Assembly (NCBI RefSeq): GCF_032444005.1
Contig: NC_091283.1
Location: 420,422,001-420,486,000, forward strand
Direction of reading: 5' to 3'
Length of the DNA stretch: 64,000 nt
From: Ranitomeya imitator
Lineage: Eukaryota
In this document: one piece after another, positions 1 to 64,000 of the stretch
Layout: every line of letters starts with the position of its first letter
Position numbering within the stretch: the first letter of the stretch is position 1
Program-made: the position numbers and the translations under genes
Notes under the pieces: model-generated
The model's input: only the letters and a program-made list of their open reading frames with translations
Told to the model about the DNA's origin: nothing
Databases searched by the model: none

Positions 1-2
1 TG

Positions 3-794
3 TTTTGCCGGCATTGCAGGAGGTACGGGCATACACAAGAAGCCTGTAAAATAGATGTTATATGCAGGAAATGCAATGAGGAGGGTCATCTCTCCTCTGA
101 GTGTAAAAACACCATTGTCTGCAACCTCTGTGGAGAGAAGGGGCACTCTTTCAGAGACTGTAAGTCACGTCCAGGTTCCTATGCAGCTGCAGCGGGGAGG
201 AGGAGAGCACAGTCTCCGGCTCGAGCAGGTACATCAGCGTCTGCACCACTGTCCACTGCGGCCTTCCTGGATGAAGAGGAGGCACAGGTTTGTTTTCCTG
301 AACAGGTTCGTGTAAACGAACGAGGAAATATGGAGTTGGCGCCTGAGCCTTTGGTACAGAAGGCTGTCTCTGTTGCCTCAGACGACAGCGATACTGAGAC
401 TGTAACTGGAGAAGGAGGTATGGAGGTATCCCTGGTGGGGGATTTTGATCCTGAAATGCTTGGCATGGCAGTCACATTGCAAGGGGAAGAGGAGATTGAT
501 TTGTCAAAAACACCAGGTGTTGATTGGGGTGCGGAGGTGTCAGACCCTGAGATGGAGGGAGGTCAGGGGGACTTTGACTTTCGGCGGAAAGACAGTAGCT
601 CTGATGAGGAGGGAGGTTCTTCTAAGAAGAAAAAAAAAGTGGAGCTATCTTTTTCTCCATTGAGTGACTCCAGTATGAGTCCAGCTCGGGTGTACCCTAC
701 TGCATCTGTTCCCCAAGGTGACTCTTTTTTAGGGGAAGGTGCGATTCTCGACTTCTGCACATCAAGCGCCCTGCCTCCAGAAGGGCTAGGATAA
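3..794 (+). CDS. E1 ORF1 (5'-partial): three CCHC zinc knuckles plus acidic tail
   Basis: Frame from base 3 reads FCRHCRRYGH..CRKCNEEGH..CNLCGEKGH and is in frame with track ORF 330..794. Confidence 0.9.
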   Translation, partial: FCRHCRRYGHTQEACKIDVICRKCNEEGHLSSECKNTIVCNLCGEKGHSFRDCKSRPGSYAAAAGRRRAQSPARAGTSASAPLSTAAFLDEEEAQVCFPEQVRVNERGNMELAPEPLVQKAVSVASDDSDTETVTGEGGMEVSLVGDFDPEMLGMAVTLQGEEEIDLSKTPGVDWGAEVSDPEMEGGQGDFDFRRKDSSSDEEGGSSKKKKKVELSFSPLSDSSMSPARVYPTASVPQGDSFLGEGAILDFCTSSALPPEGLG

Positions 795-840
795 TGCATA
801 AGTGGTTATGTTGTCGCACTTTGGGTCCCCAAATTGACAA

Positions 841-3800
841 ATGGTGTCTCTACATTCTCTCAGCGTATTGTCACTGAATGTAAGGCAAATTAAGTCTGTG
901 CCTAGGAGAGTGGCAATATTGGACTATCTGAGCAATCTGAATGCGGATGTGTATTGCATTCAGGAATGTGGGATTTCTGATCCCTTAAGTGACAACGTTT
1001 GGCCTTTGGGTCAGAGTGTGTGGTCTGGGTCGGTAGGTAATAAAAATTCTGGGGTGGGAGTTTTGGTGAATGGTAGAGGGGTTAAGGTGGAGAGTTACAC
1101 CGTGGTGGAAGCAGGAAGGTGTGTAATATGTGAGCTCAATTGTAAGGGTTGGAGGGTGAGGGTGGTTAACATGTATGCACCGGTAGATAAGGGGGAGAGG
1201 CTGGAGATTTTTGAGAAACTGAGTTATTTTTTATCTGGGAAAATGCCAGTAATTTTTGTTGGAGATTTTAATTGTGTGACGGAGGGGGATAAGATGGATA
1301 TTACAGGTAAAAGACTCAAGAGTCTTGTATCAGATTTTTCTTTTCAGGATGCTGCGGAGGTTATCCTTGGTAAGCCTCCTCCTGCGACCTATAAGGCTGA
1401 CAGGGGTGGTATAGAGTCTAGAATAGACCGTATTTTTTTCTCTCCAAATATTGTTTGTTGGGATTTCCAGCAGGAAGATGTCCCTTTTTCTGATCATGTG
1501 TATTTGAGAGCACGGTTGGAAGGTAAGTGTGATTTTGTGTATGGTGGAGGTGTGTGGAAGCTTAATGTGCGTTTGTTGGAAGATAAAAGAATTATGCGTG
1601 ACTTTAAAAGGATGTATGTAAGATGGAGGAGTAAAAAAAGTGATTTCGTGAATGTGCTTGAGTGGTGGGATTGGTTGAAGTGTGAGATTGGTATTTTCTT
1701 TAAAAAGTGGGGTAGGCGGAATGCTGCTATGAATAGGGCAAAATTTAATGAGTTAAGTGTCAGATTGGAGTGGTTACGAAAGTTGAGGATAATTGGAGTG
1801 GATGTGGATGATTTGATGTGTCAGGTGAAAGATGAAATTAAGAAATTTATTGAAGTAAAAGGTAAAGAAATAATTTTTCGTTCTAAAATTGAACATTTGG
1901 AAAAAAATGAGAAATGTACAAGGTTTTTTTTCAAAAAAGTGCTTGGTAAGAAAATGGATATGCATGAGGTGGTGAATGGTGAAGGTGTGTGTGTAAGTGG
2001 TAAAGATGTGATGGATGAGGTTGTGCTGTTCTATAAGGAGTTGTATGGGGAAAAATGGTTTGATGATCAGATGCTGAAGGATGTGTTGGGGTGTTTAAAT
2101 GGCCGATTGGGAGAGGATGAGTGTGGAATATTGGATGATGAAATTGTTTTGGATGAAGTTAAAAAAGTGGTTATGTCTGCTAGTAAGAATAAAACTCCGG
2201 GAAAAGATGGTTTGCCTGTGGAATTGTATGTGAAAGAATGGGATACGATTGGGGTCGACTTAGTGGAAGTGTGTCAGTATATGTTTAGGGAGAATGTGTT
2301 GAGTGATTCAATGAGAGAAGGAGTGGTGGTTCTGGTCTATAAGAAAGGTGATAGGAAGGATCTGGGCAATTGGAGGCCTATCACGCTTTTAAACGGTGAT
2401 TACAAGGTTTTTAGTAAGTTGTTGGCTAATCGAATGAGGGAAGTGGTTGGTGGTGTGGTGGATGAAGATCAAGTGTGTTCGGTGCCGGGGAGAAGTATGA
2501 CTGAGAATTTGGTTTTGCTGCGTGATGTGATTGGAGATTGTATGAGTCGTAAACAGAAATGTCTGGTTTTGTCAGTTGATTTTGAGAAAGCCTTTGACCG
2601 TGTGTCGCATAGTTTTATGTTTCATGTGTTGGCTAAGATGGGCTATTCGAGGAATTTTGTGAGCTGTGTTAGGAGTTTGTATAGTAATGTGACGAGTGAA
2701 TTTTTGGTGAATGGGTGTTTGAGTGATAAAGTGAGAATTAAGTCTGGAGTACGTCAGGGGTGCCCTATGTCCCCTATTTTGTTTATTAGCGTGATTGAGG
2801 TGTTGATGTGTATGGTTAGGAAGGATAAGGTTATGAGAGGTGTGTTGATTCCTGGGAGTGGTGGGAGGGATGTTAGGATTTTGGGTTATATGGATGATGT
2901 GGTGATAGTGAATGAGAGTATGGCTGCAATGAGTAGGGCAAGGTTGATATTAAGTCTGTTTTGTAGTGTGTCAGCCTTTAAGGTTAATTGGGCTAAGAGT
3001 TCTTTTAAATGTTTTGGTGATAGGAATGTTAGGATGGATGGTGTGAAATGTGAGGATGGTCCAATGAAGGTGCTTGGGATTAAGTTCAATGATGACTTGA
3101 AGGGAAATGAAAGTTGGGATGAGTGTGGGGAGAGAGTGGTGCGTAAATTGAATTTTTGGAGGTTAAGAGAATTGACTTTAACTGGGAAGGTCTTGATTAT
3201 TAAGGCGGTTATTTTTCCTATTTTGTTATTTGTTGGGAATGTGTATCCTACTGCGTTTGTGAAAATGAGGAAAACTGAGAAATTGATTTTTAATTTTCTC
3301 TGGGGAAGTCGCATGGAGAAATTGAAGCGGGAGTCTGTGTATAAGTTATGTGTGAATGGTGGCTTGAATTTTTTGAGTGTTGAGTTCTTTTTGGGGATTA
3401 GTTATGTGAAAATGTTTGTAGTATGTTTTGGGAAAGGTAATAAGTGTGCTTATATGATGAAGTATTCAGCCGGATGGATGTTGTATGGTTTGAAGTGGGT
3501 GAAAAGGGATGCAAGTGTGCCAGTTGCTTTTAAGTGTCCGATGTGGTATGCTTGTGTCGAGAAATTTGTTAGAAAGTATGATTTGTTGTCTGTTAGTATG
3601 AATGATTTTAGACAAAAAGGGAAAGTTGTTAGGATGGTGCGTGAGCGTGAGATTGCATGTGATATTAATGGATTGAGAGGTGAAGAGGTGCCAGAGATGT
3701 GGAAGAAATTAAGTATACAAGGTGTGACGAATAGACAGAGAGATATTGTTTGGATGATGTGGCATGATATTTTGCCTGTTAGGGATGTGCAAAAGAGGAG

Positions 3801-4221
3801 GGATTTAATTAAATCCGAGGTGTGTCCGAGGGATGGATGTGGTGCGAGAGAGCATGTTAGACATCTGGTTTGGGACTGTGATTTTGCGTATGCTGTATGG
3901 AAAGGTATAGGTGGTCTTTGTAAGGAATTGGCTGGTGTATCGTATCTTAATTGGAAGCTTGCTATGTTTGGAATGGGTGCATGTAGTAGGGTGAAGGATA
4001 GGATTTTATGGCTGTTGGTTGTATGTGTAATTGAAAGTATATGGGATGCGAGGAATTTGTTAGTTTTTAAAAGGAAGAAGATGTCTGTTAATGAATGTTT
4101 GAGTTTGATTCTGTCACGTATGTATGTGATTTACCTGTGGGACCAGAAACGAGGAAGTTTTATTGATGCTGAAGGGGTCTGGAAATTCAAGAAGTGGAGG
4201 TTTCTTGTGAAATTTAATTAG
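841..4221 (+). CDS. E1 ORF2: APE endonuclease, reverse transcriptase, C-terminal CCHC (1126 aa, intact)
   Basis: SLNVR, IQEC, GDFN, SRID, FSDH; WRPITLLN, DFEKAFD, QGCPMSP, YMDD; CPRDGC..H..WDC. Confidence 0.97.
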   Translation: MVSLHSLSVLSLNVRQIKSVPRRVAILDYLSNLNADVYCIQECGISDPLSDNVWPLGQSVWSGSVGNKNSGVGVLVNGRGVKVESYTVVEAGRCVICELNCKGWRVRVVNMYAPVDKGERLEIFEKLSYFLSGKMPVIFVGDFNCVTEGDKMDITGKRLKSLVSDFSFQDAAEVILGKPPPATYKADRGGIESRIDRIFFSPNIVCWDFQQEDVPFSDHVYLRARLEGKCDFVYGGGVWKLNVRLLEDKRIMRDFKRMYVRWRSKKSDFVNVLEWWDWLKCEIGIFFKKWGRRNAAMNRAKFNELSVRLEWLRKLRIIGVDVDDLMCQVKDEIKKFIEVKGKEIIFRSKIEHLEKNEKCTRFFFKKVLGKKMDMHEVVNGEGVCVSGKDVMDEVVLFYKELYGEKWFDDQMLKDVLGCLNGRLGEDECGILDDEIVLDEVKKVVMSASKNKTPGKDGLPVELYVKEWDTIGVDLVEVCQYMFRENVLSDSMREGVVVLVYKKGDRKDLGNWRPITLLNGDYKVFSKLLANRMREVVGGVVDEDQVCSVPGRSMTENLVLLRDVIGDCMSRKQKCLVLSVDFEKAFDRVSHSFMFHVLAKMGYSRNFVSCVRSLYSNVTSEFLVNGCLSDKVRIKSGVRQGCPMSPILFISVIEVLMCMVRKDKVMRGVLIPGSGGRDVRILGYMDDVVIVNESMAAMSRARLILSLFCSVSAFKVNWAKSSFKCFGDRNVRMDGVKCEDGPMKVLGIKFNDDLKGNESWDECGERVVRKLNFWRLRELTLTGKVLIIKAVIFPILLFVGNVYPTAFVKMRKTEKLIFNFLWGSRMEKLKRESVYKLCVNGGLNFLSVEFFLGISYVKMFVVCFGKGNKCAYMMKYSAGWMLYGLKWVKRDASVPVAFKCPMWYACVEKFVRKYDLLSVSMNDFRQKGKVVRMVREREIACDINGLRGEEVPEMWKKLSIQGVTNRQRDIVWMMWHDILPVRDVQKRRDLIKSEVCPRDGCGAREHVRHLVWDCDFAYAVWKGIGGLCKELAGVSYLNWKLAMFGMGACSRVKDRILWLLVVCVIESIWDARNLLVFKRKKMSVNECLSLILSRMYVIYLWDQKRGSFIDAEGVWKFKKWRFLVKFN

Positions 4222-4259
4222 TGCCTTGTTGGTGTATTTGTGTTTTTATTTTGTATATA

Positions 4260-4346
4260 TACCATGCATGATGAAGGCTGAGTATCATTTGAAGCTTTTT
4301 TAAGCGGATTTGATCGAGCATTGTGCTCTGCCTATCTGATTTGGTA
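4260..4346 (+). other. Putative box C/D kink-turn hairpin in E1 3' UTR
   Basis: ATGATGA 4268-4274, CTGA 4336-4339, outer stem TACCA/TGGTA, inner stem AGGC-GAG/CTC-GCCT. Confidence 0.55.
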
Positions 4347-4358
4347 AAAAAAAAAAAA

Positions 4359-4509
4359 ATCTGTTCTTATCAGTTTAATATCTGATACGTCCCCTATTTG
4401 GGGACCATATATTAAATGGATTTTTAGAACAGGGAGCTGGAAATGGAGCTTGCTCTGTCCACTCCACGCATTGACCCGTTATTGCAGTATCTCCGGGAAC
4501 AGTGCACCC
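4359..4509 (+). ncRNA. RNU2: U2 snRNA 3' fragment (nt 38-188), array variant A
   Basis: ATCTGTTCTTATCAGTTTAATATCTGATACG...GTGCACCC; Sm site; 3' box follows. Confidence 0.97.
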
Positions 4510-4522
4510 CTTCTCTGATCCG

Positions 4523-4537
4523 GTTTCCAAAAACAGA
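4523..4537 (+). terminator. snRNA 3' box (repeated 14 nt after every U2 3' fragment: 10885, 17453, 24387, 31117, 37846, 44601, 51671, 60168)
   Basis: GTTTCCAAAAACAGA or GTTTCTAAAAACAGA matches GTTTN0-3AAARNNAGA. Confidence 0.9.
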
Positions 4538-5422
4538 TTGAATTGAAATCAGCCCAGCAAGTTGTCATTTAACACTTTCTGAGAATTCTTTTCAGGGTCA
4601 AAGAAGCACGTTTCAGGTGGCAAATGTAGCAATTTGCTCAATTTCACTGGACCGTTTGCAACATTTCCTGTGCCTTGCTTTCACCTGTGCATGTTCAGCA
4701 TTGGATTGCATCCAATATGCAATCAATCAATCAATCAAGCAATCAATCAAGCAATCTTTGCTGGTTGCAACAGGTGTGTTAAGATGTAGGCCCGAATGAG
4801 GCCTTTGTAACAGTGTTGCTAATATATTGTGCCATCTACAAAATTAGGCCCCTGCCTGCTGTCTGTCAGCATGAAGTGTTTAAATTGAAGTATCCTACGA
4901 GTAGTTCGGCCATACATACTACATTTGTGACCGCATGCACAAATTCCCTTGTAAAACATTGGCTCCCTCTTGTGGACCACTACTGACTTTTAATTATGTG
5001 GTGTATGATATGTATTTCAATAAAGAAGGAAAAATGGTGTCTGTGATGGATGATCTTGAATGTGCTAGTCTTGTCTATTTTGTCTTGTACTGTGTGAGTA
5101 GTATTCTAATGCTTTTGACCAACTAGGTGCGCTGCTGCCTGCCTGCCTGCCTGCCTGCAGTAGATAGAATCTGTGCACGGAACCTTCACCTGCTGCTGCT
5201 GTCACAATGGGGCCTTCAGCCATTGACTCCGGAACTCTCACGTGTCACAATGGGCTCTGGACCTATCTAAGGCAGAGAAAAATGGCGCCGTCTTCAGTCT
5301 GCTGCTGGAACAGCAGCAGACCACATGGTAGGGGGATTGTCTTTTTTTTAAAGGGGCAATTTGCAGACTTGCACTAATAGTTGCACTCTGGAGCGCCAAA
5401 GGGATGGAGGGTGTGTTCAGAT

Positions 5423-5683
5423 GGGCGGAGTTATGCAGATCAGGCGGAGTTATGCAGATTAGGCGGAGTTAGGCAGATTTTTTTAAAACGCGTTGGGCCC
5501 AACTTGAACACACCCCCACACACCCCCCACACACCCCCACACACACCAGAACTGCCATTTGAGAAGGCATCCAGAGTTTAGAAAAAAAATGTCTTCCCCT
5601 GGGCAATCATCTTTTGGGCTCTCTCCAGAGTGAGTCCTGGTTGTAGGCCATGGGGCGTCCGGAGTGGCAAACCATTTCAGGCT
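5423..5683 (+). promoter_or_regulatory. U2 promoter: DSE (3x GGCGGAGTTA[T/G]GCAGAT, 5423-5478) and PSE (~5621-5640)
   Basis: GC box plus octamer-like ATGCAGAT at about -260 to -205; CTCTCC-type PSE at about -63 to -44. Confidence 0.85.
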
Positions 5684-5705
5684 ATCGCTTCTCGGCCTTT
5701 TGGCT
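5684..5705 (+). ncRNA. RNU2: U2 snRNA 5' fragment (nt 1-22)
   Basis: ATCGCTTCTCGGCCTTTTGGCT, then diverged. Confidence 0.95.
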
Positions 5706-5850
5706 CAGATATCACGTCTGGCCAGAAGGATTCTAAGCCAATCTTGCCCTTGGCCTTGAGGCATCGGCGGTGTAAAAGCCGTCTTAAGCCTCATGCTGCT
5801 TTAGGGGGCAGATACGCAAAGAAACCAGGAAGGCGATCGACCCTTTGAAG

Positions 5851-7269
5851 ATGGCATCAGCAGTAGCGGCCTCAGTGCGCTATGCCAGAGCTGGTGACCT
5901 TCGCATCAAGAACTCATTCAAGATTGAAGTGGACGATGCATCTAAGGAGAAGATGACCTTGAAGTTTTTCGTGAGGAGAGTACTGCTGGAGATCCTGGGA
6001 GTAAGGAGGGAGGACATCCTGGCTCTTCAAGATCGCCCGGGATCTTTCACTTTGACTTTGGAGTCGGAGCATGCGTGCCAGAACCTCTTCCTCCAGATTC
6101 ATCAGCACCTTACAGATGAAGACCTAAAAGGACTTACCTTTGTCATCCTATACTCCGGTGGAGAGAAGCCACTCGTTGTTCAAATGAGCAATCCTCATGT
6201 TCCCTTAGTCCATATTATTTGCTTTCTTCAGAATTATTTTCCGGATCTGCGGTATTCCCACAAGGTCATGAATGAAGAGAACCTTTGGACGGGGAAGCAT
6301 AAATTTTTTGTTAAATTTTGTGAGGATGCGAGTGGTATTGGTGGTCAACGGCACCCCCCATCGAGTTTCCTGATTGGCAGAGAGCGGGGGCGGCTCTTCT
6401 ATCCGGACATGCCCCTCTTCTGTCGAAAATGCATGAGGTTTGGTCACACCTATGAGAACTGTGCTGAGGAGGTGGCAATTTGTAAGAAGTGCTACCAGCA
6501 CAGACATGCTACAATGGACTGCACTAATGAGATGGTGTGTAATATCTGTCGGGTCCCGGGTCATTCCTTCCGGGAGTGTCCCTTGAAGAAAAGGGCCCAA
6601 ACTTATGCTGAAACACTGAAGCAGCCGCCCATAATGCAGAGACGTTCCACCACTGCTCCCGCAGCTGCGTTCTTAACGCGGGGGCAGTCTTCCAGTATTC
6701 CAGTACCTGCTACTGATACATCTGCACCTGTTGCACTAGAGAAGCCTGCCAGCTCGTCTGCTGTGCAGGGGTGTTCTGCGGGTGATCCTGTGACTGCGGT
6801 ACGAGCACAATCTTCTGCAAGCAAGTCTATTGCCGCTCCGGCACCTTCTGCTCAGGAAAAACCTCCTGCTGCGCAAGAACTTCCAGCTGAGAATTCTGAC
6901 CCTGCTGAAAAGGGGGGTGCTTCACCTGATTGGTCTGCTAACCCTGATCCGGATGGTATGATGGTGATAGCAGAGGGAGGACCCCCTGCTGAAGCCACAA
7001 GCTCTGACTCGGAGGATGAGGCAATGGAGCTGGAAACACGAAGAAAAAGGAAGTCAGAAGACGGGCCTGGAGGTAATGTGGCCAAGGAGGCTTCCAAGAA
7101 GTGTCCTTTGAGGCCAAGTATCCTGCAATTTAAGCCCAAGCCTCCTGCTGCTCCTCCTGAGGAACCAAGGCCTTCAGATCCTGTGAACATCCTTTTTTCA
7201 GATTCTGAGGTGCAGAGCCCATTAACACCTGTGGGCTTTATGTCTGATTCTGACAGCAGTGTGACCTGA
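5851..7269 (+). CDS. E2 ORF1 zinc-knuckle nucleic-acid-binding protein
   Basis: CRKCMRFGH, CKKCYQHRH, CNICRVPGH; A/P/S-rich tail. Confidence 0.9.
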   Translation: MASAVAASVRYARAGDLRIKNSFKIEVDDASKEKMTLKFFVRRVLLEILGVRREDILALQDRPGSFTLTLESEHACQNLFLQIHQHLTDEDLKGLTFVILYSGGEKPLVVQMSNPHVPLVHIICFLQNYFPDLRYSHKVMNEENLWTGKHKFFVKFCEDASGIGGQRHPPSSFLIGRERGRLFYPDMPLFCRKCMRFGHTYENCAEEVAICKKCYQHRHATMDCTNEMVCNICRVPGHSFRECPLKKRAQTYAETLKQPPIMQRRSTTAPAAAFLTRGQSSSIPVPATDTSAPVALEKPASSSAVQGCSAGDPVTAVRAQSSASKSIAAPAPSAQEKPPAAQELPAENSDPAEKGGASPDWSANPDPDGMMVIAEGGPPAEATSSDSEDEAMELETRRKRKSEDGPGGNVAKEASKKCPLRPSILQFKPKPPAAPPEEPRPSDPVNILFSDSEVQSPLTPVGFMSDSDSSVT

Positions 7270-7280
7270 GCTGTCTCATC

Positions 7281-10200
7281 ATGACTTCTTCCATTAAAAT
7301 AGCCTCACTCAATGTGAGGAGTATAAAGAGCCCTACCAGAAGGGCTGCTTTGTTGTCCTACCTGTCAACAGTGGACTGTGATATTTTTTGTTTACAAGAA
7401 TGTAACATTGACTTTGATATGAATTATGCGGACTTACGGAACGATTGGACTCATGGGCCCTCTATCTGGTCCGGGGATAATGAGAATCGTTCCTCTGGCG
7501 TTGGGGTACTTTTTAAGTCGCATGATTTTAAAATCAACTCTTTTATGGATGTTTTTTCTGGACGTGCTCTTTTTTTAAATGTCAGTTTTAAAGGTGCAGA
7601 TTTTAGACTCTTGAATATTTATGCTTCTCCTGAGAAAGAAGAGAGATACCAGTTGTTTGAGGATGTGCAATATTATTTACCTGGTTCGTCGCCCCTGATG
7701 TTCTGTGGTGACTTTAATTGTATTTTGCCTGGTGAGGGGAGGAGTGGGAGTTCTAATGCACCTAAAAAAGATAAAACAGAGAAACAACTGAAAGATATAT
7801 TAACTGACTTTTGTCTTAGAGATTCCTGGAAAGAGTTGTATAGTAATGACCCCGGTTATACTTGGGGGAACCTTTCTTCCAAGTCTCGTATTGATTTTAT
7901 TTTTCTGTCCCAATATGTGAATGTCAAATCTGTTGTTTTAATCCCGAACATTTTTTCAGATCATAAAATGCTGCTATCAGAGTTGGAGTTGCCTGGGCTT
8001 GTTAAAGCAAGAGGGGTCTGGAGGCTAAATACGACATTGCTACAAGACCCTAAGGTAAGAGCAGATTTTAAAGCGTTTTTTAATTTTTTAAAAACAAAGC
8101 AAACAAAATTTTCAACTCTGCTAGACTGGTGGGAATACTGTAAAACGAAGATAAAAAGCTTCTTTGTAAAGGTCAGCATAGCCAAAGCAAGAGAAAAAGC
8201 TGCTTGGCATAAGAGACTTATTACTAAGCTGCAGACCTGTTATCAACTAAGAAGTGTGGGACTTGAGATGGACGATTTAATTGACAAAACGAAAAAAGAA
8301 ATTAAGAAAAGTATAGAGTCAAAGGGCAAAGAGATAATTTATAATTCAAAAATTGAAGTAATGGAGAAGAACGAGAAATGCTCAAGATTCTTTTTTAAAA
8401 AAGTAGTCGCTGCTAAGGATATGCTAACAGAATTAGAAGGTGAAGTTACAACAGATGGAATGCTTAGCCAAGCTCAACGTTTTTATCAACAGCTTTTTAA
8501 TCAAAAAACTATTGACCAGTCTTTTATTAAAGGTGCCTTAAATTCACTGAAATACAGCCTAGACCGTCGAGACCAAGAACAGTTATGCACTGAAGTCACC
8601 TTGCCTGAAATTGATGCTGCTATCAAGAGTTTCTCTTATGGGAAAACCCCTGGCTCTGATGGTTTGCCTGCAGAATTTTATCGTGAATTTTGGGATGTTT
8701 TAAGACCTGACTTGTTTTTAGTTTTTAAAGAAGCTTTTAAGTGTGATGTCCTGCCGTTATCATGGAGAAGTGGTCTGGTATCTTTGATCTTTAAAAAAGG
8801 AGCCAAATCCCACCTGGCCAACTGGAGACCAATCACACTGTTAAATGTAGACTACAAGTTGATGTCCAAAGTTCTGGTGAATCGTTTTAAAGGGGTTTTA
8901 TCTAAAGTGATCTATGAAGACCAGGTATGTGGAGTGCCGGGAAGAGGAGTTGCTGAGCACCTCAATACCATCCGAGACGTGATCTGGTATCAGCAGTCTA
9001 GAAGTCAAGACTTGGCAATTTTATCACTGGATTTTCAAAAGGCCTTTGATCGTGTGTCTCATCAGTTTTTATGGTTGGTTTTAAGAAAAATGGGCTTCCC
9101 TGAAATTTTTATTAAGCAAGTGGCACTTTTGTATAAGGACTCTTTTAGTAAAATTTTAATTAATGGTTTTTTATCAAAAGAAGTCTTCTTGCACTCGGGT
9201 GTAAAACAAGGCTGCCCATTATCTCCAGTACTGTTTATATGTGCAATAGAGCCTCTCCTATCCATGCTGAGAGAAGATAAGGTGGTCAAAGGTGTCCCTA
9301 TCCCTGGTGGCGATGGACGTCATGTTAAAGTATTGGGCTATATGGATGACATCACTATTTTTTGTTCGTCCCCTGCGGCATTAAGGAGAGCCATAAGAAC
9401 CACACATTTTTTTGTGAAGCCTCAGCCTTCAAGTTAAACATTGAGAAATGTGATTGCTTTGCCCGAGGAAACTGGTCTGATGTGTCCATCCCTGACTTAC
9501 CAATTCAGTCAGAGAAGATAAAAATTTTAGGAGTTGTTTTTGACCAGCAAAATAACGGCACAAAGAGCTGGGATGCGGTAAGAGAGAAGGTTCAGAAGAA
9601 AATAGACTTCTGGAAGTTGAGAAAGCTGACAATTGAAGGTAAAGTCTTAATCATCAAAGCCCTTTTGTTACCCATTATGCTTTATCTCAGCTATGTTTAC
9701 CCTCCAAGTGACCTTGTTGCAAAAAAGCTGCAGAGAATGCTGTTTGAATTTATATGGAGCTCAAAATTTGAAAAAGTCAAGCGCGAAACCATGCACAAGC
9801 CGCACCACCTAGGTGGTAAAGACGTTCCTAATATTAAATTGTTTTTATATTCTAAGTTTTTTAGCCTCTGTTTTAAGAATATATCTCTTTTTAGCCCTTG
9901 GGCGCATTTTTTAAGATATGCCGCTGGTCATATTTTTAGAAGAAGAAAATGGGTATCTATCTCTCTAACGTGCCCAGTGTTGCTATCTCCTCCAAAGCAA
10001 TATGTCATCCTGGAGAAAGTTGTTAGGATGTATGACTTGGAATCTATTGATATGCCAACATTGAAAAATCCAAGGAAATTGCTTCAGCAAATAAGAAAGC
10101 GAGAAGTTATGGCGCCCATCAGCTACTATTCATTCAACAGAGTGGCAAAAGTCTGGAAAATAGTAAATGCACCTTATTTAACCAACCAACATAAAGACTT

Positions 10201-10669
10201 AGCCTGGATGATTGTGCAGGAATGTCTGCCAACCCGCGACTTTCAGTATAAGCGAAGACTGAGTAGTATTCAGACTTGTCCTAGGCATCAGTGCAATAAT
10301 GACGAAACTACTATGCACCTTATCTGGAACTGCGACTTTGCACAGCAAGTTTGGAAGCAATGCGGTGAGCTTTTAAAGTTTTTATCTGGTCTTAATTTTT
10401 TGAGTCATGAAGTGGTTTTATATGGAATTTTTTTAAACATGACCAAAGAAAAAGAAAGAGTTTTATGGTGTACACTAAATTGTATTAAAAATGCTTTGTG
10501 GAAGACCCGAAACATCTTGGTGTTCAAAAAAGACCACATAGAAGTCAAAGATTGTATCAGACTGGCACTAAGCGAACTGTATATGTACTATTTACTTGAC
10601 GTGAAGAAGCTTGGTAAGAAGAGAGCCCTAAGTACATGGAACTATCACCTATGGAAGATGTTATTTTAA
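7281..10669 (+). pseudogene. E2 ORF2 (APE-RT-CCHC) with one frameshift at T-run 9407-9413
   Basis: ORFs 7281..9437 and 9362..10669 join at HFF/CEAS if one T is added. Confidence 0.9.
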
Positions 10670-10720
10670 AGTTTTGAAGAAAAGCTAAAGACTACGATAT
10701 AGTAAAATATAAACGCAAAA

Positions 10721-10871
10721 ATCTGTTCTTATCAGTTTAATATCTGATACGTCCCCTATTTGGGGACCATATATTAAATGGATTTTTAGAACAGGGAGCT
10801 GGAAATGGAGCTTGCTCTGTCCACTCCACGCATTGACCCGTTATTGCAGTATCTCCGGGAACAGTGCACCC
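10721..10871 (+). ncRNA. RNU2: U2 snRNA 3' fragment (nt 38-188), variant A
   Basis: Same sequence as 4359-4509. Confidence 0.97.
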
Positions 10872-11782
10872 CTTCTCTGATCCGGTTTCCAAAAACAGAT
10901 TGAATTGAAATCAGCCCAGCAAGTTGTCATTTAACACTTTCTGAGAATTCTTTTCAGGGTCAAAGAAGCACGTTTCAGGTGGCAAATGTAGCAATTTGCT
11001 CAATTTCACTGGACCGTTTGCAACATTTCCTGTGCCTTGCTTTCACCTGTGCATGTTCAGCATTGGATTGCATCCAATATGCAATCAATCAATCAATCAA
11101 GCAATCAATCAAGCAATCTTTGCTGGTTGCAACAGGTGTGTTAAGATGTAGGCCCGAATGAGGCCTTTGTAACAGTGTTGCTAATATATTGTGCCATCTA
11201 CAAAATTAGGCCCCTGCCTGCTGTCTGTCAGCATGAAGTGTTTAAATTGAAGTATCCTACGAGTAGTTCGGCCATACATACTACATTTGTGACCGCATGC
11301 ACAAATTCCTTTGTAAAACATTGGCTCCCTCTTGTGGACCACTACTGACTTTTTTAATTATGTGGTGTATGATATGTATTTCAATAAAGAAGGAAAAATG
11401 GTGTCTGTGATGGATGATCTTGAATGTGCTAGTCTTGTCTATTTTGTCTTGTACTGTGTGAGTAGTATTCTAATGCTTTTGACCAACTAGGTGCGCTGCT
11501 GCCTGCCTGCCTGCCTGCAGTAGATAGAATCTGTGCACGGAACCTTCACCTGCTGCTGCTGTCACAATGGGGCCTTCAGCCATTGACTCCGGAACTCTCA
11601 CGTGTCACAATGGGCTCTGGACCTATCTAAGGCAGAGAAAAATAGCGCCGTCTTCAGTCTGCTGCTGGAACAGCAGCAGACCACATGGTAGGGGGATTGT
11701 CTTTTTTTTAAAGGGGCAATTTGCAGACTTGCACTAATAGTTGCACTCTGGAGCGCCAAAGGGATGGAAGGTGTGTTCAGAT

Positions 11783-12052
11783 GGGCGGAGTTATGCAGAT
11801 CAGGCGGAGTTATGCAGATTAGGCGGAGTTAGGCAGATTTTTTAAAAACGCGTTGGGCCCAACTTGAACACACCCCCACACACCCCCACACACCCCCCCA
11901 CACCCCCACACACACCAGAACTGCCATTTGAGAAGGCATCCAGAGTTTAGAAAAAAAATGTCTTCCCCTGGGCAATCATCTTTTGGGCTCTCTCCACAGT
12001 GAGTCCTGGTTGTAGGCCATGGGGCGTCCGGAGTGGCAAACCATTTCAGGCT
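11783..12052 (+). promoter_or_regulatory. U2 promoter (DSE + PSE)
   Basis: Copy of 5423-5683. Confidence 0.85.
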
Positions 12053-12074
12053 ATCGCTTCTCGGCCTTTTGGCT
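12053..12074 (+). ncRNA. RNU2: U2 snRNA 5' fragment (nt 1-22)
   Basis: Exact match, then GCGATC. Confidence 0.95.
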
Positions 12075-12284
12075 GCGATCGATCAGTTTAACTGTGAGAT
12101 TGTAGTCAGGTCGGGTGCTTTCGGTACCCTCTCTCTCGGCCTGGGGGGATCGCTCCTCTTCGGAGGGGCTTCACCCCCCTGCTGCTATAGGGAGAGAGGA
12201 TTAGTCCGGAGCAACGAGTTGCGATCGCCTTAAAAGGGCGCTAGCCTTTTTTTGTGTTTACAGCTGGAGTTCTTTCTCGGAAGG

Positions 12285-13781
12285 ATGCCGGCTGCACTTA
12301 CCTTTGCATCGGGTGAACCCCGGATGAGGAACACGGTCCGTATCGAGGTCTTGGAGAGATTCCGGAAGGAGAAAGAAATCCGCTACGTTTGCAACACCGT
12401 CCTTCTTGGGATCCTGGAGTTCGGCAGAGAGGACATCTTCTGTTTTCAGGACAATGAGCAGAAAGGTACTTATACTATTACCTTTAGGAGCCATGGTTGT
12501 TGTCAGCAGTTGGTCCAAAAGGTGAATGACAACATCTTTGCTGATGAACTGGAGGGCCTGGTCTTCTCCCTGCTTTTCGTCCAAGAGGAGGTACAAATGA
12601 TTGTTTTCTTTCCAAATCCTTTTGTGGAAGTACTGGACATTTTAACCTGTTTGCGTCGCTATTGCGATGAAGTAACCTTTCAAGGGAATGTTAAAAACGC
12701 CGTTGGTTTCTGGTGTGGCAAGCGGAAATTCCTGGTGCGGCTGAAGAAAAATCCGGAGGGCTTTGGAGGAACAGAACATCCCCCCTCTACCATCACCATT
12801 GGGAAGAGCCGTGGCTACTTATTCTACACAGGTATGCCTATGTATTGCAGGAACTGTGGCAAGATGGGGCATACCCAAGGGAATTGTGTGGAAAGAAGGG
12901 CATTCCGCTGCAGCAATTGTGGTCAATTCGGACACTTCATGAAGGATTGCCCTCAAAAGAAGGCTTGTAACCTATGCGGGGAGGTTGGACATATGTTCCG
13001 AGGATGCCCACATAGGACTAAAGTCCGTACGTATGCAGAGGCGGCTGAGAGACCCGTGCCAAGGCAGGAACCAGCTATTGTCCCGGTCCATGCTGAGCTG
13101 AGTATCCCGGAGACCGGAGTAAGGCCTGAGCCAAGTCCCACTGTTCCTACAGCAGGGGAGGCGGCTGAGAAGGCCAAGGGCGCAGAGGAGAAGGTGGGGA
13201 CGGAGCAGGAGTGTGGTGGCCCTCAGGGAGGCCCTCCTGTGTCGAAGTCCCGGAAAAAGGGCGGAGGGCGGACCACCCAGAGACTGGAGCAGGGGGACTC
13301 TCCCGTTGGGGGGGTAACCCTTGTGTCGAAGGTCTCGAATGAGGCTGGTGTGTTGGAGCAGAGCGCCCCCACTATGTTGGCGGTGGGGGGCACTGTGGCG
13401 AAGACCCCAGTCATTCCCAGGGACTCGAGCCAGCAGACCGCAGTTTTTTCTCCTACAGGTGATGGTGTGGATGAGGTCATTGTGCCAGATCCGGAGGCCC
13501 CCCAGGAAGTAAGAGGCCATGTAGCTATCACAGAGGACGACTGTACGAGTGAGCTGCCTGAGCCTTCTGGAAAGAAGCTGCGAGGGGATACTCTTCTGGA
13601 GGCCAATCCAGAGTCTCCGGATGTGTGTTTTCCCAGCGGAGACATGTGGCTGAACACGGACTCTTCTGGGTATCCATTACCGGGTTCCTCGGATCCCCAG
13701 AACATTGACTCTTTTTCCACACTGCCAGATGTGATTGAGGAGTTTATGGAAGTCATTGAGGATATCTCTCCTCCCTCATGA
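12285..13781 (+). CDS. E3 ORF1 zinc-knuckle protein
   Basis: CRNCGKMGH, CSNCGQFGH, CNLCGEVGH; first ATG at 12285. Confidence 0.9.
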   Translation: MPAALTFASGEPRMRNTVRIEVLERFRKEKEIRYVCNTVLLGILEFGREDIFCFQDNEQKGTYTITFRSHGCCQQLVQKVNDNIFADELEGLVFSLLFVQEEVQMIVFFPNPFVEVLDILTCLRRYCDEVTFQGNVKNAVGFWCGKRKFLVRLKKNPEGFGGTEHPPSTITIGKSRGYLFYTGMPMYCRNCGKMGHTQGNCVERRAFRCSNCGQFGHFMKDCPQKKACNLCGEVGHMFRGCPHRTKVRTYAEAAERPVPRQEPAIVPVHAELSIPETGVRPEPSPTVPTAGEAAEKAKGAEEKVGTEQECGGPQGGPPVSKSRKKGGGRTTQRLEQGDSPVGGVTLVSKVSNEAGVLEQSAPTMLAVGGTVAKTPVIPRDSSQQTAVFSPTGDGVDEVIVPDPEAPQEVRGHVAITEDDCTSELPEPSGKKLRGDTLLEANPESPDVCFPSGDMWLNTDSSGYPLPGSSDPQNIDSFSTLPDVIEEFMEVIEDISPPS

Positions 13782-13786
13782 CATAA

Positions 13787-16700
13787 ATGCCATCCATGAG
13801 GTGTCTCTCACTTAATGTGAGATCTCTAAAGAGCCCTGTCCGCAGGGCTGCTCTTTTTGATTTTTTTGAAACATTAGACTTTGATATATGTTTTTTACAG
13901 GAGTGTGGTCTGCAGCATGGAATCCGGTATAACGAGATAAAAAAGGACTGGAAACTAGGGCCCTCTGTATGGTCGGGCTCGAACGAAAACAAGTCTGCTG
14001 GTGTGGGTCTGCTCTGCCGAGGTAATAACATCATCATCTCCTCTGTTACTGAGATTGTACCCGGCAGAGCTATCCTAGTGCATTTGTGTTTTAATAATTT
14101 TAATTTCCGTGTCATTAATGTGTACGCTCCACCAGATAAACAGGAGCGTATACGTTTGTTTGAAATTCTACCGGTATTCTGTGTAGGGTCATCTCCTCTC
14201 TTGGTAGCTGGGGACTTTAATTGCCTGAATGTGCGCCGAGGAGGGGGTGACCCAATCCGTAAGTTAGATAAGTCGTGTTTTTTACTAAATAGCTTGCAGA
14301 CTGATTTTAAGTTATGCGATGCCTGGAGGTCGCTTTCGCCGACGGACCCAGGATTTACATGGTCCGGTCGGGGAGTGGCTTCCAGGATCGATTTTATGTT
14401 TTTATCTGAGGATTTTAGCCCTGTACAATTTGTTTTAATGCCTAATTTATTCTCTGATCATAAAATGTTAAGCGTAAAGATAGAGTATCAAGGAGAGCTG
14501 AGGATAAATAGAGGTTTGTGGCGTCTGGGGGTCCATTTGCTGGAAGACCCTCAGGTGAGGTCAGACTTCTGTAATGCCTACCAGGAATGGAGACAGTTAA
14601 GGCCTCCATATATTAAAATCCTATCCTGGTGGGAAGTGATCAAAGATAAAATAAGGTTTTTTTTTATCAGGGCTGGAAAGAGGAAGGCACAGCGGAAAAA
14701 GCAGATTTATGTGAATTTAAATATGAGACTGCAAACTCTCCATAAATTTAAAGAGATAGGACTAGAGGTGGAAGATGATATTGCAAGCCTAAAAACTGAA
14801 ATACAATTGTGCCTTGATCAAAAAGGTAAAGAAATAATTTTTAATTCCAAAGTGAAACATTTAGAAGAAGGTGAGAAGTGTACACGTTTCTTTTTTAAAA
14901 AAGTGATGGAGAAAAAGGAGACGATCACCTGTCTTGATGGAGAAACAACTGTGGAAGGTATGAAGAAGGTGGCTTTTAATTTTTATAGAGACCTTTTTAG
15001 TAAAAAAAGTGTAAATAATGTTTTTTTACAAGATGCTCTTAATATCCTGGATTTTAAGTTAAGTTCTGTAGACCAGGGGTTTTTAATAGAAGATCTTAGC
15101 ATGGAAGAACTTTTTAGTGTTTTTAAAAGTTTTTCAAAAGGGAAAGCCCCAGGAGCAGATGGTCTACCTGTTGAATTTTATTTGACTTTTTGGGATGTTT
15201 TAAAGGAGGATCTTTTAGCACTTTTTAAAGAGGTTTTTATGTGTTCAGAGCTGCCTAAGTCATGGAGGAGGGGGATAGTGTCCTTAATTTATAAGAAAAA
15301 GGGCGCTCGTGATGACCTCAGAAATTGGAGGCCTATCACCCTCCTCAACATGGACTATAAAGTTTTAGCTAAAATTATTGCTTGTCGTTTTAAAACTGTG
15401 ATTAATAAATTGATACAACCCGAACAAGTATGTGGAGTACCAGGGAGGAATATTGCTGAGATTTTAAATGTTATTAGAGATGCAATATGGTACTCTAGGG
15501 ATAGAAGTCAGAGCCTGGCCCTGTTGGCGCTGGACTTTGAAAAGGCGTTTGACAGGGTCTCGCATGAGTATCTTTTTAAAGTTTTAAAACAAATGGCGAT
15601 CCCCGACATGTTTTTATCTCGTATTATGATTTTATATAATAATGTGTTTTCTCAAATTTCTGTCAATGGTTTTTTAACAGATTTTATCCCGTTGGAATCC
15701 GGAGTGAAGCAGGGGTGTCCATTATCCCCAATTCTTTTTATTTGTGCTATGGAACCCCTGCTGTGTATGATCCGGAGAGATAAAGTGGTCCGAGGGGTTC
15801 CTATTCCGGGTGGAGGAGGGGCCCAAGTCAAAGTATTTGCCTACATGGATGATGTTACTGCCATCTGTACAGATCCTGCTTCACTCCGGAGAGTGGTAAT
15901 GTGCACCAATTTTTTTAGTCAGGCTTCAGGTTTTAAAATGAATTTTAATAAAACTGAATGTTTGATTTTGGGTTCCTGGGATACAAATGACCTACCAGCA
16001 GTAAAATTGAGGCACGACGAGGTAAAAATTTTGGGTATAGTATTTGATGCTAAAAATGATGGACACGTGAGCTGGGAGGAGGTACAGCATAAAATGGTGA
16101 AAAAGCTCTCCTTCTGGAATTTGAGATGCTTGTCGATTGAAGGGAAAATTTTAATTATTAAATCTGTTTTATTGCCTATGATGCTTTATGTTGCCATGGT
16201 ATATCCTCCTTCTGAGTTGATACTAAAAAAACTAACTCGATGTATTTTTATGTTCATTTGGGGATCAAAAATGGAAAAGCTGAGGCGAACGGAAATGTAC
16301 AAGAAACAACAAAATGGAGGAAAAGATGTCCCTGACTTGCATTTGTATTTATATGTAAATTTCTTTTGTTTTTGTTTTAAAGTTTTTAACACTAATTCTA
16401 CTTTTAGTCTGTTTTTAAAATATACTTGCGGTTTTATCTTTAAAAAATGGTTCAGGCCATGTTTATCAGCACCCATTTTATTATGCCCGCCCAAGCATTT
16501 TATTGTTTTAGAAAAGGTGATAAGGACTCATAAATTAAAGGACTTGGATGCCGATCTCCTTCTGGACAGAAAAAAATTGATGGTTCATCTGAGAAGAGAA
16601 GAAGGAGTGTCCCCTGTGAGCAACTTCTCCTGGAGTAGATCCAAGCGTGTGTGGAGGAACGTTTTTGGGAAATTCTTGGCCAACATTCACAAAGACATCG

Positions 16701-17170
16701 CATGGATGGCTGCCCACCAGTGCCTCCCAACCAGAGACTTCCAGCACAGGAGAGGCCTGGTGGCGCGGGCAAAGTGCCCAAGAGACTCTTGCCGAGAGGA
16801 TGAGACTGTTTTGCACCTTTTCTGGAACTGCTGTTTTGCACAAGAACTTTGGGGGAGATTGGGGATACTTTTAAAATGGGTTTGTGGTCTTAAAGATTTT
16901 AGCTATGAGTATGTTTTATATGGACTTTTTAATTGCCCCACTACACACCAGTTCAAAGTATGCTGGTGTATAATAAACTGTGCCAAAAATGCAATCTGGA
17001 AAGCGAGAAACATTTTACTTTTTAACCGTGATTTTATCTCTGTAAATGATTGTATTAAATTGGCTTTTAGTGAAATGTTTATTTATTTCTTAAAGGATGT
17101 TAAAGATGTGGGGAAGAAGGAAGCGAATCGTAGATGGTGTTTTTATATGTGGAATACTGTTTTATATTAA
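13787..17170 (+). CDS. E3 ORF2 APE-RT-CCHC (1127 aa, intact)
   Basis: SLNVR, LQEC, GDFN, SRID, FSDH; DFEKAFD, QGCPLSP, AYMDD. Confidence 0.97.
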   Translation: MPSMRCLSLNVRSLKSPVRRAALFDFFETLDFDICFLQECGLQHGIRYNEIKKDWKLGPSVWSGSNENKSAGVGLLCRGNNIIISSVTEIVPGRAILVHLCFNNFNFRVINVYAPPDKQERIRLFEILPVFCVGSSPLLVAGDFNCLNVRRGGGDPIRKLDKSCFLLNSLQTDFKLCDAWRSLSPTDPGFTWSGRGVASRIDFMFLSEDFSPVQFVLMPNLFSDHKMLSVKIEYQGELRINRGLWRLGVHLLEDPQVRSDFCNAYQEWRQLRPPYIKILSWWEVIKDKIRFFFIRAGKRKAQRKKQIYVNLNMRLQTLHKFKEIGLEVEDDIASLKTEIQLCLDQKGKEIIFNSKVKHLEEGEKCTRFFFKKVMEKKETITCLDGETTVEGMKKVAFNFYRDLFSKKSVNNVFLQDALNILDFKLSSVDQGFLIEDLSMEELFSVFKSFSKGKAPGADGLPVEFYLTFWDVLKEDLLALFKEVFMCSELPKSWRRGIVSLIYKKKGARDDLRNWRPITLLNMDYKVLAKIIACRFKTVINKLIQPEQVCGVPGRNIAEILNVIRDAIWYSRDRSQSLALLALDFEKAFDRVSHEYLFKVLKQMAIPDMFLSRIMILYNNVFSQISVNGFLTDFIPLESGVKQGCPLSPILFICAMEPLLCMIRRDKVVRGVPIPGGGGAQVKVFAYMDDVTAICTDPASLRRVVMCTNFFSQASGFKMNFNKTECLILGSWDTNDLPAVKLRHDEVKILGIVFDAKNDGHVSWEEVQHKMVKKLSFWNLRCLSIEGKILIIKSVLLPMMLYVAMVYPPSELILKKLTRCIFMFIWGSKMEKLRRTEMYKKQQNGGKDVPDLHLYLYVNFFCFCFKVFNTNSTFSLFLKYTCGFIFKKWFRPCLSAPILLCPPKHFIVLEKVIRTHKLKDLDADLLLDRKKLMVHLRREEGVSPVSNFSWSRSKRVWRNVFGKFLANIHKDIAWMAAHQCLPTRDFQHRRGLVARAKCPRDSCREDETVLHLFWNCCFAQELWGRLGILLKWVCGLKDFSYEYVLYGLFNCPTTHQFKVCWCIINCAKNAIWKARNILLFNRDFISVNDCIKLAFSEMFIYFLKDVKDVGKKEANRRWCFYMWNTVLY

Positions 17171-17288
17171 GTTGTTTCATGTTGTTGTATTTTATTATTG
17201 TAATTGTTTATGTTTCTTTTGCACAAAAGGTTTCATTTTTTCTTGTTGTTCTATGTCTTATGACTAAATAAAATTTTGTTGAAACCTT

Positions 17289-17439
17289 ATCTGTTCTTAT
17301 CAGTTTAATATCTGATACGTCCCCTATTTGGGGACCATATATTAAATGGATTTTTAGAACAGGGAGCTGGAAATGGAGCTTGCTCTGTCCACTCCACGCA
17401 TTGACCCGATATTGCAGTATCTTCGGGAACAGTGCACCC
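17289..17439 (+). ncRNA. RNU2: U2 snRNA 3' fragment (nt 38-188), variant B
   Basis: CCCGATATTGCAGTATCTTCGGG in stem-loop IV. Confidence 0.97.
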
Positions 17440-18450
17440 CTTCTCTGATCCGGTTTCTAAAAACAGATTGAATTGAATTGAAATCAGCAGAGCAAGTTGT
17501 CATTTAACCCTTTCTGAGAATTCTTTTCAGGGTCAAAGAAGCACGTTTCAGATGGCAAATGTAGCAATTTGCTCAATTTCACTGGACCGTTTGCAACATT
17601 TCCTGTGCCTTGCTTTCACCTGTGCATGTTCAGCATTGGATTGCATCCAATATGCAATCAATCAAGCAATCAAGCAATCTTTGCTGGTTGCAACAGGTGT
17701 GTTTAGATGTAGGCCCGAATGAGGCCTTTGTAGCAGTGTTGCTAATATATTGTGCCATCTACAAAATTAGGCCCCTGCTGTCTGTCTGTCAGTATGAAGT
17801 GTTTAAATTGAAGTATCCTACGAGTAGTTCGGCCATACATACTCCATTTGTGACCGCATGCACAAATTACTTTGTAAAACATTGGCTCCCTCTTGTGGAC
17901 CACAGACTTTTAATTATGTGGTGTATGATATGTATTTAAATAAAGAAGGAAAAATGGGGTGGGTCTGTGAAGATCTTGCTTGAATGTGCTAGTCTTGTCC
18001 ATCTTGTCTTGCACTGTGTGAGTAGTATTCTAATGCTTTTGACCAATTAGGTGCGCTGCTGCTGACTGCAGTAGATAGAATCTGTGCACGGAACCTTCAC
18101 CTGCTGTCACAATGGGGCCTTCAGCCATTGACTCCGGAACTCTCACGTGTCACAATGGGCTCTGGACCTATCTAAGGCAGAGAAAAATGGCGCCGTCTTC
18201 AGTCTGCTGCTGGAGCAGCAGCAGACCACATGGTAGGGGGATTGTCTGTCTGTGCCCAGCTTCAGGGCAGCTGGCAAGACAACTGCTAGCCCGTCTGGTG
18301 TTTGAATTACACACTCGCTCTGCCCGTTTCTTGAATAGCCCTCTTTACCTTGACAAGTCAGCTGGTATGTCACTCTCCATCCATCAGGAGGAACGTTACC
18401 CCTTAGACCCCAGTCCAGTGCCTCTCACTTAGCCAAATCAGTTCTCTTGC

Positions 18451-18495
18451 TTCGCACTGACGAGGGCCAAGAGCCCTAAACACCGTGTCTGCGAA
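18451..18495 (+). ncRNA. Type I hammerhead ribozyme fold with G12U
   Basis: TTCGCA-CTGACGA-GGGC caaga GCCC-TAAA-CA ccg TG-TC-TGCGAA. Confidence 0.75.
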
Positions 18496-18600
18496 TTGAG
18501 ATGCTGTTGTTTTTTGTTTTTTTTTGTAAAGGGGCAATTTGTAGACCTGCACTAATAGTTGCACTCTTTAGCGCAAAAGGGATGGAGGGTGTGTTCAAAT

Positions 18601-18829
18601 GGGCGGAGTTATGCAGATTAGGCGGAGTTATGCAGATTTCAAAAACGCGTTGGGCCCAACTTGAACACACCCCCACACACCCCCCACACACACCAGAACT
18701 GCCATTTGAGAAGGCATCCAGAGTTTAGAAAAAAATGTCTTCCCCTGGGCAATCATCTTTTGGCCTCTCTCCACAGTGGGTCTTGGTTGCAGGCCATGGG
18801 GCGTCCGGAGTGGCAAACCATTTCAGGCT
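18601..18829 (+). promoter_or_regulatory. U2 promoter (2x GC-box/octamer DSE + PSE)
   Basis: GGGCGGAGTTATGCAGAT twice; CTCTCCACAGTG PSE. Confidence 0.85.
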
Positions 18830-18865
18830 ATCGCTTCTCGGCCTTTTGGCTAAGATCAAGTGTAG
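18830..18865 (+). ncRNA. RNU2: U2 snRNA 5' fragment (nt 1-36)
   Basis: Exact to ...AAGATCAAGTGTAG. Confidence 0.95.
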
Positions 18866-19107
18866 GATTTTCTTGCATTTGGTCGAAGTCCTTTAGGTGC
18901 CTGGGGTACCCCGCCTCTCGGCCTTGGGTGCGGGTCCCACTCTTGTAGTGGGATCCAATCCCTTGTTGCTATAGGGAGGTGGGCTTAGTCCCTAGGCAAC
19001 GAGTTGCGATCGCCCTAGCCAGGTAGTCTTTGGATTACTTGGTGCCCTTCTTTGTTGCGGAACACTCCCGTTTGTTGCGGAACACCCCCGTTTTTTTCCT
19101 TATAACC

Positions 19108-20571
19108 ATGGACCCAGATCCTGGTGATGTTCCAACCTATGCTCTGCTAAAGCATACGGTTCGGATTTATTTTGAGAAAGGTGGAGGAGATGGCCGTGGA
19201 CTAAAATTCGTGGTTGGCAATGTTCTGGAGAAGGCTCTTTCAGTCCGGAAACACGAAATCCTGGCCATCCAGGACTATCCAAGACGCGGTGTCTATGATG
19301 TTACTTTTACCGGAGAAGGTATCCATCAGCATGTTTGTAACCAGGTCATCTCCCCTGATGTGATTATCCAGAAAAACCCTGAACTTAAAGGGGTTAAATT
19401 TGCTATCCATGATTTAGAAGAGACCAGGCTCTTGATTGTTAAAATTTATTCACCCCATATGCAAGAAAGCGAAATCGGAAGATACCTGTTGGGTTTCTTC
19501 AAAAAAGTCAATTGTTTGGGGAAGATTTTGAATGAATGCGGCATTTGGACCTCCAAATGGAGATATGTTGTAACCTGTGTCAAAAATGCCTCAAAACCTG
19601 GAGGAGTAGATTTACCACCAGCTCGTTTTAAAATTGGCAAAACGAATGGCGACCTCTATTTTAATGGCATGCCGTCCTTCTGTAGAAAATGTAAACTATA
19701 TGGGCATTCAAATTGTGACCCGACCTGTGCAAAATGTGGGAGCCAGGAACATAAAACCGAGCAATGCCAGACAGAGAATATGTGTACAAATTGTCTTGCA
19801 AAAGATCATTCTTTTTCCTTTTGTCCTAACAGGAAAAACACAAAAGGAGCACAACCCGAGAAAGAACAGCCTCCGGCCCCCTGCCAACCCTCGGCTGGTT
19901 CTGCTGTCCCCGAAACAAAGGAGGATGAGGAGGAGTCGTTGGACAAGTCGAATGAGGTACCTGGTACAGGTAAGGATGGCTACACTGAAGTGAGGAACGA
20001 GAAAGCGAGACGCAGGAGGGAACGGCAGAAGGAGAGCAGGCAGCAGAAAGAGGACCCCGCAGAGGGTACAGCTGCTTCTGCAAAAAGCCAGCCCTTGTCT
20101 CTGCGATCTTCCGGGACGGCTCAAGGGCGCGGAAAATCGGATTCAAAAAGGCGGAAAGTCCAGGAGAAAACAGGTGGTGCGTCAAGGGAAGTACCCCCAC
20201 AGGAACCCCCTGATGGAGGTGGGAAACCCGAGGAGATGCCCATGGAGGAGCGGGCAACCCCACCCTCTTCAGAGATGGAGAGGGGGTCTGGGGTGGCTGC
20301 CTCAGCCATTCCTGTAACTCCGGTCAGAGGACAGCCGGCACCCGAGCTCGATCTGACCCCTCCGATTGGTCCCCTGGAGGGGGGGCCGGTGGGAGATCAG
20401 GAGCAGGGATGGGAGTCGGCCTACCTGACAAGTAAGGTCTTATTTATGGAGAGTGAGCTCGTCCCGGAAAGTGTAATGCCATCCGAAGCCCTGTCTGATG
20501 GAGAGTCCTCCGAGATCTCTTCCCTCATGACCGTCGCCGACAAGACCGAACCCTCCGATGAGGACATATAA
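19108..20571 (+). CDS. E4 ORF1 zinc-knuckle protein
   Basis: CRKCKLYGH, CAKCGSQEH, CTNCLAKDH; ATG matches E9 start. Confidence 0.9.
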   Translation: MDPDPGDVPTYALLKHTVRIYFEKGGGDGRGLKFVVGNVLEKALSVRKHEILAIQDYPRRGVYDVTFTGEGIHQHVCNQVISPDVIIQKNPELKGVKFAIHDLEETRLLIVKIYSPHMQESEIGRYLLGFFKKVNCLGKILNECGIWTSKWRYVVTCVKNASKPGGVDLPPARFKIGKTNGDLYFNGMPSFCRKCKLYGHSNCDPTCAKCGSQEHKTEQCQTENMCTNCLAKDHSFSFCPNRKNTKGAQPEKEQPPAPCQPSAGSAVPETKEDEEESLDKSNEVPGTGKDGYTEVRNEKARRRRERQKESRQQKEDPAEGTAASAKSQPLSLRSSGTAQGRGKSDSKRRKVQEKTGGASREVPPQEPPDGGGKPEEMPMEERATPPSSEMERGSGVAASAIPVTPVRGQPAPELDLTPPIGPLEGGPVGDQEQGWESAYLTSKVLFMESELVPESVMPSEALSDGESSEISSLMTVADKTEPSDEDI

Positions 20572-20619
20572 GCCAGCTGAGGTAAGAGTTTTTGAATTTC
20601 GTACCTTTTATTTTCTCTT

Positions 20620-23600
20620 ATGGCGGGGATCTCTGGAATATCCCTCAACGTTAGAGGGATTAAAACAAAACCCAGGAGGTTGGCGCTCTTTGAGTTTTTG
20701 TACACTTTGTCGGCATCAGTTATCTTCTTACAGGAATGCAATATTCCACACTCTTTAAATTATAATAAGTATAAAACAGATTGGACACATGGACCCTCAG
20801 TGTGGTCAGGATCAAATGAATCCAGGTCAGCAGGGGTCGCCATTCTTTTTAAAGGTAATGTTTTTATTGACTCAGTTCAGGAGGTTTTACCAGGCAGGAT
20901 TTTATTGGTTAAAGCTTTTATTGATGGTTTTAAATGGCAGTTTTTAAATTTTTATGGATCTACTGAGAAAAATGAAAGAGCAAAAATGTTAGAAATGTTA
21001 CCCCTTTTTATTAATGATTCTGATCCTCTTATTTTAGCAGGTGATTTTAATTGTATTATGGGTGGGGAGAAAAGATTCTCCAATGCGGTAAGCAGAAACT
21101 ACGATAAAACCTCTTTTATGCTCAGAAACATTGTGCAGGATTTTAAACTTATCGATTGTTTTAAGGAATGCAATATGAATCTCCCTGCTGAAGAGTGGGT
21201 AACCTGGAGCAATGTGAACTGTAGCTCCAGAATTGATTTTATTTTTTGTTCTAATTCCATACTGCCTTTTAAATGTGAGCTTTTAACCAATGTCTTTTCA
21301 GACCATAAACTTTTACTTTTTAATGTTAATTATGATGATTTTAAGAAAAAAGGTAAAGGTGCCTGGAAACTAAATGTCTCTCTCTTAGATGATCCAGAAA
21401 TTTTAACCAGTTTTACGGAATTTTATACAAATTGCAAACAAACTAGAGATCCCCGTACCCCTATTAGTAGGTGGTGGGAAAAAATGAAGAAAAATATTAA
21501 AAATTTCTTTATTAAAGCTGGAGTACAAAAAGCTAAAGAAAAGAGAGAGAGTTACAACCTCCTAAATACCCGACTGCAAACCCTCTATAAACTACGTGAG
21601 CACGACATTGATGTGGATAAAGATATTTGTAATCTTAAAACTGAAATATCAAGATGCTTGGAACAAAGGGGGAAGCAATTAATCTTTCACTCAAAAGTCA
21701 AGCATATAGAAGAGAATGAAACCTGTTCCCGTTATTTCTTTAAAAATATGGTCGGAAAAAGGGTATTTATTAATTCTTTGGAGGGAGAAAATGAAATAGA
21801 GGGAATTTTAAATAAAGTCCACCAATTTTATGCTGACCTTTTTAATAAAAAAGTTATAGACAATAGTTTTATGGAAAGCTCTATGGAAGAAATCACAACC
21901 ATTTTAGACCCAGTGTCACAAAACTTTTTATTGCAGGACCTGAGCAAGGAAGAGGTGGCTGAAACAGTGAAAAGTTTTAAACCAGGAAAAGTCCCCGGGC
22001 CAGACGGTATCCCCATAGAATTTTATTCCAGTTTTTATGAGCTTTTACAAGAAGATCTTTTAAATATTTTAAGTGAGGTTTTTAATACAAAAACTCTCCC
22101 CACCTCTTGGAAAAAGGGTGAGGTTTCCCTTATATACAAAAAAGGGGACAAAACGGACATAAAAAATTGGAGACCAATAACCCTTTTAAACTGTGACTAT
22201 AAAATAATGGCCAAAATTTGTGCAAACAGACTCAAAAAAGTGGTGGGAAACATAATACATCCTAACCAGGTCTGTGGTATACCAGAGAGAAGCATATGGG
22301 AAAACCTAAATTTAATTAAAGACATAATTGATGACACTAAATCAAGGGGAGGTGGAATGGCGGTCTTATCCCTTGATTTTGAGAAAGCTTTTGATAGAGT
22401 ATCTCACGAGTTCCTTTTTAATGTTTTAAATAAAATGGGTATACCAGAAGGGTTTTTAGAGTCACTTAAGGCATTTTATAAAGACTGCACAAGCAAGATT
22501 GTGATAAATGGTTTTAAAACTAAAGACGTTGTTTTAAAATCTGGGGTTAAGCAGGGTTGTCCCCTGTCCCCACTTTTATTTATTTGTGCTCTTGAACCCC
22601 TGCTATGTGCCCTGAGGAGGGATAAACAAATCCGGGGAATCCCACTGCCTGGTGGAGGAGGTCTGGAGGCTAAAGTCACAGGGTATATGGATGATGTAGC
22701 CATAATATGCAGGGATTCTCCTTCTATACAAAAAGCCTTAAGGCAGGTGGAGTTTTTCTGCTGTGGGTCTGGTTTTAAATTAAATTTTAATAAAAGTTCT
22801 ATTTTTAAGGTTGGCAATGTGGTTTTAACAGATATCCAAGTTCCTGAGAGGGACTCTGTTCAAGTTTTAGGTGTAATTTTTAATGAAGAAAATAAAGGCA
22901 CAGAAAGCTGGAATATGGTGGCTCAGAAGGTAAACCAAAAGCTGTGTATGTGGAATTTGAGAAAAATGACTATGGAGGGGAAAATTTTAATTATTAAAAT
23001 GGTCATATTGCCGCTTTTATTATATTTAAGCCTGGTCTTCCCCCCTCCAAACGGCATTTTTAACAAAATAATTAAAGCTTGTTTTACCTTTTATTGGAGT
23101 TCCAAGATGGAAAAACTAAAGAGAGAGCTGGTGGTAAAATCCAAAGGTAATGGTGGCAAAGACTTCCCAGATTTTAGAGCTTTTGTTTTAATCCGTTTCT
23201 TTGTCCTGTGTTTTAATTCCCTTTTTAAAAATAGTTACTGGTCATATTTTATACGTTTTAACATTGGTTTTTTTATGAGACGCCTTGGGTGGTTTGAAAC
23301 AGTTTTAAATTCCCCATATGCTTTTAACACACCCGAAAACTATAAAATCTTAGGTACCATTGTTAACACATATGACCTAAAGGGTATAAACACAGAGGCC
23401 CTAGGGGATAGCAAAAAGATCCTAAAGGGCCTCAAAGGAAAAGAACAAGTGACGCAGATTGGAAACTTTAATGATCCTAAGTGTTTAGAGATTTGGAAAA
23501 ATGTTAATGCCTCGTATCTTTTTAATTCCCAGAAGGACCTGGCCTGGAGCTGTGTGCATGATTGTCTTCCATGCCGGGCATTCCAGCACCGAAGAGGACT

Positions 23601-24003
23601 CGTGAGATCCGCCAAGTGCCCAAGAGAGGACTGCCAAAGGGAAGAAACAGTGCTGCACATTCTTTGGACTTGTCAATTCACAAGACAAATATGGACAAAA
23701 TTTTTCCCTTTACTCCAGAAAATAACTGATTTGAAAGACTTAAGTTTTGAGACTGTTTTGTTTGGATGCATGGAATGCCCCAACGCAACTAAGAGGATCA
23801 TCGCATGGAAGACAATCAGCACCATCAAAGAAGCTCTATGGAAGGCCAGGAACATCCTTCTTTTTAAACATGATGTTTTATCTGTGAAAGACGTTTTATC
23901 ATTGGCTTTTAGTGAAAGGTATATTTATTATTTATTGGACAAGAAAAAGAATCTTTTATTGTCAAAGCAATGGATGGTAGAAGAGTGGAATACTATAATT
24001 TGA
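20620..24003 (+). CDS. E4 ORF2 APE-RT-CCHC (1127 aa, intact)
   Basis: All APE and RT motifs present, GYMDD. Confidence 0.97.
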   Translation: MAGISGISLNVRGIKTKPRRLALFEFLYTLSASVIFLQECNIPHSLNYNKYKTDWTHGPSVWSGSNESRSAGVAILFKGNVFIDSVQEVLPGRILLVKAFIDGFKWQFLNFYGSTEKNERAKMLEMLPLFINDSDPLILAGDFNCIMGGEKRFSNAVSRNYDKTSFMLRNIVQDFKLIDCFKECNMNLPAEEWVTWSNVNCSSRIDFIFCSNSILPFKCELLTNVFSDHKLLLFNVNYDDFKKKGKGAWKLNVSLLDDPEILTSFTEFYTNCKQTRDPRTPISRWWEKMKKNIKNFFIKAGVQKAKEKRESYNLLNTRLQTLYKLREHDIDVDKDICNLKTEISRCLEQRGKQLIFHSKVKHIEENETCSRYFFKNMVGKRVFINSLEGENEIEGILNKVHQFYADLFNKKVIDNSFMESSMEEITTILDPVSQNFLLQDLSKEEVAETVKSFKPGKVPGPDGIPIEFYSSFYELLQEDLLNILSEVFNTKTLPTSWKKGEVSLIYKKGDKTDIKNWRPITLLNCDYKIMAKICANRLKKVVGNIIHPNQVCGIPERSIWENLNLIKDIIDDTKSRGGGMAVLSLDFEKAFDRVSHEFLFNVLNKMGIPEGFLESLKAFYKDCTSKIVINGFKTKDVVLKSGVKQGCPLSPLLFICALEPLLCALRRDKQIRGIPLPGGGGLEAKVTGYMDDVAIICRDSPSIQKALRQVEFFCCGSGFKLNFNKSSIFKVGNVVLTDIQVPERDSVQVLGVIFNEENKGTESWNMVAQKVNQKLCMWNLRKMTMEGKILIIKMVILPLLLYLSLVFPPPNGIFNKIIKACFTFYWSSKMEKLKRELVVKSKGNGGKDFPDFRAFVLIRFFVLCFNSLFKNSYWSYFIRFNIGFFMRRLGWFETVLNSPYAFNTPENYKILGTIVNTYDLKGINTEALGDSKKILKGLKGKEQVTQIGNFNDPKCLEIWKNVNASYLFNSQKDLAWSCVHDCLPCRAFQHRRGLVRSAKCPREDCQREETVLHILWTCQFTRQIWTKFFPLLQKITDLKDLSFETVLFGCMECPNATKRIIAWKTISTIKEALWKARNILLFKHDVLSVKDVLSLAFSERYIYYLLDKKKNLLLSKQWMVEEWNTII

Positions 24004-24222
24004 ACGCTACCATAAATGTAAATTATTGGCCGATGCTTGTATATTACTTGTTTTTACTGCATGTAACTTTGGAATGAAAAAAAAAAAAAAAAAATCTGAT
24101 TGATATGTTATAAATGCTTTAAATATGTAATACACTGTATACATACGTCTTTTATCTGTAATTGCTTTTAAAACTTTAATAAACGGGTGTACCTAAATGT
24201 GGGTACTTCCAAGTTAAAAAAA

Positions 24223-24373
24223 ATCTGTTCTTATCAGTTTAATATCTGATACGTCCCCTATTTGGGGACCATATATTAAATGGATTTTTAGAACAGGGAG
24301 CTGGAAATGGAGCTTGCTCTGTCCACTCCACGCATTGACCCGATATTGCAGTATCTTCGGGAACAGTGCACCC
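24223..24373 (+). ncRNA. RNU2: U2 snRNA 3' fragment (nt 38-188)
   Basis: Variant B sequence. Confidence 0.97.
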
Positions 24374-25396
24374 CTTCTCTGATCCGGTTTCTAAAAACAG
24401 ATTGAATTGAATTGAAATCAGCAGAGCAAGTTGTCATTTAACCCTTTCGGAGAATTCTTTTCAGGGTCAAAGAAGCACGTTTCAGATGGCAAATGTAGCA
24501 ATTTGCTCAATTTCACTGGACCGTTTGCAACATTTCCTGTGCCTTGCTTTCACCTGTGCATGTTCAGCATTGGATTGCATCCAATATGCAATCAATCAAG
24601 CAATCAAGCAATCTTTGCTGGTTGCAACAGGTGTGTTTAGATGTAGGCCCGAATGAGGCCTTTGTAGCAGTGTTGCTAATATATTGTGCCATCTACAAAA
24701 TTAGGCCCCTGCTGTCTGTCTGTCTGTCTGTCTGTCAGTATGAAGTGTTTAAATTGAAGTATCCTACGAGTAGTTCGGCCATACATACTACATTTGTGAC
24801 CGCATGCACAAATTCCTTTGTAAAACATTGGCTCCCTCTTGTGGACCACAGACTTTTAATTATGTGGTGTATGATATGTATTTAAATAAAGAAGGAAAAA
24901 TGGGGTGGGTCTGTGATGATCTTGCTTGAATGTGCTAGTCTTGTCCATCTTGTCTTGCACTGTGTGAGTAGTATTCTAATGCTTTTGACCAATTAGGTGC
25001 GCTGCTGCTGCCTGCAGTAGATAGAATCTGTGCACGGAACCTTCACCTGCTGTCACAATGGGGCCTTCAGCCATTGACTCCGGAACTCTCACGTGTCACA
25101 ATGGGCTCTGGACCTATCTAAGGCAGAGAAAAATGGTGCCGTCTTCAGTCTGCTGCTGGAGCAGCAGCAGACCACATGGTAGGGGGATTGTCTGTCTGTG
25201 CCCAGCTTCAGGGCAGCTGGCAAGACAACTGCTAGCCCGTCTGGTGTTTGAATTACACACTCGCTCTGCCCGTTTCTTGAATAGCCCTCTTTACCTTGAC
25301 AAGTCAGCTGGTATGTCACTCTCCATCCATCAGGAGGAACGTTACCCCTTAGACCCCAGTCCAGTGCCTCTCACTTAGCCAAATCAGTTCTCTTGC

Positions 25397-25441
25397 TTCG
25401 CACTGACGAGGGCCAAGAGCCCTAAACACTGTGTCTGCGAA
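25397..25441 (+). ncRNA. Hammerhead fold, G12U
   Basis: As 18451-18495; loop III CTG. Confidence 0.72.
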
Positions 25442-25546
25442 TTGAGATGCTGTTGTTTTTTGTTTTTTTTTGTAAAGGGGCAATTTGTAGACCTGCACTA
25501 ATAGTTGCACTCTTTAGCGCAAAAGGGATGGAGGGTGTGTTCAAAT

Positions 25547-25785
25547 GGGCGGAGTTATGCAGATTAGGCAGAGTTATGCAGATTTCAAAAACGCGTTGGG
25601 CCCAACTTGAACACACCCCCACACACCCCCCACACACCCCCACACACACCAGAACTGCCATTTGAGAAGGCATCCAGAGTTTAGAAAAAAATGTCTTCCC
25701 CTGGGCAATCATCTTTTGGCCTCTCTCCACAGTGGGTCTTGGTTGCAGGCCATGGGGCGTCCGGAGTGGCAAACCATTTCAGGCT
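25547..25785 (+). promoter_or_regulatory. U2 promoter (DSE + PSE)
   Basis: Copy of 18601-18829. Confidence 0.85.
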
Positions 25786-25819
25786 ATCGCTTCTCGGCCT
25801 TTTGGCTCAGATCAAGTGT
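25786..25819 (+). ncRNA. RNU2: U2 snRNA 5' fragment (nt 1-34, A23C)
   Basis: ...GGCTCAGATCAAGTGT. Confidence 0.93.
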
Positions 25820-25946
25820 CTGACCAGGAGGTTCTTTGAGTGCTGTCCCTCGGCCTTCTGGCATCGCCACTTCGGTGGCTTAAGCCAGATGCTGCTATAG
25901 GGGGATAGTGAGGAAGGAACGAGAAGGCGATCCTTGAGGCGTGACT

Positions 25947-27259
25947 ATGGGAGTCAAGCTGCAATTCGCTGGGACCGGGATCCCCGGGTCAAGAATGGAT
26001 TCCGGATTGAGGTCGCTGAAGAGAAGAAGGGACACTTCTCCCTGTCCTACTTGGTGAATGCCATCTTCTATGATGCCTTGAAGATAAAGAAGTCGGATAT
26101 CGTTTGCCTGCAAGAGTTTCGGAGAGATGGAAGGTATGTGCTGGTTCTTTCTACTATGGCTGCTTGCCAAAACCTGTTCAGAACTTTGACTGGCTTGAAA
26201 GAGAGCACCCTTCTGGATGGACTTATCTTCACTGTACTTTATTCTAAGGGGGATGTCCCAGTGGTTGTGTTCATGCACAATCCTTTTTGCTCCCAGGATA
26301 GTATCACTGCTTTCCTGAGGAGGCATTGTGTTTTTGTGCAGTTCTCCCACAGGATAAATAATGAGGAGGGCCTGTGGACGGGAAAATACAAATACTTTGT
26401 TAGGTTTGCGGTGGACCCCCAGGGACCAGGGGGTATTCACTATCCGCCTATGAGTTTTACAATCGGAAGAGATACTGGCTTCTTGTATTTCCCTGATGCT
26501 CCTTTCTTTTGTAGAAGGTGTAGCACTTATGGCCATATCCAAGAGTCCTGCAGTAGTCAGCCAACCTGCAGGAGGTGTAATGAGACCGGTCACATAGCGA
26601 GAGATTGTAAAAACCAGGTGAAGTGTGATGCGTGTGGTGAGGATGGACATGTCCTTCGGGAGTGTCGGGCCAGAACCACACCTAGGTCCTTTGCACAAGT
26701 GACCGCGGTCAGGCCTGCTACTCCAGCTGTGGTTGCTGAAGCTCCAGTGAGTTCCCTAGCAGATATCGGGGAGGCAGTTGCTTCCAGAGAGGAAGAGGAG
26801 TCACCTCTCCCTTTCCAGTTTGGTGCCCGTGCAACTACAGATAGTGTTGTTCTGGTGCCTGCTAAAAAAACTAAAAAAAAGTATGGGAATCTGGGTTTGG
26901 AGAAAGCTTTGGTAAAAGCATTAAAGAATGTGCAAAGAGGCTTTTCAAGTGCTGAAGGAGGGGAGCGCCCGGACACCCTGCAGTTGCAGGACGCTGAAGA
27001 GGGCGCGGAATGTATGGAGACTTCTGTACATCTTTCAGATCCGGAGTATATTGAAGAGTTTTGTTCTGATGATGGTGGTGAGAGTGGAAAGCATCACGGA
27101 GGAGGTAGTGGGGAAAGTGACCGAGAAAAGGAGGATGTGGCACCTCAGAGAAAAGCAGGTGTCAAGAAATCAAGGTGGAGTGAGAGTGGAGAGGCCAGCG
27201 GGTCGGAAACCAGCCACTCGTTGCAGATGGTAGAGGATGATGGTGGAGGAACTGGCTAA
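25947..27259 (+). pseudogene. E5 ORF1 with -1 frameshift at G-run 25977-25979
   Basis: E6 has GGGG at this site and an open frame from the same ATG. Confidence 0.85.
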
Positions 27260-27398
27260 AGTGGTCTGGAAATATGCATAAGTGTTTTTTTTCTTTTTTC
27301 TGTTTTTTGTTTTTTTTCTTTTTTTTGAGCTTTGACTTAAGTCAAAGGCTTTCTATTTTTGCTTGTATAGCATATGTTTTGTTTTTCCAGCCTTAAGC

Positions 27399-30300
27399 AT
27401 GGTATTCACTATTGTCTCACAAAATGTGAGGGTGTTTAAAAATAGGTGTAGAAGGGCTGCAATTTTTGATTTTTTAGCTCTGAAAAATGCATCGATTTTT
27501 TTGTTTGCAAGAGTGTGGGGTGGTGGATGGTGTGAAAGGGGATGAGTGGCCTTATGGGGCATCAGTATGGTCTGGGAGTGCATGTAATAAGAATGATGGT
27601 GTGGGAATTTTGGTAAAGGGGCGGGAAGTTGTTTTGAATGATTATGTGGTTATTGAGGTGGGTAGGTGCATATTAGCAAATTTTGTGTATAGAAATGTGA
27701 AATTTTGCATTATTAATGTTTATGCGCCGGTGGATAAGAATGAGCGGAAAGATTTGTTTGAAAAAATTAAATTTTTTGTGCCGGGGAGAATGCCTGTGGT
27801 GATTGTGGGTGATATGAATTGTGATGTGGGGAAAGTGAATGTGGATGTGTCTGGTAAGGTTTTATTAGATTTGGTTAGTGATTTTGGGTTGAGAGACATG
27901 CAGCGTTTGTGTAAAGTGAGTCCGTTGTTGAATACTTTTTTTTCTGAGAGTGGAAAAATACAATCTAGGTTGGATTATTGTTTTATTTAAAAAAATATGG
28001 TTTCCATTAGTTATAAGCAGGAGAATGTTTTGTTTTCAGATCATGTGTGTGTGTCGTGTGAGGTGGATATAAATGTAAATGGTGTGTTTGGTAGGGGTTT
28101 ATGGAAATTAAATTGTAAGTTGCTGGAGAATGTGGAGGTGAGGAAGGTGTATGTAAGATGTTATAAAGAGTGGTGTGAGGGTAAGAGTGGTTTTGGGAAT
28201 GTGTGTGAGTGGTGGGATTGGGTTAAAAAACGGACAAAAATTTTCTTTAAAGATGTAGGATATAAGGTTGCTGCAATTAAGAGAGAAAAATTTGTGAGCT
28301 TAAATGCGCATCTAAATTTATTGTATATTTTGAGGGAAGGAGGAGTGGTGGTGGAGGAGGAGATTTTGGTGGTAAAGAAGGAAATTCATGAATTTTTGAT
28401 GGAGAGGGGAAGGAGTATTGTGTTTAGGTCTAAGGTTGATAGGTTGGAGCATGATGAGAAATGCTCACGGTTTTTTTTCAAGAAGGTCTTTGGGGAGAAA
28501 CAAAGTATGAATGTGCTGTGTGGGGCTGATGGGAGAGAAGTATGTGGGGAGGATATGTGTGAGGAGGTAGCAAAGTTTTATGAGGATTTGTATGCGGTGA
28601 AGTGGAGGGATGGAAATTTGGAAGATGAAGTGTTGTGTGTGTTAGAGAATAAGTTGAGTGAGGTAGATAAAGGGAGTGTGATGAGTGAAGTGACAGATGA
28701 TGAGGTTTGGAAGGTAATGAATAGTATGGCGTTAAATAAAACGCCGGGGGAAGATGGTCTGCCTGTAGAGTTTTATCGAGTGATGTGGGAGGTGATTGGT
28801 AAGGATTTTGTGGAGGTTTGTAAATATATGTGGGCAAATATGGAAGTGGCTGAGAGTATGCGTGCGGGTATGGTGGTGTTAATACCAAAGAAAGGTGATT
28901 TGAGAAATATTAAGAATTGGAGACCGATAACATTATTAAATTGCGATTATAAAATCTATGCAAAGGTAATGGCAAATAGAATGCGTGATGTGATAGGGAG
29001 TGTGATTGGGGATGAACAATGTTGTGCGGTGCCTGGAAGGCGTATACATGAGTGTGTGTGTATGTTGCGGGATTGTTTGTGGGATTGCAAGAGTCGCAAG
29101 AGAGGTGTGTTTTTGTTAAGTCTGGATTTTGAAAAAGCGTATGATAGGTTGTCGCATAGTTTTTTGTTTAGAGTGTTGTTAAAAATGGGTTTTCCGGCTG
29201 AGTTTGTTGGGAGAGTGAGAAGTCTATATAAGAATATTTATAGTTGTATTTTGATGAATGGTTATGTTGGGAGGAGAGTGAATGTTTTTTCGGGTGTGCG
29301 TCAGGGGTGTCCTATGTCTCCTGTGGCTTTTATTTGTGCTATTGAACCATTGCTTTGTATGTTAAGAAAGGATAAGGTGATTCGGGGCGTACAAGTGCCG
29401 GGTGGAGGGGGTAGGGAATGGAAGGTTAGTGGTTATATGGATGACGTGTGTGTATTATGTGATTCAGAATGTTCAGTGGGACGGGTAAAGTTATTAGTGT
29501 CTATTTTTTGTGGTGCGTCTGCTTTTAAAGTTAATTGGGAGAAAAGTGAATGTAAGAGTTTTGGGGGAGGATCTTTGAGTAAGTATGTTGGTGTGAATGA
29601 AGTAAAGGGGCCTATTAAGGTGTTAGGTGTTAAGTTTTCTGAGAGACTGGATGGGAAGGAAAGTTGGGATGATGCGAAAGAGAAAGTTGAGAGGAAGTTG
29701 TGTTTTTGGAGGTTGAGAAGCCTTACTTTTTTTGGGAAAATTTTGATTATAAAGAGTATAGTGTTGCCTATTTTTTTGTATATTGCGCTGGTTTTTCCGC
29801 CAGGGTATATGTGTTTGAGAGGGTTAAATAGGGTACTGTTTGTTTTTTTATGGAATTCTAGAATGGAGAGGGCAAAGAGAGAAACTTTGGTAAAGCGTTT
29901 GGAAAAGGGTGGTTTGAATTTTCCTAACCTTGAAGTTTTTTTTGGTGTAAATAGTGTGTTGTATGTTTTGAGGATGATTAGGGCAGATGGAAAAAATTCA
30001 TGTATGTGTAGGTATTTGTTTGGGGCTTATTTGTTTCGTTTAAGGTGGTGGGAGAGAGATTTGCGGTGTCTGGTGGCGTTTGAAGTGCCTGTATGGTATG
30101 TGTGGGTTTATAAATTTTTGATGAAGTATGAGTTGTGTGATGTGGATATTCGGTTGTTGAGTAATAAGAAGGCTGTGTATAGGATGATTGAGTGTAGAGA
30201 GACAGATTGTGATATCAATATGGTTAGAGGGTTGGATGTACAGAAAGTGTGGAAGAAGGTACGAATGGATGGTATGACAAATAGACAGAGTGAGATTGTG

Positions 30301-30771
30301 TGGCAGTCATTGCATGGAGTATTACCTGTGAGAGAATTTCAAAGGAACCGTGGTTTGGTGAGAAGGGAGATATGTCCGAGAGAGGGTTGTGGTGGAAGTG
30401 AGAGTGTGATACATGTTTTTTGGAATTGTAAGTATGCTAGGAATGTGATTGCAAGAATGGGGCCTTTATGTAAAGAATTGGGTGGTGTGAGTTTGTTATC
30501 TTTTGAGGTGTTTATGTTTGGTTTGGGAATGTGTGATGGTGAGAAAGGAAGAGTGTTGTGGTTGATGCTTGCATGTATAAAGGAAGTGTTGTGGGATGTA
30601 AGGAATGTGTATGTTTTCAAGAGGAAAGCTATTTTAGTTAAGGATTGTGTAAGGGTGATTTTGGGGAAATTGTATGTTTGTTATTTGTGGGAGGTGAAGA
30701 GGAGAGGGGAGTTTGATGCAGAGGCCATTTGGAAGGTAAAGAAATGGAGATATTTTGTGAATACTTCTTGA
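27399..30771 (+). pseudogene. E5 ORF2: +1 frameshift at T-run 27496-27502 and in-frame TAA at 27988-27990
   Basis: Comparison with E6; RT part 27997..30771 is open. Confidence 0.9.
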
Positions 30772-30814
30772 TTGTTTTTCTTGTTATGTTAATATGTATT
30801 TTGAAAAAAGAGAG

Positions 30815-30930
30815 TTATTTCCGATGATGATGGGAACGGCTTTTTGTGTTTTAATTTTGGCACAGCCGTTTGGGTATGTTTCTTTGGTTATAGTTTTCTA
30901 GACCGTGAAATTCCCCATCTGAGGGAATAA
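30815..30930 (+). other. Putative box C/D kink-turn hairpin in E5 3' UTR
   Basis: TTATTTCC-G-ATGATGA (30824-30830) ... CTGA (30919-30922)-GGGAATAA. Confidence 0.65.
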
Positions 30931-30952
30931 AAAAAAAAAAATAAAAAAAAAA

Positions 30953-31103
30953 ATCTGTTCTTATCAGTTTAATATCTGATACGTCCCCTATTTGGGGACC
31001 ATATATTAAATGGATTTTTAGAACAGGGAGCTGGAAATGGAGCTTGCTCTGTCCACTCCACGCATTGACCCGATATTGCAGTATCTTCGGGAACAGTGCA
31101 CCC
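30953..31103 (+). ncRNA. RNU2: U2 snRNA 3' fragment (nt 38-188)
   Basis: Variant B sequence. Confidence 0.97.
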
Positions 31104-32126
31104 CTTCTCTGATCCGGTTTCTAAAAACAGATTGAATTGAATTGAAATCAGCAGAGCAAGTTGTCATTTAACCCTTTCGGAGAATTCTTTTCAGGGTCAA
31201 AGAAGCACGTTTCAGATGGCAAATGTAGCAATTTGCTCAATTTCACTGGACCGTTTGCAACATTTCCTGTGCCTTGCTTTCACCTGTGCATGTTCAGCAT
31301 TGGATTGCATCCAATATGCAATCAATCAAGCAATCAAGCAATCTTTGCTGGTTGCAACAGGTGTGTTTAGATGTAGGCCCGAATGAGGCCTTTGTAGCAG
31401 TGTTGCTAATATATTGTGCCATCTACAAAATTAGGCCCCTGCTGTCTGTCTGTCTGTCTGTCTGTCAGTATGAAGTGTTTAAATTGAAGTATCCTACGAG
31501 TAGTTCGGCCATACATACTACATTTGTGACCGCATGCACAAATTCCTTTGTAAAACATTGGCTCCCTCTTGTGGACCACAGACTTTTAATTATGTGGTGT
31601 ATGATATGTATTTAAATAAAGAAGGAAAAATGGGGTGGGTCTGTGATGATCTTGCTTGAATGTGCTAGTCTTGTCCATCTTGTCTTGCACTGTGTGAGTA
31701 GTATTCTAATGCTTTTGACCAATTAGGTGCGCTGCTGCTGCCTGCAGTAGATAGAATCTGTGCACGGAACCTTCACCTGCTGTCACAATGGGGCCTTCAG
31801 CCATTGACTCCGGAACTCTCACGTGTCACAATGGGCTCTGGACCTATCTAAGGCAGAGAAAAATGGCGCCGTCTTCAGTCTGCTGCTGGAGCAGCAGCAG
31901 ACCACATGGTAGGGGGATTGTCTGTCTGTGCCCAGCTTCAGGGCAGCTGGCAAGACAACTGCTAGCCCGTCTGGTGTTTGAATTACACACTCGCTCTGCC
32001 CGTTTCTTGAATAGCCCTCTTTACCTTGACAAGTCAGCTGGTATGTCACTCTCCATCCATCAGGAGGAACGTTACCCCTTAGACCCCAGTCCAGTGCCTC
32101 TCACTTAGCCAAATCAGTTCTCTTGC

Positions 32127-32171
32127 TTCGCACTGACGAGGGCCAAGAGCCCTAAACACCGTGTCTGCGAA
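32127..32171 (+). ncRNA. Hammerhead fold, G12U
   Basis: As 18451-18495. Confidence 0.72.
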
Positions 32172-32275
32172 TTGAGATGCTGTTGTTTTTTGTCTTTTTT
32201 GTAAAGGGGCAATTTGTAGACCTGCACTAATAGTTGCACTCTTTAGCACAAAAGGGATGGAGGGTGTGTTCAAAT

Positions 32276-32514
32276 GGGCGGAGTTATGCAGATTAGGCGG
32301 AGTTATGCAGATTTCAAAAACGCGTTGGGCCCAACTTGAACACACCCCCACACCCCCCCCACACACCCCCACACACACCAGAACTGCCATTTGAGAAGGC
32401 ATCCAGAGTTTAGAAAAAAATGTCTATCCCTGGGCAATCATCTTTTGGCCTCTCTCCACAGTGGGTCTTGGTTGCAGGCCATGGGGCGTCCGGAGTGGCA
32501 AACCATTTCAGGCT
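32276..32514 (+). promoter_or_regulatory. U2 promoter (DSE + PSE)
   Basis: Copy of 18601-18829. Confidence 0.85.
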
Positions 32515-32548
32515 ATCGCTTCTCGGCCTTTTGGCTCAGATCAAGTGT
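32515..32548 (+). ncRNA. RNU2: U2 snRNA 5' fragment (nt 1-34, A23C)
   Basis: Same junction as E5. Confidence 0.93.
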
Positions 32549-32675
32549 CTGACCAGGAGGTTCTTTGAGTGCTGTCCCTCGGCCTTCTGGCATCGCCACT
32601 TCGGTGGCTTAAGCCAGATGCTGCTATAGGGGGATAGTGAGGAAGGAACGAGAAGGCGATCCTTGAGGCGTGACT

Positions 32676-33989
32676 ATGGGAGTCAAGCTGCAATTCGCTG
32701 GGACCGGGGATCCCCGGGTCAAGAATGGATTCCGGATTGAGGTCGCTGAAGAGAAGAAGGGACACTTCTCCCTGTCCTACTTGGTGAATGCCATCTTCTA
32801 TGATGCCTTGAAGATAAAGAAGTCGGATATCGTTTGCCTGCAAGAGTTTCGGAGAGATGGAAGGTATGTGCTGGTTCTTTCTACTATGGCTGCTTGCCAA
32901 AACCTGTTCAGAACTTTGACTGGCTTGAAAGAGAGCACCCTTCTGGATGGACTTATCTTCACTGTACTTTATTCTAAGGGGGATGTCCCAGTGGTTGTGT
33001 TCATGCACAATCCTTTTTGCTCCCAGGATAGTATCACTGCTTTCCTGAGGAGGCATTGTGTTTTTGTGCAGTTCTCCCACAGGATAAATAATGAGGAGGG
33101 CCTGTGGACGGGAAAATACAAATACTTTGTTAGGTTTGCGGTGGACCCCCAGGGACCAGGGGGTATTCACTATCCGCCTATGAGTTTTACAATCGGAAGA
33201 GATACTGGCTTCTTGTATTTCCCTGATGCTCCTTTCTTTTGTAGAAGGTGTAGCACTTATGGCCATATCCAAGAGTCCTGCAGTAGTCAGCCAACCTGCA
33301 GGAGGTGTAATGAGACCGGTCACATAGCGAGAGATTGTAAAAACCAGGTGAAGTGTGATGCGTGTGGTGAGGATGGACATGTCCTTCGGGAGTGTCGGGC
33401 CAGAACCACACCTAGGTCCTTTGCACAAGTGACCGCGGTCAGGCCTGCTACTCCAGCTGTGGTTGCTGAAGCTCCAGTGAGTTCCCTAGCAGATATCGGG
33501 GAGGCAGTCGCTTCCAGAGAGGAAGAGGAGTCACCTCTCCCTTTCCAGTTTGGTGCCCGTGCAACTACAGATAGTGTTGTTCTGGTGCCTGCTAAAAAAA
33601 CTAAAAAAAAGTATGGGAATCTGGGTTTGGAGAAAGCTTTGGTAAAAGCATTAAAGAATGTGCAAAGAGGCTTTTCAAGTGCTGAAGGAGGGGAGCGCCC
33701 GGACACCCTGCAGTTGCAGGACGCTGAAGAGGGCGCGGAATGTATGGAGACTTCTGTACATCTTTCAGATCCGGAGTATATTGAAGAGTTTTGTTCTGAT
33801 GATGGTGGTGAGAGTGGAAAGCATCACGGAGGAGGTAGTGGGGAAAGTGACGGAGAAAAGGAGGATGTGGCACCTCAGAGAAAAGCAGGTGTCAAGAAAT
33901 CAAGGTGGAGTGAGAGTGGAGAGGCCAGCGGGTCGGAAACCAGCCACTCGTTGCAGATGGTAGAGGATGATGGTGGAGGAACTGGCTAA
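32676..33989 (+). CDS. E6 ORF1 zinc-knuckle protein (intact)
   Basis: CRRCSTYGH, CRRCNETGH, CDACGEDGH. Confidence 0.9.
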   Translation: MGVKLQFAGTGDPRVKNGFRIEVAEEKKGHFSLSYLVNAIFYDALKIKKSDIVCLQEFRRDGRYVLVLSTMAACQNLFRTLTGLKESTLLDGLIFTVLYSKGDVPVVVFMHNPFCSQDSITAFLRRHCVFVQFSHRINNEEGLWTGKYKYFVRFAVDPQGPGGIHYPPMSFTIGRDTGFLYFPDAPFFCRRCSTYGHIQESCSSQPTCRRCNETGHIARDCKNQVKCDACGEDGHVLRECRARTTPRSFAQVTAVRPATPAVVAEAPVSSLADIGEAVASREEEESPLPFQFGARATTDSVVLVPAKKTKKKYGNLGLEKALVKALKNVQRGFSSAEGGERPDTLQLQDAEEGAECMETSVHLSDPEYIEEFCSDDGGESGKHHGGGSGESDGEKEDVAPQRKAGVKKSRWSESGEASGSETSHSLQMVEDDGGGTG

Positions 33990-34128
33990 AGTGGTCTGGA
34001 AATATGCATAAGTGTTTTTTTTCTTTTTTCTGTTTTTTGTTTTTTTTCTTTTTTTTGAGCTTTGACTTAAGTCAAAGGCTTTCTATTTTTGCTTGTATAG
34101 CATATGTTTTGTTTTTCCAGCCTTAAGC

Positions 34129-37100
34129 ATGGTATTCACTATTGTCTCACAAAATGTGAGGGTGTTTAAAAATAGGTGTAGAAGGGCTGCAATTTTTGAT
34201 TTTTTAGCTCTGAAAAATGCATCGATTTTTTGTTTGCAAGAGTGTGGGGTGGTGGATGGTGTGAAAGGGGATGAGTGGCCTTATGAGGCATCAGTATGGT
34301 CTGGGAGTGCATGTAATAAGAATGATGGTGTGGGAATTTTGGTAAAGGGGCGGGAAGTTGTTTTGAATGATTATGTGGTTATTGAGGTGGGTAGGTGCAT
34401 ATTAGCAAATTTTGTGTATAGAAATGTGAAATTTTGCATTATTAATGTTTATGCGCCGGTGGATAAGAATGAGCGGAAAGATTTGTTTGAAAAAATTAAA
34501 TTTTTTGTGCCGGGGGGAATGCCTGTGGTGATTGTGGGTGATATGAATTGTGATGTGGGGAAAGTGAATGTGGATGTGTCTGGTAAGGTTTTATTAGATT
34601 TGGTTAGTGATTTTGGGTTGAGAGACATGCAGCGTTTGTGTAAAGTGAGTCCGTTGTTGAATACTTTTTTTTCTGAGAGTGGAAAAATACAATCTAGGTT
34701 GGATTATTGTTTTATTTAAAAAAATATGGTTTCCATTAGTTATAAGCAGGAGAATGTTTTGTTTTCAGATCATGTGTGTGTGTCGTGTGAGGTGGATATA
34801 AATGTAAATGGTGTGTTTGGTAGGGGTTTATGGAAATTAAATTGTAAGTTGCTGGAGAATGTGGAGGTGAGGAAGGTGTATGCAAGATGTTATAAAGAGT
34901 GGTGTGAGGGTAAGAGTGGTTTTGGGAATGTGTGTGAGTGGTGGGATTGGGTTAAAAAACGGACAAAAAATTTCTTTAAAGATGTAGGATATAAGGTTGC
35001 TGCAATTAAGAGAGAAAAATTTGTGAGCTTAAATGCGCATCTAAATTTATTGTATATTTTGAGGGAAGGAGGAGTGGTGGTGGAGGAGGAGATTTTGGTG
35101 GTAAAGAAGGAAATTCATGAATTTTTGATGGAGAGGGGAAGGAGTATTGTGTTTAGGTCTAAGGTTGATAGGTTGGAGCATGATGAGAAATGCTCACGGT
35201 TTTTTTTCAAGAAGGTCTTTGGGGAGAAACAAAGTATGAATGTGCTGTGTGGGGCTGATGGGAGAGAAGTATGTGGGGAGGATATGTGTGAGGAGGTAGC
35301 AAAGTTTTATGAGGATTTGTATGCGGTGAAGTGGAGGGATGGAAATTTGGAAGATGAAGTGTTGTGTGTGTTAGAGAATAAGTTGAGTGAGGTAGATAAA
35401 GGGAGTGTGATGAGTGAAGTGACAGATGATGAGGTTTGGAAGGTAATGAATAGTATGGCGTTAAATAAAACGCCGGGGGAAGATGGTCTGCCTGTAGAGT
35501 TTTATCGAGTGATGTGGGAGGTGATTGGTAAGGATTTTGTGGAGGTTTGTAAATATATGTGGGCAAATATGGAAGTGGCTGAGAGTATGCGTGCGGGTAT
35601 GGTGGTGTTAATACCAAAGAAAGGTGATTTGAGAAATATTAAGAATTGGAGACCGATAACATTATTAAATTGCGATTATAAAATCTATGCAAAGGTAATG
35701 GCAAATAGAATGCGTGATGTGATAGGGAGTGTGATTGGGGATGAACAATGTTGTGCGGTGCCTGGAAGGCGTATACATGAGTGTGTGTGTATGTTGCGGG
35801 ATTGTTTGTGGGATTGCAAGAGTCGCAAGAGAGGTGTGTTTTTGTTAAGTCTGGATTTTGAAAAAGCGTATGATAGGTTGTCGCATAGTTTTTTGTTTAG
35901 AGTGTTGTTAAAAATGGGTTTTCCGGCTGAGTTTGTTGGGAGAGTGAGAAGTCTATATAAGAATATTTATAGTTGTATTTTGATGAATGGTTATGTTGGG
36001 AGGAGAGTGAATGTTTTTTCGGGTGTGCGTCAGGGGTGTCCTATGTCTCCTGTGGCTTTTATTTGTGCTATTGAACCATTGCTTTGTATGTTAAGAAAGG
36101 ATAAGGTGATTCGGGGCGTACAAGTGCCGGGTGGAGGGGGTAGGGAATGGAAGGTTAGTGGTTATATGGATGACGTGTGTGTATTATGTGATTCAGAATG
36201 TTCAGTGGGACGGGTAAAGTTATTAGTGTCTATTTTTTGTGGTGCGTCTGCTTTTAAAGTTAATTGGGAGAAAAGTGAATGTAAGAGTTTTGGGGGAGGA
36301 TCTTTGAGTAAGTATGTTGGTGTGAATGAAGTAAAGGGGCCTATTAAGGTGTTAGGTGTTAAGTTTTCTGAGAGACTGGATGGGAAGGAAAGATGGGATG
36401 ATGCGAAAGAGAAAGTTGAGAGGAAGTTGTGTTTTTGGAGGTTGAGAAGCCTTACTTTTTTTGGGAAAATTTTGATTATAAAGAGTATAGTGTTGCCTAT
36501 TTTTTTGTATATTGCGCTGGTTTTTCCGCCAGGGTATATGTGTTTGAGAGGGTTAAATAGGGTACTGTTTGTTTTTTTATGGAATTCTAGAATGGAGAGG
36601 GCAAAGAGAGAAACTTTGGTAAAGCGTTTGGAAAAGGGTGGTTTGAATTTTCCTAACCTTGAAGTTTTTTTTGGTGTAAATAGTGTGTTGTATGTTTTGA
36701 GGATGATTAGGGCAGATGGAAAAAATTCATGTATGTGTAGGTATTTGTTTGGGGCTTATTTGTTTCGTTTAAGGTGGTGGGAGAGAGATTTGCGGTGTCC
36801 GGTGGCGTTTGAAGTGCCTGTATGGTATGTGTGGGTTTATAAATTTTTGATGAAGTATGAGTTGTGTGATGTGGATATTCGGTTGTTGAGTAATAAGAAG
36901 GCTGTGTATAGGATGATTGAGTGTAGAGAGACAGAGTGTGATATCAATATGGTTAGAGGGTTGGATGTACAGAAAGTGTGGAAGAAGGTACGAATGGATG
37001 GTATGACAAATAGACAGAGTGAGATTGTGTGGCAGTCATTGCATGGAGTATTACCTGTGAGAGAATTTCAAAGGAACCGTGGTTTGGTGAGAAGGGAGAT

Positions 37101-37500
37101 ATGTCCGAGAGAGGGTTGTGGTGGAAGTGAGAGTGTGATACATGTTTTTTGGAATTGTAAGTATGCTAGGAATGTGATTGCAAGAATGGGGCCTTTATGT
37201 AAAGAATTGGGTGGTGTGAGTTTGTTATCTTTTGAGGTGTTTATGTTTGGTTTGGGAATGTGTGATGGTGAGAAAGGAAGAGTGTTGTGGTTGATGCTTG
37301 CATGTATAAAGGAAGTGTTGTGGGATGTAAGGAATGTGTATGTTTTCAAGAGGAAAGCTATTTTAGTTAAGGATTGTGTAAGGGTGATTTTGGGGAAATT
37401 GTATGTTTGTTATTTGTGGGAGGTGAAGAGGAGAGGGGAGTTTGATGCAGAGGGCATTTGGAAGGTAAAGAAATGGAGATATTTTGTGAATACTTCTTGA
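34129..37500 (+). pseudogene. E6 ORF2 with in-frame TAA at 34717-34719
   Basis: ORFs 34093..34719 and 34726..37500 are in the same frame. Confidence 0.9.
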
Positions 37501-37543
37501 TTGTTTTTCTTGTTATGTTAATATGTATTTTGAAAAAAGAGAG

Positions 37544-37659
37544 TTATTTCCGATGATGATGGGAACGGCTTTTTGTGTTTTAATTTTGGCACAGCCGTTT
37601 GGGTATGTTTCTTTGGTTATAGTTTTCTAGACCGTGAAATTCCCCATCTGAGGGAATAA
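37544..37659 (+). other. Putative box C/D kink-turn hairpin in E6 3' UTR
   Basis: Box C 37553-37559, box D 37648-37651, 8-bp outer stem. Confidence 0.65.
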
Positions 37660-37681
37660 AAATAAAAAAAAAAAAAAAAAA

Positions 37682-37832
37682 ATCTGTTCTTATCAGTTTA
37701 ATATCTGATACGTCCCCTATTTGGGGACCATATATTAAATGGATTTTTAGAACAGGGAGCTGGAAATGGAGCTTGCTCTGTCCACTCCACGCATTGACCC
37801 GATATTGCAGTATCTTCGGGAACAGTGCACCC
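37682..37832 (+). ncRNA. RNU2: U2 snRNA 3' fragment (nt 38-188)
   Basis: Variant B sequence. Confidence 0.97.
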
Positions 37833-38859
37833 CTTCTCTGATCCGGTTTCTAAAAACAGATTGAATTGAATTGAAATCAGCACAGCAAGTTGTCATTTAA
37901 CCCTTTCGGAGAATTCTTTTCAGGGTCAAAGAAGCACGTTTCAGATGGCAAATGTAGCAATTTGCTCAATTTCACTGGACCGTTTGCAACATTTCCTGTG
38001 CCTTGCTTTCACCTGTGCATGTTCAGCATTGGATTGCATCCAATATGCAATCAATCAAGCAATCAAGCAATCTTTGCTGGTTGCAACAGGTGTGTTTAGA
38101 TGTAGGCCCGAATGAGGCCTTTGTAGCAGTGTTGCTAATATATTGTGCCATCTACAAAATTAGGCCCCTGCTGTCTGTCTGTCTGTCTGTCTGTCTGTCA
38201 GTATGAAGTGTTTAAATTGAAGTATCCTACGAGTAGTTCGGCCATACATACTACATTTGTGACCGCATGCACAAATTCCTTTGTAAAACATTGGCTCCCT
38301 CTTGTGGACCACAGACTTTTAATTATGTGGTGTATGATATGTATTTAAATAAAGAAGGAAAAATGGGGTGGGTCTGTGATGATCTTGCTTGAATGTGCTA
38401 GTCTTGTCCATCTTGTCTTGCACTGTATGAGTAGTATTCTAATGCTTTTGACCAATTAGGTGCGCTGCTGCTGCCTGCAGTAGATAGAATCTGTGCACGG
38501 AACCTTCACCTGCTGTCACAATGGGGCCTTCAGCCATTGACTCCGGAACTCTCACGTGTCACAATGGGCTCTGGACCTATCTAAGGCAGAGAAAAATGGC
38601 GCCGTCTTCAGTCTGCTGCTGGAGCAGCAGCAGACCACATGGTAGGGGGATTGTCTGTCTGTGCCCAGCTTCAGGGCAGCTGGCAAGACAACTGCTAGCC
38701 CGTCTGGTGTTTGAATTACACACTCGCTCTGCCCGTTTCTTGAATAGCCCTCTTTACCTTGACAAGTCAGCTGGTATGTCACTCTCCATCCATCAGGAGG
38801 AACGTTACCCCTTAGACCCCAGTCCAGTGCCTCTCACTTAGCCAAATCAGTTCTCTTGC

Positions 38860-38899
38860 TTCGCACTGACGAGGGCCAAGAGCCCTAAACATCTCCGAA
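38860..38899 (+). ncRNA. Degenerate hammerhead copy (stem III disrupted, G12U)
   Basis: ...GCCCTAAACATCTCCGAA. Confidence 0.55.
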
Positions 38900-39003
38900 T
38901 TGAGATGCTGTTGTTTTTTGTTTTTTTTGTAAAGGGGCAATTTGTAGACCTGCACTAATAGTTGCACTCTTTAGCGCAAAAGGGATGGAGGGTGTGTTCA
39001 AAT

Positions 39004-39242
39004 GGGCGGAGTTATGCAGATTAGGCGGAGTTATGCAGATTTCAAAAACGCGTTGGGCCCAACTTGAACACACCCCCACACACCCCCCACACACCCCCAC
39101 ACACACCAGAACTGCCATTTGAGAAGGCATCCAGAGTTTAGAAAAAAATGTCTTCCCCTGGGCAATCATCTTTTGGCCTCTCTCCACAGTGGGTCTTGGT
39201 TGCAGGCCATGGGGCGTCCGGAGTGGCAAACCATTTCAGGCT
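39004..39242 (+). promoter_or_regulatory. U2 promoter (DSE + PSE)
   Basis: Copy of 18601-18829. Confidence 0.85.
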
Positions 39243-39264
39243 ATCGCTTCTCGGCCTTTTGGCT
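39243..39264 (+). ncRNA. RNU2: U2 snRNA 5' fragment (nt 1-22)
   Basis: Exact match, then GCGATCTTGTGT. Confidence 0.95.
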
Positions 39265-39366
39265 GCGATCTTGTGTCGCGGTCAGGGGGTGCGAGTGATT
39301 CCTGGCAGCGTGCTGCTGATTTGCTACTGCGGTCTTTGTACCGGCAGAGAAGATTGAAGAGAGAAG

Positions 39367-40692
39367 ATGTTCATCAAGAATACCATTCGTGTGGTCGTGG
39401 AAGGAAGTGCCAGAAATAATGTGGTTTTCGTGGTTCGTGACCTGCTGGAGGAAAAGGCTGGAGCTCACCGGACTGACATTTTCAGCGTTAACGAGTTCCG
39501 GAATCAAGGTATATATGATGTTACCTTTGTGAGTGAGCCGTGTTGCTTAACTATCTTTGAGTGGCTCAGAAGTCATGATGGTGATCCATGCCTGGAAGGA
39601 GTGCGGGTGGAGCCTTTGTTTGGGCTAATGGAGAAAGTGGTGACTGTTACGGTGTATAACCCTTACACTGAAGTAAGTTTGCTGGAGCAGTTCCTGGCTC
39701 GTTATTGCGAGTATGTGAAGGGTGGAGAGAAGCAAAAAAATTGCTTGGGGATCTTTAACTGTAAATACGTGTTTCGTGTGAAACTGAGGAGGGACCCAAG
39801 TTGTTTGGGAGGCTTCGCCCATCCCCCGGCGAACTTTTCAGTAGCAGGGCAAAGGGGCTTCCTGACATATGCAGGGCAGCCTCTATACTGTAGGAAGTGT
39901 TTTCAGTTTGGGCACTTACAGAGTACCTGTGAGAAAAGTATGGTTTGCCGCAATTGTAAACAGGAGGGCCATATGGCGGCTCAGTGTCCAATGCCACGTG
40001 AGTGTGACCAGTGTGGAGACATAGGGCACCTGTATAGGGACTGTCCATATGCTGGGCCGAGGAGGCCAACCAGAGAGGAGGAGAGGCGGGAGGAGGAAGG
40101 AAAAAAGCGTGAGGAGCGGAGGCAGGAGGAGGAGAAAAAGAGAGAGGAGGAGGTGAAGAAACGGGAAGAGGAGAGGAGGCAGGAGGAAAGCAAGTCTTCT
40201 GCGCAGGAGAGCGCTGAGATAATTCCGCCCTCTATGGTTGAGAGACGGCGGGATAGAAGGCAGGAGGACAAGGAGGCTGAAAGGAGGAAGGAGGAGCTGG
40301 AGGACAAATTATTTTGGAGAGCCGCAAAGCAGGAAGAGCGTGCTATGACTTATAAAAGTAAGAAAAAAAAGAAGGTTCCAGTTACTAATACAGAGGAGTT
40401 GGGTGCGCTGATGGATTTTGATACTTCTGGGGCGGAGGAGATGGTTGATCCTGTGATTCCGGAATCTGACCCAATAAATATAGGTGCTTTTTCCTCACAA
40501 GAGGAGCCTGGAGGTCGAAAGTGTCCCAGGGAGGGTGGTGGGGAAAATTTTGACTTTGAGGTTCCAGAAGCAGGAGTGCCCCAGAGAAAGGTTGGGCGGA
40601 AGAAGTCACGTGTGGAGGAGTGTATGGAGGTCAGCGGCTCTGAAAGCTGCTCGGCGCAGATGGTGGAGGAGGACAGTGGCGACACTGCTTAG
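39367..40692 (+). CDS. E7 ORF1 zinc-knuckle protein with E/K/R-rich tract
   Basis: CRKCFQFGH, CRNCKQEGH, CDQCGDIGH. Confidence 0.9.
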   Translation: MFIKNTIRVVVEGSARNNVVFVVRDLLEEKAGAHRTDIFSVNEFRNQGIYDVTFVSEPCCLTIFEWLRSHDGDPCLEGVRVEPLFGLMEKVVTVTVYNPYTEVSLLEQFLARYCEYVKGGEKQKNCLGIFNCKYVFRVKLRRDPSCLGGFAHPPANFSVAGQRGFLTYAGQPLYCRKCFQFGHLQSTCEKSMVCRNCKQEGHMAAQCPMPRECDQCGDIGHLYRDCPYAGPRRPTREEERREEEGKKREERRQEEEKKREEEVKKREEERRQEESKSSAQESAEIIPPSMVERRRDRRQEDKEAERRKEELEDKLFWRAAKQEERAMTYKSKKKKKVPVTNTEELGALMDFDTSGAEEMVDPVIPESDPINIGAFSSQEEPGGRKCPREGGGENFDFEVPEAGVPQRKVGRKKSRVEECMEVSGSESCSAQMVEEDSGDTA

Positions 40693-40868
40693 CTATGTGC
40701 TTTTTTTTTCAGTAGCTAAGCGTTTTTGTACATAGCTTTTGCCGTTAAATTGTGTTTTGTATATTGCAGTTGCTTTAAAATGTTTTTTTTTTTTTTTTTT
40801 CTCATATAAGTTGTTTAATGTCCTTTTTGTAGGTTGTTTGCTTTAGTGTTTTTGTTTCTGTGTATATT

Positions 40869-43800
40869 ATGGGGTTTATAATTATATCACAAAATGTGAG
40901 GGTCTTTAAAAATAGGTTGCGGCGGGCGGCTATTTTGGATTTTTTTGCAACACAAAATGCAGGAATTTTTTGTTTGCAGGAGTGTGGGATTGTGGATGAT
41001 GTGAAGGGGAGTGAATGGCCTCATGGTGCGTCTGTGTGGTCAGGGAGTGCTTGTAATAAAAATGATGGTGTGGGTTTTTTAGTGAAGGGAAATGATGTGA
41101 GTTTGTGTGACTATATGGTGATTGAGGTTGGAAGGTGTGTGTTGGCTAATTTTGAGTTTAGAAATGTTCGTTTTTGTGTTATCAATGTATATGCGCCTGT
41201 GGAAAAACAGGAGCGTAAGGGTTTGTTTGAAAAAATTAAATTTTTTGTTCCTGGGAGAGTGCCTGTAGTGATAGTGGGTGATATGAACTGTGATGTGGGA
41301 AGTGTGAATGTGGATGTGGCAGGGAAAGTGTTAATGGATATGGTGAGTGATTTTGGTTTAAGGGATATGCAGTGTGCATGCAAGATAGCACCGTTGTTAA
41401 ATACGTTTTTTTCTGATAGTGGGAGGGTGGCGTCTAGGTTAGATTATTGTTTTGTGTCTAAAAATCTGATTCCTGTTAGTTATGCACAGGAGAGTGTGGT
41501 TTTTTCGGATCATGTGTGTATGAAGTGTGAATTGGATTTGCATGTTAATGAGGTGGCTGGGAAAGGTGTGTGGAAGCTGAATGTGAGTTTGCTGGAAGGA
41601 GGGGGTGTGAGAGAGGAGTATAAAAGAATTTATGCAGATTGGTGTGGATGCAGGAGTGATTTCAGAAGCGTGTGTGAATGGTGGGATTGGGTTAAATGGA
41701 AAACCAAGAGTTTTTTTTTAAAAACTCGGGTACAAGTGTGCGGCTGCAAAGAGGAAAAGGTTTGTTTTTTTAAATGCAAGATTGAGCGTGTTGTATAAGT
41801 TGAGGGCCGGAGGGATGGATGTGAGTGAAGATTTAGTGAAAGTGAAAAAAGAAGTGGATGATTTTTTGTTAGAAAGAGGGAGGAGTATTGTGTATAGGGC
41901 CAAGATAGAGAATTTGGAGAAGAATGAGAAGTGTTCGCGTTTTTTCTTTAAAAAAGTTTTTGGGAAAAGACAGAGTATGAGTGTTTTGAATGGGATGGAT
42001 GGAAATGAAGTGAGTGGTGTGGACTTGTGTGAGGAAGTGGCAAAGTTTTATGATGACTTGTATGCTGTGAAATGGAGGGATGAAGGTTTGGAGAGTGAGG
42101 TGCTGAGTGGTTTGGAAAATAGTTTGAATAAGATAGAAAGGGAAAGTTTGATGGGTGATGTGACAGATGAAGAAGTATGGAAGGTGGTGTGTAGTATGGC
42201 GTTGAATAAAACACCCGGGGGAGGATGGTTTACCGGTGGAATTTTATCGTGTGATGTGGGATGTGATTGGGAAGGATTTTGTGGATGTATGTAAGTATAT
42301 GTGGGCGAATGCAGAGGTGGCAAATGGTATGCGTGCAGGGGTGGTTGTGTTATTGCCAAAAAAGGGTGATTTGAAAAATCTTAAAAACTGGAGGCCGATC
42401 ACATTGTTGAATTGTGATTATAAGATTTATGCGAAGCTTTTGGCCAACAGGATGCGTGGTGTGGTTGGGAGTGTGGTGGGTGAGGAGCAATGTTGTGCGG
42501 TGCCTGGAAGACGAATACATGGAAGTTTGTGTATGTTGAGAGATTGTTTATGGGACTGCATGAGTCGTAAGAAGGGGGTGTATGTGTTGAGTTTGGATTT
42601 TGAGAAGGCGTATGATAGGTTAGCGCATGGTTTTTTGTTTAGTGTGTTGGTGAGGATGGGATTTCCTTCTGAGTTTGTTGAGAGAGTGAGAAGTTTGTAT
42701 AAGAATATTTATAGTTGTGTGTTGTTGAATGGAAATGGGGGGAGGAGAGTAAATGTGTTTTCGGGTGTTCGGCAGGGGTGCCCTTTGTCCCCTATCGTAT
42801 TTATTTGTGCAATTGAGCCATTGTTATGTCTGTTGAGAAAAGATAAGGTGATTCAGGGTGTGCAAGTACCGGGGGGTGGGGGGAGAGAGTGGAAGATGAG
42901 TGGTTATATGGATGATGTGTGTGTGTTGTGTGATTCAGAGTGTTCGGTACGGCGTGTGAAGTTGTTGGTTTCTATTTTTTGTGGAGCTTCTGCTTTTAAA
43001 GTGAATTGGGAGAAGAGTGAGTGTAAGAATTTTGGGGGGAGGAGTCTGAGCGATGATGTTGGAGTGAATGTGGTGAGTGGACCGATAAAGGTTTTGGGCA
43101 TGAAATTTTCGGAGAAACTGGATGGAGAGGAAAGCTGGGTGGATGTGAGAGAGAGAGTGGAGCGTAAGTTAAATTTTTGGAATTTGAGGGATCTTACGTT
43201 TTTTGGTAAAATTTTAGTTATTAAGAGTGTTGTGTTACCTATTTTTTTGTATGTTGCGATGGTTTTTCCACCAAGCTACATGTGTGTTAGAAGATTAAAT
43301 AGGGTTTTGTTTGTCTTTTTTTGGGGTTCATGTATGGAGCGTGCTAGGAGAGAAATTGTTATGAAGAGTTTGGATAAGGGGGGACTGGGTTTCCCAAATT
43401 TGAATGTATTTTTTGGCGTGAATATTATGGTGTTTGTATTAGGTGTGATTAGGATGGATGGGAAGTATGCATGTATGTGCAGGTTTTTGTTTGGAAATTT
43501 CTTGTTTCATTTGAAATGGCGTGAAAGAGATCTTAGGAGCCCAGTGGCTTTTGAGGTTCCTGTGTGGTATGTGTGGGTTTACAAATTTTTAGTGAAGTAT
43601 GAACTTTGTGATGTGGATGTGAGATTGTTAGAAAAGAAGAAAGCTGTATATAAGATGATTGAGTGTAGAGAGATGGAATGTGACATTGGACGAGTTTACA
43701 GGCTGTCCTTACCAGATCTTAAAGTGGTAAGAGGGGATGATGTGCAGAAAGTATGGAAGAAGGTACGTATGAATGGTATGACAAACAGGCAGAGTGAGAT

Positions 43801-44272
43801 TGTATGGCAGTCATTGCATGGGGTGTTACCGGTGAGGGAGTTTCAGAAAAATCGGGGTTTAGTGAGGAGTGAGAAGTGTCCGAGGAGTGGATGTGGTGGA
43901 AGTGAGAGCGTGGTGCATTTGTTTTGGAATTGTCAGTACGCTAGAAGTGTGATTGCAGGGTTGGGTCGTTTGTGTAAGGAGCTGTGTGAGGTGAATCTGT
44001 TGTCTTTTGAGCTTTTTATGTTTGGATTGGGTATGTGTGGGGAAAAGGAGAGAGTATTGTGGTTAATGATGGCATGTATAAAAGAGGTTTTGTGGGATGT
44101 GAGGAATATATATGTGTTTAAAAGGAAGGATATTGAAGTTAAAAATTGTATAAGGATTATTTTGGGAAAATTGTATTTTTGTTTTGTGTGTGATCAGAGG
44201 AGGAGAGGGGAGGTGGATGCAGAGGGAATTTGGAAAACCAAAAAATGGAAACATTTTGTTAATGTATCTTGA
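40869..44272 (+). pseudogene. E7 ORF2 with two homopolymer frameshifts (~41711-41724 and 42217-42221)
   Basis: Three overlapping track ORFs give a continuous APE-RT-CCHC protein. Confidence 0.88.
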
Positions 44273-44310
44273 GTTTTTTTTTGTGTTGTTAATAAATATA
44301 TTTTGTTGTG

Positions 44311-44424
44311 TTTTCCAGTGATGATGGGAATGGCGGTTACATTGTGTATGTGGCTTGCTGTTTTGGGAGATGAGTTCCATAAAGTTGTAGAGTCTTGACT
44401 GTGGAACTTCCCATCTGAGGGAAA
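44311..44424 (+). other. Putative box C/D kink-turn hairpin in E7 3' UTR
   Basis: TTTTCC-A-GTGATGA (44318-44324)-TGGGAA ... TTCCCA-T-CTGA (44415-44418)-GGGAAA. Confidence 0.7.
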
Positions 44425-44436
44425 AAAAAAAAAAAA

Positions 44437-44587
44437 ATCTGTTCTTATCAGTTTAATATCTGATACGTCCCCTATTTGGGGACCATATATTAAATGGATT
44501 TTTAGAACAGGGAGCTGGAAATGGAGCTTGCTCTGTCCACTCCACGCATTGACCCGATATTGCAGTATCTTCGGGAACAGTGCACCC
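44437..44587 (+). ncRNA. RNU2: U2 snRNA 3' fragment (nt 38-188)
   Basis: Variant B sequence. Confidence 0.97.
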
Positions 44588-45598
44588 CTTCTCTGATCCG
44601 GTTTCTAAAAACAGATTGAATTGAATTGAAATCAGCACAGCAAGTTGTCATTTAACCCTTTCGGAGAATTCTTTTCAGGGTCAAAGAAGCACGTTTCAGA
44701 TGGCAAATGTAGCAATTTGCTCAATTTCACTGGACCGTTTGCAACATTTCCTGTGCCTTGCTTTCACCTGTGCATGTTCAGCATTGGATTGCATCCAATA
44801 TGCAATCAAGCAATCAAGCAATCTTTGCTGGTTGCAACAGGTGTGTTTAGATGTAGGCCCGAATGAGGCCTTTGTAACAGTGTTGCTAATATATTGTGCC
44901 ATCTACAAAATTAGGCCCCTGCTGTCTGTCTGTCTGTCAGTATGAAGTGTTTAAATTGAAGTATCCTACGAGTAGTTCGGCCATACATACTACATTTGTG
45001 ACCGCATGCACAAATTCCTTTGTAAAACATTGGCTCCCTCTTGTGGACCACAGACTTTTAATTATGTGGTGTATGATATGTATTTAAATAAAGAAGGAAA
45101 AATGGGGTGGGTCTGTGATGATCTTGCTTGAATGTGCTAGTCTTGTCCATCTTGTCTTGCACTGTGTGAGTAGTATTCTAATGCTTTTGACCAATTAGGT
45201 GCGCTGCTGCTGCCTGCAGTAGATAGAATCTGTGCACGGAACCTTCACCAGCTGTCACAATGGGGCCTTCAGCCATTGACTCCGGAACTCTCACGTGTCA
45301 CAATGGGCTCTGGACCTATCTAAGGCAGAGAAAAATGGCGCCGTCTTCAGTCTGCTGCTGGAGCAGCAGCAGACCACATGGTAGGGGGATTGTCTGTCTG
45401 TGCCCAGCTTCAGGGCAGCTGGCAAGACAACTGCTAGCCCGTCTGGTGTTTGAATTACACACTCGCTCTGCCCGTTTCTTGAATAGCCCTCTTTACCTTG
45501 ACAAGTCAGCTGGTATGTCACTCTCCATCCATCAGGAGGAACGTTACCCCTTAGACCCCAGTCCAGTGCCTCTCACTTAGCCAAATCAGTTCTCTTGC

Positions 45599-45643
45599 TT
45601 CGCACTGACGAGGGCCAAGAGCCCTAAACACCGTGTCTGCGAA
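45599..45643 (+). ncRNA. Hammerhead fold, G12U
   Basis: As 18451-18495. Confidence 0.72.
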
Positions 45644-45738
45644 TTGAGATGCTGTTGTTTTTTGTTTTTGTTTTTGTAAAGGGGCAATTTGTAGACCTGC
45701 ACTCTTTAGCGCAAAAGGGATGGAGGGTGTGTTCAAAT

Positions 45739-45975
45739 GGGCGGAGTTATGCAGATTAGGCGGAGTTATGCAGATTTCAAAAACGCGTTGGGCCCAACTT
45801 GAACACACCCCCACACACCCCCACACACCCCCCACACACCAGAACTGCCATTTGAGAAGGCATCCAGAGTTTAGAAAAAAATGTCTTCCCCTGGGCAATC
45901 ATCTTTTGGCCTCTCTCCACAGTGGGTCTTGGTTGCAGGCCATGGGGCGTCCGGAGTGGCAAACCATTTCAGGCT
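45739..45975 (+). promoter_or_regulatory. U2 promoter (DSE + PSE)
   Basis: Copy of 18601-18829. Confidence 0.85.
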
Positions 45976-46012
45976 ATCGCTTCTCGGCCTTTTGGCTAAG
46001 ATCAGGTGTAGT
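45976..46012 (+). ncRNA. RNU2: U2 snRNA 5' fragment (nt 1-37, A30G)
   Basis: ...AAGATCAGGTGTAGT. Confidence 0.95.
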
Positions 46013-46217
46013 GACCATATAGTTGCTGCCCTGGTCTTGACTGGAAGGTGCCTGGGGTACCCGGCTCCTTGGCCTGGGGGGATTGTCTCACTTATGGTGG
46101 GACTTCACCCCCCTGCTGCTATTAGGGAGCTGGATTAGTCCCCAGGCAACGAGTCGCGATCCCCCGGCGTAAGGCCGAGCCCGTCTTCACGGCAAGCCTT
46201 AAGCCAAAACTGCTGCG

Positions 46218-47763
46218 ATGCCATGCGTATGGCAATTCTTGTCTGGCGCCGGCCAGATAAGGAACTCGATTAAAATCGAGGTTCCAGAAAACCATGTTGG
46301 GTACGACAACCCTCGAGAGTTCTACTTACAGGTTCTAAGGAATCTACTGGGCGTGAAGGAGAGCGACGTTTACTGCCTGCAGGAGAAGGGGCAGAACTCG
46401 TATGTCCTAACGCTGGCAACCAAGATTGTTTGCCAAAACTTCTATGAGCGAGTGAAGGGCGAGAGTTTCAGCAAGCTGTTGGATGGAGTGGTCTTCACGG
46501 CTCTGTATGGCGAACTGGACGTACCCCTCGTAGTACATATGTTCAACCCTCATGTGTCCTGAGAGGATATTGAGCTGTACCTGAACAGATACTGCACGTC
46601 TGTAAGGTACACGGGGAACGTCAAAGGGAGAAGCGGTTTCTGGAATGGGAAACGACGCTTTATGGTACGCTTTAGAGCTGACCCTGGGGGTGTAGAAGGC
46701 CTTATGCACCCCCCCCTCCACAGTGGTGCTGGGGAGAGACCACGGCTATCTGTTTTACAACGGACAGCCGCTCAGATGCTGAAAGTGTGGCGACCTTGGT
46801 CACTTGCAAAGTGACTGTAAAAATGAGCGGATGAGTCAGTGCCACAACTGTGGTAAATGGGGTCATGCCTCAAAGGACTGCACAAACGAAAAGACCTGCA
46901 GTAGTTGCGGACGGGCTGATCACCTGTTCAGCAATTGTCCAATGCGGACAAGGTCTCGTGGTGGCTATGGGGCGCCTGCGGCTAGTTCCACAGGGGTCCC
47001 AGCTGATGCAAGCAGGGCAAGCTCAGTGGTCACCGGTGTGAGCTTTGCGGACATCACTGCGGGTCTAAAGCGGTCTGACTCAGTTGAAGCTTGGACGGTA
47101 CCCAAGTCTAATGACTCGGCTCCCACAGCCGTAGCGGTACCCGTGCCTACTCCTGAAGGTGTCCACGTTCCGCCTGGCGGAGAGGGGGCACTTCCTCAGA
47201 GATCTGAGAAAGATCAAAAAAAGAGGCGTGTATCCAGAGCGGTTGGTGCCATTCCTGATGTCCATCCAGAGGTCCCTGCTGATGACCATGCTGACGGTGG
47301 ATCGGATGTCTGTCCTGAAACCTGTCCAGAGGCCCAACCAGATGCCAATACAGAGGGATGTCCTGATGTTTGTCCAAAGGATGGAGGCCATGAGTCAACT
47401 GGTGATCCTGGTGCCGGACCTGCTCGTCACCCTGTTCTTGGGGATACATCTGTCGGAGGCCCTGACGGGGTTATGGACATTCCACCAGCTGCAGAGCCTG
47501 GAAAGAACCCTGCGGACCAGATGGATCTCAGCATCTGTGGTAAGAGGAGCCGTGAGGAGACTCGGGAGGAGGGAGGCCCACCTGAGTCATCCCGTAAAAT
47601 CTTTCTGGCTGTTGCTCCACCTCTCCTCAGCCCAGAAAGGACTAACATAATAGAGGAATACACGGACTCCGAGGATACTACCAGTTTAGTGACTGTGGCA
47701 TCTTTATCACCTGCCGTATCACAGATTATTGAGTCTGATGCTGAGTGTCAAGAATCATTATAA
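46218..47763 (+). pseudogene. E8 ORF1 pseudogene
   Basis: TGA 46560-46562, +1 in C-run 46709-46716, TGA 46780-46782; knuckles CHNCGKWGH, CSSCGRADH. Confidence 0.85.
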
Positions 47764-47774
47764 AAAGACATAAC

Positions 47775-50700
47775 ATGGCAGACATCCACATTGCCTCACT
47801 GAATGTGAGAAGCTTAAAGAGCCCCTCTAGGAGGGCTGCTTTGTTCACATGGCTAATGACTTTGAGTTTTGAGGTCTTTTTCCTGCAGGAATGCGGTATT
47901 GATCATGGACTTTCATATTCCAACCTAATTAAAGACTGGACAGCAGGACCCTCTGTCTGGTCAGGGTCAAATGAAAGTAAAGCTGCTGGGGTTGGGATTT
48001 TATTCAAAGGCCAAAATGTAAATATTTTATCTGTCACTGAAATTATTCCAGGCCGTGCCTTATTAGCCCATGTTGTTTTAAATGGTTTTACTTGTCGTTT
48101 TATGAATATTTATGCATCCCCCGAGAAAAATGAACGTGCCTCCCTTTTTAATGACATATCTTTGTTTTTAACAGGTCCATCTCCAATAATAGTGGGAGAG
48201 GATTTTAATTGTGTCATACTGGGAGAGGGGCGGAGTGGTGGTGATGGGGCTGGTAGAACAGACAAAACATCTAGTCTGTTAAAACACCTAGTGACAGACC
48301 TTAAATTACTATATGCATGGAGGAAGTCCCACCCTTCTGACCCAGGATATACGTGGAAGGGTAGAGGGCTGTCTTCTCGCATTGATTTTATTTTTTGTTC
48401 TAATGATGTTTTTAAATCCAGTAACGCAGGGCTGATGGAAAACATCTTTTCTGATCATGCATTGCTACATACCAACCTGCAGGTTCCTGGGGATGCAAAT
48501 GTAGGGAAAGGTATGTGGAAACTTAATACTCTCCTTTTAGAAGACGAGTTGGTAAGGGCAGACTTTATAGCCAAATATAAATCTTGGAGGGGGCGGAAAC
48601 ACCCAAAACAGAGTATGCTGGGGTGGTGGGAGTGTGTTAAAACCCGTATTAAAGAGTTCTTTATCAAAGTTGGCAAAAGAAAGGCACGGGAAAAAAGAAA
48701 ATGTTTTAGAGATTTTAATGTCAGGTTGCAAACTCTCCATAGGCTTAAGGAATGGGGAGTGCCTGGTGTGGATGGCGAGATGGCCAAAATCCAGACTGAA
48801 ATCCACAAATTCCTGGACCAAAAAGGTAAAGAGGTCATTTTTAGTGCCCGTGTAAAATATTTGGAAGAGGGTGAGTCATGCTCGAGGTTTTTCTTTAAAA
48901 AAGTGAATGACAAAAAACAAATGATTGTGGAATTGGAAGGAGAGACCTCCATTGGGTGCATTTTAGAGAAAACTTTTAATTTTTATAATGATCTTTTTAG
49001 CATTAAAAATATTGATGAGACCATGCTTTTAGGAAATCTTAATGTTTTATCCCAGTTTTTAAATAAGGAGGACCAGGAGTTTTTAGAAAACAATGTTTTA
49101 ACATCTGAAGTTGAAGCGGCCCTAAAGAGTTTTGCTAATGGCAAGGCTCCTGGATCAGACGGCCTCCCTATTGAATTTTATATTTGTTTTTGGGATACTA
49201 TTAAAACTGATTTTTTACAAGTGGTTAGTGAAGCTTTTATGGCCGACTCTTTACCGTACTCATGGCGTAAAAGCATGATCACCCTCATTTTTAAAAAAGG
49301 CGATAGAACAAAACTGGAAAATTGGAGGCCCATTTCACTATTAAATACTGATTATAAAATCCTTGCAAAAATTATTTCTGGTCGTCTAAAGGTTGTTATT
49401 AAAAATGTGATCCATCCTGATCAGGTATGTGGGGTCCCCGGGAGATCAATCTGGGAGCACCTTAATTTAATTCGGGATCTGATCTGGTACCAGAAGGAGA
49501 GAAAACAACCATTAGCGATTTTATCCTTGGATTTTATGAAGGCCTTTGATAGGGTCTCCCACTTTTATCTTTTTAAAGTTTTAGAAAGGATGGGGTTCCC
49601 TATGTCTTTTATCCAGAAAATATCGCTTTTATACAAACAGTCATTTGCACAGGTTTTAATTAATGGGTTTTTAACTTAAGAGGTGGTACTCCATTCTGGA
49701 GTAAAACAAGGCTGTCCCATGTCCCCACTTTTATTTGTCTGTTCTATTGAGCCACTGTTGTGCCTGCTGCGTCAGGACAAAGTGATCAGAGGGATTTTTA
49801 TTCCAGGTGGGGGTGGGCAGCAAGTTAAGGCTCTGGGCTATATGGATGATGTATCAGTGTATGGCACCAGCTCTGCATCCATTAATAGAGCAATTTTAAT
49901 CACGGGAATTTTTAGTGCGGGTTCTGGTTTTAAGCTAAACATAAATAAATGTGACTGTTTTATAATGGGCCAATGGGAATCAGACCTCCCCCGGGTCCCA
50001 ACACAATCAGTTGGAATTAAGATTCTAGGCATCTTGTTCAATCAGGCAAATGATGGTAAGGAAAACTGGGACCTGGTACTCAATAAATTGCACCAAAAGA
50101 TTTCCCTGTGGCAAATCCGCAAAATGTCAATGGAGGGTAAGATCCTGGTGATCAAGATGGTATTGCTTCCCATCATTTTGTATGCCGCCATGGTCTTCCC
50201 TCCAAACTCCTTTTACCTAAAAAAGCTTATGAAACCCATGTTTTACTTTCTTTGGGGGTCCAATATGGAAAAATTAAGGAGGGAGGTGGTTTGTAAAAGT
50301 AAAAAGAATGGTGGTAAGGCGTTTCCCAACCTAAAACTGTTCATTTTTATAAAGTTTTTTGTATTTTGTTATAAAAATTTGTACAATGTTGGGGCTTTCT
50401 CGTGTTTCCTGAGGTATGCAACAGGATTCACTTTCAGGAAGCTAGATTTCAGCATGAACGCTAACTCTCCTTTTATCCTATCACCTCCCGAACAATACAG
50501 AGTCCTGGAAAGCACAATCTCTGAGTATGATTTAGCTCATGTTGACCGTCAGTTTCTTCTGGACCAGCGGAAACTGACAATTATTTGTAAGGGTCATGAA
50601 GAGATGCAGGACGTGTCCAATTTTTCCATTTCCAAAAGCAGGATAGTATGGAATAATGTTGCCTGTCCAGCCCTTAGTAATTCCCAAAAGGATCTGGCTT

Positions 50701-51169
50701 GGCAGGTAGTCCATCAATGCCTCCCAACAAGGGCCTTCCAGCACCATGGGGTTTGGTTGCCAGTGCCAGATGCCCTAGAGACAGGTGTGCGCCAGACGAG
50801 TCAGTCTTCCACTTATTTTGGGAATGTTCCTATGCTCAGGAGCTCTGGCAAACAGTGGGCACCCTATTAAAGTGGATATGTGGGATACAATCCCTAACCT
50901 GCGACACAGTTATTTATGGTATCATTAACTGCCCTACCATGAAACAAGCACGAGTGGCATGGCTAATGATCAATTGTTTTAAAGAATCCCTATGGAAAGT
51001 GCGAAATATATTCCTGTTTAAGCGTGATTTTATTTCTGTAAATGACTGCATTGGGTTGGCACTATGTGAGATGTATACATACTACCTGCGAGATTGTAAA
51101 AAAATGGGAGTTAAAGAAGCAAAAAAGTTATCGTGTTTACAAATTTGGAACATGTATTTACATATGTAA
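47775..51169 (+). pseudogene. E8 ORF2 pseudogene
   Basis: In-frame TAA 49677-49679; frameshift near 50745; GYMDD retained. Confidence 0.88.
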
Positions 51170-51506
51170 ATTATATGCATATTAATTGTTTTTGTGTTCT
51201 TAATTGTACTTTTAATCAGATTTTGTTTTAAGCCATGTTTTATTCAAGTGTGAATTTTTATTGTACTTGGATTATTTTAACAACAATGGTCTTGAAAATC
51301 TGAAAGAATTGTAAATGTGTCTCAGCAAAAGAGAAGAACACAGTTTTATATGCATATGTATTGTACTGTTTTTATATGTTTTTTTACCATTTTAAAATCA
51401 GATTTGTATTTGTTTTTATGTCATATTTTATTCAAGTCTTTGATTTGTTTGAAATTTATGATGTATGTCTGATTTAAATAAAGCTAATTTGAAAAGTTAA
51501 AAAAAA

Positions 51507-51657
51507 ATCTGTTCTTATCAGTTTAATATCTGATACGTCCCCTATTTGGGGACCATATATTAAATGGATTTTTAGAACAGGGAGCTGGAAATGGAGCTTG
51601 CTCTGTCCACTCCACGCATTGACCCGATATTGCAGTATCTTCGGGAACAGTGCACCC
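51507..51657 (+). ncRNA. RNU2: U2 snRNA 3' fragment (nt 38-188)
   Basis: Variant B sequence. Confidence 0.97.
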
Positions 51658-51965
51658 CTTCTCTGATCCGGTTTCTAAAAACAGATTGAATTGAATTGAA
51701 ATCAGCACAGCAAGTTGTCATTTAACCCTTTCGGAGAATTCTTTTCAGGGTCAAAGAAGCACGTTTCAGATGGCAAATGTAGCAATTTGCTCAATTTCAC
51801 TGGACCGTTTGCAACATTTCCTGTGCCTTGCTTTCACCTGTGCATGTTCAGCATTGGATTGCATCCAATATGCAATCAATCAAGCAATCAAGCAATCTTT
51901 GCTGGTTGCAACAGGTGTGTTCAGATGTAGGCCCGAATGAGGCCTTTGTAACAGTGTTGCTAATA

Positions 51966-53545
51966 CAGGTCCTTCTCAAAAAATTAGCATATAGTGTTAA
52001 ATTTCATTATTTACCATAATGTAATGATTACAATTAAACTTTCATATATTATAGATTCATTATCCACCAACTGAAATTTGTCAGGTCTTTTATTGTTTTA
52101 ATACTGATGATTTTGGCATACAACTCCTGATAACCCAAAAAACCTGTCTCAATAAATTAGCATATTTCACCCATCCAATCAAATAAAAGTGTTTTTTAAT
52201 AAGAAACAAAAAAACCAACAAATAATAATGTTCAGTTATGCACTCAATACTTGGTCGGGAATCCTTTGGCAGAAATGACTGCTTCAATGCGGCGTGGCAT
52301 GGAGGCAATCAGCCTGTGACACTGCTGAGATGTTATGGAGGCCCAGGATGCTTCAATAGCGGCCTTAAGCTCATCCAGAGTGTTGGGTCTTGCGTCTCTC
52401 AACTTTCTCTTCACAATATCCCACAGATTCTCTATGGGGTTCAGGTCAGGAGAGTTGGCAGGCCAATTGAGCACAGTAATACCATGGTCAGTAAACCATT
52501 TACCAGTGGTTTTGGCACTGTGAGCAGGTGCCAGGTCGTGCTGAAAAATGAAATCTTCATCTCCATAAAGCATTTCAGCCGATGGAAGCATGAAGTGCTC
52601 CAAAATCTCCTGATAGCTAGCTGCATTGACCCTGCCCTTGATGAAACACAGTGGACCAACACCAGCAGCTGACATGGCACCCCACACCATCACTGACTGT
52701 GGGTACTTGACACTGGACTTCAGGCATTTTGGCATTTCCTTCTCCCCAGTCTTCCTCCAGACTCTGGCACCTTGATTTCCGAATGACATGCAAAATTTGC
52801 TTTCATCAGAAAAAAGTACTTGGGACCACTTAGCAACAGTCCAGTGCTGCTTCTCTGTAGTTCAAAAGTGGCTTTACCTGGGGAATGCGGCACCTGTAGC
52901 CCATTTCCTGCACACGCCTGTGCACGGTGGCTCTGGATGTTTCCACACCAGACTCAGTCCACTGCTTCCTCAGGTTCCCCAAGGTCTGGAATCGGTCCTT
53001 CTCCACAATCTTCCTCAGGGTCCGGTCTCCTCTTCTCGTTGTACAGCGTTTTCTGCCACATTGTTTCCTTCCAACAGACTTACCATTGAGGTGCCTTGAT
53101 ACAGCACTCTGGGAACAGCCTATTTGTTGAGAAATTTCTTTCTGGGTCTTACCCTCTTGCTTGAGGGTGTCAATGATGGCCTTCTTGACATCTGTCAGGT
53201 CGCTAGTCTTACCCATGATGGGGGTTTTGAGTAATGAACCAGGCAGGGAGTTTATAAAAGCCTCAGGTATCTTTTGCATGTGTTTAGAGTTAATTAGTTG
53301 ATTCAGAAGATTAGGGTAATAGGTCGTTTAGAGAACCTTTTCTTGATATGCTAATTTATTGAGACAGGTTTTTTGGGTTATCAGGAGTTGTATGCCAAAA
53401 TCATCAGTATTAAAACAATAAAAGACCTGACAAATTTCAGTTGGTGGATAATGAATCTATAATATATGAAAGTTTAATTGTAATCATTACATTATGGTAA
53501 ATAATGAAATTTAACACTATATGCTAATTTTTTGAGAAGGACCTG
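51966..53545 (-). mobile_element. Tc1-family DNA transposon (IR/DR type), 1580 bp, TA target duplication
   Basis: 200-bp TIRs 51966-52165 and 53346-53545, each with AAATTAGCATAT at both ends; TA at 51964-51965 and 53546-53547; empty site GCTAATATATTGTG in other spacers. Confidence 0.95.
52244..53216 (-). pseudogene. Tc1 DD34E transposase with frameshifting deletion near 52860
   Basis: MGKTSDL..IGCSQSAVS HTH; FSDES, FQHDLAPAH, WPANSPDLNPIENLW; linker after KPLLN appears shortened. Confidence 0.92.
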
Positions 53546-54254
53546 TATATTGTGCCATCTACAAAATTAGGCCCCTGCTGTCTGTCTGTCTGTCAGTATG
53601 AAGTGTTTAAATTGAAGTATCCTACGAGTAGTTCGGCCATACATACTACATTTGTGACCGCATGCACAAATTCCTTTGTAAAACATTGGCTCCCTCTTGT
53701 GGACCACAGACTTTTAATTATGTGGTGTATGATATGTATTTAAATAAAGAAGGAAAAATGGGGTGGGTCTGTGATGATCTTGCTTGAATGTGCTAGTCTT
53801 GTCCATCTTGTCTTGCACTGTGTGAGTAGTATTCTAATGCTTTTGACCAATTAGGTGCGCTGCTGCTGCCTGCAGTAGATAGAATCTGTGCACGGAACCT
53901 TCACCAGCTGTCACAATGGGGCCTTCAGCCATTGACTCCGGAACTCTCACGTGTCACAATGGGCTCTGGACCTATCTAAGGCAGAGAAAAATGGCGCCGT
54001 CTTCAGTCTGCTGCTGGAGCAGCAGCAGACCACATGGTAGGGGGATTGTCTGTCTGTGCCCAGCTTCAGGGCAGCTGGCAAGACAACTGCTAGCCCGTCT
54101 GGTGTTTGAATTACACACTCGCTCTGCCCGTTTCTTGAATAGCCCTCTTTACCTTGACAAGTCAGCTGGTATGTCACTCTCCATCCATCAGGAGGAACGT
54201 TACCCCTTAGACCCCAGTCCAGTGCCTCTCACTTAGCCAAATCAGTTCTCTTGC

Positions 54255-54299
54255 TTCGCACTGACGAGGGCCAAGAGCCCTAAACACCGTGTCTGCGAA
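54255..54299 (+). ncRNA. Hammerhead fold, G12U
   Basis: As 18451-18495. Confidence 0.72.
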
Positions 54300-54407
54300 T
54301 TGAGATGCTGTTGTTTTTTTTTGTTTTTTTTTGTAAAGGGGCAATTTGTAGACCTGCACTAATAGTTGCACTCTTTAGCGCAAAAGGGATGGAGGGTGTG
54401 TTCAAAT

Positions 54408-54635
54408 GGGCGGAGTTATGCAGATTAGGCGGAGTTATGCAGATTTCAAAAACGCGTTGGGCCCAACTTGAACACACCCCCACACACCCCCACACACACC
54501 AGAACTGCCATTTGAGAAGGCATCCAGAGTTTAGAAAAAAATGTCTTCCCCTGGGCAATCATCTTTTGGCCTCTCTCCACAGTGGGTCTTGGTTGCAGGC
54601 CATGGGGCGTCCGGAGTGGCAAACCATTTCAGGCT
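54408..54635 (+). promoter_or_regulatory. U2 promoter (DSE + PSE)
   Basis: Copy of 18601-18829. Confidence 0.85.
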
Positions 54636-54671
54636 ATCGCTTCTCGGCCTTTTGGCTAAGATCAAGTGTAG
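54636..54671 (+). ncRNA. RNU2: U2 snRNA 5' fragment (nt 1-36)
   Basis: Same junction as E4. Confidence 0.95.
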
Positions 54672-54894
54672 GATTTTCTTGCATTTGGTCGAAGTCCTTT
54701 AGGTGCCTGGGGTACCCCGCCTCTCGGCCTTGGGTGCGGGTCCCACTCTTGTAGTGGGATCCAATCCCTTGTTGCTATAGGGAGGTGGGCTTAGTCCCTA
54801 GGCAACGAGTTGCGATCGCCCTAGCCAGATAGTCTTTGGATTACTTGGTGCCTTTCCTTGTTGCGGAACACCCCCGTTTTTTTTCCTTATAACC

Positions 54895-56358
54895 ATGGAC
54901 CCAGATCCTGGTGATGTTCCAACCTATGCTCTGCTAAAGCATACGGTTCGGATTTATTTTGAGAAAGGTGGAGGAGATGGCCGTGGACTAAAATTCGTGG
55001 TTGGCAATGTTCTGGAGAAGGCTCTTTCAGTCCGGAAACACGAAATCCTGGCCATCCAGGACTATCCAAGACGCGGTGTCTATGATGTTACTTTTACCGG
55101 AGAAGGTATCCATCAGCATGTTTGTAACCAGGTCATCTCCCCTGATGTGATTATCCAGAAAAACCCTGAACTTAAAGGGGTTAAATTTGCTATCCATGAT
55201 TTAGAAGAGACCAGGCTCTTGATTGTTAAAATTTATTCACCCCATATGCAAGACAGTGAAATCGGAAGATACCTGTTGGGTTTCTTCAAAAAAGTCAATT
55301 GTTTGGGGAAGATTTTGAATGAATGCGGCATTTGGACCTCCAAATGGAGATATGTTGTAACCTGTGTCAAAAATGCCTCAAAACCTGGAGGAGTAGATTT
55401 ACCACCAGCTCGTTTTAAAATTGGCAAAACGAATGGCGACCTCTATTTTAATGGCATGCCGTCCTTCTGTAGAAAATGTAAACTATATGGGCATTCAAAT
55501 TGTGACCCGACCTGTGCAAAATGTGGGAGCCAGGAACATAAAACCGAGCAATGCCAGACAGAGAATATGTGTACAAATTGTCTTGCAAAAGATCATTCTT
55601 TTTCCTTTTGTCCTAACAGGAAAAACACAAAAGGAGCACAACCCGAGAAGGAACAGCCTCCGGCCCCCTGCCAACCCTCGGCTGGTTCTGCTGTCCCCAA
55701 AACAAAGGAGGATGAGGAGGAGTCGATGGACGAGTCGAATGAGGTACCTGGTACAGGTAAGGATGGCTACACTGAAGTGAGGAATGAGAAAGCGAGACGC
55801 AGGAGGGAACGGCAGAAGGAGAGCAGGCAGCAGAAAGAGGACCCCGCAGAGGGTACAGCCGCTTCTGCAAAAAGCCAACCCTTGTCTCTGCGATCTTCCG
55901 GGACGGCTCAAGGGCGCGGAAAATCGGACCCAAAAAGGCGGAAAGTCCAGGAGAAAACAGGTGGTGCATCAAGGGAAGTACACCCACAGGAACCCCCTGA
56001 TGGAGGTGGGAAACCCGAGGAGATGCCCATGGAGGAGCGGGCAACCCCACCCTCTTCAGAGATGGAGAGGGGGTCTGGGGTGGCTGCCTCAGCCATTCCT
56101 GTAACTCCGGTCAGAGGACAGCCGGCACCCGAGCTCGATCTGACCCCTCCGATTGGTCCCCTGGAGGGGGGGCCGGTGGGAGATCAGGAGCAGGGATGGG
56201 AGTCGGCCTACCTGACAAATAAGGTCTTATTTATGGAGAGTGAGCTCGTCCCGGAAAGTGTAATGCCATCCGAAGCCCAGTCTGATGGAGAGTCCTCCGA
56301 GATCTCTTCCCTCATGACCGTCGCCGACAAGACTGAACCCTCCGATGAGGACATATAA
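54895..56358 (+). CDS. E9 ORF1 (487 aa)
   Basis: As E4 ORF1. Confidence 0.9.
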   Translation: MDPDPGDVPTYALLKHTVRIYFEKGGGDGRGLKFVVGNVLEKALSVRKHEILAIQDYPRRGVYDVTFTGEGIHQHVCNQVISPDVIIQKNPELKGVKFAIHDLEETRLLIVKIYSPHMQDSEIGRYLLGFFKKVNCLGKILNECGIWTSKWRYVVTCVKNASKPGGVDLPPARFKIGKTNGDLYFNGMPSFCRKCKLYGHSNCDPTCAKCGSQEHKTEQCQTENMCTNCLAKDHSFSFCPNRKNTKGAQPEKEQPPAPCQPSAGSAVPKTKEDEEESMDESNEVPGTGKDGYTEVRNEKARRRRERQKESRQQKEDPAEGTAASAKSQPLSLRSSGTAQGRGKSDPKRRKVQEKTGGASREVHPQEPPDGGGKPEEMPMEERATPPSSEMERGSGVAASAIPVTPVRGQPAPELDLTPPIGPLEGGPVGDQEQGWESAYLTNKVLFMESELVPESVMPSEAQSDGESSEISSLMTVADKTEPSDEDI

Positions 56359-56406
56359 GCCAGCTGAGGTAAGAGTTTTTGAATTTCGTACCTTTTATTT
56401 TCTCTT

Positions 56407-59400
56407 ATGGCGGGGATCTCTGGAAAATCCCTCAACGTTAGAGGGATTAAAACAAAACCCAGGAGGTTGGCGCTCTTTGAGTTTTTGTACACTTTGTCGG
56501 CATCAGTTATCTTCTTACAGGAATGCAATATTCCACACTCTTTAAATTATAATAAGTATAAAACAGATTGGACACATGGACCCTCAGTGTGGTCAGGATC
56601 AAATGAATCCAGGTCAGCAGGGGTCGCCATTCTTTTTAAAGGTAATGTTTTTATTGACTCAGTTCAGGAGGTTTTACCAGGCAGGATTTTATTGGTTAAA
56701 GCTTTTATTGATGGTTTTAAATGGCAGTTTTTAAATTTTTATGGATCTACTGAGAAAAATGAAAGAGCAAAAATGTTAGAAATGTTACCCCTTTTTATTA
56801 ATGATTCTGATCCTCTTATTTTAGCAGGTGATTTTAATTGTATTATGGGTGGGGAGAAAAGATTCTCCAATGCGGTAAGCAGAAACTACGATAAAACCTC
56901 TTTTATGCTCAGAAACGTTGTGCAGGATTTTAAACTTATCGATTGTTTCAAGGAATGCAATATGAATCTCCCTGCTGAAGAGTGGGTAACCTGGAGCAAT
57001 GTGAACTGTAGCTCCAGAATTGATTTTATTTTTTGTTCTAATTCCATACTGCCTTTTAAATGTGAGCTTTTAACCAATGTCTTTTCAGACCATAAACTTT
57101 TACTTTTTAATGTTAATTATGATGATTTTAAGAAAAAAGGTAAAAGTGCCTGGAAACTAAATGTCTCTCTCTTAGATGATCCAGAAATTTTAACCAGTTT
57201 TACGGAATTTTATACAAATTGTAAACAAACTAGAGATCCCCGTACCCCTATTAGTAGGTGGTGGGAAAAAATGAAGAAAAATATTAAAAATTTCTTTATT
57301 AAAGCTGGAGTACAAAAAGCTAAAGAAAAGAGAGAGATTTACAACCTCCTAAATACCCGACTGCAAACCCTCTATAAACTACGTGAGCACGACATTGATG
57401 TGGATAAAGATATTTGTAATCTTAAAACTGAAATATCAAGATGCTTGGAACAAAGGGGGAAGCAATTAATCTTTCACTCAAAAGTCAAGCATATAGAAGA
57501 GAATGAAACCTGTTCCCGTTATTTCTTTAAAAATATGGTCGGAAAAAGGGTATTTATTAATTCTTTGGAGGGAGAAAATGAAATAGAGGGAATTTTAAAT
57601 AAAGTCCACCAATTTTATGCTGACCTTTTTAATAAAAAAGTTATAGACAATAGTTTTATGGAAAGCTCTATGGAGGAAATCACAACCATTTTACACCCAG
57701 TGTCACAAAACTTTTTATTGCAGGACCTGAGCAAGGAAGAGGTGGCTGAAACAGTGAAAAGTTTTAAACCAGGAAAAGTCCCCGGGCCAGACGGTATCCC
57801 CATAGAATTTTATTCCAGTTTTTATGAGCTTTTACAAGAAGATCTTTTAAATATTTTAAGTGAGGTTTTTAATACAAAAACTCTCCCCACCTCTTGGAAA
57901 AAGGGTGAGGTTTCCCTTATATACAAAAAAGGGGACAAAACGGACATAAAAAATTGGAGACCAATAACCCTTTTAAACTGTGACTATAAAATAATGGCCA
58001 AAATTTGTGCAAACAGACTCAAAAAAGTGGTGGGAAACATAATACATCCTAACCAGGTCTGTGGTATACCAGAGAGAAGCATATGGGAAAACCTAAATTT
58101 AATTAAAGACATAATTGATGACACTAAATCAAGGGGAGGTGGAATGGCGGTCTTATCCCTTGATTTTGAGAAAGCTTTTGATAGAGTATCTCACGAGTTC
58201 CTTTTTAATGTTTTAAATAAAATGGGTATACCAGAAGGGTTTTTAGAGTCACTTAAGGCATTTTATAAAGATTGCACAAGCAAGATTGTGATAAATGGTT
58301 TTAAAACTAAAGACGTTGTTTTAAAATCTGGGGTTAAGCAGGGTTGTCCCCTGTCCCCACTTTTATTTATTTGTGCTCTTGAACCCCTGCTATGTGCCCT
58401 GAGGAGGGATAAACAAATCCGGGGAATCCCACTGCCTGGTGGAGGAGGTCTGGAGGCTAAAGTCACAGGGTATATGGATGATGTAGCCATAATATGCAGG
58501 GATTCTCCTTCTATACAAAAAGCCTTAAGGCAGGTGGAGTTTTTCTGCTGTGGGTCTGGTTTTAAATTAAATTTTAATAAAAGTTCTATTTTTAAGGTTG
58601 GCAATGTGGTTTTAACAGATATCCAAGTTCCTGAGAGGGACTCTGTTCAAGTTTTAGGTGTAATTTTTAATGAAGAAAATAAAGGCACAGAAAGCTGGAA
58701 TATGGTGGCTCAGAAGGTAAACCAAAAGCTGTGTATGTGGAATTTGAGAAAAATGACTATGGAGGGGAAAATTTTAATTATTAAAATGGTCATATTGCCG
58801 CTTTTATTATATTTAAGCCTGGTCTTCCCCCCTCCAAACGGCATTTTTAACAAAATAATTAAAGCTTGTTTTACCTTTTATTGGAGTTCCAAGATGGAAA
58901 AACTAAAAAGAGAGCTGGTGGTAAAATCCAAAGGTAATGGTGGCAAAGACTTCCCAGATTTTAGAGCTTTTGTTTTAATCCGTTTCTTTGTCCTGTGTTT
59001 TAATTCCCTTTTTAAAAATAGTTACTGGTCATATTTTATACGTTTTAACATTGGTTTTTTTATGAGACGCCTTGGGTGGTTTGAAACAGTTTTAAATTCC
59101 CCATATGCTTTTAACACACCCGAAAACTATAAAATCTTAGGTACCATTGTTAACACATATGACCTAAAGGGTATAAACACAGAGGCCCTAGGGGATAGCA
59201 AAAAGATCCTAAAGGGCCTCAAAGGAAAAGAACAAGTGACGCAGATTGGAAACTTTAATGATCCTAAGTGTTTAGAGATTTGGAAAAATGTTAATGCCTC
59301 GTATCTTTTTAATTCCCAGAAGGACCTGGCCTGGAGCTGTGTGCATGATTGTCTTCCATGCCGGGCATTCCAGCACCGAAGAGGACTCGTGAGATCCGCC

Positions 59401-59790
59401 AAGTGCCCAAGAGAGGACTGCCAAAGGGAAGAAACAGTGCTGCACATTCTTTGGACTTGTCAATTCACAAGAAAAATATGGACAAAATTTTTCCCTTTAC
59501 TCCAGAAAATAACTGATTTGAAAGACTTAAGTTTTGAGACTGTTTTGTTTGGATGCATGGAATGCCCCAACGCAACTAAGAGGATCATCGCATGGAAGAC
59601 AATCAGCACCATCAAAGAAGCTCTATGGAAGGCCAGGAACATCCTTCTTTTTAAACATGATGTTTTATCTGTGAAAGACGTTTTATCATTGGCTTTTAGT
59701 GAAATGTATATTTATTATTTATTGGACAAGAAAAAGAATCTTTTATTGTCAACGCAATGGATGGTAGAAGAGTGGAATACTATAATTTGA
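56407..59790 (+). CDS. E9 ORF2 APE-RT-CCHC (1127 aa, intact)
   Basis: As E4 ORF2. Confidence 0.97.
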   Translation: MAGISGKSLNVRGIKTKPRRLALFEFLYTLSASVIFLQECNIPHSLNYNKYKTDWTHGPSVWSGSNESRSAGVAILFKGNVFIDSVQEVLPGRILLVKAFIDGFKWQFLNFYGSTEKNERAKMLEMLPLFINDSDPLILAGDFNCIMGGEKRFSNAVSRNYDKTSFMLRNVVQDFKLIDCFKECNMNLPAEEWVTWSNVNCSSRIDFIFCSNSILPFKCELLTNVFSDHKLLLFNVNYDDFKKKGKSAWKLNVSLLDDPEILTSFTEFYTNCKQTRDPRTPISRWWEKMKKNIKNFFIKAGVQKAKEKREIYNLLNTRLQTLYKLREHDIDVDKDICNLKTEISRCLEQRGKQLIFHSKVKHIEENETCSRYFFKNMVGKRVFINSLEGENEIEGILNKVHQFYADLFNKKVIDNSFMESSMEEITTILHPVSQNFLLQDLSKEEVAETVKSFKPGKVPGPDGIPIEFYSSFYELLQEDLLNILSEVFNTKTLPTSWKKGEVSLIYKKGDKTDIKNWRPITLLNCDYKIMAKICANRLKKVVGNIIHPNQVCGIPERSIWENLNLIKDIIDDTKSRGGGMAVLSLDFEKAFDRVSHEFLFNVLNKMGIPEGFLESLKAFYKDCTSKIVINGFKTKDVVLKSGVKQGCPLSPLLFICALEPLLCALRRDKQIRGIPLPGGGGLEAKVTGYMDDVAIICRDSPSIQKALRQVEFFCCGSGFKLNFNKSSIFKVGNVVLTDIQVPERDSVQVLGVIFNEENKGTESWNMVAQKVNQKLCMWNLRKMTMEGKILIIKMVILPLLLYLSLVFPPPNGIFNKIIKACFTFYWSSKMEKLKRELVVKSKGNGGKDFPDFRAFVLIRFFVLCFNSLFKNSYWSYFIRFNIGFFMRRLGWFETVLNSPYAFNTPENYKILGTIVNTYDLKGINTEALGDSKKILKGLKGKEQVTQIGNFNDPKCLEIWKNVNASYLFNSQKDLAWSCVHDCLPCRAFQHRRGLVRSAKCPREDCQREETVLHILWTCQFTRKIWTKFFPLLQKITDLKDLSFETVLFGCMECPNATKRIIAWKTISTIKEALWKARNILLFKHDVLSVKDVLSLAFSEMYIYYLLDKKKNLLLSTQWMVEEWNTII

Positions 59791-60003
59791 ACGCTACCAT
59801 AAATGTAAATTATTGGCCGATGCTTGTATATTACTTGTTTTTACTGCATGTAACATTGGAAGAAAAAAAAAAAAAAATCTGATTGATAAGTTATAAATGC
59901 TTTAAATATGTAATACACTGTATACATACGTCTTTTATCTGTAATTGCTTTTAAAACTTTAATAAACGGGTGTACCTAAATGTGGGTACTTCCAAGTTAA
60001 AAA

Positions 60004-60154
60004 ATCTGTTCTTATCAGTTTAATATCTGATACGTCCCCTATTTGGGGACCATATATTAAATGGATTTTTAGAACAGGGAGCTGGAAATGGAGCTTGCTC
60101 TGTCCACTCCACGCATTGACCCGATATTGCAGTATCTTCGGGAACAGTGCACCC
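60004..60154 (+). ncRNA. RNU2: U2 snRNA 3' fragment (nt 38-188)
   Basis: Variant B sequence. Confidence 0.97.
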
Positions 60155-61169
60155 CTTCTCTGATCCGGTTTCTAAAAACAGATTGAATTGAATTGAAATC
60201 AGCACAGCAAGTTGTCATTTAACCCTTTCGGAGAATTCTTTTCAGGGTCAAAGAAGCACGTTTCAGATGGCAAATGTAGCAATTTGCTCAATTTCACTGG
60301 ACCGTTTGCAACATTTCCTGTGCCTTGCTTTCACCTGTGCATGTTCAGCATTGGATTGCATCCAATATGCAATCAATCAAGCAATCAAGCAATCTTTGCT
60401 GGTTGCAACAGGTGTGTTTAGATGTAGGCCCGAATGAGGCCTTTGTAGCAGTGTGGCTAATATATTGTGCCATCTACAAAATTAGGCCCCTGCTGTCTGT
60501 CTGTCTGTCAGTATGAAGTGTTTAAATTGAAGTATCCTACGAGTAGTTCGGCCATACATACTACATTTGTGACCGCATGCACAAATTCCTTTGTAAAACA
60601 TTGGCTCCCTCTTGTGGACCACAGACTTTTAATTATGTGGTGTATGATATGTATTTAAATAAAGAAGGAAAAATGGGGTGGGTCTGTGATGATCTTGCTT
60701 GAATGTGCTAGTCTTGTCCATCTTGTCTTGCACTGTGTGAGTAGTATTCTAATGCTTTTGACCAATTAGGTGCGCTGCTGCTGCCTGCAGTAGATAGAAT
60801 CTGTGCACGGAACCTTCACCTGCTGTCACAATGGGGCCTTCAGCCATTGACTCCGGAACTCTCACGTGTCACAATGGGCTCTGGACCTATCTAAGGCAGA
60901 GAAAAATGGCGCCGTCTTCAGTATGCTGCTGGAGCAGCAGCAGACCACATGGTAGGGGGATTGTCTGTCTGTGCCCAGCTTCAGGGCAGCTGGCAAGACA
61001 ACTGCTAGCCCGTCTGGTGTTTGAATTACACACTCGCTCTGCCCGTTTCTTGAATAGCCCTCTTTACCTTGACAAGTCAGCTGGTATGTCACTCTCCATC
61101 CATCAGGAGGAACGTTACCCCTTAGACCCCAGTCCAGTGCCTCTCACTTAGCCAAATCAGTTCTCTTGC

Positions 61170-61214
61170 TTCGCACTGACGAGGGCCAAGAGCCCTAAAC
61201 ACCGTGTCTGCAAA
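61170..61214 (+). ncRNA. Hammerhead fold, G12U, one stem I mismatch
   Basis: 3' strand of stem I reads TGCAAA. Confidence 0.68.
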
Positions 61215-61318
61215 TTGAGATGCTGTTGTTTTTTGTTTTTTTTGTAAAGGGGCAATTTGTAGACCTGCACTAATAGTTGCACTCTTTAGCGCAAAAGGGA
61301 TGGAGGGTGTGTTCAAAT

Positions 61319-61547
61319 GGGCGGAGTTATGCAGATTAGGCGGAGTTATGCAGATTTCAAAAACGCGTTGGGCCCAACTTGAACACACCCCCACACACCC
61401 CCCACACACACCAGAACTGCCATTTGAGAAGGCATCCAGAGTTTAGAAAAAAATGTCTTCCCCTGGGCAATCATCTTTTGGCCTCTCTCCACAGTGGGTC
61501 TTGGTTGCAGGCCATGGGGCGTCCGGAGTGGCAAACCATTTCAGGCT
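61319..61547 (+). promoter_or_regulatory. U2 promoter (DSE + PSE)
   Basis: Copy of 18601-18829. Confidence 0.85.
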
Positions 61548-61568
61548 ATCGCTTCTCGGCCTTTTGGC
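61548..61568 (+). ncRNA. RNU2: U2 snRNA 5' fragment (nt 1-21)
   Basis: Exact match, then degenerate ACGATCTGTAGT. Confidence 0.93.
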
Positions 61569-61782
61569 ACGATCTGTAGTGGATTGTGGCATTAGGCTAA
61601 TGGTGTGTGTAGTGAAAGTTCTGATTCTTGGCCTCGTGGAGATATCCCTTGCTGCTATTGGGAGTCGGTTTGGAAGCTGCAGTACCTTTTTTCCCGGAGG
61701 ACGGTGTGTTGGAGGTGGACCCGATCTGTGGAGGCTGCGATCGAATTGCTTGTTCCAGTGTAATCTGTGACCAAGAAGAAGA

Positions 61783-63333
61783 ATGGAGTCGAGGAGGTAT
61801 GGCGGAGGAGGGAGGTTTGAGAGAAATGAAGAAAACCTGGATTTTTTTTCGGAGGACTATCCCTTGAAGGATACTATTCGTTTTTTTGTTTCTCCTGGAT
61901 ACCGGCAGGTAAAGGATTCCGGTTATATTTATGAAAATATTTTTTCCCAGGTTTTGAAGGTAGAGAAAGGAGTATTTTTCTGCTTTCAGTCTTTTTACTC
62001 AAGGGGCATTTATGATGTGACTCTAGTGAGCAATGCCCTGTGTGAGACAGTGCTTTCTCTTTATGAAGCGAATAAGGAGAATGAAGTTTTTGAGGGGATA
62101 AAAGTAATCCCCTCTTTTCAGTTTTCAATGAAGTTACTGACAATACACATGTTTAGTCCGTTCATCTCTGAGCAGGAGGTGGAGTCTTACTTGTATCCTT
62201 TTTGTGATAAGGTGATCATGAAAAATACGGTAAAGACAAACTTTGGAGTCTGGAATGGTAAAAGGGTTTACCGTGTGTCTTTTAAAAAGGACCCAGAAGA
62301 AGAAGGTGGAGTTATGAGGCCTCCGCCGTCGGTGTTCATCAATCGATGTCGTGGCTATCTTTTTTTCTCAGGTATGCCTGATTACTGCAGGAAATGTCGG
62401 AAATATGGACATGGTGAAAGCAAGTGTAATCGGTGTCAGAGGTGCCCGACAGCTCATCAAGAGTCCGAATGTCCAAAAAATAAGGATAGCGCAGAGAAAA
62501 TGGATACATCTGCAGAGGAAGAAAAAACTAAAGCGGGTGAGGAGGAGAAAGAAGAAACAAAGGAGCAGGAAGTGGTGATTGAGATGAGTGATAAGGAAAA
62601 CGAAGAAAAACAAGGGAAAGAAGAAGAGGAGAAGAAGAATCTGGAGGAAAAAGGAAAATTAGAAGAGGAGATCGAGAAGAGAGAGGAAGAGAAGGAGACA
62701 GAAGAAGAAGAGAAGATGGAAGATAAGATTTTAGAAGACAAGAAGAAAGAAGAGAGAAGAAGAAAGGAGGAAGAAAGAAGAAGGAAGAGGGAAGAGGAAA
62801 GAATTAAGGGAGAGGAAGAAAGAAAGAGAACAGTAGAAAAAGTTAAAAAGAGGATGGAAGAGAATATAAGGAAGGGAGATGGTAAACAGATGATTGAAGG
62901 CATTGGAAGAATTGTGCAGAAGGCATTAGGAGTAGGTCCAAAGGAGGCGAGTAAGTTGCAGGCCTCTTTAAAAATTAAGGACCCCAAAGAAGAAAAGAGC
63001 GCTGAAGAAAAAAGAATAAGTAAGGGGACTGAAGGAAAACCTTTACTTACAGTAGATCCTTCGCCTCCATCTTCCTTGTCACAGAGCTTTCCAAGTGCAC
63101 AGGAGGAGATGGAGTGTCAAGCAAGGTCTTTAAAGAGAGGAGTAGAAAAAGATGTTGTGGAGGAGGTTCCCCATTGGGGAAAAATTAAAGCAGTAGAAGC
63201 AAAGAGTTCAGAGTTGATTGGAGAATTGTCATCGTCAGAAACATCAGCTGCTGAGGATTTGGTGATAGACTCAACTTCTCCAGCAGAAAATGAGGGCGAG
63301 GGGTTTAGCCCTATGTTGAAAACTAAAAGATGA
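61783..63333 (+). CDS. E10 ORF1 (516 aa) with reduced knuckle region and long E/K/R tract
   Basis: CRKCRKYGH, CQRCPTAH; N-terminal domain aligns by eye with other ORF1s (WNGKR, RGYLF). Confidence 0.88.
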   Translation: MESRRYGGGGRFERNEENLDFFSEDYPLKDTIRFFVSPGYRQVKDSGYIYENIFSQVLKVEKGVFFCFQSFYSRGIYDVTLVSNALCETVLSLYEANKENEVFEGIKVIPSFQFSMKLLTIHMFSPFISEQEVESYLYPFCDKVIMKNTVKTNFGVWNGKRVYRVSFKKDPEEEGGVMRPPPSVFINRCRGYLFFSGMPDYCRKCRKYGHGESKCNRCQRCPTAHQESECPKNKDSAEKMDTSAEEEKTKAGEEEKEETKEQEVVIEMSDKENEEKQGKEEEEKKNLEEKGKLEEEIEKREEEKETEEEEKMEDKILEDKKKEERRRKEEERRRKREEERIKGEEERKRTVEKVKKRMEENIRKGDGKQMIEGIGRIVQKALGVGPKEASKLQASLKIKDPKEEKSAEEKRISKGTEGKPLLTVDPSPPSSLSQSFPSAQEEMECQARSLKRGVEKDVVEEVPHWGKIKAVEAKSSELIGELSSSETSAAEDLVIDSTSPAENEGEGFSPMLKTKR

Positions 63334-64000
63334 TCCGTATGGCTTCCCTGAATGTTCAGGGGCTTAATGACTTGTACAAAAGGACAGCCTTGTATGATTA
63401 TTTTAATAATGAAAATCTTGATTTTATATTTCTACAAGAGTGCAATCTGACAAAGAAACTAAGTTATGATTATTTACGGGGGATATGGAATGGTAATTTT
63501 TGCTTCTCAGGGGGTAATGAATCAAAGAGTGATGGGGTGGGTTTTTTATGCTCTCGAGAGTGGGAAATTACCAACTATGAAGAAATATACCCAGGAAGGA
63601 TCTTAAGAGTAGATGTGGAAAAAGAGGGGAAGAAATTAAGGTGTTTTAATGTGTATGCTAATACTGATAAGGCTTTAAGGTTACATTTGTTTGAGATTTT
63701 GCAATTATTTTTACCTGGAGTGGATCCAATAATTCTAGGTGGAGATTTTAATTGCCGAGTAAAGAATATGAAGGATGGATCGTCTTCGTGCTTAAGAGGT
63801 ATTTTATCTGCTTTTAATCTTAAAGATGTTTGGTGGCTTAATGGACATAAAAGTGAATATGAAGTTACTTGGGTAGGGAGAGGTTTTTCCTCTAGGATAG
63901 ATTATGTTTTTATATCCGAGGCATTTACTTGTTCAGATTTTAAAACACATGAAACACCTTTTTCTGACCATAAAATTTTAGACTGTACATTAGCGTTTGA
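63330..64000 (+). CDS. E10 ORF2 (3'-partial), APE endonuclease domain
   Basis: MIRMASLNVQG, FLQEC, GGDFN, SRIDY, FSDH; ATG overlaps ORF1 stop (ATGA). Confidence 0.93.
   Translation, partial: MIRMASLNVQGLNDLYKRTALYDYFNNENLDFIFLQECNLTKKLSYDYLRGIWNGNFCFSGGNESKSDGVGFLCSREWEITNYEEIYPGRILRVDVEKEGKKLRCFNVYANTDKALRLHLFEILQLFLPGVDPIILGGDFNCRVKNMKDGSSSCLRGILSAFNLKDVWWLNGHKSEYEVTWVGRGFSSRIDYVFISEAFTCSDFKTHETPFSDHKILDCTLAF

What the first reader, a model, noticed from the sequence alone, without database searches (positions are those of the whole stretch)
1..64000. U2 array fully colonised by eight coexisting site-specific retrotransposon families
Seen: all nine 3' junctions are element|ATCTGTTC (U2 nt 38). 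No uninterrupted U2 occurs in 64 kb. Ten elements belong to eight clearly divergent families, one per unit, all in the same orientation. Known: Tx1-clade Keno elements target this U2 site in fish and Xenopus, as do RLE-type Utopia elements. Inference: this is a multi-family retrotransposon niche sharing one target and one borrowed promoter. Complete occupancy with this much family diversity is unusual, and functional U2 must come from elsewhere.
Basis: partly seen in the sequence, partly recalled or inferred. Interest (0 to 1): 0.75.

Follow-up and report, generated by a model that had tools for sequence, protein, structure and literature searches.

The report
Frog U2 genes all split by LINEs
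In this stretch of a poison-frog chromosome, every one of nine tandem U2 snRNA genes is split at the same base by a full-length Keno-type jumping gene. The ten insertions belong to eight anciently separated lineages, an unusually crowded case of a known kind of target-specific parasite.

Summary
The window holds nine U2 units (1.35-1.6 kb without insert). Each is split at U2 nt 37/38, and no intact U2 is present. There are ten insertions: eight complete (5.0-5.5 kb, none 5'-truncated) and two cut by the window ends. All lie in U2 orientation.

All ten are APE+RT LINEs with an ORF1 of two RNA-binding domains. They sort into eight lineages with ORF2 identity of 35-51%. The closest pair of families is 75% identical, with dN/dS about 0.1 and dS about 1.2.

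In trees they sit in one clade with Xenopus tropicalis RT proteins, sister to a fish clade. An AU test rejects a frog-specific radiation (p = 1e-19). The lineages are therefore old, while the insertions are young: spacers differ by 0.2-0.6%, seven U2 3' halves are identical, and four of nine ORF2s are intact.

Each family carries its own decayed copy of U2 nt 23-37. This supports transcription from the U2 start.

"Fully colonised array" is not shown. A Ranitomeya imitator gene model points to a ninth family elsewhere.

Verdict: new Keno families, with unusual local saturation and diversity.

The parts
1..4358 (+). E0: Keno-like element, 5' end cut by the window. Family 1, group B.
   Evidence: ORF2 841-4221 is intact (1126 aa) with APE+RT+zf-RVT. 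It is 47% identical in protein to E4/5/6 and 36-40% to the others. The sense strand is 8% C. It ends in a poly(A) run at the U2 nt 38 junction.
4359..5705 (+). S0: U2 3' half (from nt 38) + 3' box + spacer + promoter + U2 nt 1-22. Variant spacer type.
   Evidence: S0/S1 differ from S2-S8 by about 45-49 substitutions and about 350 gap columns. The U2 3' half has 2 substitutions against the main type, plus 1 in the 3' flank.
5706..10720 (+). E1: full-length element (5015 nt). Family 2, group A.
   Evidence: ORF1 is 472 aa from its ATG. ORF2 is split by one frameshift into 7281-9437 and 9362-10669. Protein identity to other families is 38-48%.
10721..12074 (+). S1: remainder of a U2 unit, variant spacer type.
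12075..17288 (+). E2: full-length element (5214 nt). Family 3, group A. Both ORFs intact.
   Evidence: ORF1 lies in 12252-13781, with two ZCCHC3-type RNA-binding domains and a CCHC knuckle. ORF2 13787-17170 is 1127 aa with APE+RT+zf-RVT. It is sister to X. tropicalis proteins P0002/P0003 at 60% identity. It has no poly(A) tail at the junction.
17289..18851 (+). S2: remainder of a U2 unit, main spacer type.
18852..24222 (+). E3: full-length element (5371 nt). Family 4, group A. Both ORFs intact.
   Evidence: ORF1 lies in 19030-20571 and ORF2 20620-24003 is 1127 aa. It is 98.9% identical to E8. U2 nt 1-36 are intact upstream. Its ORF1 is 98.6% identical to residues 406-893 of R. imitator XP_069599577.1.
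24223..25807 (+). S3: remainder of a U2 unit. The 3' box is at about 24387-24402, the GC box and octamer-like repeats at about 25547-25585, and a PSE-like block at about 25720-25737.
   Evidence: Sequence read. The motif assignments rest on general knowledge of vertebrate snRNA promoters and were not tested.
25808..30952 (+). E4: full-length element (5145 nt). Family 5, group B. Defective.
   Evidence: It has a TAA stop at element nt 2181 inside APE, shared with E5, plus two private 1-nt indels. It is 99.7% identical to E5.
30953..32536 (+). S4: remainder of a U2 unit, main type.
32537..37681 (+). E5: full-length element (5145 nt). Family 5. Defective.
   Evidence: It carries the same premature TAA stop as E4. 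ORF1 is 437 aa.
37682..39264 (+). S5: remainder of a U2 unit, main type.
39265..44436 (+). E6: full-length element (5172 nt). Family 6, group B. ORF2 related to E4/5, but the ORF1 and 5' UTR are unrelated.
   Evidence: ORF2 is 75% identical in protein to E4/5, with two frameshifts and one stop. ORF1 is only about 30% identical, and DNA homology starts at the ORF1/ORF2 boundary. For E6 vs E4, dN is 0.12 and dS 1.18.
44437..45997 (+). S6: remainder of a U2 unit, main type.
45998..51506 (+). E7: full-length element (5509 nt). Family 7, group A. Defective.
   Evidence: ORF1 is frameshifted. ORF2 has one stop and one frameshift. It is 51% identical to E2. U2 nt 1-37 lie upstream with one mismatch.
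51507..54657 (+). S7: remainder of a U2 unit, main type, carrying an extra Tc1-like insertion.
54658..60003 (+). E8: full-length element (5346 nt). Family 4. Both ORFs intact.
   Evidence: ORF1 is 54895-56358 and ORF2 56407-59790 (1127 aa). It differs from E3 by 36 substitutions and three indels.
60004..61569 (+). S8: remainder of a U2 unit, main type.
61570..64000 (+). E9: element cut at its 3' side by the window end. Family 8.
   Evidence: ORF1 61783-63333 is intact (516 aa). The APE fragment of 222 aa has no stop and is <=38% identical to all others. There is no DNA-level hit to any other element.

Best explanation
This is part of a tandem U2 snRNA gene array of a dendrobatid poison frog, probably Ranitomeya. 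Every visible unit has been hit by a Keno-type site-specific LINE of the Tx1 group: an ORF1 with two RNA-binding domains, with a CCHC knuckle in some families, and an ORF2 with APE, RT and a zinc domain.

Shown:
- The insertion point is the same in all nine 3' junctions (U2 nt 37/38).
- All eight complete copies are full length.
- The ten copies represent eight lineages that separated long ago under purifying selection.
- At least two lineages have separate sister lineages in Xenopus tropicalis.

Inferred:
- The APE nicks the bottom strand at the U2 site, and reverse transcription is primed there.
- The RNA template is a transcript started by the U2 promoter at or near U2 +1, so each family carries its own mutated copy of U2 nt 23-37 as a leader.
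- The U2 leader on the cDNA pairs with the upstream half of the target. This gives uniform, untruncated 5' junctions without target duplication.
- The insertions are recent compared with the age of the lineages.
- This window is a locally saturated block. Working U2 genes must lie elsewhere, in the same array or at another locus.
For: Site and layout.

Domains.

Divergence.

Phylogeny: the window families plus X. tropicalis RT proteins form one clade with 100% support. It is sister to a fish clade that includes Danio BAC82621 and a mudskipper protein, with Tx1/YTX2-like proteins outside. Monophyly of the window families is rejected by the AU test (p = 1.4e-19).

Purifying selection: between the two closest families, dN is 0.12 and dS 1.18.

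Young insertions: spacers S2-S8 differ by only 3-10 substitutions in about 1560 nt. The U2 3' halves are identical in 7 units. ORF2 is intact in E0, E2, E3 and E8, and the other copies carry 1-3 lesions.

Leader: U2 nt 1-22 are identical in eight of the nine units (1-20 before E9). The bases after that differ by family but are the same in E3/E8 and in E4/E5.

Literature: the Keno site lies 37 nt into U2 with the same 3' flank, and Keno is known from frogs (PMC6136364, PMC4640811). In R2, upstream target sequence kept on the RNA gives uniform 5' junctions (PMC3774820).
Against: - No RNA evidence was obtained, so the U2-promoter transcript and the homology-guided 5' joining are inferences.
- snRNA-type promoters are not known for making 5-kb messages (general knowledge).
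- E4 and E5 share an inactivating stop. At least one copy therefore arose by DNA-level duplication or by trans-mobilisation, not by autonomous insertion.
- No Repbase or Dfam Keno sequence could be placed in the tree. The label 'Keno' rests on the target site, the domain set and clustering with unnamed X. tropicalis and Danio proteins.
- The species assignment rests on earlier notes and on one R. imitator protein at 98.6% identity.
Confidence: 0.8

Rival explanations
1. The whole U2 array is saturated. Essentially no empty units are left in this array, and functional U2 snRNA comes from a separate locus.
For: Nine of nine consecutive units are inserted, and the array continues beyond both window ends. 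If units were independent, 9/9 would imply occupancy above about 72% at 95% confidence (own arithmetic). An R. imitator gene model joins the APE of a further family to an E3-family ORF1, consistent with neighbouring occupied units elsewhere.
Against: - Only nine units are visible.
- In rDNA, inserted units lie outside an insertion-poor domain, so consecutive units are not independent samples (PMC3542110).
- Young insertions of many families need a recent supply of empty sites.
- The identical U2 3' halves suggest continuing exchange with intact genes or very recent disruption.
Confidence: 0.25
2. The insertions are old and spacer-only gene conversion hides their age. The elements were inserted long ago and the near-identity of the spacers is due to short-tract conversion that skips the inserts.
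For: The spacers and U2 halves are almost identical, while E3 and E8 differ by about 0.7% in substitutions (36), or 1.1% counting gap columns. That is somewhat more than their flanking spacers.
Against: Four of nine 3.4-kb ORF2s are intact and the defective copies carry only 1-3 lesions. That does not fit long neutral decay. E4/E5 differ by 0.27%, the same order as the spacers.
Confidence: 0.1
3. An inserted unit was amplified at the DNA level and the copies then diverged in place. In that case this would be a satellite of one dead inserted unit, not many insertions.
For: E4 and E5 are adjacent, 99.7% identical and share a premature stop.
Against: Families differ by 50-65% in protein while their flanks differ by <0.6%. 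Family divergence shows purifying selection. The families interleave with Xenopus lineages. This can account for E4/E5 at most.
Confidence: 0.03
4. The pattern is an assembly artefact. Reads from dispersed inserted U2 pseudogenes were chained into an artificial array.
For: The region is repetitive and the spacers are near-identical.
Against: Each unit carries a different 5-kb element, and private spacer variants are consistent with a resolved long-read assembly. Public runs of the same and related species hold parts of the stretch. This could not be checked with reads.
Confidence: 0.03

Closest known systems
Keno (Tx1-group APE-type LINEs specific for U2 snRNA genes; Kojima and Fujiwara 2004; Repbase entries from fish, frogs, lancelet and hydra, as cited in PMC4640811, PMC4494074 and PMC6136364)
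   Same: The target gene, insertion point (37 nt into U2) and 3' flank are the same. Both have an APE+RT ORF2 and insert in the orientation of U2. The window families cluster with X. tropicalis and Danio RT proteins.
   Different: Eight lineages, plus a ninth hinted at in R. imitator, sit side by side, and nine of nine units are occupied. The best database identities are only 41-60%. I found no paper that describes multi-lineage coexistence or local saturation for Keno, though my search was limited.
Utopia (RLE-type U2-specific LINEs; PMC4640811)
   Same: The 3' junction in U2 is the same. In Phytophthora, U2 arrays hold different Utopia families, and several lineages have been kept for a long time.
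   Different: Utopia has a restriction-like endonuclease and a single ORF. Here all ten elements have an APE and an ORF1. In Phytophthora the 5' U2 fragment is deleted and intact U2 genes lie between insertions. Here the 5' fragment is kept and no intact gene is seen.
R1 and R2 in rDNA arrays (PMC3581529, PMC3542110, PMC3774820, PMC2718515)
   Same: Both are site-specific LINEs in a tandem multigene family. Multiple old lineages coexist. Both depend on the host gene's transcription. Upstream target sequence on the RNA gives uniform 5' junctions, and inserted units tend to cluster.
   Different: The target here is a Pol II snRNA gene. No ribozyme was detected by Rfam in one full element. All eight complete copies are full length, whereas many R2 copies are 5'-truncated.

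Membership tests
Keno | Insertion in U2 snRNA genes about 37 nt from the U2 start, followed by the published 3' flank | tested here: met
   Nine of nine 3' junctions fit. The site and flank are as quoted in PMC6136364 and PMC4640811.
Keno | APE-type endonuclease plus RT in ORF2 (not RLE) | tested here: met
   Pfam finds Exo_endo_phos + RVT_1 + zf-RVT in E0, E2 and E3. APE-homologous N-termini are present in all ten elements.
Keno | RT phylogeny places the element with curated Keno entries inside the Tx1 group | tested here: inconclusive
   The elements cluster with unnamed X. tropicalis RT proteins and Danio 'pol-like protein' BAC82621, with YTX2-like (Tx1) proteins as the outer group. No Repbase or Dfam sequence was available, and the name of BAC82621 could not be verified.
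Tx1 group of LINEs | ORF1 with RNA-binding (RRM-like) domains and CCHC knuckle | tested here: met
   Both ZCCHC3-type RNA-binding domains were found in all four ORF1s scanned. The CCHC knuckle was detected in E2 and E4 but not in E3 or E9.
Utopia | Restriction-like (PD-D/ExK) endonuclease C-terminal to RT, single ORF | tested here: not met
   All elements have an N-terminal APE and a separate ORF1.
Host-promoter-dependent site-specific LINE (R2-like life style) | Transcript starts in the host gene. Upstream host sequence is carried on the RNA. | tested here: inconclusive
   Family-specific decayed U2 nt 23-37 leaders and unbroken promoter motifs fit this. No RNA data could be obtained.

The most novel reading that the evidence does not exclude
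The U2 array is saturated, and turnover happens by replacement of residents. A new element could be primed at the retained U2 3' half-site of an already occupied unit. The U2 leader on its cDNA would then pair with the U2 5' stub about 5 kb upstream and swap out the old element.

This would explain four features: 100% occupancy, exactly one element per unit, no 5' truncation, and many lineages persisting without a standing pool of empty sites.
Probability: 0.1. Interest if true: 0.8.

Novelty: new member of a known kind. Interest (0 to 1): 0.55.

Why it matters
U2-specific LINEs are known, but U2 genes have been regarded as a poor, low-copy niche (PMC4640811). Here one frog locus carries at least eight lineages of one target-specific group, each young as an insertion but ancient as a lineage. 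The closest pair of families already shows a synonymous divergence (dS) of about 1.2, and some lineages have separate Xenopus sister lineages.

That gives a vertebrate counterpart to the R1/R2-rDNA system for three questions:
- How do competing parasites share a single target?
- How much disruption can a multigene family tolerate?
- Can an snRNA promoter drive a 5-kb retrotransposon RNA?

It also gives a panel of natural APE/RT enzymes that recognise one conserved site.

Tried and rejected
- **Reads test.** After that I sent no U2 letters to any search tool: the Rfam search and the reads of sequence stayed beside the U2 parts. Only local scripts handled the spacers and U2 halves.
- **Sequencing runs.** All runs found were Logan contigs under coded organism names, and none is on record as RNA. 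I drew no expression evidence from them.
- **Neighbouring windows.** The search of earlier findings does not accept coordinates outside the window, and a word search for Keno found nothing.
- **Ribozymes.** An Rfam search at permissive E-value across all of E2 outside its U2 parts gave no ribozyme or other family.
- **Accession name.** Accession BAC82621 occurs in no searchable paper, so I could not confirm its element name.
- **G-rich skew.** Tandem repeats do not explain the strong G-over-C skew of some elements. It is the base composition of ORF2 itself.
- **Mixture-model tree.** It did not finish in time. The trees reported use LG+G4.
Full report
**Layout**

Rfam finds nine U2 matches, all on the + strand. 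An exact 16-nt motif that starts at U2 nt 38 occurs nine times, against 0.02 expected by chance. A 20-nt U2 5'-end motif also occurs nine times. The full nt 1-37 is present with at most 3 mismatches at only three places.

Reading the flanks shows the order of each repeat:
- U2 3' half;
- 3' box and spacer with promoter;
- U2 5' stub;
- a 5.0-5.5 kb insert;
- the next U2 3' half.

In the two Rfam alignments shown, the first ~37 model positions are stretched over element tail sequence, and the raw flanks show the same for all nine. No uninterrupted U2 exists in the window. The insert-free units are 1347-1585 nt. S7 is 3151 nt because of a separate DNA transposon.

**What the inserts are**

All long ORFs lie on the + strand. 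ORF2 is about 1127 aa and carries an APE-type endonuclease, an RT and the zf-RVT domain. ORF1 carries two ZCCHC3-type RNA-binding domains, and a CCHC knuckle in two of the four ORF1s scanned. Every element, including the two cut by the window ends, has the APE-homologous N-terminus. These are therefore APE-type LINEs, not RLE-type Utopia.

The site agrees with published Keno data. Keno inserts 37 nt into U2 and is followed by the same flank (PMC6136364). Keno and Utopia share that 3' flank, and Keno is known from frogs, fish, lancelet and hydra (PMC4640811, PMC4494074).

**How many families**

At the DNA level:
- E3 and E8 are 98.9% identical.
- E4 and E5 are 99.7% identical.
- E6 matches E4/5 at 76%, and only from the ORF1/ORF2 boundary onward.
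- All other pairs are <=66% identical over short stretches, or have no hit.

At the protein level:
- ORF2 identities between groups are 35-51%, and 75% for E6 vs E4/5.
- The E9 APE fragment is <=38% and its ORF1 <=32% identical to all others.
- The E6 ORF1 is only about 30% identical to that of E4/5, so E6 looks like a recombinant of two lineages.

**Age of the lineages**

In trees of ORF2, all window families fall in one fully supported clade. The clade also contains four X. tropicalis RT proteins and several unnamed proteins from public read assemblies. It is sister to a fish clade (Danio BAC82621 and a mudskipper protein), with Pleurodeles and Tx1/YTX2-like proteins further out.

- E2 is sister to X. 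tropicalis P0002/P0003 at 60% identity.
- E3/E8 is sister to P0005 (X. tropicalis) plus P0001.
- Forcing the window families into one clade costs 429 log-likelihood units (AU p = 1.4e-19). I named the group after seeing a first tree, which weakens the formal p-value but not the size of the effect.
- Between the two closest families (E6, E4), dN is 0.12 and dS 1.18. Even these diverged over a long time as working genes.

If inheritance was vertical, several lineages predate the split between pipid and neobatrachian frogs. That is an inference.

**Age of the insertions**

- Spacers S2-S8 differ pairwise by 3-10 substitutions in about 1560 nt. S0 and S1 form a second spacer type about 3.5% away.
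- The U2 3' halves with their 3' box are identical in seven units. The other two differ at three positions.
- ORF2 is intact in E0, E2, E3 and E8.
- ORF1 and ORF2 are both intact in E2, E3 and E8.
- The E9 ORF1 is intact.
- The defective copies carry one to three lesions each.

In-place divergence of a duplicated unit cannot produce 50-65% protein difference inside flanks that differ by <0.6%. Most units were therefore hit separately and recently. The exception is E4/E5. These share a premature TAA inside APE, so one arose by DNA duplication or by mobilisation in trans.

**Mechanism (largely inferred)**

Upstream of every insert, U2 nt 1-22 are identical to U2 (nt 1-20 before E9). After that the bases differ by family:
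- E3/E8 keep nt 1-36.
- E7 keeps nt 1-37 with one change.
- E1, E2, E4/5, E6 and E9 each have their own decayed version of nt 23-37.

Copies of one family share the same version. The simplest reading is that the element RNA starts at or near U2 +1 and carries the U2 leader. The leader on the cDNA then pairs with the target's upstream half.

This would explain three features: no target duplication, at most a 1-2 nt loss, and eight of eight complete copies being full length. The same logic has been proposed for R2 elements whose RNA keeps upstream 28S sequence (PMC3774820).

The spacers keep a GC box and octamer-like repeats at about -240 to -200, a PSE-like block at about -60 and a 3' box after the U2 3' half. 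The 120 nt before the U2 start are identical in six of the seven main-type units, and one unit differs by 2 nt. I assigned these motifs from general knowledge of snRNA promoters.

No Rfam ribozyme was found in one full element. No RNA data could be obtained.

**What is not shown**

The title claim that the array is fully colonised rests on nine units of an array that runs off both ends of the window. In rDNA, R2-inserted units lie outside a contiguous insertion-poor domain (PMC3542110), so a saturated block next to an empty block is a likely alternative.

From then on I sent no U2 letters to search tools.

**A hint from outside the window**

R. imitator protein XP_069599577.1 (P0023) is a gene model with two parts:
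- Residues 406-893 are 98.6% identical to the E3 ORF1.
- Residues 1-411 are an APE region at most 54% identical to any window family.

This fits a neighbouring pair of occupied units elsewhere, with a ninth family. It also supports the frog assignment made in earlier notes.

**Comparison and verdict**

The elements meet the tested defining features of Keno: site, APE+RT and ORF1 type. The tree test against curated Keno entries could not be done.

Coexistence of several lineages at one target is known for R1/R2 (PMC3581529) and for Utopia in Phytophthora U2 arrays (PMC4640811). In Phytophthora, intact U2 genes are interspersed.

I found no description of this degree of lineage diversity and local saturation for Keno or for any vertebrate snRNA array, but only six literature searches were run. 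I rate it as new members of a known kind, with an unusual population structure and moderate-to-good interest.

Noticed in passing
window 51963-53548 (within spacer S7): A 1.56-kb Tc1-like DNA transposon remnant sits in the spacer. It has perfect 203-nt terminal inverted repeats (203/203) and a TA duplication. A 181-aa ORF on the - strand (52244-52789) looks like the C-terminal part of a Tc1-type DDE transposase (by eye; no domain search was run). The empty site is visible in the other spacers, so the insertion is very young.
   Followed up: partly
window 841-4218, 27499-30759, 34135-37488, 40881-44260 (ORF2 of E0, E4, E5, E6): The sense strand of the coding sequence is extremely depleted of cytosine: 6-8% C, GC skew 0.60-0.70, and 5% C at third codon positions in the intact E0 ORF2. 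The other families have 15-18% C. ORF1 and the 5' UTR of the same elements are much less skewed. The cause is unknown; strand-specific deamination pressure or an adaptation are possibilities.
   Followed up: partly
window 39265-40880 vs 25808-27410: E6 shares its ORF2 with the E4/5 family (75% protein identity), but its 5' UTR and ORF1 are unrelated (about 30%). DNA homology starts at the ORF1/ORF2 boundary. This looks like modular recombination between co-resident families.
   Followed up: partly
window 5725-5900, 12095-12270, 18870-19045, 25826-26000, 46016-46190, 61590-61790: A 5' UTR block of about 120 nt is conserved across six otherwise very divergent families (75-79% identity between E2, E3 and E7, well above ORF-level DNA identity). 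It includes a stretch that resembles part of the U2 5' stem-loop region. Rfam gives no match.
   Followed up: partly
R. imitator protein XP_069599577.1 (P0023), not in the window: This annotated 'uncharacterized protein' is a chimeric gene model. It joins the APE of one Keno-like family to the ORF1 of the E3 family. This suggests adjacent occupied U2 units elsewhere and at least a ninth family.
   Followed up: partly
window 4359-5705 and 10721-12074 vs the other seven spacers: The array has two spacer types, about 3.5% apart in substitutions and about 350 gap columns apart. The two units of the minority type are adjacent and carry 2 substitutions in the U2 3' half. The array is therefore not fully homogenised.
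   Followed up: partly

Follow-up and report, generated by a model that had tools for sequence, protein, structure and literature searches.

The U2 snRNA array and its inserted LINEs

The window, meaning here the whole 64-kb stretch of Ranitomeya imitator DNA that was analysed, is a poison-frog U2 snRNA array. Nine matches to U2 snRNA, approximately 6.7 kb apart, were found in it with Rfam, and direct reading of the junctions revealed that each U2 copy is interrupted after about nt 36 by a LINE. A unit consists of the U2 promoter, U2 nt 1 to ~36, an insertion of 5-6 kb, and U2 nt 37 to the end with the 3' box; the insertions are placed 3' of the intact U2 promoter and 5' of the U2 Sm site and 3' box. 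According to Pfam, ORF1 of the insertions carries two ZCCHC3-type RNA-binding domains and a zinc knuckle (zf-CCHC), and ORF2 carries an AP endonuclease (Exo_endo_phos), a reverse transcriptase (RVT_1) and zf-RVT. Because of this domain content and the insertion site at U2 nt 36/37, the insertions are classed as Keno-type LINEs of the Tx1 clade; like Keno, they combine the same target and a 3' junction at U2 nt 36/37 with ORF1 and an APE-RT ORF2. Keno elements were reportedly introduced by Kojima and Fujiwara in 2004 as U2 snRNA gene-specific LINEs. In two later papers, Keno is described as targeting the same U2 snRNA site in frogs, fish, lancelet and hydra (PMC4640811, PMC4494074), and the insertion site is as given there for Keno and Utopia (PMC4640811).

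Identity between element families is 25-36% for ORF1 and 37-52% for ORF2, and by sequence the families are judged to be old. The pairs E4/E9 and E5/E6 are the only near-identical ones. Over aligned columns, ORF1 of E3 shares 99% identity with a protein of Ranitomeya imitator. The inter-unit spacers are 96.5-99.8% identical to one another. The spacer 5' of E9 (51508-54635) measures 3128 bp, with ~1.6 kb of extra sequence relative to the ~1540 bp found elsewhere. The spacers 5' of E2 and E3 are ~215 bp shorter than the others and form a 99.5%-identical pair (the region 18240-18500 is also cited in this connection).

Table 1. Positions of the leader motif, its parts in E3 and the neighbouring features in the window.
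Feature	Position	Strand	Description
Motif, family E2	5742..5812	+	3' loop UGCUGCUUUA; covariance model 76.5 bits, fold, pattern
E3 leader 5' of motif	12053..12127	+	U2 nt 1-22, then family-specific decayed copy of U2 nt 23-36
Motif, family E3	12128..12199	+	MFE -44.5 kcal/mol, z -3.65; covariance model 92.6 bits; pair counts
E3 motif, helix Pa	12128-12137 with 12190-12199		
E3 motif, helix GGC/GCU	12138-12140 with 12184-12186		GGC pairs with GCU
E3 motif, first internal loop	12141-12142 facing 12180-12183		CU faces UGCU
E3 motif, helix Pb	12143-12148 with 12174-12179		
E3 motif, second internal loop	12149-12151 facing 12170-12173		AUC faces UUCA
E3 motif, helix Pc	12152-12158 with 12163-12169		UUCG loop
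E3 motif, bulge	12187-12189		AUA
CGAGUUGCGAU	12215..12225	+	complementary to U2 nt 1-11; junction closing-helix segment
ORF1 of E3	12285..13781	+	two ZCCHC3-type RNA-binding domains, zinc knuckle
ORF2 of E3	13787..17170	+	AP endonuclease and reverse transcriptase
Motif, family E4	18910..18983	+	3' loop UGUUGCUAUA, longer Pc; covariance model 66.2 bits, fold, pattern
Motif, family E5	25842..25909	+	covariance model 75 bits, fold, pattern
Motif, E6	32571..32638	+	identical to E5; pattern, covariance model
Leader of E7	39243..39366	+	U2 leader and GAGAAG antisense segment, no motif
Motif, family E8	46061..46133	+	covariance model 87.7 bits, fold, pattern
Motif, E9	54716..54789	+	identical to E4; pattern, covariance model
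Motif, family E10, short form	61621..61668	+	covariance model 44 bits, z -0.8, pattern

Fold, covariation and distribution of the leader motif

Nine 5' leaders are visible; eight of them, representing six families, contain a short RNA motif (Table 1). All eight copies are on the + strand, 56-85 nt 3' of U2 +1 and 5' of ORF1. The pattern GGCCT-N15-45-TGYTGCTWTW has 8 matches in the 64 kb, where 0.06 are expected, and none of 100 shuffles reached 8. With a covariance model of the six families in the window, only the 8 leader sites were recovered, at 44-93 bits, the next match scoring 12 bits; with a model of 12 sequences and the filters off, the sites scored 38-87 bits and the best other match 13.6 bits. 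The same search found no copy of the motif in the 3' UTRs of the elements. The consensus fold is composed of Pa (9-10 bp), a 3-bp helix GGC/GCU, an internal loop CU//UGYW, Pb (6 bp), a second internal loop AUC//UUMA, and a hairpin, Pc, variable in sequence and length; an AUW bulge sits between GCU and the 3' strand of Pa. This shape is the MFE structure of every copy folded alone, with z between -2.7 and -5.7, and only -0.8 in E10. The short form of E10 retains Pa, GGCCU and UGCUGCUAUU, its Pb is reduced, and Pc is absent. An earlier note, made from the letters alone, had described a motif common to six divergent families; pattern, covariance model and fold bear this out in each family, and the positions given for the copies are accurate to within 2 nt. 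The variants quoted for Pa and Pb pair as described there, as does the second loop AUY/UUMA.

Covariation was assessed on 12 distinct sequences, comprising the window families and further Keno copies, aligned by fitting to the covariance model. In this alignment, which by its construction favours the structure, 92.7% of the pair cells hold standard pairs, compared with 45-55% after a shift of the 3' partners by 1-3 columns. Both sides have changed in 19 of the 26 pairs, and such cells number 65 against 21.7 in shuffles; no shuffle of 500 equalled the observed value on any of five measures, although the sequences are related and this control overstates significance, a weakness from which the slid-partner control is free. 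In the window-only alignment both-side changes are present in 16 of 26 pairs. RNAalifold independently recovered the same helices, with compensatory changes in 17 of its 23 pairs. In the first copy of L001, one of the further elements described below, UGCCU is found together with ...GCAAUU, a change of G.U to U-A in the otherwise invariant GGC/GCU helix. Mean pairwise identity is 79.5% in the internal-loop and bulge columns and 58% in the stem columns, and 16 unpaired nucleotides are near-fixed (CU//UGYW, AUC//UUMA and the AUW bulge). The evidence of selection is unusually clean in that these 16 loop nucleotides are nearly unchanged and every helix has been rewritten, at 25-50% protein identity. 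The matching stem substitutions described in the earlier note are present, and its proposal of a selected, structured RNA is upheld by the strong covariation, the near-invariant loops, the strand-specific fold and the recurrence in other species. Judged by these patterns, the motif is a real, selected, folded RNA element.

The strands are not equivalent. At the E3 site the 12-sequence model scores 87 bits on the + strand and 8 bits on the reverse, and pairing drops from 92.7% on the + strand to 78% on the opposite one. G.U accounts for 44 of the 300 pair cells, including an invariant U.G in Pa. Because of these 44 G.U pairs and the asymmetry of 87 versus 8 bits, the structured molecule is taken to be the sense RNA, and neither the antisense strand nor a DNA cruciform or other double-stranded DNA signal. 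A contig from a related species shows no difference over 12110-12199, whereas the 109 nt that follow contain 2 indels and 2 substitutions, a small positive hint. Low-depth Logan contigs examined for transcript ends are fragmentary, and one run marked "RNA?" covers the spacer too.

An ORF1 profile was searched against 1.84 billion representative proteins, and the best full-length matches were traced to Logan contigs. Six further copies of the motif were found in four more Keno families (two each in L001 and L007, one each in L011 and L012), scoring 56-77 bits with the covariance model. L001, L007 and L012 come from one set of runs and L011 from another run; all four start with the U2 leader. 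Their ORF1s are nearest to proteins of Xenopus tropicalis (43-64%) or Hyla sarda (47%), and the hosts are probably other anurans. In total, the motif is distributed over 10 Keno families in at least three species. L001 and L007 have tandem copies in a single 5' UTR (75-151 and 306-376 in L001, 74-144 and 298-369 in L007), the first inside the leader junction described below and the second 3' of it. Several Logan contigs (L001-L003, L007-L008, L011-L013) begin 2-7 nt 5' of U2 +1. These ends were considered as transcript starts and rejected: they are artefacts of graph branching at k=31, because the first family-specific base lies at contig position 31 in each.

The motif is not indispensable for every Keno, because E7 and a sturgeon element lack it. 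In the E7 leader no motif was detected by the covariance model with filters off or by folding. ORF2 of E7 is 78% identical to that of the motif-bearing E5/E6 and its ORF1 only 29%; E7 (39243-44272) has the appearance of a recombinant whose 5' module was exchanged relative to E5/E6 (25786-30771, 32515-37500). It is a degenerate copy with a fragmented ORF2, and because of this it says little about active elements. The sturgeon Keno, L004, has an ORF1 identical to fragments from Acipenser sinensis and a 70-nt leader in which the covariance model found no motif. Its contig (1-4900) runs from 6 nt 5' of U2 +1 via the leader, ORF1 and ORF2 back into U2 nt 39 onward. The L004 leader gives a 12-bit match to the model, in which the position of the motif's 5' strand is taken by the genuine U2 nt 5-15, and a competing hairpin in that leader is more stable than the motif-like match; the weak match may hint at an ancestral arrangement. 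In a further Tx1-type element, L014, whose ORF1 is nearest to a catfish protein, an uninterrupted U2 nt 26-45 is present in the 5' UTR (30-55) and spans the Keno site, reflecting either a different insertion site or a captured U2 segment.

Relation of the motif to U2 snRNA and the leader junction

The octamer CTCGGCCT of the motif is identical to U2 nt 8-15, as had been noted from the sequence earlier, and in related elements the identity reaches 10-12 nt (U2 nt 5/7-16). Of 12 copies, 8 contain 8-12 nt that match U2 nt 5-16 exactly, the longest match, 12 nt (CTTCTCGGCCTT), being that of L012. The sequence (Y)CUCGGCCU(U), which makes up the motif's 5' strand, is thereby a copy of U2 nt 5/8-16. 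The earlier note had gone further and suggested a remodelled U2 stem-loop I. The U2-like 5' half fits this suggestion, which is reasonable as regards the origin of the motif. The 3' loop UGYWGCUAUW has no convincing source in U2. In the motif GGC pairs with GCU as U2 G11-C13 pair with G20-U22. U2 nt 1-11 are paired in U2/U6 helix II, and the pyrimidine run of the motif likewise pairs with a purine strand. Unlike stem-loop I (CUCGGCCUUUUGGCU, with a 4-bp stem and a UUUU loop), the motif has CU, a two-helix hairpin of ~40 nt and UGYW in place of the UUUU loop, and its 3' strand reads GCU, not GGCU. The fourth base pair is missing, and the 3' loop and AUW bulge are without U2 counterpart. The Rfam U2 model, applied to the E3 leader and four related leaders, scores only the genuine U2 leader and not the motif. 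By sequence, the motif is derived from stem-loop I or resembles it and is not itself a stem-loop I; its probable origin is an internal duplication of the U2 5' end or stem-loop I, the loop of which expanded into a hairpin.

Two other resemblances to U2 were recorded. In the 3' strand of Pa of E8 (46124-46134), the 11 nt AGGGAGCTGGA are identical to U2 nt 110-120, which belong to the region of stem-loop III; no shuffle of 500 gives a match of this length, a result that is borderline with 12 sequences tested, and the other families share only GGGAG. The 3' loop of E3, UGCUGCUAUA (12180-12189), can form 9 of 10 pairs with the loop of U2 stem-loop IV, UAUUGCAGUA (~17408-17419), which lies 3' of it in the same putative U2-LINE-U2 transcript; with a chance estimated at ~0.17 for an RNA of 190 nt, the pairing is not significant and was discarded.

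The motif is embedded in a larger structured leader. In E3, the stretch 5' of the motif also holds the pairing partner of its nt 23-36 copy (junction arm A). Segments equivalent to the one complementary to U2 nt 1-11, of the form G(C/U/G)GAUC, are found 3' of the motif in the motif-bearing families of the window and in L001, L007, L011 and L012. The whole leaders of E2, E4, E6 and E8 are predicted to fold as a three-way junction, with z of -3.3 to -7.2. Its closing helix joins U2 nt 1-5 and 8-11 with the downstream CGAG..GCGAU, family-specific sequence is the partner of U2 nt 12-36 in the second arm, and the third arm bears the motif on an extension stem. In the predicted fold of E3 the motif arm is kept and the closing helix is absent; U2 nt 1-3 alone pair, with the far 3' end. 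The E10 leader folds weakly (z -0.7), also without the closing helix. In E5/E6 and E2 the changed leader bases form a hairpin of their own in the predicted fold. Since leader nt 22-36 differ by family in the midst of near-identical spacers, the leader is part of the element and is copied along with it. Co-transcription with U2 is suggested by this element-borne U2 leader.

Candidate roles of the motif

Judging from the carried U2 nt 1-22 and the nt 23-36 copy, the elements are most probably transcribed from the U2 promoter. The motif is best explained as a cis-acting structured domain of the Keno sense RNA, an approximately 72-nt rod of three helices (Pa with GGC/GCU, Pb and Pc). Its helices change freely by compensation, and the fixed loops with the invariant U.G wobble would offer a single conserved partner a surface on which to dock; this partner would be required in the life cycle for RNP assembly, for trafficking or for handling of the U2-promoter transcript. 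That the motif is such a recognition platform is given about an even chance. A slow-evolving partner is favoured because the loops are the same across coexisting families with 25-50% identical proteins; in this respect the fast-evolving ORF1p is a less likely candidate than either a host factor or a highly conserved ORF2p surface. A special form of the recognition platform, in which the motif, together with the paired U2 leader, mimics the U2 5' domain and engages host snRNP or Cajal-body machinery, for instance a factor or guide RNP that ordinarily acts on the 5' end of U2, is considered unlikely. Cajal bodies associate with U2 gene arrays, and if the mimicry were true, this link would deliver the LINE RNP to its sole target.

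The best precedent for a 5' RNA directing its own protein or processing is the 5' RNA of R2, with its HDV-like ribozyme and the 5' pseudoknot bound by the R2 protein. Both are conserved, covarying 5' structures of a site-specific LINE co-transcribed with a multicopy RNA-gene target; the Keno motif, as part of the 5' UTR, belongs to a target-specific LINE which would be co-transcribed in this manner, and its structure is kept by compensatory change across divergent lineages. R2 differs in belonging to another clade and in its restriction-like endonuclease, single ORF and Pol I co-transcript. Its RNA is a nested pseudoknot at the extreme 5' end, conserved in shape but not in sequence, whereas the motif is an unbranched rod that starts 56-85 nt into a leader which is probably capped; its loops are invariant in sequence, and one of its strands derives from U2. 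Short hairpins with fixed loop nucleotides are likewise known from the 3' UTRs of stringent-type LINEs and the R2 3' RNA. LINE 3' UTR stem-loops serve in cis as recognition sites for the reverse transcriptase. They lie where reverse transcription starts; the motif is instead at the 5' end.

A role in translation control, by which the cap-proximal helix and stable leader would make ORF1 dependent on internal initiation or on initiation aided by structure, with the fixed loops in contact with the 40S subunit or an initiation factor, is likewise improbable. The leaders are predicted to be very stable (-67 to -122 kcal/mol) and to pair from nt 1, and invariance of the loops between families would be expected if the partner were a conserved one of the host, for example the ribosome. 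Motif and ORF1 AUG, however, are ~21 to 125 nt apart, unlike in IRESs that position the AUG exactly, some elements have two copies of the motif, and a mini-uORF (AUG CUG CUA UAG) is present only in some families. No Rfam IRES family matched the E3 leader or the four related leaders.

Quite unlikely is a function in escape from the constraints of an snRNA promoter, the motif counteracting Integrator or premature termination, or keeping the U2 leader from treatment as U2. Long transcripts from snRNA promoters are processed poorly, and these elements, with an RNA of 5-6 kb, are located between an intact U2 promoter and the U2 Sm site and 3' box; the predicted junction also pairs the U2 leader with element sequence. 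Against this, the sturgeon Keno and E7 manage without the motif. The motif resembles no known anti-termination RNA.

It is very unlikely that the motif is a new class of self-cleaving RNA that processes the U2-LINE co-transcript as HDV-like ribozymes do in R2. Its ~16 conserved unpaired nucleotides, set in covarying helices, resemble ribozyme cores, and 5' ribozymes are known from other co-transcribed site-specific LINEs; among LINEs they occur in R2, Baggins and L1Tc. The earlier note, which had raised self-cleavage, could not match the motif to HDV, hammerhead, twister or pistol, and the Rfam search agrees. In a permissive cmscan with the Rfam 15 ribozymes (HDV-like, hammerhead, twister, twister-sister, pistol, hatchet, hairpin, VS and hovlinc), none was matched at E<=10 in 12000-12400 or at E<=1 in L001, L007, L011 and L012, and none reached the gathering score anywhere in the window. 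By inspection the nested double pseudoknot of HDV is absent: the 5 nt (GGCCU) between Pa and Pb, the only ones there in all 12 sequences, are too few for HDV-like P3, L3 and P1 strands. The conserved loops are split by a continuous 6-bp helix, which makes docking as in the hairpin ribozyme unlikely. A Pol II transcript starting at U2 +1 would be capped and 5' processing would be unneeded. The 56-85 nt 5' of the motif are family-specific, paired within the leader and transmitted in the RNA template, and contigs from other species run through the motif, although those runs may not be RNA. Because reverse-transcribed templates keep the 56-85 nt upstream, cleavage in the R2 style is opposed, and the motif is not a ribozyme of the R2 kind that defines a 5' end. 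With no Rfam ribozyme, no room for the HDV pseudoknot and an element-borne upstream leader, the self-cleaving reading is not supported, although some of the RNAs may be cleaved in part.

Hardly credible is a non-functional relic of the U2 5' end, kept similar by recombination with the target or by recent inter-family exchange, or a DNA-level promoter or cruciform signal, since a 5' strand that equals U2 nt 5-16 and the swappable 5' modules seen in E7 speak for a relic, but stems with identity down to 58% and 19 compensatory pairs beside fixed loops that include the non-U2 UGYWGCUAUW speak against it, and the G.U pairs and strand asymmetry given above exclude a DNA-level signal.

Keno itself is already known. 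The motif is absent from Rfam, and the Keno papers found cover target specificity and mention no 5' leader RNA structure (PMC4640811, PMC4494074). Structured 5' RNAs are central to processing and integration of R2, and none comparable is known to have been described for the AP-endonuclease Tx1/Keno branch. The motif incorporates a copy of the start of its target gene and is placed in a junction that pairs the U2 leader, which points to an interplay of retrotransposon RNA and snRNA biology. It also offers a defined handle of ~70 nt for pull-downs, probing and mutational tests, at a time when target-specific LINEs are being explored as gene-insertion tools, and the covariance model could be used to map Keno-type leaders across vertebrate genomes.

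Several known RNA elements were compared with the motif and rejected. Rfam matches to mir-1188 and SCARNA20 (16 and 15 bits, E>1) are noise. By inspection there is no kink-turn, as the AUW bulge is followed by G-C, G.U and G-C pairs and not by tandem G.A. An H/ACA pocket is contradicted, as neither ANANNA nor an ACA box is present at a constant spacing and U2 does not contain the target that such a pocket would imply. The 11-nt tetraloop receptor agrees with AUC//UUAA at 8 of 11 positions in E5; E3 and E8 have lost its A-A platform, and the loops of Pc are not of the GNRA type. With the AUUGCAC loop of the U1A/U2B'' type only UUGC is shared, and only in E4. A conserved uORF, AUG CUG CUA UAG, requires a 3' strand of Pb ending in A and an AUA bulge, and is not conserved. 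A three-codon uORF, AUG CUG CUA/CUU UAG, is present within the 3' loop in E5/E6 (25889-25900), L012 and E2, and not in the other families.

What the first reader, a model, noticed from the sequence alone, without database searches (positions are those of the whole stretch)
25920..25931. Each 5' UTR carries an antisense copy of the U2 5' end, mimicking U2/U6 helix II
Seen: CGAGAAGGCGAT in E5/E6 (25920, 32649), CCAGGAAGGCGAT in E2 (5825), CGAGTTGCGAT in E3/E4/E9 (12215, 19000, 54806), CGAGTCGCGAT in E8 (46150), GAGAAG twice beside the E7 ATG, and a weaker GCGAT in E10 (61737). All can pair with U2 nt 1-12 (ATCGCTTCTCGG) upstream of ORF1. E3 and E7 also turn U2 nt 23-27 into GCGAT. Known: this U2 segment forms helix II with U6. 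Inference: the transcript starts at U2 +1 and folds back to hide its U2 5' end, closing the UTR into one domain and avoiding spliceosomal interference.
Basis: partly seen in the sequence, partly recalled or inferred. Interest (0 to 1): 0.7.

Follow-up and report, generated by a model that had tools for sequence, protein, structure and literature searches.

The report
Jumping gene pairs with U2 start
Jumping genes that live only inside frog and fish U2 RNA genes carry a short, long-conserved stretch that can zip up with the first 5-11 letters of the U2 piece at the head of their own RNA; this is new for this family but resembles a trick known from the R2 jumping gene.

Summary
Every motif sits at the stated coordinates. 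GCGATC occurs 13 times on the + strand of the window, 10 of them in the 1,962 nt of 5' UTR.

The elements are Keno-type (Tx1 clade) non-LTR retrotransposons. They split all nine U2 genes whose 5' junction lies in the window after about nt 34.

Taken copy by copy, the complementarity to U2 nt 1-12 is no better than chance. The comparative evidence is strong:
- I fetched 9 further Keno 5' junctions: Ascaphus, Xenopus tropicalis, X. laevis, mudskipper and marine metagenomes.
- All carry a strand facing U2 nt 1-5, usually nt 1-11.
- The strand sits in different places: right after U2 stem-loop I, before the conserved UTR fold, between two copies of that fold, or after it.
- Partners opposite U2's U positions vary A/G. 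Partners opposite its C positions are G in 45 of 48 cases, which is a wobble signature.
- Thermodynamic models form the helix in 13 of 16 lineages.

The fold-back helix is therefore probably real and selected. Avoidance of the spliceosome is untested. The closest analogue is the R2 ribozyme P1 stem, built from upstream 28S sequence. The scan has already noted the neighbouring UTR fold (s1-294677).

The parts
25786..25796 (+). E5: U2-derived leader nt 1-11, 5' strand of closing helix H1 (the leader runs to about 25819)
   Evidence: Rfam U2 partial hit 25786-25851. Pair probabilities 0.60-0.97 with 25920-25931.
25920..25931 (+). E5: H1 3' strand CGAGAAGGCGAT (the finding)
   Evidence: 5 bp, a bulged G, then 6 bp with U2 nt 1-11.
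32515..32525 (+). E6: leader nt 1-11
32649..32660 (+). E6: H1 3' strand, identical to E5
5684..5695 (+). E2: leader nt 1-12
5825..5837 (+). E2: H1 3' strand CCAGGAAGGCGAT
   Evidence: Pair probabilities 0.49-0.99.
18830..18840 (+). E4: leader nt 1-11.
19000..19010 (+). E4: H1 3' strand CGAGTTGCGAT
   Evidence: P about 1.0 for nt 1-5 and 8-11.
54636..54646 (+). E9: leader nt 1-11
54806..54816 (+). E9: H1 3' strand CGAGTTGCGAT
45976..45986 (+). E8: leader nt 1-11
46150..46160 (+). E8: H1 3' strand CGAGTCGCGAT
   Evidence: P 0.68-1.0.
12215..12225 (+). E3: distal motif CGAGTTGCGAT. The helix is not favoured in the model (P 0.03).
12075..12080 (+). E3: proximal GCGATC replacing U2 nt 23-28. In the model it pairs inside arm A.
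39265..39270 (+). E7: proximal GCGATC replacing U2 nt 23-28
39347..39366 (+). E7: two GAGAAG copies beside the ATG. The second pairs with U2 nt 5-10 in the model (P 0.78), but this is not above the permutation controls.
61737..61742 (+). E10: GCGATC, weak candidate partner (P 0.27)
25797..25832 (+). E5: arm A. Leader nt 12-27 pair with the junction and the first element nucleotides (nt 33-47 from U2 +1), in place of native U2 stem-loop I.
   Evidence: MFE. The same arrangement, with different sequences, is seen in E2, E4, E8, AscA-C and the Xenopus copies.
25557..25785 (+). U2 promoter upstream of E5: two octamer-like ATGCAGAT at -229 and -210, and a conserved block at -65..-50
   Evidence: Conserved in all nine units.
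24216..24376 (+). U2 3' part, from about nt 39, that follows the poly(A) of E4. It defines the insertion site.
   Evidence: The site agrees with PMC4640811.

Best explanation
The window is a U2 snRNA gene array. Each of the nine units whose 5' junction lies in the window is split after about nt 34 by a sense-oriented Keno-type (Tx1-clade, APE + RT) non-LTR retrotransposon.

The element RNA most likely starts at U2 +1, driven by the host U2 promoter, and so carries a 34-nt U2 leader. This start is inferred, not shown.

Each element encodes a purine-rich strand with consensus AAC-GRGRAG(G)CGAU-C. This strand pairs with leader nt 1-11 (helix H1), and at least with nt 1-5. In frogs, the first nucleotides of the element also pair with leader nt 12-34 (arm A). 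The whole host-derived leader is therefore buried in helices. In this genome's main families, H1 also closes the conserved UTR fold into one three-way-junction domain.

Shown here: the complementarity, its conservation across frogs, a fish and marine animals, its movable position, a wobble-type substitution pattern, and thermodynamic support.

Inferred function: a stable 5' module that keeps the leader intact. The cDNA then ends in U2 complement, anneals to the target, and rebuilds a precise promoter-leader junction. This is the role proposed for 28S sequence on R2 RNA. Masking of U2 identity may add to this.
For: Identity of the elements:
- Domains from Pfam.
- Insertion site and poly(A), matching the Keno/Utopia site at U2 nt 39.

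Motif:
- Coordinates and a roughly 25-fold enrichment in the UTRs.
- H1 is predicted with P > 0.6 in E2, E4/9, E5/6, E8 and the TARA lineage. It is also predicted in AscB and AscC, in AscA at P 0.4-0.6, in XtA, XtB and Xl, and in L007/L008 and the mudskipper.
- The isolated domain from nt 1 to the motif folds with its two ends paired in 13 of 13 lineages tested, z -2 to -8.7.
- Permutation of nt 1-11: Fisher p 3e-7 over 16 lineages.

Position of the strand relative to the conserved fold differs between lineages. AscC has a 66-nt UTR that is essentially one leader hairpin.

Partner table: opposite U2's U positions 28 A and 13 G; opposite its C positions G in 45 of 48.

Age: the ORF1 tree interleaves the window's families with those of Ascaphus and Xenopus, so the feature is old.

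Promoter conserved in all units.

Analogy: PMC3774820 and PMC11331408.
Against: - The 5' end of the RNA is unproven.
- Per copy, the duplex is no better than chance.
- The U2 side is invariant, so true covariation cannot be seen.
- E3/E4/E8/E9 keep a 2x2 mismatch in the middle of the helix. No family has the perfect complement.
- E7 and E10 are not supported. In E3 the model prefers an ATG-proximal partner.
- The conserved C after GCGAU and the AA before the strand are not explained by pairing alone.
- A cap-proximal helix would be expected to hinder cap-dependent translation. This rests on established knowledge and was not tested.
- A U1-targeting relative shows no comparable 5' pairing.
Confidence: 0.62

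Rival explanations
1. The helix exists to hide the U2 5' end (the helix II strand) from U6 and the splicing or snRNP machinery, so that the chimeric RNA does not act as a U2 decoy or get trapped. This is compatible with the structural claim above. It differs only in what selection acts on.
For: In frogs the whole leader, nt 1-34, is sequestered, not only its end. The U2 nucleotides involved are those that form helix II with U6 (established knowledge).
Against: Nothing here bears on U6 or on spliceosome contact. The marine and fish lineages keep native stem-loop I and cover only nt 1-5, which would leave most of the helix II strand free.
Confidence: 0.2
2. The motif is conserved for another reason, and its complementarity to the leader is incidental. 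Possible reasons are a protein-binding site for ORF1p, ORF2p or a host factor, a translation signal, or a DNA-level site (CGATCG is palindromic).
For: The duplex energy per copy is within chance. The flanking AA and C are conserved without a pairing role. CGATCG or a G.U-compatible form occurs in several lineages. A central mismatch persists in E3/E4/E8/E9.
Against: G is kept exactly opposite the four C positions of U2 nt 1-11, while purines opposite U vary A/G. The palindrome is broken in E5, E7, E8, AscA, XtA, XtB and Xl. The motif moves relative to every other UTR landmark yet always faces the 5' end.
Confidence: 0.13
3. H1 is the P1 stem of a self-cleaving (HDV-like or new) ribozyme. It would cut read-through transcripts of the tandem array exactly at U2 +1, as R2 does in 28S.
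For: The logic is the same as in R2: the target-derived 5' strand pairs with an element strand that can lie 23 to more than 700 nt away. The array is tandem, so read-through is plausible.
Against: There was no ribozyme family hit in 23900-26000 at E <= 1. There is no short P3/L3 hairpin directly upstream of the strand, only a long closing helix. AscC has a 66-nt UTR with no room for a catalytic core. An intact snRNA promoter already defines +1. An earlier agent found no sign of self-cleavage in the adjacent fold (s1-294677, which I did not re-test).
Confidence: 0.05
4. The motif pairs with the AUCG(C) of the internal loop of the conserved UTR fold, or with itself in a second RNA (dimerisation), rather than with the 5' end.
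For: AUCGC is present in the fold of E3, E5/E6, AscA and AscB, with close variants in E2 and E8. GCGAUCGC is self-complementary in E3, E4/9, the mudskipper and L007.
Against: AscC has no such fold. E4/E9 and Xl lack AUCGC in it. The complementarity extends to leader nt 6-11, which the internal copy lacks except in AscB. The G after AUC belongs to a covarying apical stem.
Confidence: 0.05

Closest known systems
R2 retrotransposon 5' HDV-like ribozyme whose P1 stem uses upstream 28S rRNA sequence (PMC3774820)
   Same: Both are site-specific non-LTR elements co-transcribed with their target gene. In both, the 5'-terminal target-derived nucleotides pair with an element-encoded strand at a variable distance, and that stem cannot covary because the host side is fixed. 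In both, the retained target sequence is proposed to let the cDNA anneal to the target and give uniform 5' junctions.
   Different: R2 is an RLE element in Pol I rDNA, and its 5' end is made by self-cleavage. Keno is an APE element of the Tx1 clade behind a Pol II snRNA promoter. No ribozyme core was found. The helix is longer (up to 11 bp), and in frogs it is joined by a second arm that covers the rest of the leader.
Keno (Tx1 clade) U2 snRNA gene-specific non-LTR retrotransposons (PMC4640811, PMC4494074)
   Same: APE + RT ORF2, and ORF1 with ZCCHC3-like RNA-binding domains. Sense insertion, with the 3' flank starting at U2 nt 39. Reported from frogs, fish, lancelet and hydra.
   Different: The papers I could read describe targets and phylogeny. 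They do not describe a 5' UTR structure or pairing with the U2 leader.
U2/U6 helix II of the spliceosome
   Same: The same U2 nucleotides (about 1-11) are engaged. The element strand therefore resembles the U6 strand.
   Different: The helix here is intramolecular, on a roughly 5.5-kb chimeric RNA. The resemblance follows from complementarity. No evidence of competition with U6 was obtained.
Stable 5' modules of R2 PRINT templates (PMC11331408)
   Same: A thermodynamically stable fold at the template 5' end improves insertion, apparently by protecting the 5' end. Precise junctions form when the cDNA 3' end anneals to the upstream target.
   Different: That is an engineered system with ribozyme folds. 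For Keno this is only an analogy.

Membership tests
Keno (U2-specific Tx1-clade non-LTR retrotransposon) | ORF2 with an apurinic/apyrimidinic-type endonuclease and a reverse transcriptase | tested here: met
   Pfam Exo_endo_phos, RVT_1 and zf-RVT in the ORF2 at 20620-24003.
Keno (U2-specific Tx1-clade non-LTR retrotransposon) | Insertion in U2 snRNA genes at the shared Keno/Utopia site, with the 3' flank starting at U2 nt 39 | tested here: met
   Poly(A) is followed by U2 from about nt 39 at 24216. The same junction is seen in the mudskipper, Ascaphus and L007.
Keno (U2-specific Tx1-clade non-LTR retrotransposon) | RT phylogeny placing it with reference Keno sequences | not tested
   No Repbase references were available. 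The best database relatives are X. tropicalis RT proteins at 47-48% identity.
HDV-like self-cleaving ribozyme (R2 type) | P1 formed by the 5'-terminal nucleotides and a downstream P1' strand | tested here: inconclusive
   H1 has this form. The +1 nucleotide is A, and cleavage is unknown.
HDV-like self-cleaving ribozyme (R2 type) | P3/L3 hairpin immediately upstream of P1', with P1.1 and P2 forming a nested double pseudoknot | tested here: not met
   A long closing helix and an AA junction precede the strand. AscC has no room for them. No Rfam ribozyme hit at E <= 1.
HDV-like self-cleaving ribozyme (R2 type) | Self-cleavage at the base of P1 | not testable with these tools
   This needs in vitro transcription and cleavage assays.
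U2/U6 helix II mimic | A strand complementary to U2 nt 1-11 | tested here: met
   9-11 pairs, with one bulge or mismatch, in most frog lineages.
U2/U6 helix II mimic | Functional competition with U6 for the U2-derived leader | not testable with these tools
   This needs pull-down or crosslinking experiments.

The most novel reading that the evidence does not exclude
Keno RNA is an snRNA-promoter-driven, capped U2-LINE chimera, and the element has evolved a complete 'anti-leader' (H1 plus arm A). This masks all 34 U2 nucleotides from U6 and the snRNP pathway. It may also toggle between two states: a closed template state and an open state in which ATG-proximal GAAG..AUG sequences pair with the leader instead, as seen as alternatives in E3, E7 and AscA. 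The toggle would partition the RNA between translation and reverse transcription.
Probability: 0.15. Interest if true: 0.75.

Novelty: new variant of a known kind. Interest (0 to 1): 0.58.

Why it matters
It would show that an APE-type, Pol II snRNA-promoter-dependent LINE uses the same principle as R2. The element keeps a piece of the host target on its RNA and builds that piece into its own 5' structure. It has done so since before the frog lineages sampled here split, and in fish and marine animals as well.

It gives a concrete, mutable helix for testing three things:
- how site-specific LINEs make exact 5' junctions;
- how a 5.5-kb RNA can be made from an snRNA promoter;
- whether a host-RNA-derived leader has to be masked.

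It also defines a compact 5' module (66 nt in Ascaphus family C) that could inform RNA-templated insertion designs.

Tried and rejected
- RNAduplex of U2 nt 1-12 against each UTR, compared with permuted 12-mers and dinucleotide shuffles. Not significant per copy, so duplex energy alone was dropped as an argument.
The RNA 5' end therefore remains unverified.
- Logan contigs L001 and L002, the best ORF2 hits. They are polyadenylated Tx1-like transcripts without a U2 leader and were not informative.
- Ranitomeya and Hyla loci could not be fetched because the files were too large.
- HDV-like ribozyme reading: rejected for lack of P3/L3 and because of AscC.
- Palindrome or dimer reading, and the internal AUCGC partner: rejected as general explanations.
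- Generality to a U1-targeting relative (L006): no 5'-end pairing.
- Mapping substitutions on the ORF1 tree was abandoned. UTR motif type and ORF1 clade disagree (E2 groups with E3 by ORF1 but with E5 by motif), which suggests recombination.

Full report
**What the window is**

Rfam finds nine U2 snRNA matches on the + strand, spaced 6.4-8.5 kb apart. Their alignment shows that only U2 from about nt 39 onward is real there. It is preceded by a poly(A) tract.

The first 22 nt of U2 occur nine times elsewhere, about 1.4 kb downstream of each 3' part. Each is followed, after about nt 34, by a 5' UTR, an ORF1 and an ORF2. ORF1 has ZCCHC3-type RNA-binding domains, with or without a zinc knuckle. 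ORF2 has an APE endonuclease, a reverse transcriptase and zf-RVT.

So each of the nine U2 units whose 5' junction lies in this window is split by a sense-oriented non-LTR retrotransposon. The site is the one described for Keno and Utopia, with the 3' flank beginning at U2 nt 39 (PMC4640811). Keno is a Tx1-clade family known from frogs, fish, lancelet and hydra.

**The observation**

All motif strings are at the coordinates given. GCGATC occurs 13 times on the + strand of the window. Ten of these lie in the 1,962 nt between U2 +1 and the ORF1 ATGs.

The pairing with U2 nt 1-11 is imperfect:
- E5/E6: 5 bp, a bulged G, then 6 bp.
- E3/E4/E8/E9: 5 bp, a 2x2 mismatch, then 4 bp.
- E2: 5 + 4 bp.

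E3 and E7 do carry GCGATC in place of U2 nt 23-28.

Copy by copy, this is not more than chance. Permuted 12-mers of the same composition find equally good partners in these G+C-rich UTRs (p 0.02-0.84).

**Relatives**

Protein searches, contig look-ups and one metagenome scan gave further Keno 5' junctions:

| Source | Locus |
|---|---|
| Marine TARA contigs | L003/L004 |
| Mudskipper U2 array | L005 |
| Two metagenome contigs | L007/L008 |
| Ascaphus truei, three families | L087 |
| Xenopus tropicalis, two families | L088 |
| X. laevis | L089 |

Every one carries a strand facing the leader's first nucleotides:
- In L003 and L007/L008, GCGGU or GCGAU follows U2 nt 26 by two nucleotides and extends native stem-loop I by 5 bp.
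- In the mudskipper it lies at +61.
- In Ascaphus A it lies before the conserved UTR fold.
- In Ascaphus B it lies between two copies of that fold and makes 11 contiguous pairs.
- In Ascaphus C the whole 66-nt UTR is one hairpin made of the leader and its element-encoded complement, with no conserved fold at all.
- In Xenopus and in the window's main families it lies after the fold.

The strand therefore moves relative to every other landmark but always faces the 5' end.

**Substitution pattern**

Across 12 frog variants, the partners opposite the four U positions of U2 nt 1-11 are 28 A and 13 G. Partners opposite the four C positions are G in 45 of 48 cases.

X. laevis and the TARA lineage have GCGGU, a wobble-compatible change. 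This is what a plus-strand RNA helix against a fixed partner predicts. It would not hold for the complementary DNA strand.

The lineages are related, and UTR and ORF1 histories disagree. I therefore give counts and not a formal event test.

**Thermodynamics**

- H1 has pair probabilities above 0.6 in E2, E4/E9, E5/E6, E8, AscB, AscC, XtA, XtB, Xl, TARA and L007/L008.
- It is about 0.4-0.6 in AscA and the mudskipper, 0.27 in E10, and near 0 in E3 and E7.
- The isolated domain from nt 1 to the end of the strand folds with its two ends paired in all 13 lineages tested, with z-scores from -2.0 to -8.7.
- Replacing nt 1-11 by permutations lowers their pairing in most lineages. The combined p is about 3e-7 over 16 lineages, which are not independent. 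Eleven of the 16 have p <= 0.06.

**The rest of the leader**

In frogs, nt 12-34 pair with the first 15-40 nt of the element (arm A) in place of native stem-loop I. Each family uses different element sequences.

The leader also carries family-specific changes in nt 22-34 that create pairs. Examples are A23C in E2/E5 and A30G in E8. The leader therefore evolves with the element and is part of the transposed unit.

All nine units keep two octamer-like motifs at -200 to -260 and an identical block at -65 to -50. This is the layout of a vertebrate snRNA promoter according to established knowledge. Together these points make a start at U2 +1 likely. They do not prove it.

**RNA evidence**

I could get none. 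From then on I sent no leader letters to any search tool.

**Mechanism**

Shown: a conserved, relocatable, wobble-tolerant complement of the leader's 5' end.

Inferred: it forms helix H1 in the RNA. With arm A it buries the host-derived leader. In this genome it closes a three-way junction that holds the conserved fold.

The most likely role, by analogy with R2, is a stable 5' module. It would preserve the leader so that the cDNA 3' end anneals to the target and rebuilds an exact promoter-leader junction. The R2 analogy rests on two papers. In PMC3774820 the P1 stem is built from upstream 28S, and the retained 28S sequence is proposed to give uniform junctions. PMC11331408 shows that stable 5' folds improve insertion.

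It fits less well with lineages that cover only nt 1-5.

**Rivals**

- An incidental motif is disfavoured by the position-specific G/R pattern.
- A DNA palindrome or RNA dimer site is disfavoured because the palindrome is broken in seven lineages.
- An internal AUCGC partner fails for AscC, E4/E9 and Xl.
- A ribozyme P1 fails the P3/L3 test and has no Rfam support.
- A U1-targeting relative (L006) shows no comparable pairing, so the device is not a general rule for snRNA-targeting Tx1 elements.

**Novelty**

Two literature searches found no description of a Keno 5' UTR structure. I rate this as a new variant of a known kind: target-derived 5' sequence built into the element's RNA structure.

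The scan had already noted the neighbouring conserved fold (s1-294677), the junctions (s1-295128) and the promoter (s1-295326) on this same window.

Noticed in passing
L006:98-400 and L006:5400-5545: A Tx1-clade element in a TARA marine metagenome contig is inserted in a U1 snRNA gene. U1 nt 1-38 lie upstream, and the U1 3' part follows the A-rich tail. The 2015 Utopia paper lists no non-LTR element that targets U1.
   Followed up: partly
L003:2360-2372; L007:250-262; L008:245-257: The 5' UTRs of the marine Keno lineages contain consensus 5' splice sites (GGTAAGT), followed by T-rich tracts ending in TTTTAG before ORF1. This suggests an intron in the UTR of an snRNA-promoter-driven element.
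   Followed up: no
window 25850-25870; L087:12190-12225: The conserved UTR fold contains segments that look like the U2 leader itself: CTYGGCCTT resembles U2 nt 8-16, and it is followed by ATCGC(TTCC), which resembles U2 nt 1-9. The resemblance is clearest in Ascaphus family B. The fold may descend from a duplicated leader.
   Followed up: no
window 25947-26060 versus 32676-32790: E5 lacks one G that E6 has (GGGACCGGGATCC versus GGGACCGGGGATCC). From its ATG, E5's ORF1 stops after 36 codons, while E6 reads on. Their UTRs are identical.
   Followed up: partly
window, all families; L087, L088, L089: The ORF1 tree interleaves the window's families with those of Ascaphus and Xenopus (three clades with support 90-96). 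Several Keno lineages therefore seem older than the frog radiation. E2 groups with E3 by ORF1 but with E5 by UTR motif, which hints at recombination between families.
   Followed up: partly
window 61569-61590 and 61715-61742: The E10 UTR repeats a leader-junction-like segment: CGATCTGTAGTGGA near the junction and CGATCTGTGGAGG just before its GCGATC. This suggests an internal duplication of the 5' region.
   Followed up: no
L088:4621, 7794; L089:7790: In Xenopus the nucleotide before U2 +1 is G. In the model it pairs with the conserved C that follows the motif (P about 1.0 when the G is included). In the poison frog and Ascaphus C it is T. The conserved C remains unexplained.
   Followed up: partly
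window 1-64000; L087:1678; L005:15479-22528: All nine U2 units whose 5' junction lies in this window are interrupted. The Ascaphus and mudskipper arrays still hold intact U2 genes beside their Keno copies.
   Followed up: no

What the first reader, a model, noticed from the sequence alone, without database searches (positions are those of the whole stretch)
44311..44424. Box C/D kink-turn hairpin caps the 3' end of three retrotransposon families
Seen: E7 has TTTTCC-A-GTGATGA-TGGGAA ... TTCCCA-T-CTGA-GGGAAA. This is outer stem, one spacer base, RUGAUGA, CUGA directly abutting the stem, plus an extended inner stem. E5/E6 (30815-30930, 37544-37659) have TTATTTCC-G-ATGATGA ... CTGA-GGGAATAA. The divergent E1 (4260-4346) has the same boxes with different stem sequences (TACCA/TGGTA; AGGC-GAG/CTC-GCCT). 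In each case it ends at the A-tail. Known: this is the C/D K-turn geometry bound by 15.5K/SNU13, which routes RNAs through Cajal bodies and nucleoli; U2 gene arrays associate with Cajal bodies. Inference: these elements may use a snoRNA-like localisation or stability signal to bring their RNP to the U2 locus. I know of no description of this for a LINE 3' UTR.
Basis: partly seen in the sequence, partly recalled or inferred. Interest (0 to 1): 0.9.

Follow-up and report, generated by a model that had tools for sequence, protein, structure and literature searches.

The report
C/D-box kink-turn hairpin ending U2-specific retrotransposons

Summary
The window is a U2 snRNA array in which all nine U2 genes carry a full-length APE+RT (Keno/Tx1-like) element at the same site. 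E1, E5=E6 and E7 end, directly before the A-tail, in a hairpin built as stem I, one spacer base, RUGAUGA, stem II ... stem II', U, CUGA, stem I'. A descriptor scan of 328 kb (window plus 23 fetched loci, both strands) hits only these four and one new case. The new case, L018, is a contig from another data set whose ORF2 fragment is 45% identical to E1. Shuffled UTRs reach a weaker criterion in 5e-5 to 2e-4 of trials. The box nucleotides are invariant, while the stem sequences differ completely between E1, L018 and E5/E7.

All carriers belong to one ORF2 clade. Four other families in the same array, fish-like Keno and Xenopus relatives lack the hairpin, and most of them have AATAAA 20-45 nt before the tail. 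So the hairpin is not needed for U2 targeting. Its terminal 40 nt also lies next to non-U2 flanks in related genomes. It has no C'/D' boxes, no guide to U2, no Cajal-body wobble stem and no Rfam match.

Best reading (inferred): a SNU13-type K-turn that caps or marks the RNA 3' end and sets where reverse transcription starts. I found no literature precedent.

The parts
44311..44424 (+). E7 3'-terminal hairpin. Stem I is 44311-16 with 44419-24. The spacer is 44317. Box C GTGATGA is 44318-24. Stem II is 44325-30 with 44408-13, and U 44414 pairs with A7. Box D CTGA is 44415-18.
   Evidence: Stem I has 6 pairs and stem II 8 pairs counting G6-C1 and A7-U. MFE z = -3.6.
44422..44437 (+). A-run of E7. 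Its first three A form part of stem I. U2 nt 39 onward starts at 44438.
30815..30930 (+). E5 hairpin. Box C ATGATGA is 30824-30. Box D CTGA is 30919-22. Stem I is TTATTTCC/GGGAATAA (8 pairs).
37544..37659 (+). E6 hairpin, a 99% identical copy of E5 (same insertion duplicated in the array). Box C is 37553-59 and box D is 37648-51.
4260..4346 (+). E1 hairpin. Box C ATGATGA is 4268-74. Box D CTGA is 4336-39. Stem I is TACCA(TG)/(TT)TGGTA. Stem II is AGGC-T-GAG/CTC-T-GCCT with a 1-nt bulge.
841..4221 (+). E1 ORF2 (1126 aa, uninterrupted; APE + RT + zf-RVT), ending in TAG.
27997..30771 (+). E5 ORF2 part (924 aa; RT + zf-RVT, no APE in this frame), ending in TGA.
42236..44272 (+). E7 ORF2 C-terminal part (678 aa; RT + zf-RVT; ORF2 is split into several frames), ending in TGA.
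44438..44615 (+). U2 snRNA nt 39 to its 3' end downstream of E7, plus the snRNA 3' box GTTTCTAAAAACAGA at 44601-15. The same arrangement follows all nine elements.

Best explanation
The hairpin is a conserved 3'-terminal RNA module of one clade of U2-specific Keno/Tx1-like LINEs, and its core is a box C/D-type kink-turn.

Shown:
- Its position directly before the A-run.
- Invariant box nucleotides.
- Covarying stems across four lineages whose ORF2 C-termini are at most 46% identical.

Inferred:
- The K-turn is bound by the host L7Ae-family protein SNU13/15.5K, possibly with NOP58/NOP56. This forms a snoRNP-like cap on the element RNA.
- The cap protects or defines the RNA 3' end. It takes the place of the AAUAAA-based 3' end used by sister lineages.
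- It also fixes the point, at the adjoining A-run/U2 junction, where ORF2p starts target-primed reverse transcription.

It is not a methylation guide, and it is not what selects the U2 site.
For: - Anatomy and chance.
- Conservation: RUGAUGA and CUGA are invariant in E1, E5/6, E7 and L018, including the C/D-specific 3b:3n U:U and 4b:4n G:C. Stem I and stem II have unrelated sequences in E1, L018 and E5/E7. RNAalifold finds 5 of 8 stem I pairs compensatory.
- Divergence: ORF2 C-termini are 44-46% identical between these lineages, and the lineages share one clade.
- Host partner: boxes that stay invariant while everything else changes point to a slowly evolving partner. C/D K-turns need L7Ae-family proteins in order to fold (PMC5689011).
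- Precedent for capping: snoRNP assembly blocks exonucleases and caps long RNAs, as in sno-lncRNAs and SPAs (PMC10557570).
- Poly(A) signals: no AATAAA/ATTAAA lies in the last 200 nt of E1. In E7 and L018 the only AATAAA lies upstream of the hairpin (147 and about 125 nt from the tail). By contrast E3, E4/9, E8, all ten fish-like Keno loci and the three Xenopus relatives have AATAAA within about 45 nt of the tail.
- Transcript context: every interrupted U2 keeps an snRNA 3' box, so read-through U2-element-U2 transcripts that do not depend on polyadenylation are plausible.
Against: - No protein binding, RNA 3' end or small-RNA data: no listed run is on record as RNA, and only contigs could be laid.
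- Stem II is a long continuous helix (8-10 bp), unlike canonical snoRNAs, so full NOP56/NOP58/fibrillarin assembly is uncertain.
- E1 and L018 have a non-Watson-Crick pair at -1b:-1n (G.U, G.G), and L018 has A.C after G6-C1.
- E5/E6 create an AATAAA at the stem I/A-run boundary, and E2 lacks both a poly(A) signal and the hairpin, so the poly(A)-signal contrast is imperfect.
- There are only four lineages.
Confidence: 0.45

Rival explanations
1. The hairpin is the recognition site for the element's own ORF2 protein, as in stringent-type LINEs. The K-turn is only a structural module inside it, and no host snoRNP protein is involved.
For: - Stringent-type LINEs are recognised by their ORF2p through a 3'-terminal stem-loop placed directly before the tail (PMC4176376, PMC1636434).
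- The position and the covarying stems fit that pattern.
- The last 40 nt is far more abundant than the rest of the hairpin and lies at non-U2 sites, as expected for a 3' tail shared by partner elements.
- Sister lineages have other terminal hairpins (E4).
Against: - A self-encoded partner could co-evolve with its RNA. Yet all 11 box nucleotides, including the C/D-specific U:U and G:C positions, are unchanged between lineages with 45% identical ORF2 C-termini, while all other UTR sequence has changed.
- This rival is not exclusive of the main explanation.
Confidence: 0.3
2. The hairpin is a captured or hitchhiking box C/D snoRNA-like gene. It is processed out of element or U2 read-through transcripts into a small stable RNA and has no role in retrotransposition.
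For: - The full C/D terminal motif, which is what snoRNA processing and stability need, is present (PMC10557570).
- In L018, and less clearly in E5, an A-rich stretch precedes the hairpin, and in L018 and E7 an AATAAA does. This looks like an older 3' end onto which the module was appended.
- snoRNAs are known to be retroposed (PMC1687206).
Against: - No Rfam snoRNA family matches (best E = 0.44-8, far below gathering scores).
- There is no internal CUGA and no consensus C' box.
- The bases upstream of box D are paired in stem II, and complementarity to U2 is no better than in shuffles.
- Retention at the extreme 3' end through deep divergence of the elements argues for a role in the element's own cycle.
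Confidence: 0.1
3. One reading: the C/D motif routes the element RNP through Cajal bodies to the U2 gene array and so contributes to target choice.
For: - C/D motifs do direct nucleolar and Cajal-body trafficking (established knowledge; PMC10557570).
- All carriers seen with a flank in this window sit in U2.
Against: - Four families in the same array and ten fish-like Keno loci use the identical site without the hairpin.
- The conserved tail abuts at least three non-U2 flanks in related genomes.
- The Cajal-body element of C/D scaRNAs, a G.U/U.G wobble stem, is absent: the longest stacked wobble run is 2 and there is no (UG)n run of 3 or more (PMC4041459).
Confidence: 0.08
4. A chance resemblance, or a SECIS-type K-turn for UGA recoding.
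For: - The boxes are short.
- AUGA...GA is also the SECIS core.
- E5 and E7 ORF2 end in TGA.
Against: - Chance is 5e-5 to 2e-4 per UTR for a weaker match, yet the motif is found in four lineages at the same position.
- E1 ORF2 is uninterrupted and ends in TAG.
- No SECIS model matches at E up to 10.
Confidence: 0.03

Closest known systems
Terminal box C/D motif of snoRNAs/scaRNAs (SNU13/15.5K K-turn)
   Same: RUGAUGA and CUGA are brought together by a terminal stem. The bulge is the 3-nt N-R-U, followed by tandem G.A pairs, 3b:3n U:U and 4b:4n G:C (PMC5689011).
   Different: - It sits at the 3' end of a roughly 5 kb protein-coding LINE RNA rather than in an intron.
- It has no C'/D' boxes, no antisense guide and no Rfam family.
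- Stem II is a long helix that leads into one or two further hairpins.
3'-tail stem-loops of stringent-type LINEs (UnaL2, ZfL2, R2, SART1)
   Same: A conserved hairpin directly before the tail at the site where reverse transcription starts. It is lineage-specific, and its structure is conserved more than its sequence (PMC4176376, PMC1636434).
   Different: Those hairpins are not K-turns and carry no host snoRNP consensus. Here the invariant part is exactly the host C/D consensus.
sno-lncRNAs and SPA lncRNAs (long RNAs capped by snoRNPs)
   Same: A snoRNP module at the end of a long RNA protects that end from exonucleases and replaces a cap or a poly(A) tail (PMC10557570, PMC12084880).
   Different: Those are host intron-derived non-coding RNAs. 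In this case the RNA would be a retrotransposon template, and capping is only inferred.
H/ACA domain at the 3' end of vertebrate telomerase RNA
   Same: An RNA template for a reverse transcriptase that took on a host snoRNP domain at its 3' end for 3' end formation, stability and Cajal-body trafficking (established knowledge; cited in PMC10557570).
   Different: That domain is H/ACA rather than C/D, belongs to a host gene rather than a mobile element, and has been shown experimentally.
Keno (Tx1-clade U2-specific LINE; PMC4640811)
   Same: APE + RT element inserted at one fixed U2 site with the 3' flank TCTGTTCTTATC.
   Different: The fish-like Keno loci retrieved here end in AATAAA-N-TTTTCGAAAGAAAAAA without any C/D hairpin. 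Their ORF2 is only 32-35% identical.

Membership tests
box C/D snoRNA / scaRNA | Box C RUGAUGA near the 5' end and box D CUGA near the 3' end | tested here: met
   GTGATGA or ATGATGA, and CTGA, in E1, E5, E6, E7 and L018.
box C/D snoRNA / scaRNA | A terminal stem that places the boxes in K-turn geometry (3-nt bulge, tandem G.A, U:U, G:C) | tested here: met
   E5 and E7 fit fully. E1 and L018 have one non-Watson-Crick pair at -1b:-1n. MFE folds close the stem.
box C/D snoRNA / scaRNA | Internal C'/D' boxes | tested here: not met
   No internal CUGA in any hairpin. There are only single 1-mismatch UGAUGA-like hexamers, in E7 and L018.
box C/D snoRNA / scaRNA | An antisense element of at least 10 nt upstream of D/D' against an rRNA or snRNA | tested here: not met
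   Against U2, the best runs are matched by 25-96% of shuffles. The bases upstream of box D are paired in stem II. rRNA of this organism was not available.
box C/D snoRNA / scaRNA | Match to a curated snoRNA family | tested here: not met
   Rfam 15 in E-value mode: the best snoRNA hits are 12.7-17.4 bits, against gathering scores of 39-88.
box C/D snoRNA / scaRNA | Accumulates as a 60-300 nt RNA bound by SNU13, NOP56, NOP58 and fibrillarin | not testable with these tools
   No run is on record as RNA, and only contigs could be laid.
box C/D scaRNA (Cajal-body type) | A G.U/U.G wobble stem made of GU/UG repeats in the apical hairpin (PMC4041459) | tested here: not met
   The longest stacked wobble run is 1-2, and there is no (UG)n run of 3 or more.
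Keno / Tx1-clade U2-specific LINE | ORF2 with APE endonuclease, RT and a C-terminal zinc-binding domain | tested here: met
   Pfam Exo_endo_phos, RVT_1 and zf-RVT in E1.
Keno / Tx1-clade U2-specific LINE | Insertion at one fixed U2 position, in the sense orientation, with an A-rich tail | tested here: met
   Nine of nine junctions are ...A(n)|TCTGTTCTTATC. The site is the same in L007-L009 and L011-L017.
   No Repbase sequences are held. Fish-like U2 insertions are a distant sister group.
Stringent-type LINE 3' tail | A conserved stem-loop directly before the tail | tested here: met
Stringent-type LINE 3' tail | Tail shared with non-autonomous partner elements or recognised by the element's own ORF2p | tested here: inconclusive
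   The last 40 nt reaches a summed depth of about 10,000, against 108-260 for the rest of the hairpin, and abuts non-U2 flanks. The contigs are too short to show what carries it.
SECIS element | An in-frame UGA to recode, plus a SECIS fold | tested here: not met
   E1 ORF2 is uninterrupted and ends in TAG. No SECIS model matches.

The most novel reading that the evidence does not exclude
A lineage of site-specific LINEs has taken over the host box C/D snoRNP core motif as its 3'-terminal module. SNU13, with or without NOP58/NOP56, would then cap the retrotransposon RNA. That cap would replace poly(A)-signal-dependent 3' end formation and mark the start site for reverse transcription. This would be a mobile-element counterpart of the H/ACA domain of vertebrate telomerase RNA and of snoRNP-capped lncRNAs.
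Probability: 0.35. Interest if true: 0.8.

Novelty: new variant of a known kind. Interest (0 to 1): 0.6.

Why it matters
How LINE RNAs that live inside snRNA or rRNA genes obtain a defined 3' end, and how their reverse transcriptase finds it, is known for only a few elements (R2, SART1, UnaL2).

This case offers a short motif that can be mutated and whose host binding protein is known. The question 'does a retrotransposon use a host snoRNP protein in cis?' therefore becomes directly testable by gel shift, RIP and retrotransposition assays.

The array also supplies natural controls. Sister families at the identical target site end in AAUAAA instead of the hairpin.

If confirmed, it would extend snoRNP end-capping from host lncRNAs and telomerase RNA to mobile elements.

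Tried and rejected
- **Guide-RNA idea.** Complementarity of the hairpins to U2, including the 12-nt G.U-tolerant match of E5/E7 to U2 nt 40-51 next to the insertion site, is matched by 25-30% of shuffles and is not conserved in E1 or L018.
- **Known snoRNA or SECIS origin.** No Rfam match.
- **Cajal-body wobble stem.** Absent.
- **Wider family census.**
  - The metagenome scan for A-tailed insertions at the U2 site gave 7 loci, all fish-like and without the hairpin.
  - A viral-contig scan for the tail gave nothing.
  - Protein searches gave only distant relatives.
  - Of 12 contig look-ups, one gave a new hairpin (L018).
  - Three Xenopus laevis loci and L023 have none.
  - L001-5 and L021 are cut before the relevant region.
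  - L022 is ambiguous: ATGATGC...CTGA with 8/9 stem II pairs, a weak stem I, and the contig ends.
  - The closest relative, P0095 (86% identical over a short stretch), had no DNA available.
- **Covariance model.** MAFFT misaligned L018's 3' arm, so no covariance model was built. An explicit descriptor and pair table were used instead.
- **Expression.** No run is on record as RNA, and contigs cannot show RNA ends.
- **Variants in related organisms.** E7-like copies vary at the R position of box C (G>A, still RUGAUGA) and in the interior, not in the other box positions or the stems. With 7 sites this is not significant.

Full report
**Context.** Rfam finds nine U2 snRNA genes on the + strand. 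Each one is interrupted at the same position...GTAGTA|TCTGTTCTTATC. The inserts are 5.0-5.5 kb elements whose ORF2 carries an APE endonuclease, a reverse transcriptase and the zf-RVT domain. This is the organisation and target of Keno, the Tx1-clade U2-specific LINE (PMC4640811). Every unit keeps an snRNA 3' box, GTTTC(C/T)AAAAACAGA, about 11 nt after the U2 3' end.

By ORF2 C-terminus the nine elements fall into two groups:
- E1 with E5=E6 and E7. E1 is 44-46% identical to E5/E7, and E5 is 73% identical to E7.
- E2, E3, E4=E9 and E8, which are at most 38% identical to the first group.

E5/E6 and E4/E9 share their 5' junctions. They are therefore array duplicates, not separate insertions.

**The observation.** A register-fixed pair table gives the following.
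- Stem I, read outward from the turn:
  - E7: CCUUUU/GGGAAA.
  - E5: CCUUUAUU/GGGAAUAA.
  - E1: G.U, U.U, then ACCAU/UGGUA.
  - L018: G.G, then ACCAAGU/UGGUUUG.
- One spacer base follows, then RUGAUGA.
- Stem II begins with G6-C1 and A7-U (A.C in L018). It continues as:
  - E7: UGGGAA/UUCCCA.
  - E5: the same with one bulged C.
  - E1: AGGC-U-GAG/CUC-U-GCCU with one bulged A.
  - L018: UUUGAGGA/UCCUCAAA.
- CUGA directly abuts stem I.

With the spacer plus R-U as the 3-nt bulge, this is the standard K-turn. Its tandem G.A pairs are followed by 3b:3n U:U and 4b:4n G:C, which is the box C/D class (PMC5689011). Independent MFE folds put both boxes in an internal loop closed by the terminal stem. 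RNAalifold on E7, E5 and E1 recovers the same architecture, with 5 of 8 stem I pairs compensatory.

**Chance.**
- The strict descriptor finds only E5, E6 and E7 in both strands of the window. Dinucleotide shuffles give 0.01-0.03 hits.
- Shuffling each UTR 200,000 times gives both boxes with stems of at least 5/7 pairs each in 11 (E1) to 41 (E7) trials. The observed values are 6-7/7.
Each hit lies directly before an A-run.

**A fourth lineage.** A full-library HMMER search with the E5 ORF2 C-terminus yielded the fragment P0077. It is 45% identical to E1 and scores 134 bits against this clade versus 90 against the other. Its contig, L018, comes from a different sequencing run. L018 ends in AACCAG-G-AUGAUGA-UUUGAGGAA ... 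UUCCUCAAA-C-CUGA-GUGGUUUG-UUU-A8. The boxes are unchanged, and both stems are different again.

In a tree of C-terminal regions, E1, P0077 and E5/E7 lie in one clade (SH-aLRT 83). That clade also holds a subclade whose UTRs are cut (L001, L021), ambiguous (L022) or lack the hairpin (L023). Three Xenopus laevis relatives are sister to the clade and end in AATAAA plus A-tail with no hairpin.

**What it is not.**
- No Rfam family, snoRNA or SECIS, comes near its threshold.
- There is no internal CUGA and no consensus C' box.
- The bases upstream of box D are paired, and complementarity to U2 does not exceed shuffles. It is therefore not a methylation guide.
- The Cajal-body element of vertebrate C/D scaRNAs, a G.U/U.G wobble stem (PMC4041459), is absent.
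- E1's ORF2 is uninterrupted and ends in TAG, which rules out a SECIS role.

The hairpin cannot be what selects U2.
- E2, E3, E4/E9 and E8 in the same array use the identical site without it.
- So do ten fish-like Keno loci from marine and other metagenomes: L007-9 and L011-17.
- When the E7 hairpin was laid on contigs of the host and related organisms, the last 40 nt (the 3' arm of stem II, box D, stem I and the tail) had a summed depth near 10,000. The rest had 108-260.
- Some of those contigs continued into at least three non-U2 flanks, one of them seen in two organisms.

Part of the depth asymmetry may be technical, because the A-run lengthens the alignable part. The non-U2 flanks are direct observations. 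The contigs are too short to show whether those copies carry the whole hairpin.

**Mechanism.** Two facts guide the choice.

First, all 11 box nucleotides are invariant across lineages whose proteins are about 45% identical, while the rest of the UTR is unalignable. A self-encoded partner could co-evolve with its RNA. A host partner as conserved as SNU13 could not. C/D K-turns fold only when an L7Ae-family protein binds (PMC5689011).

Second, the carriers lack a usefully placed poly(A) signal.
- E1 has none within 200 nt.
- E7 and L018 have their only AATAAA upstream of the hairpin.
- E5/E6 form one only at the stem I/A-run boundary.
- Nearly all non-carriers have AATAAA 20-45 nt before the tail. 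E2 is the exception.

snoRNP assembly is known to block exonucleases and to cap long RNAs (PMC10557570, PMC12084880). The retained U2 3' boxes make read-through, non-polyadenylated U2-element-U2 transcripts plausible.

I therefore favour a SNU13-type cap that stabilises or defines the 3' end and positions ORF2p at the adjoining A-run/U2 junction (confidence 0.45). The main rival is a purely self-recognised 3' tail as in stringent-type LINEs (PMC4176376, PMC1636434; 0.3). The two are compatible with each other. The origin could be a captured snoRNA appended behind an older AATAAA/A-rich end, as the sequence upstream of the hairpin hints most clearly in L018 (AATAAA followed by an A-run) and in part in E7 (AATAAA) and E5 (an A-rich stretch). 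There is no direct evidence for this.

**Novelty.** Searches of the held literature found no LINE 3' UTR described as a C/D K-turn. The searches used Keno/U2, snoRNA/retrotransposon/K-turn, and kink-turn/retrotransposon/RT/UTR. The known snRNA/snoRNA-LINE chimeras join the small RNA to the 5' side of truncated L1. I rate this a new variant of a known kind: a LINE 3'-terminal recognition hairpin built on a host snoRNP motif. Interest is moderate to high. It is limited by the small number of lineages and the absence of any RNA or protein data.

Noticed in passing
window 1-64000; 3' boxes at 4523, 10885, 17453, 24387, 31117, 37846, 44601, 51671, 60168: All nine U2 genes of the array are interrupted by full-length 5.0-5.5 kb elements of seven families, yet each keeps its U2 3' half and an snRNA 3' box. 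E5/E6 and E4/E9 share identical 5' junctions, so the array spreads insertions by unit duplication.
   Followed up: partly
window 44396-44437 (contigs of runs X5, X7, X13, X17): The last 40 nt of the hairpin plus tail is about 40-100 times deeper than the rest of the hairpin in DNA contigs of the host and relatives. It abuts non-U2 flanks, for example A(n)|CATCATCTCTGAAAATAGGGTCCCACAGC in two organisms. This could be a partner SINE, other site-specific families or extreme 5' truncation.
   Followed up: partly
window about 24077-24223 and about 59870-60004 (E4/E9 3' ends): The E4/E9 3' region has an internal A18 run followed by TCTGATTGATA... and about 125 nt more, ending in a second A-tail (AAGTTAAAAAAAA). 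The same end motif is seen in E8. It looks like a short second insertion at the same site, or a 3' extension.
   Followed up: no
L007-L009, L011-L015, L017 (3' ends): Fish-like Keno insertions from metagenomes share a conserved terminal motif, CAATAAA-N(1-2)-TTTTT(C)-RAAAGAAAAAA, right at the U2 junction. This is a different conserved 3' tail for the same target.
   Followed up: no
L022:1340-1412: A relative's UTR has ATGATGC ... CTGA with 8 of 9 stem II pairs. Box C position 7 has changed A to C, and its partner U to G. Stem I is weak, and the contig ends 20 nt later without a tail. It may be a degenerate or internal version of the motif.
   Followed up: partly
window 44322-44333 and 30828-30839 versus U2 nt 40-51: UGAUGGGAA(U/C)GG of E7/E5 can pair, with four to five G.U pairs, with CUGUUCUUAUCA immediately downstream of the insertion point. 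This is not above shuffles and is not conserved in E1 or L018.
   Followed up: yes
window about 24180-24210 and L023:1135-1160: The E4/E9 tail and the L023 tail share CGGGTGTACC followed by CCAAG, although their ORF2s sit in different clades. It is either chance (about 0.04) or exchange of 3' tail modules between lineages.
   Followed up: no
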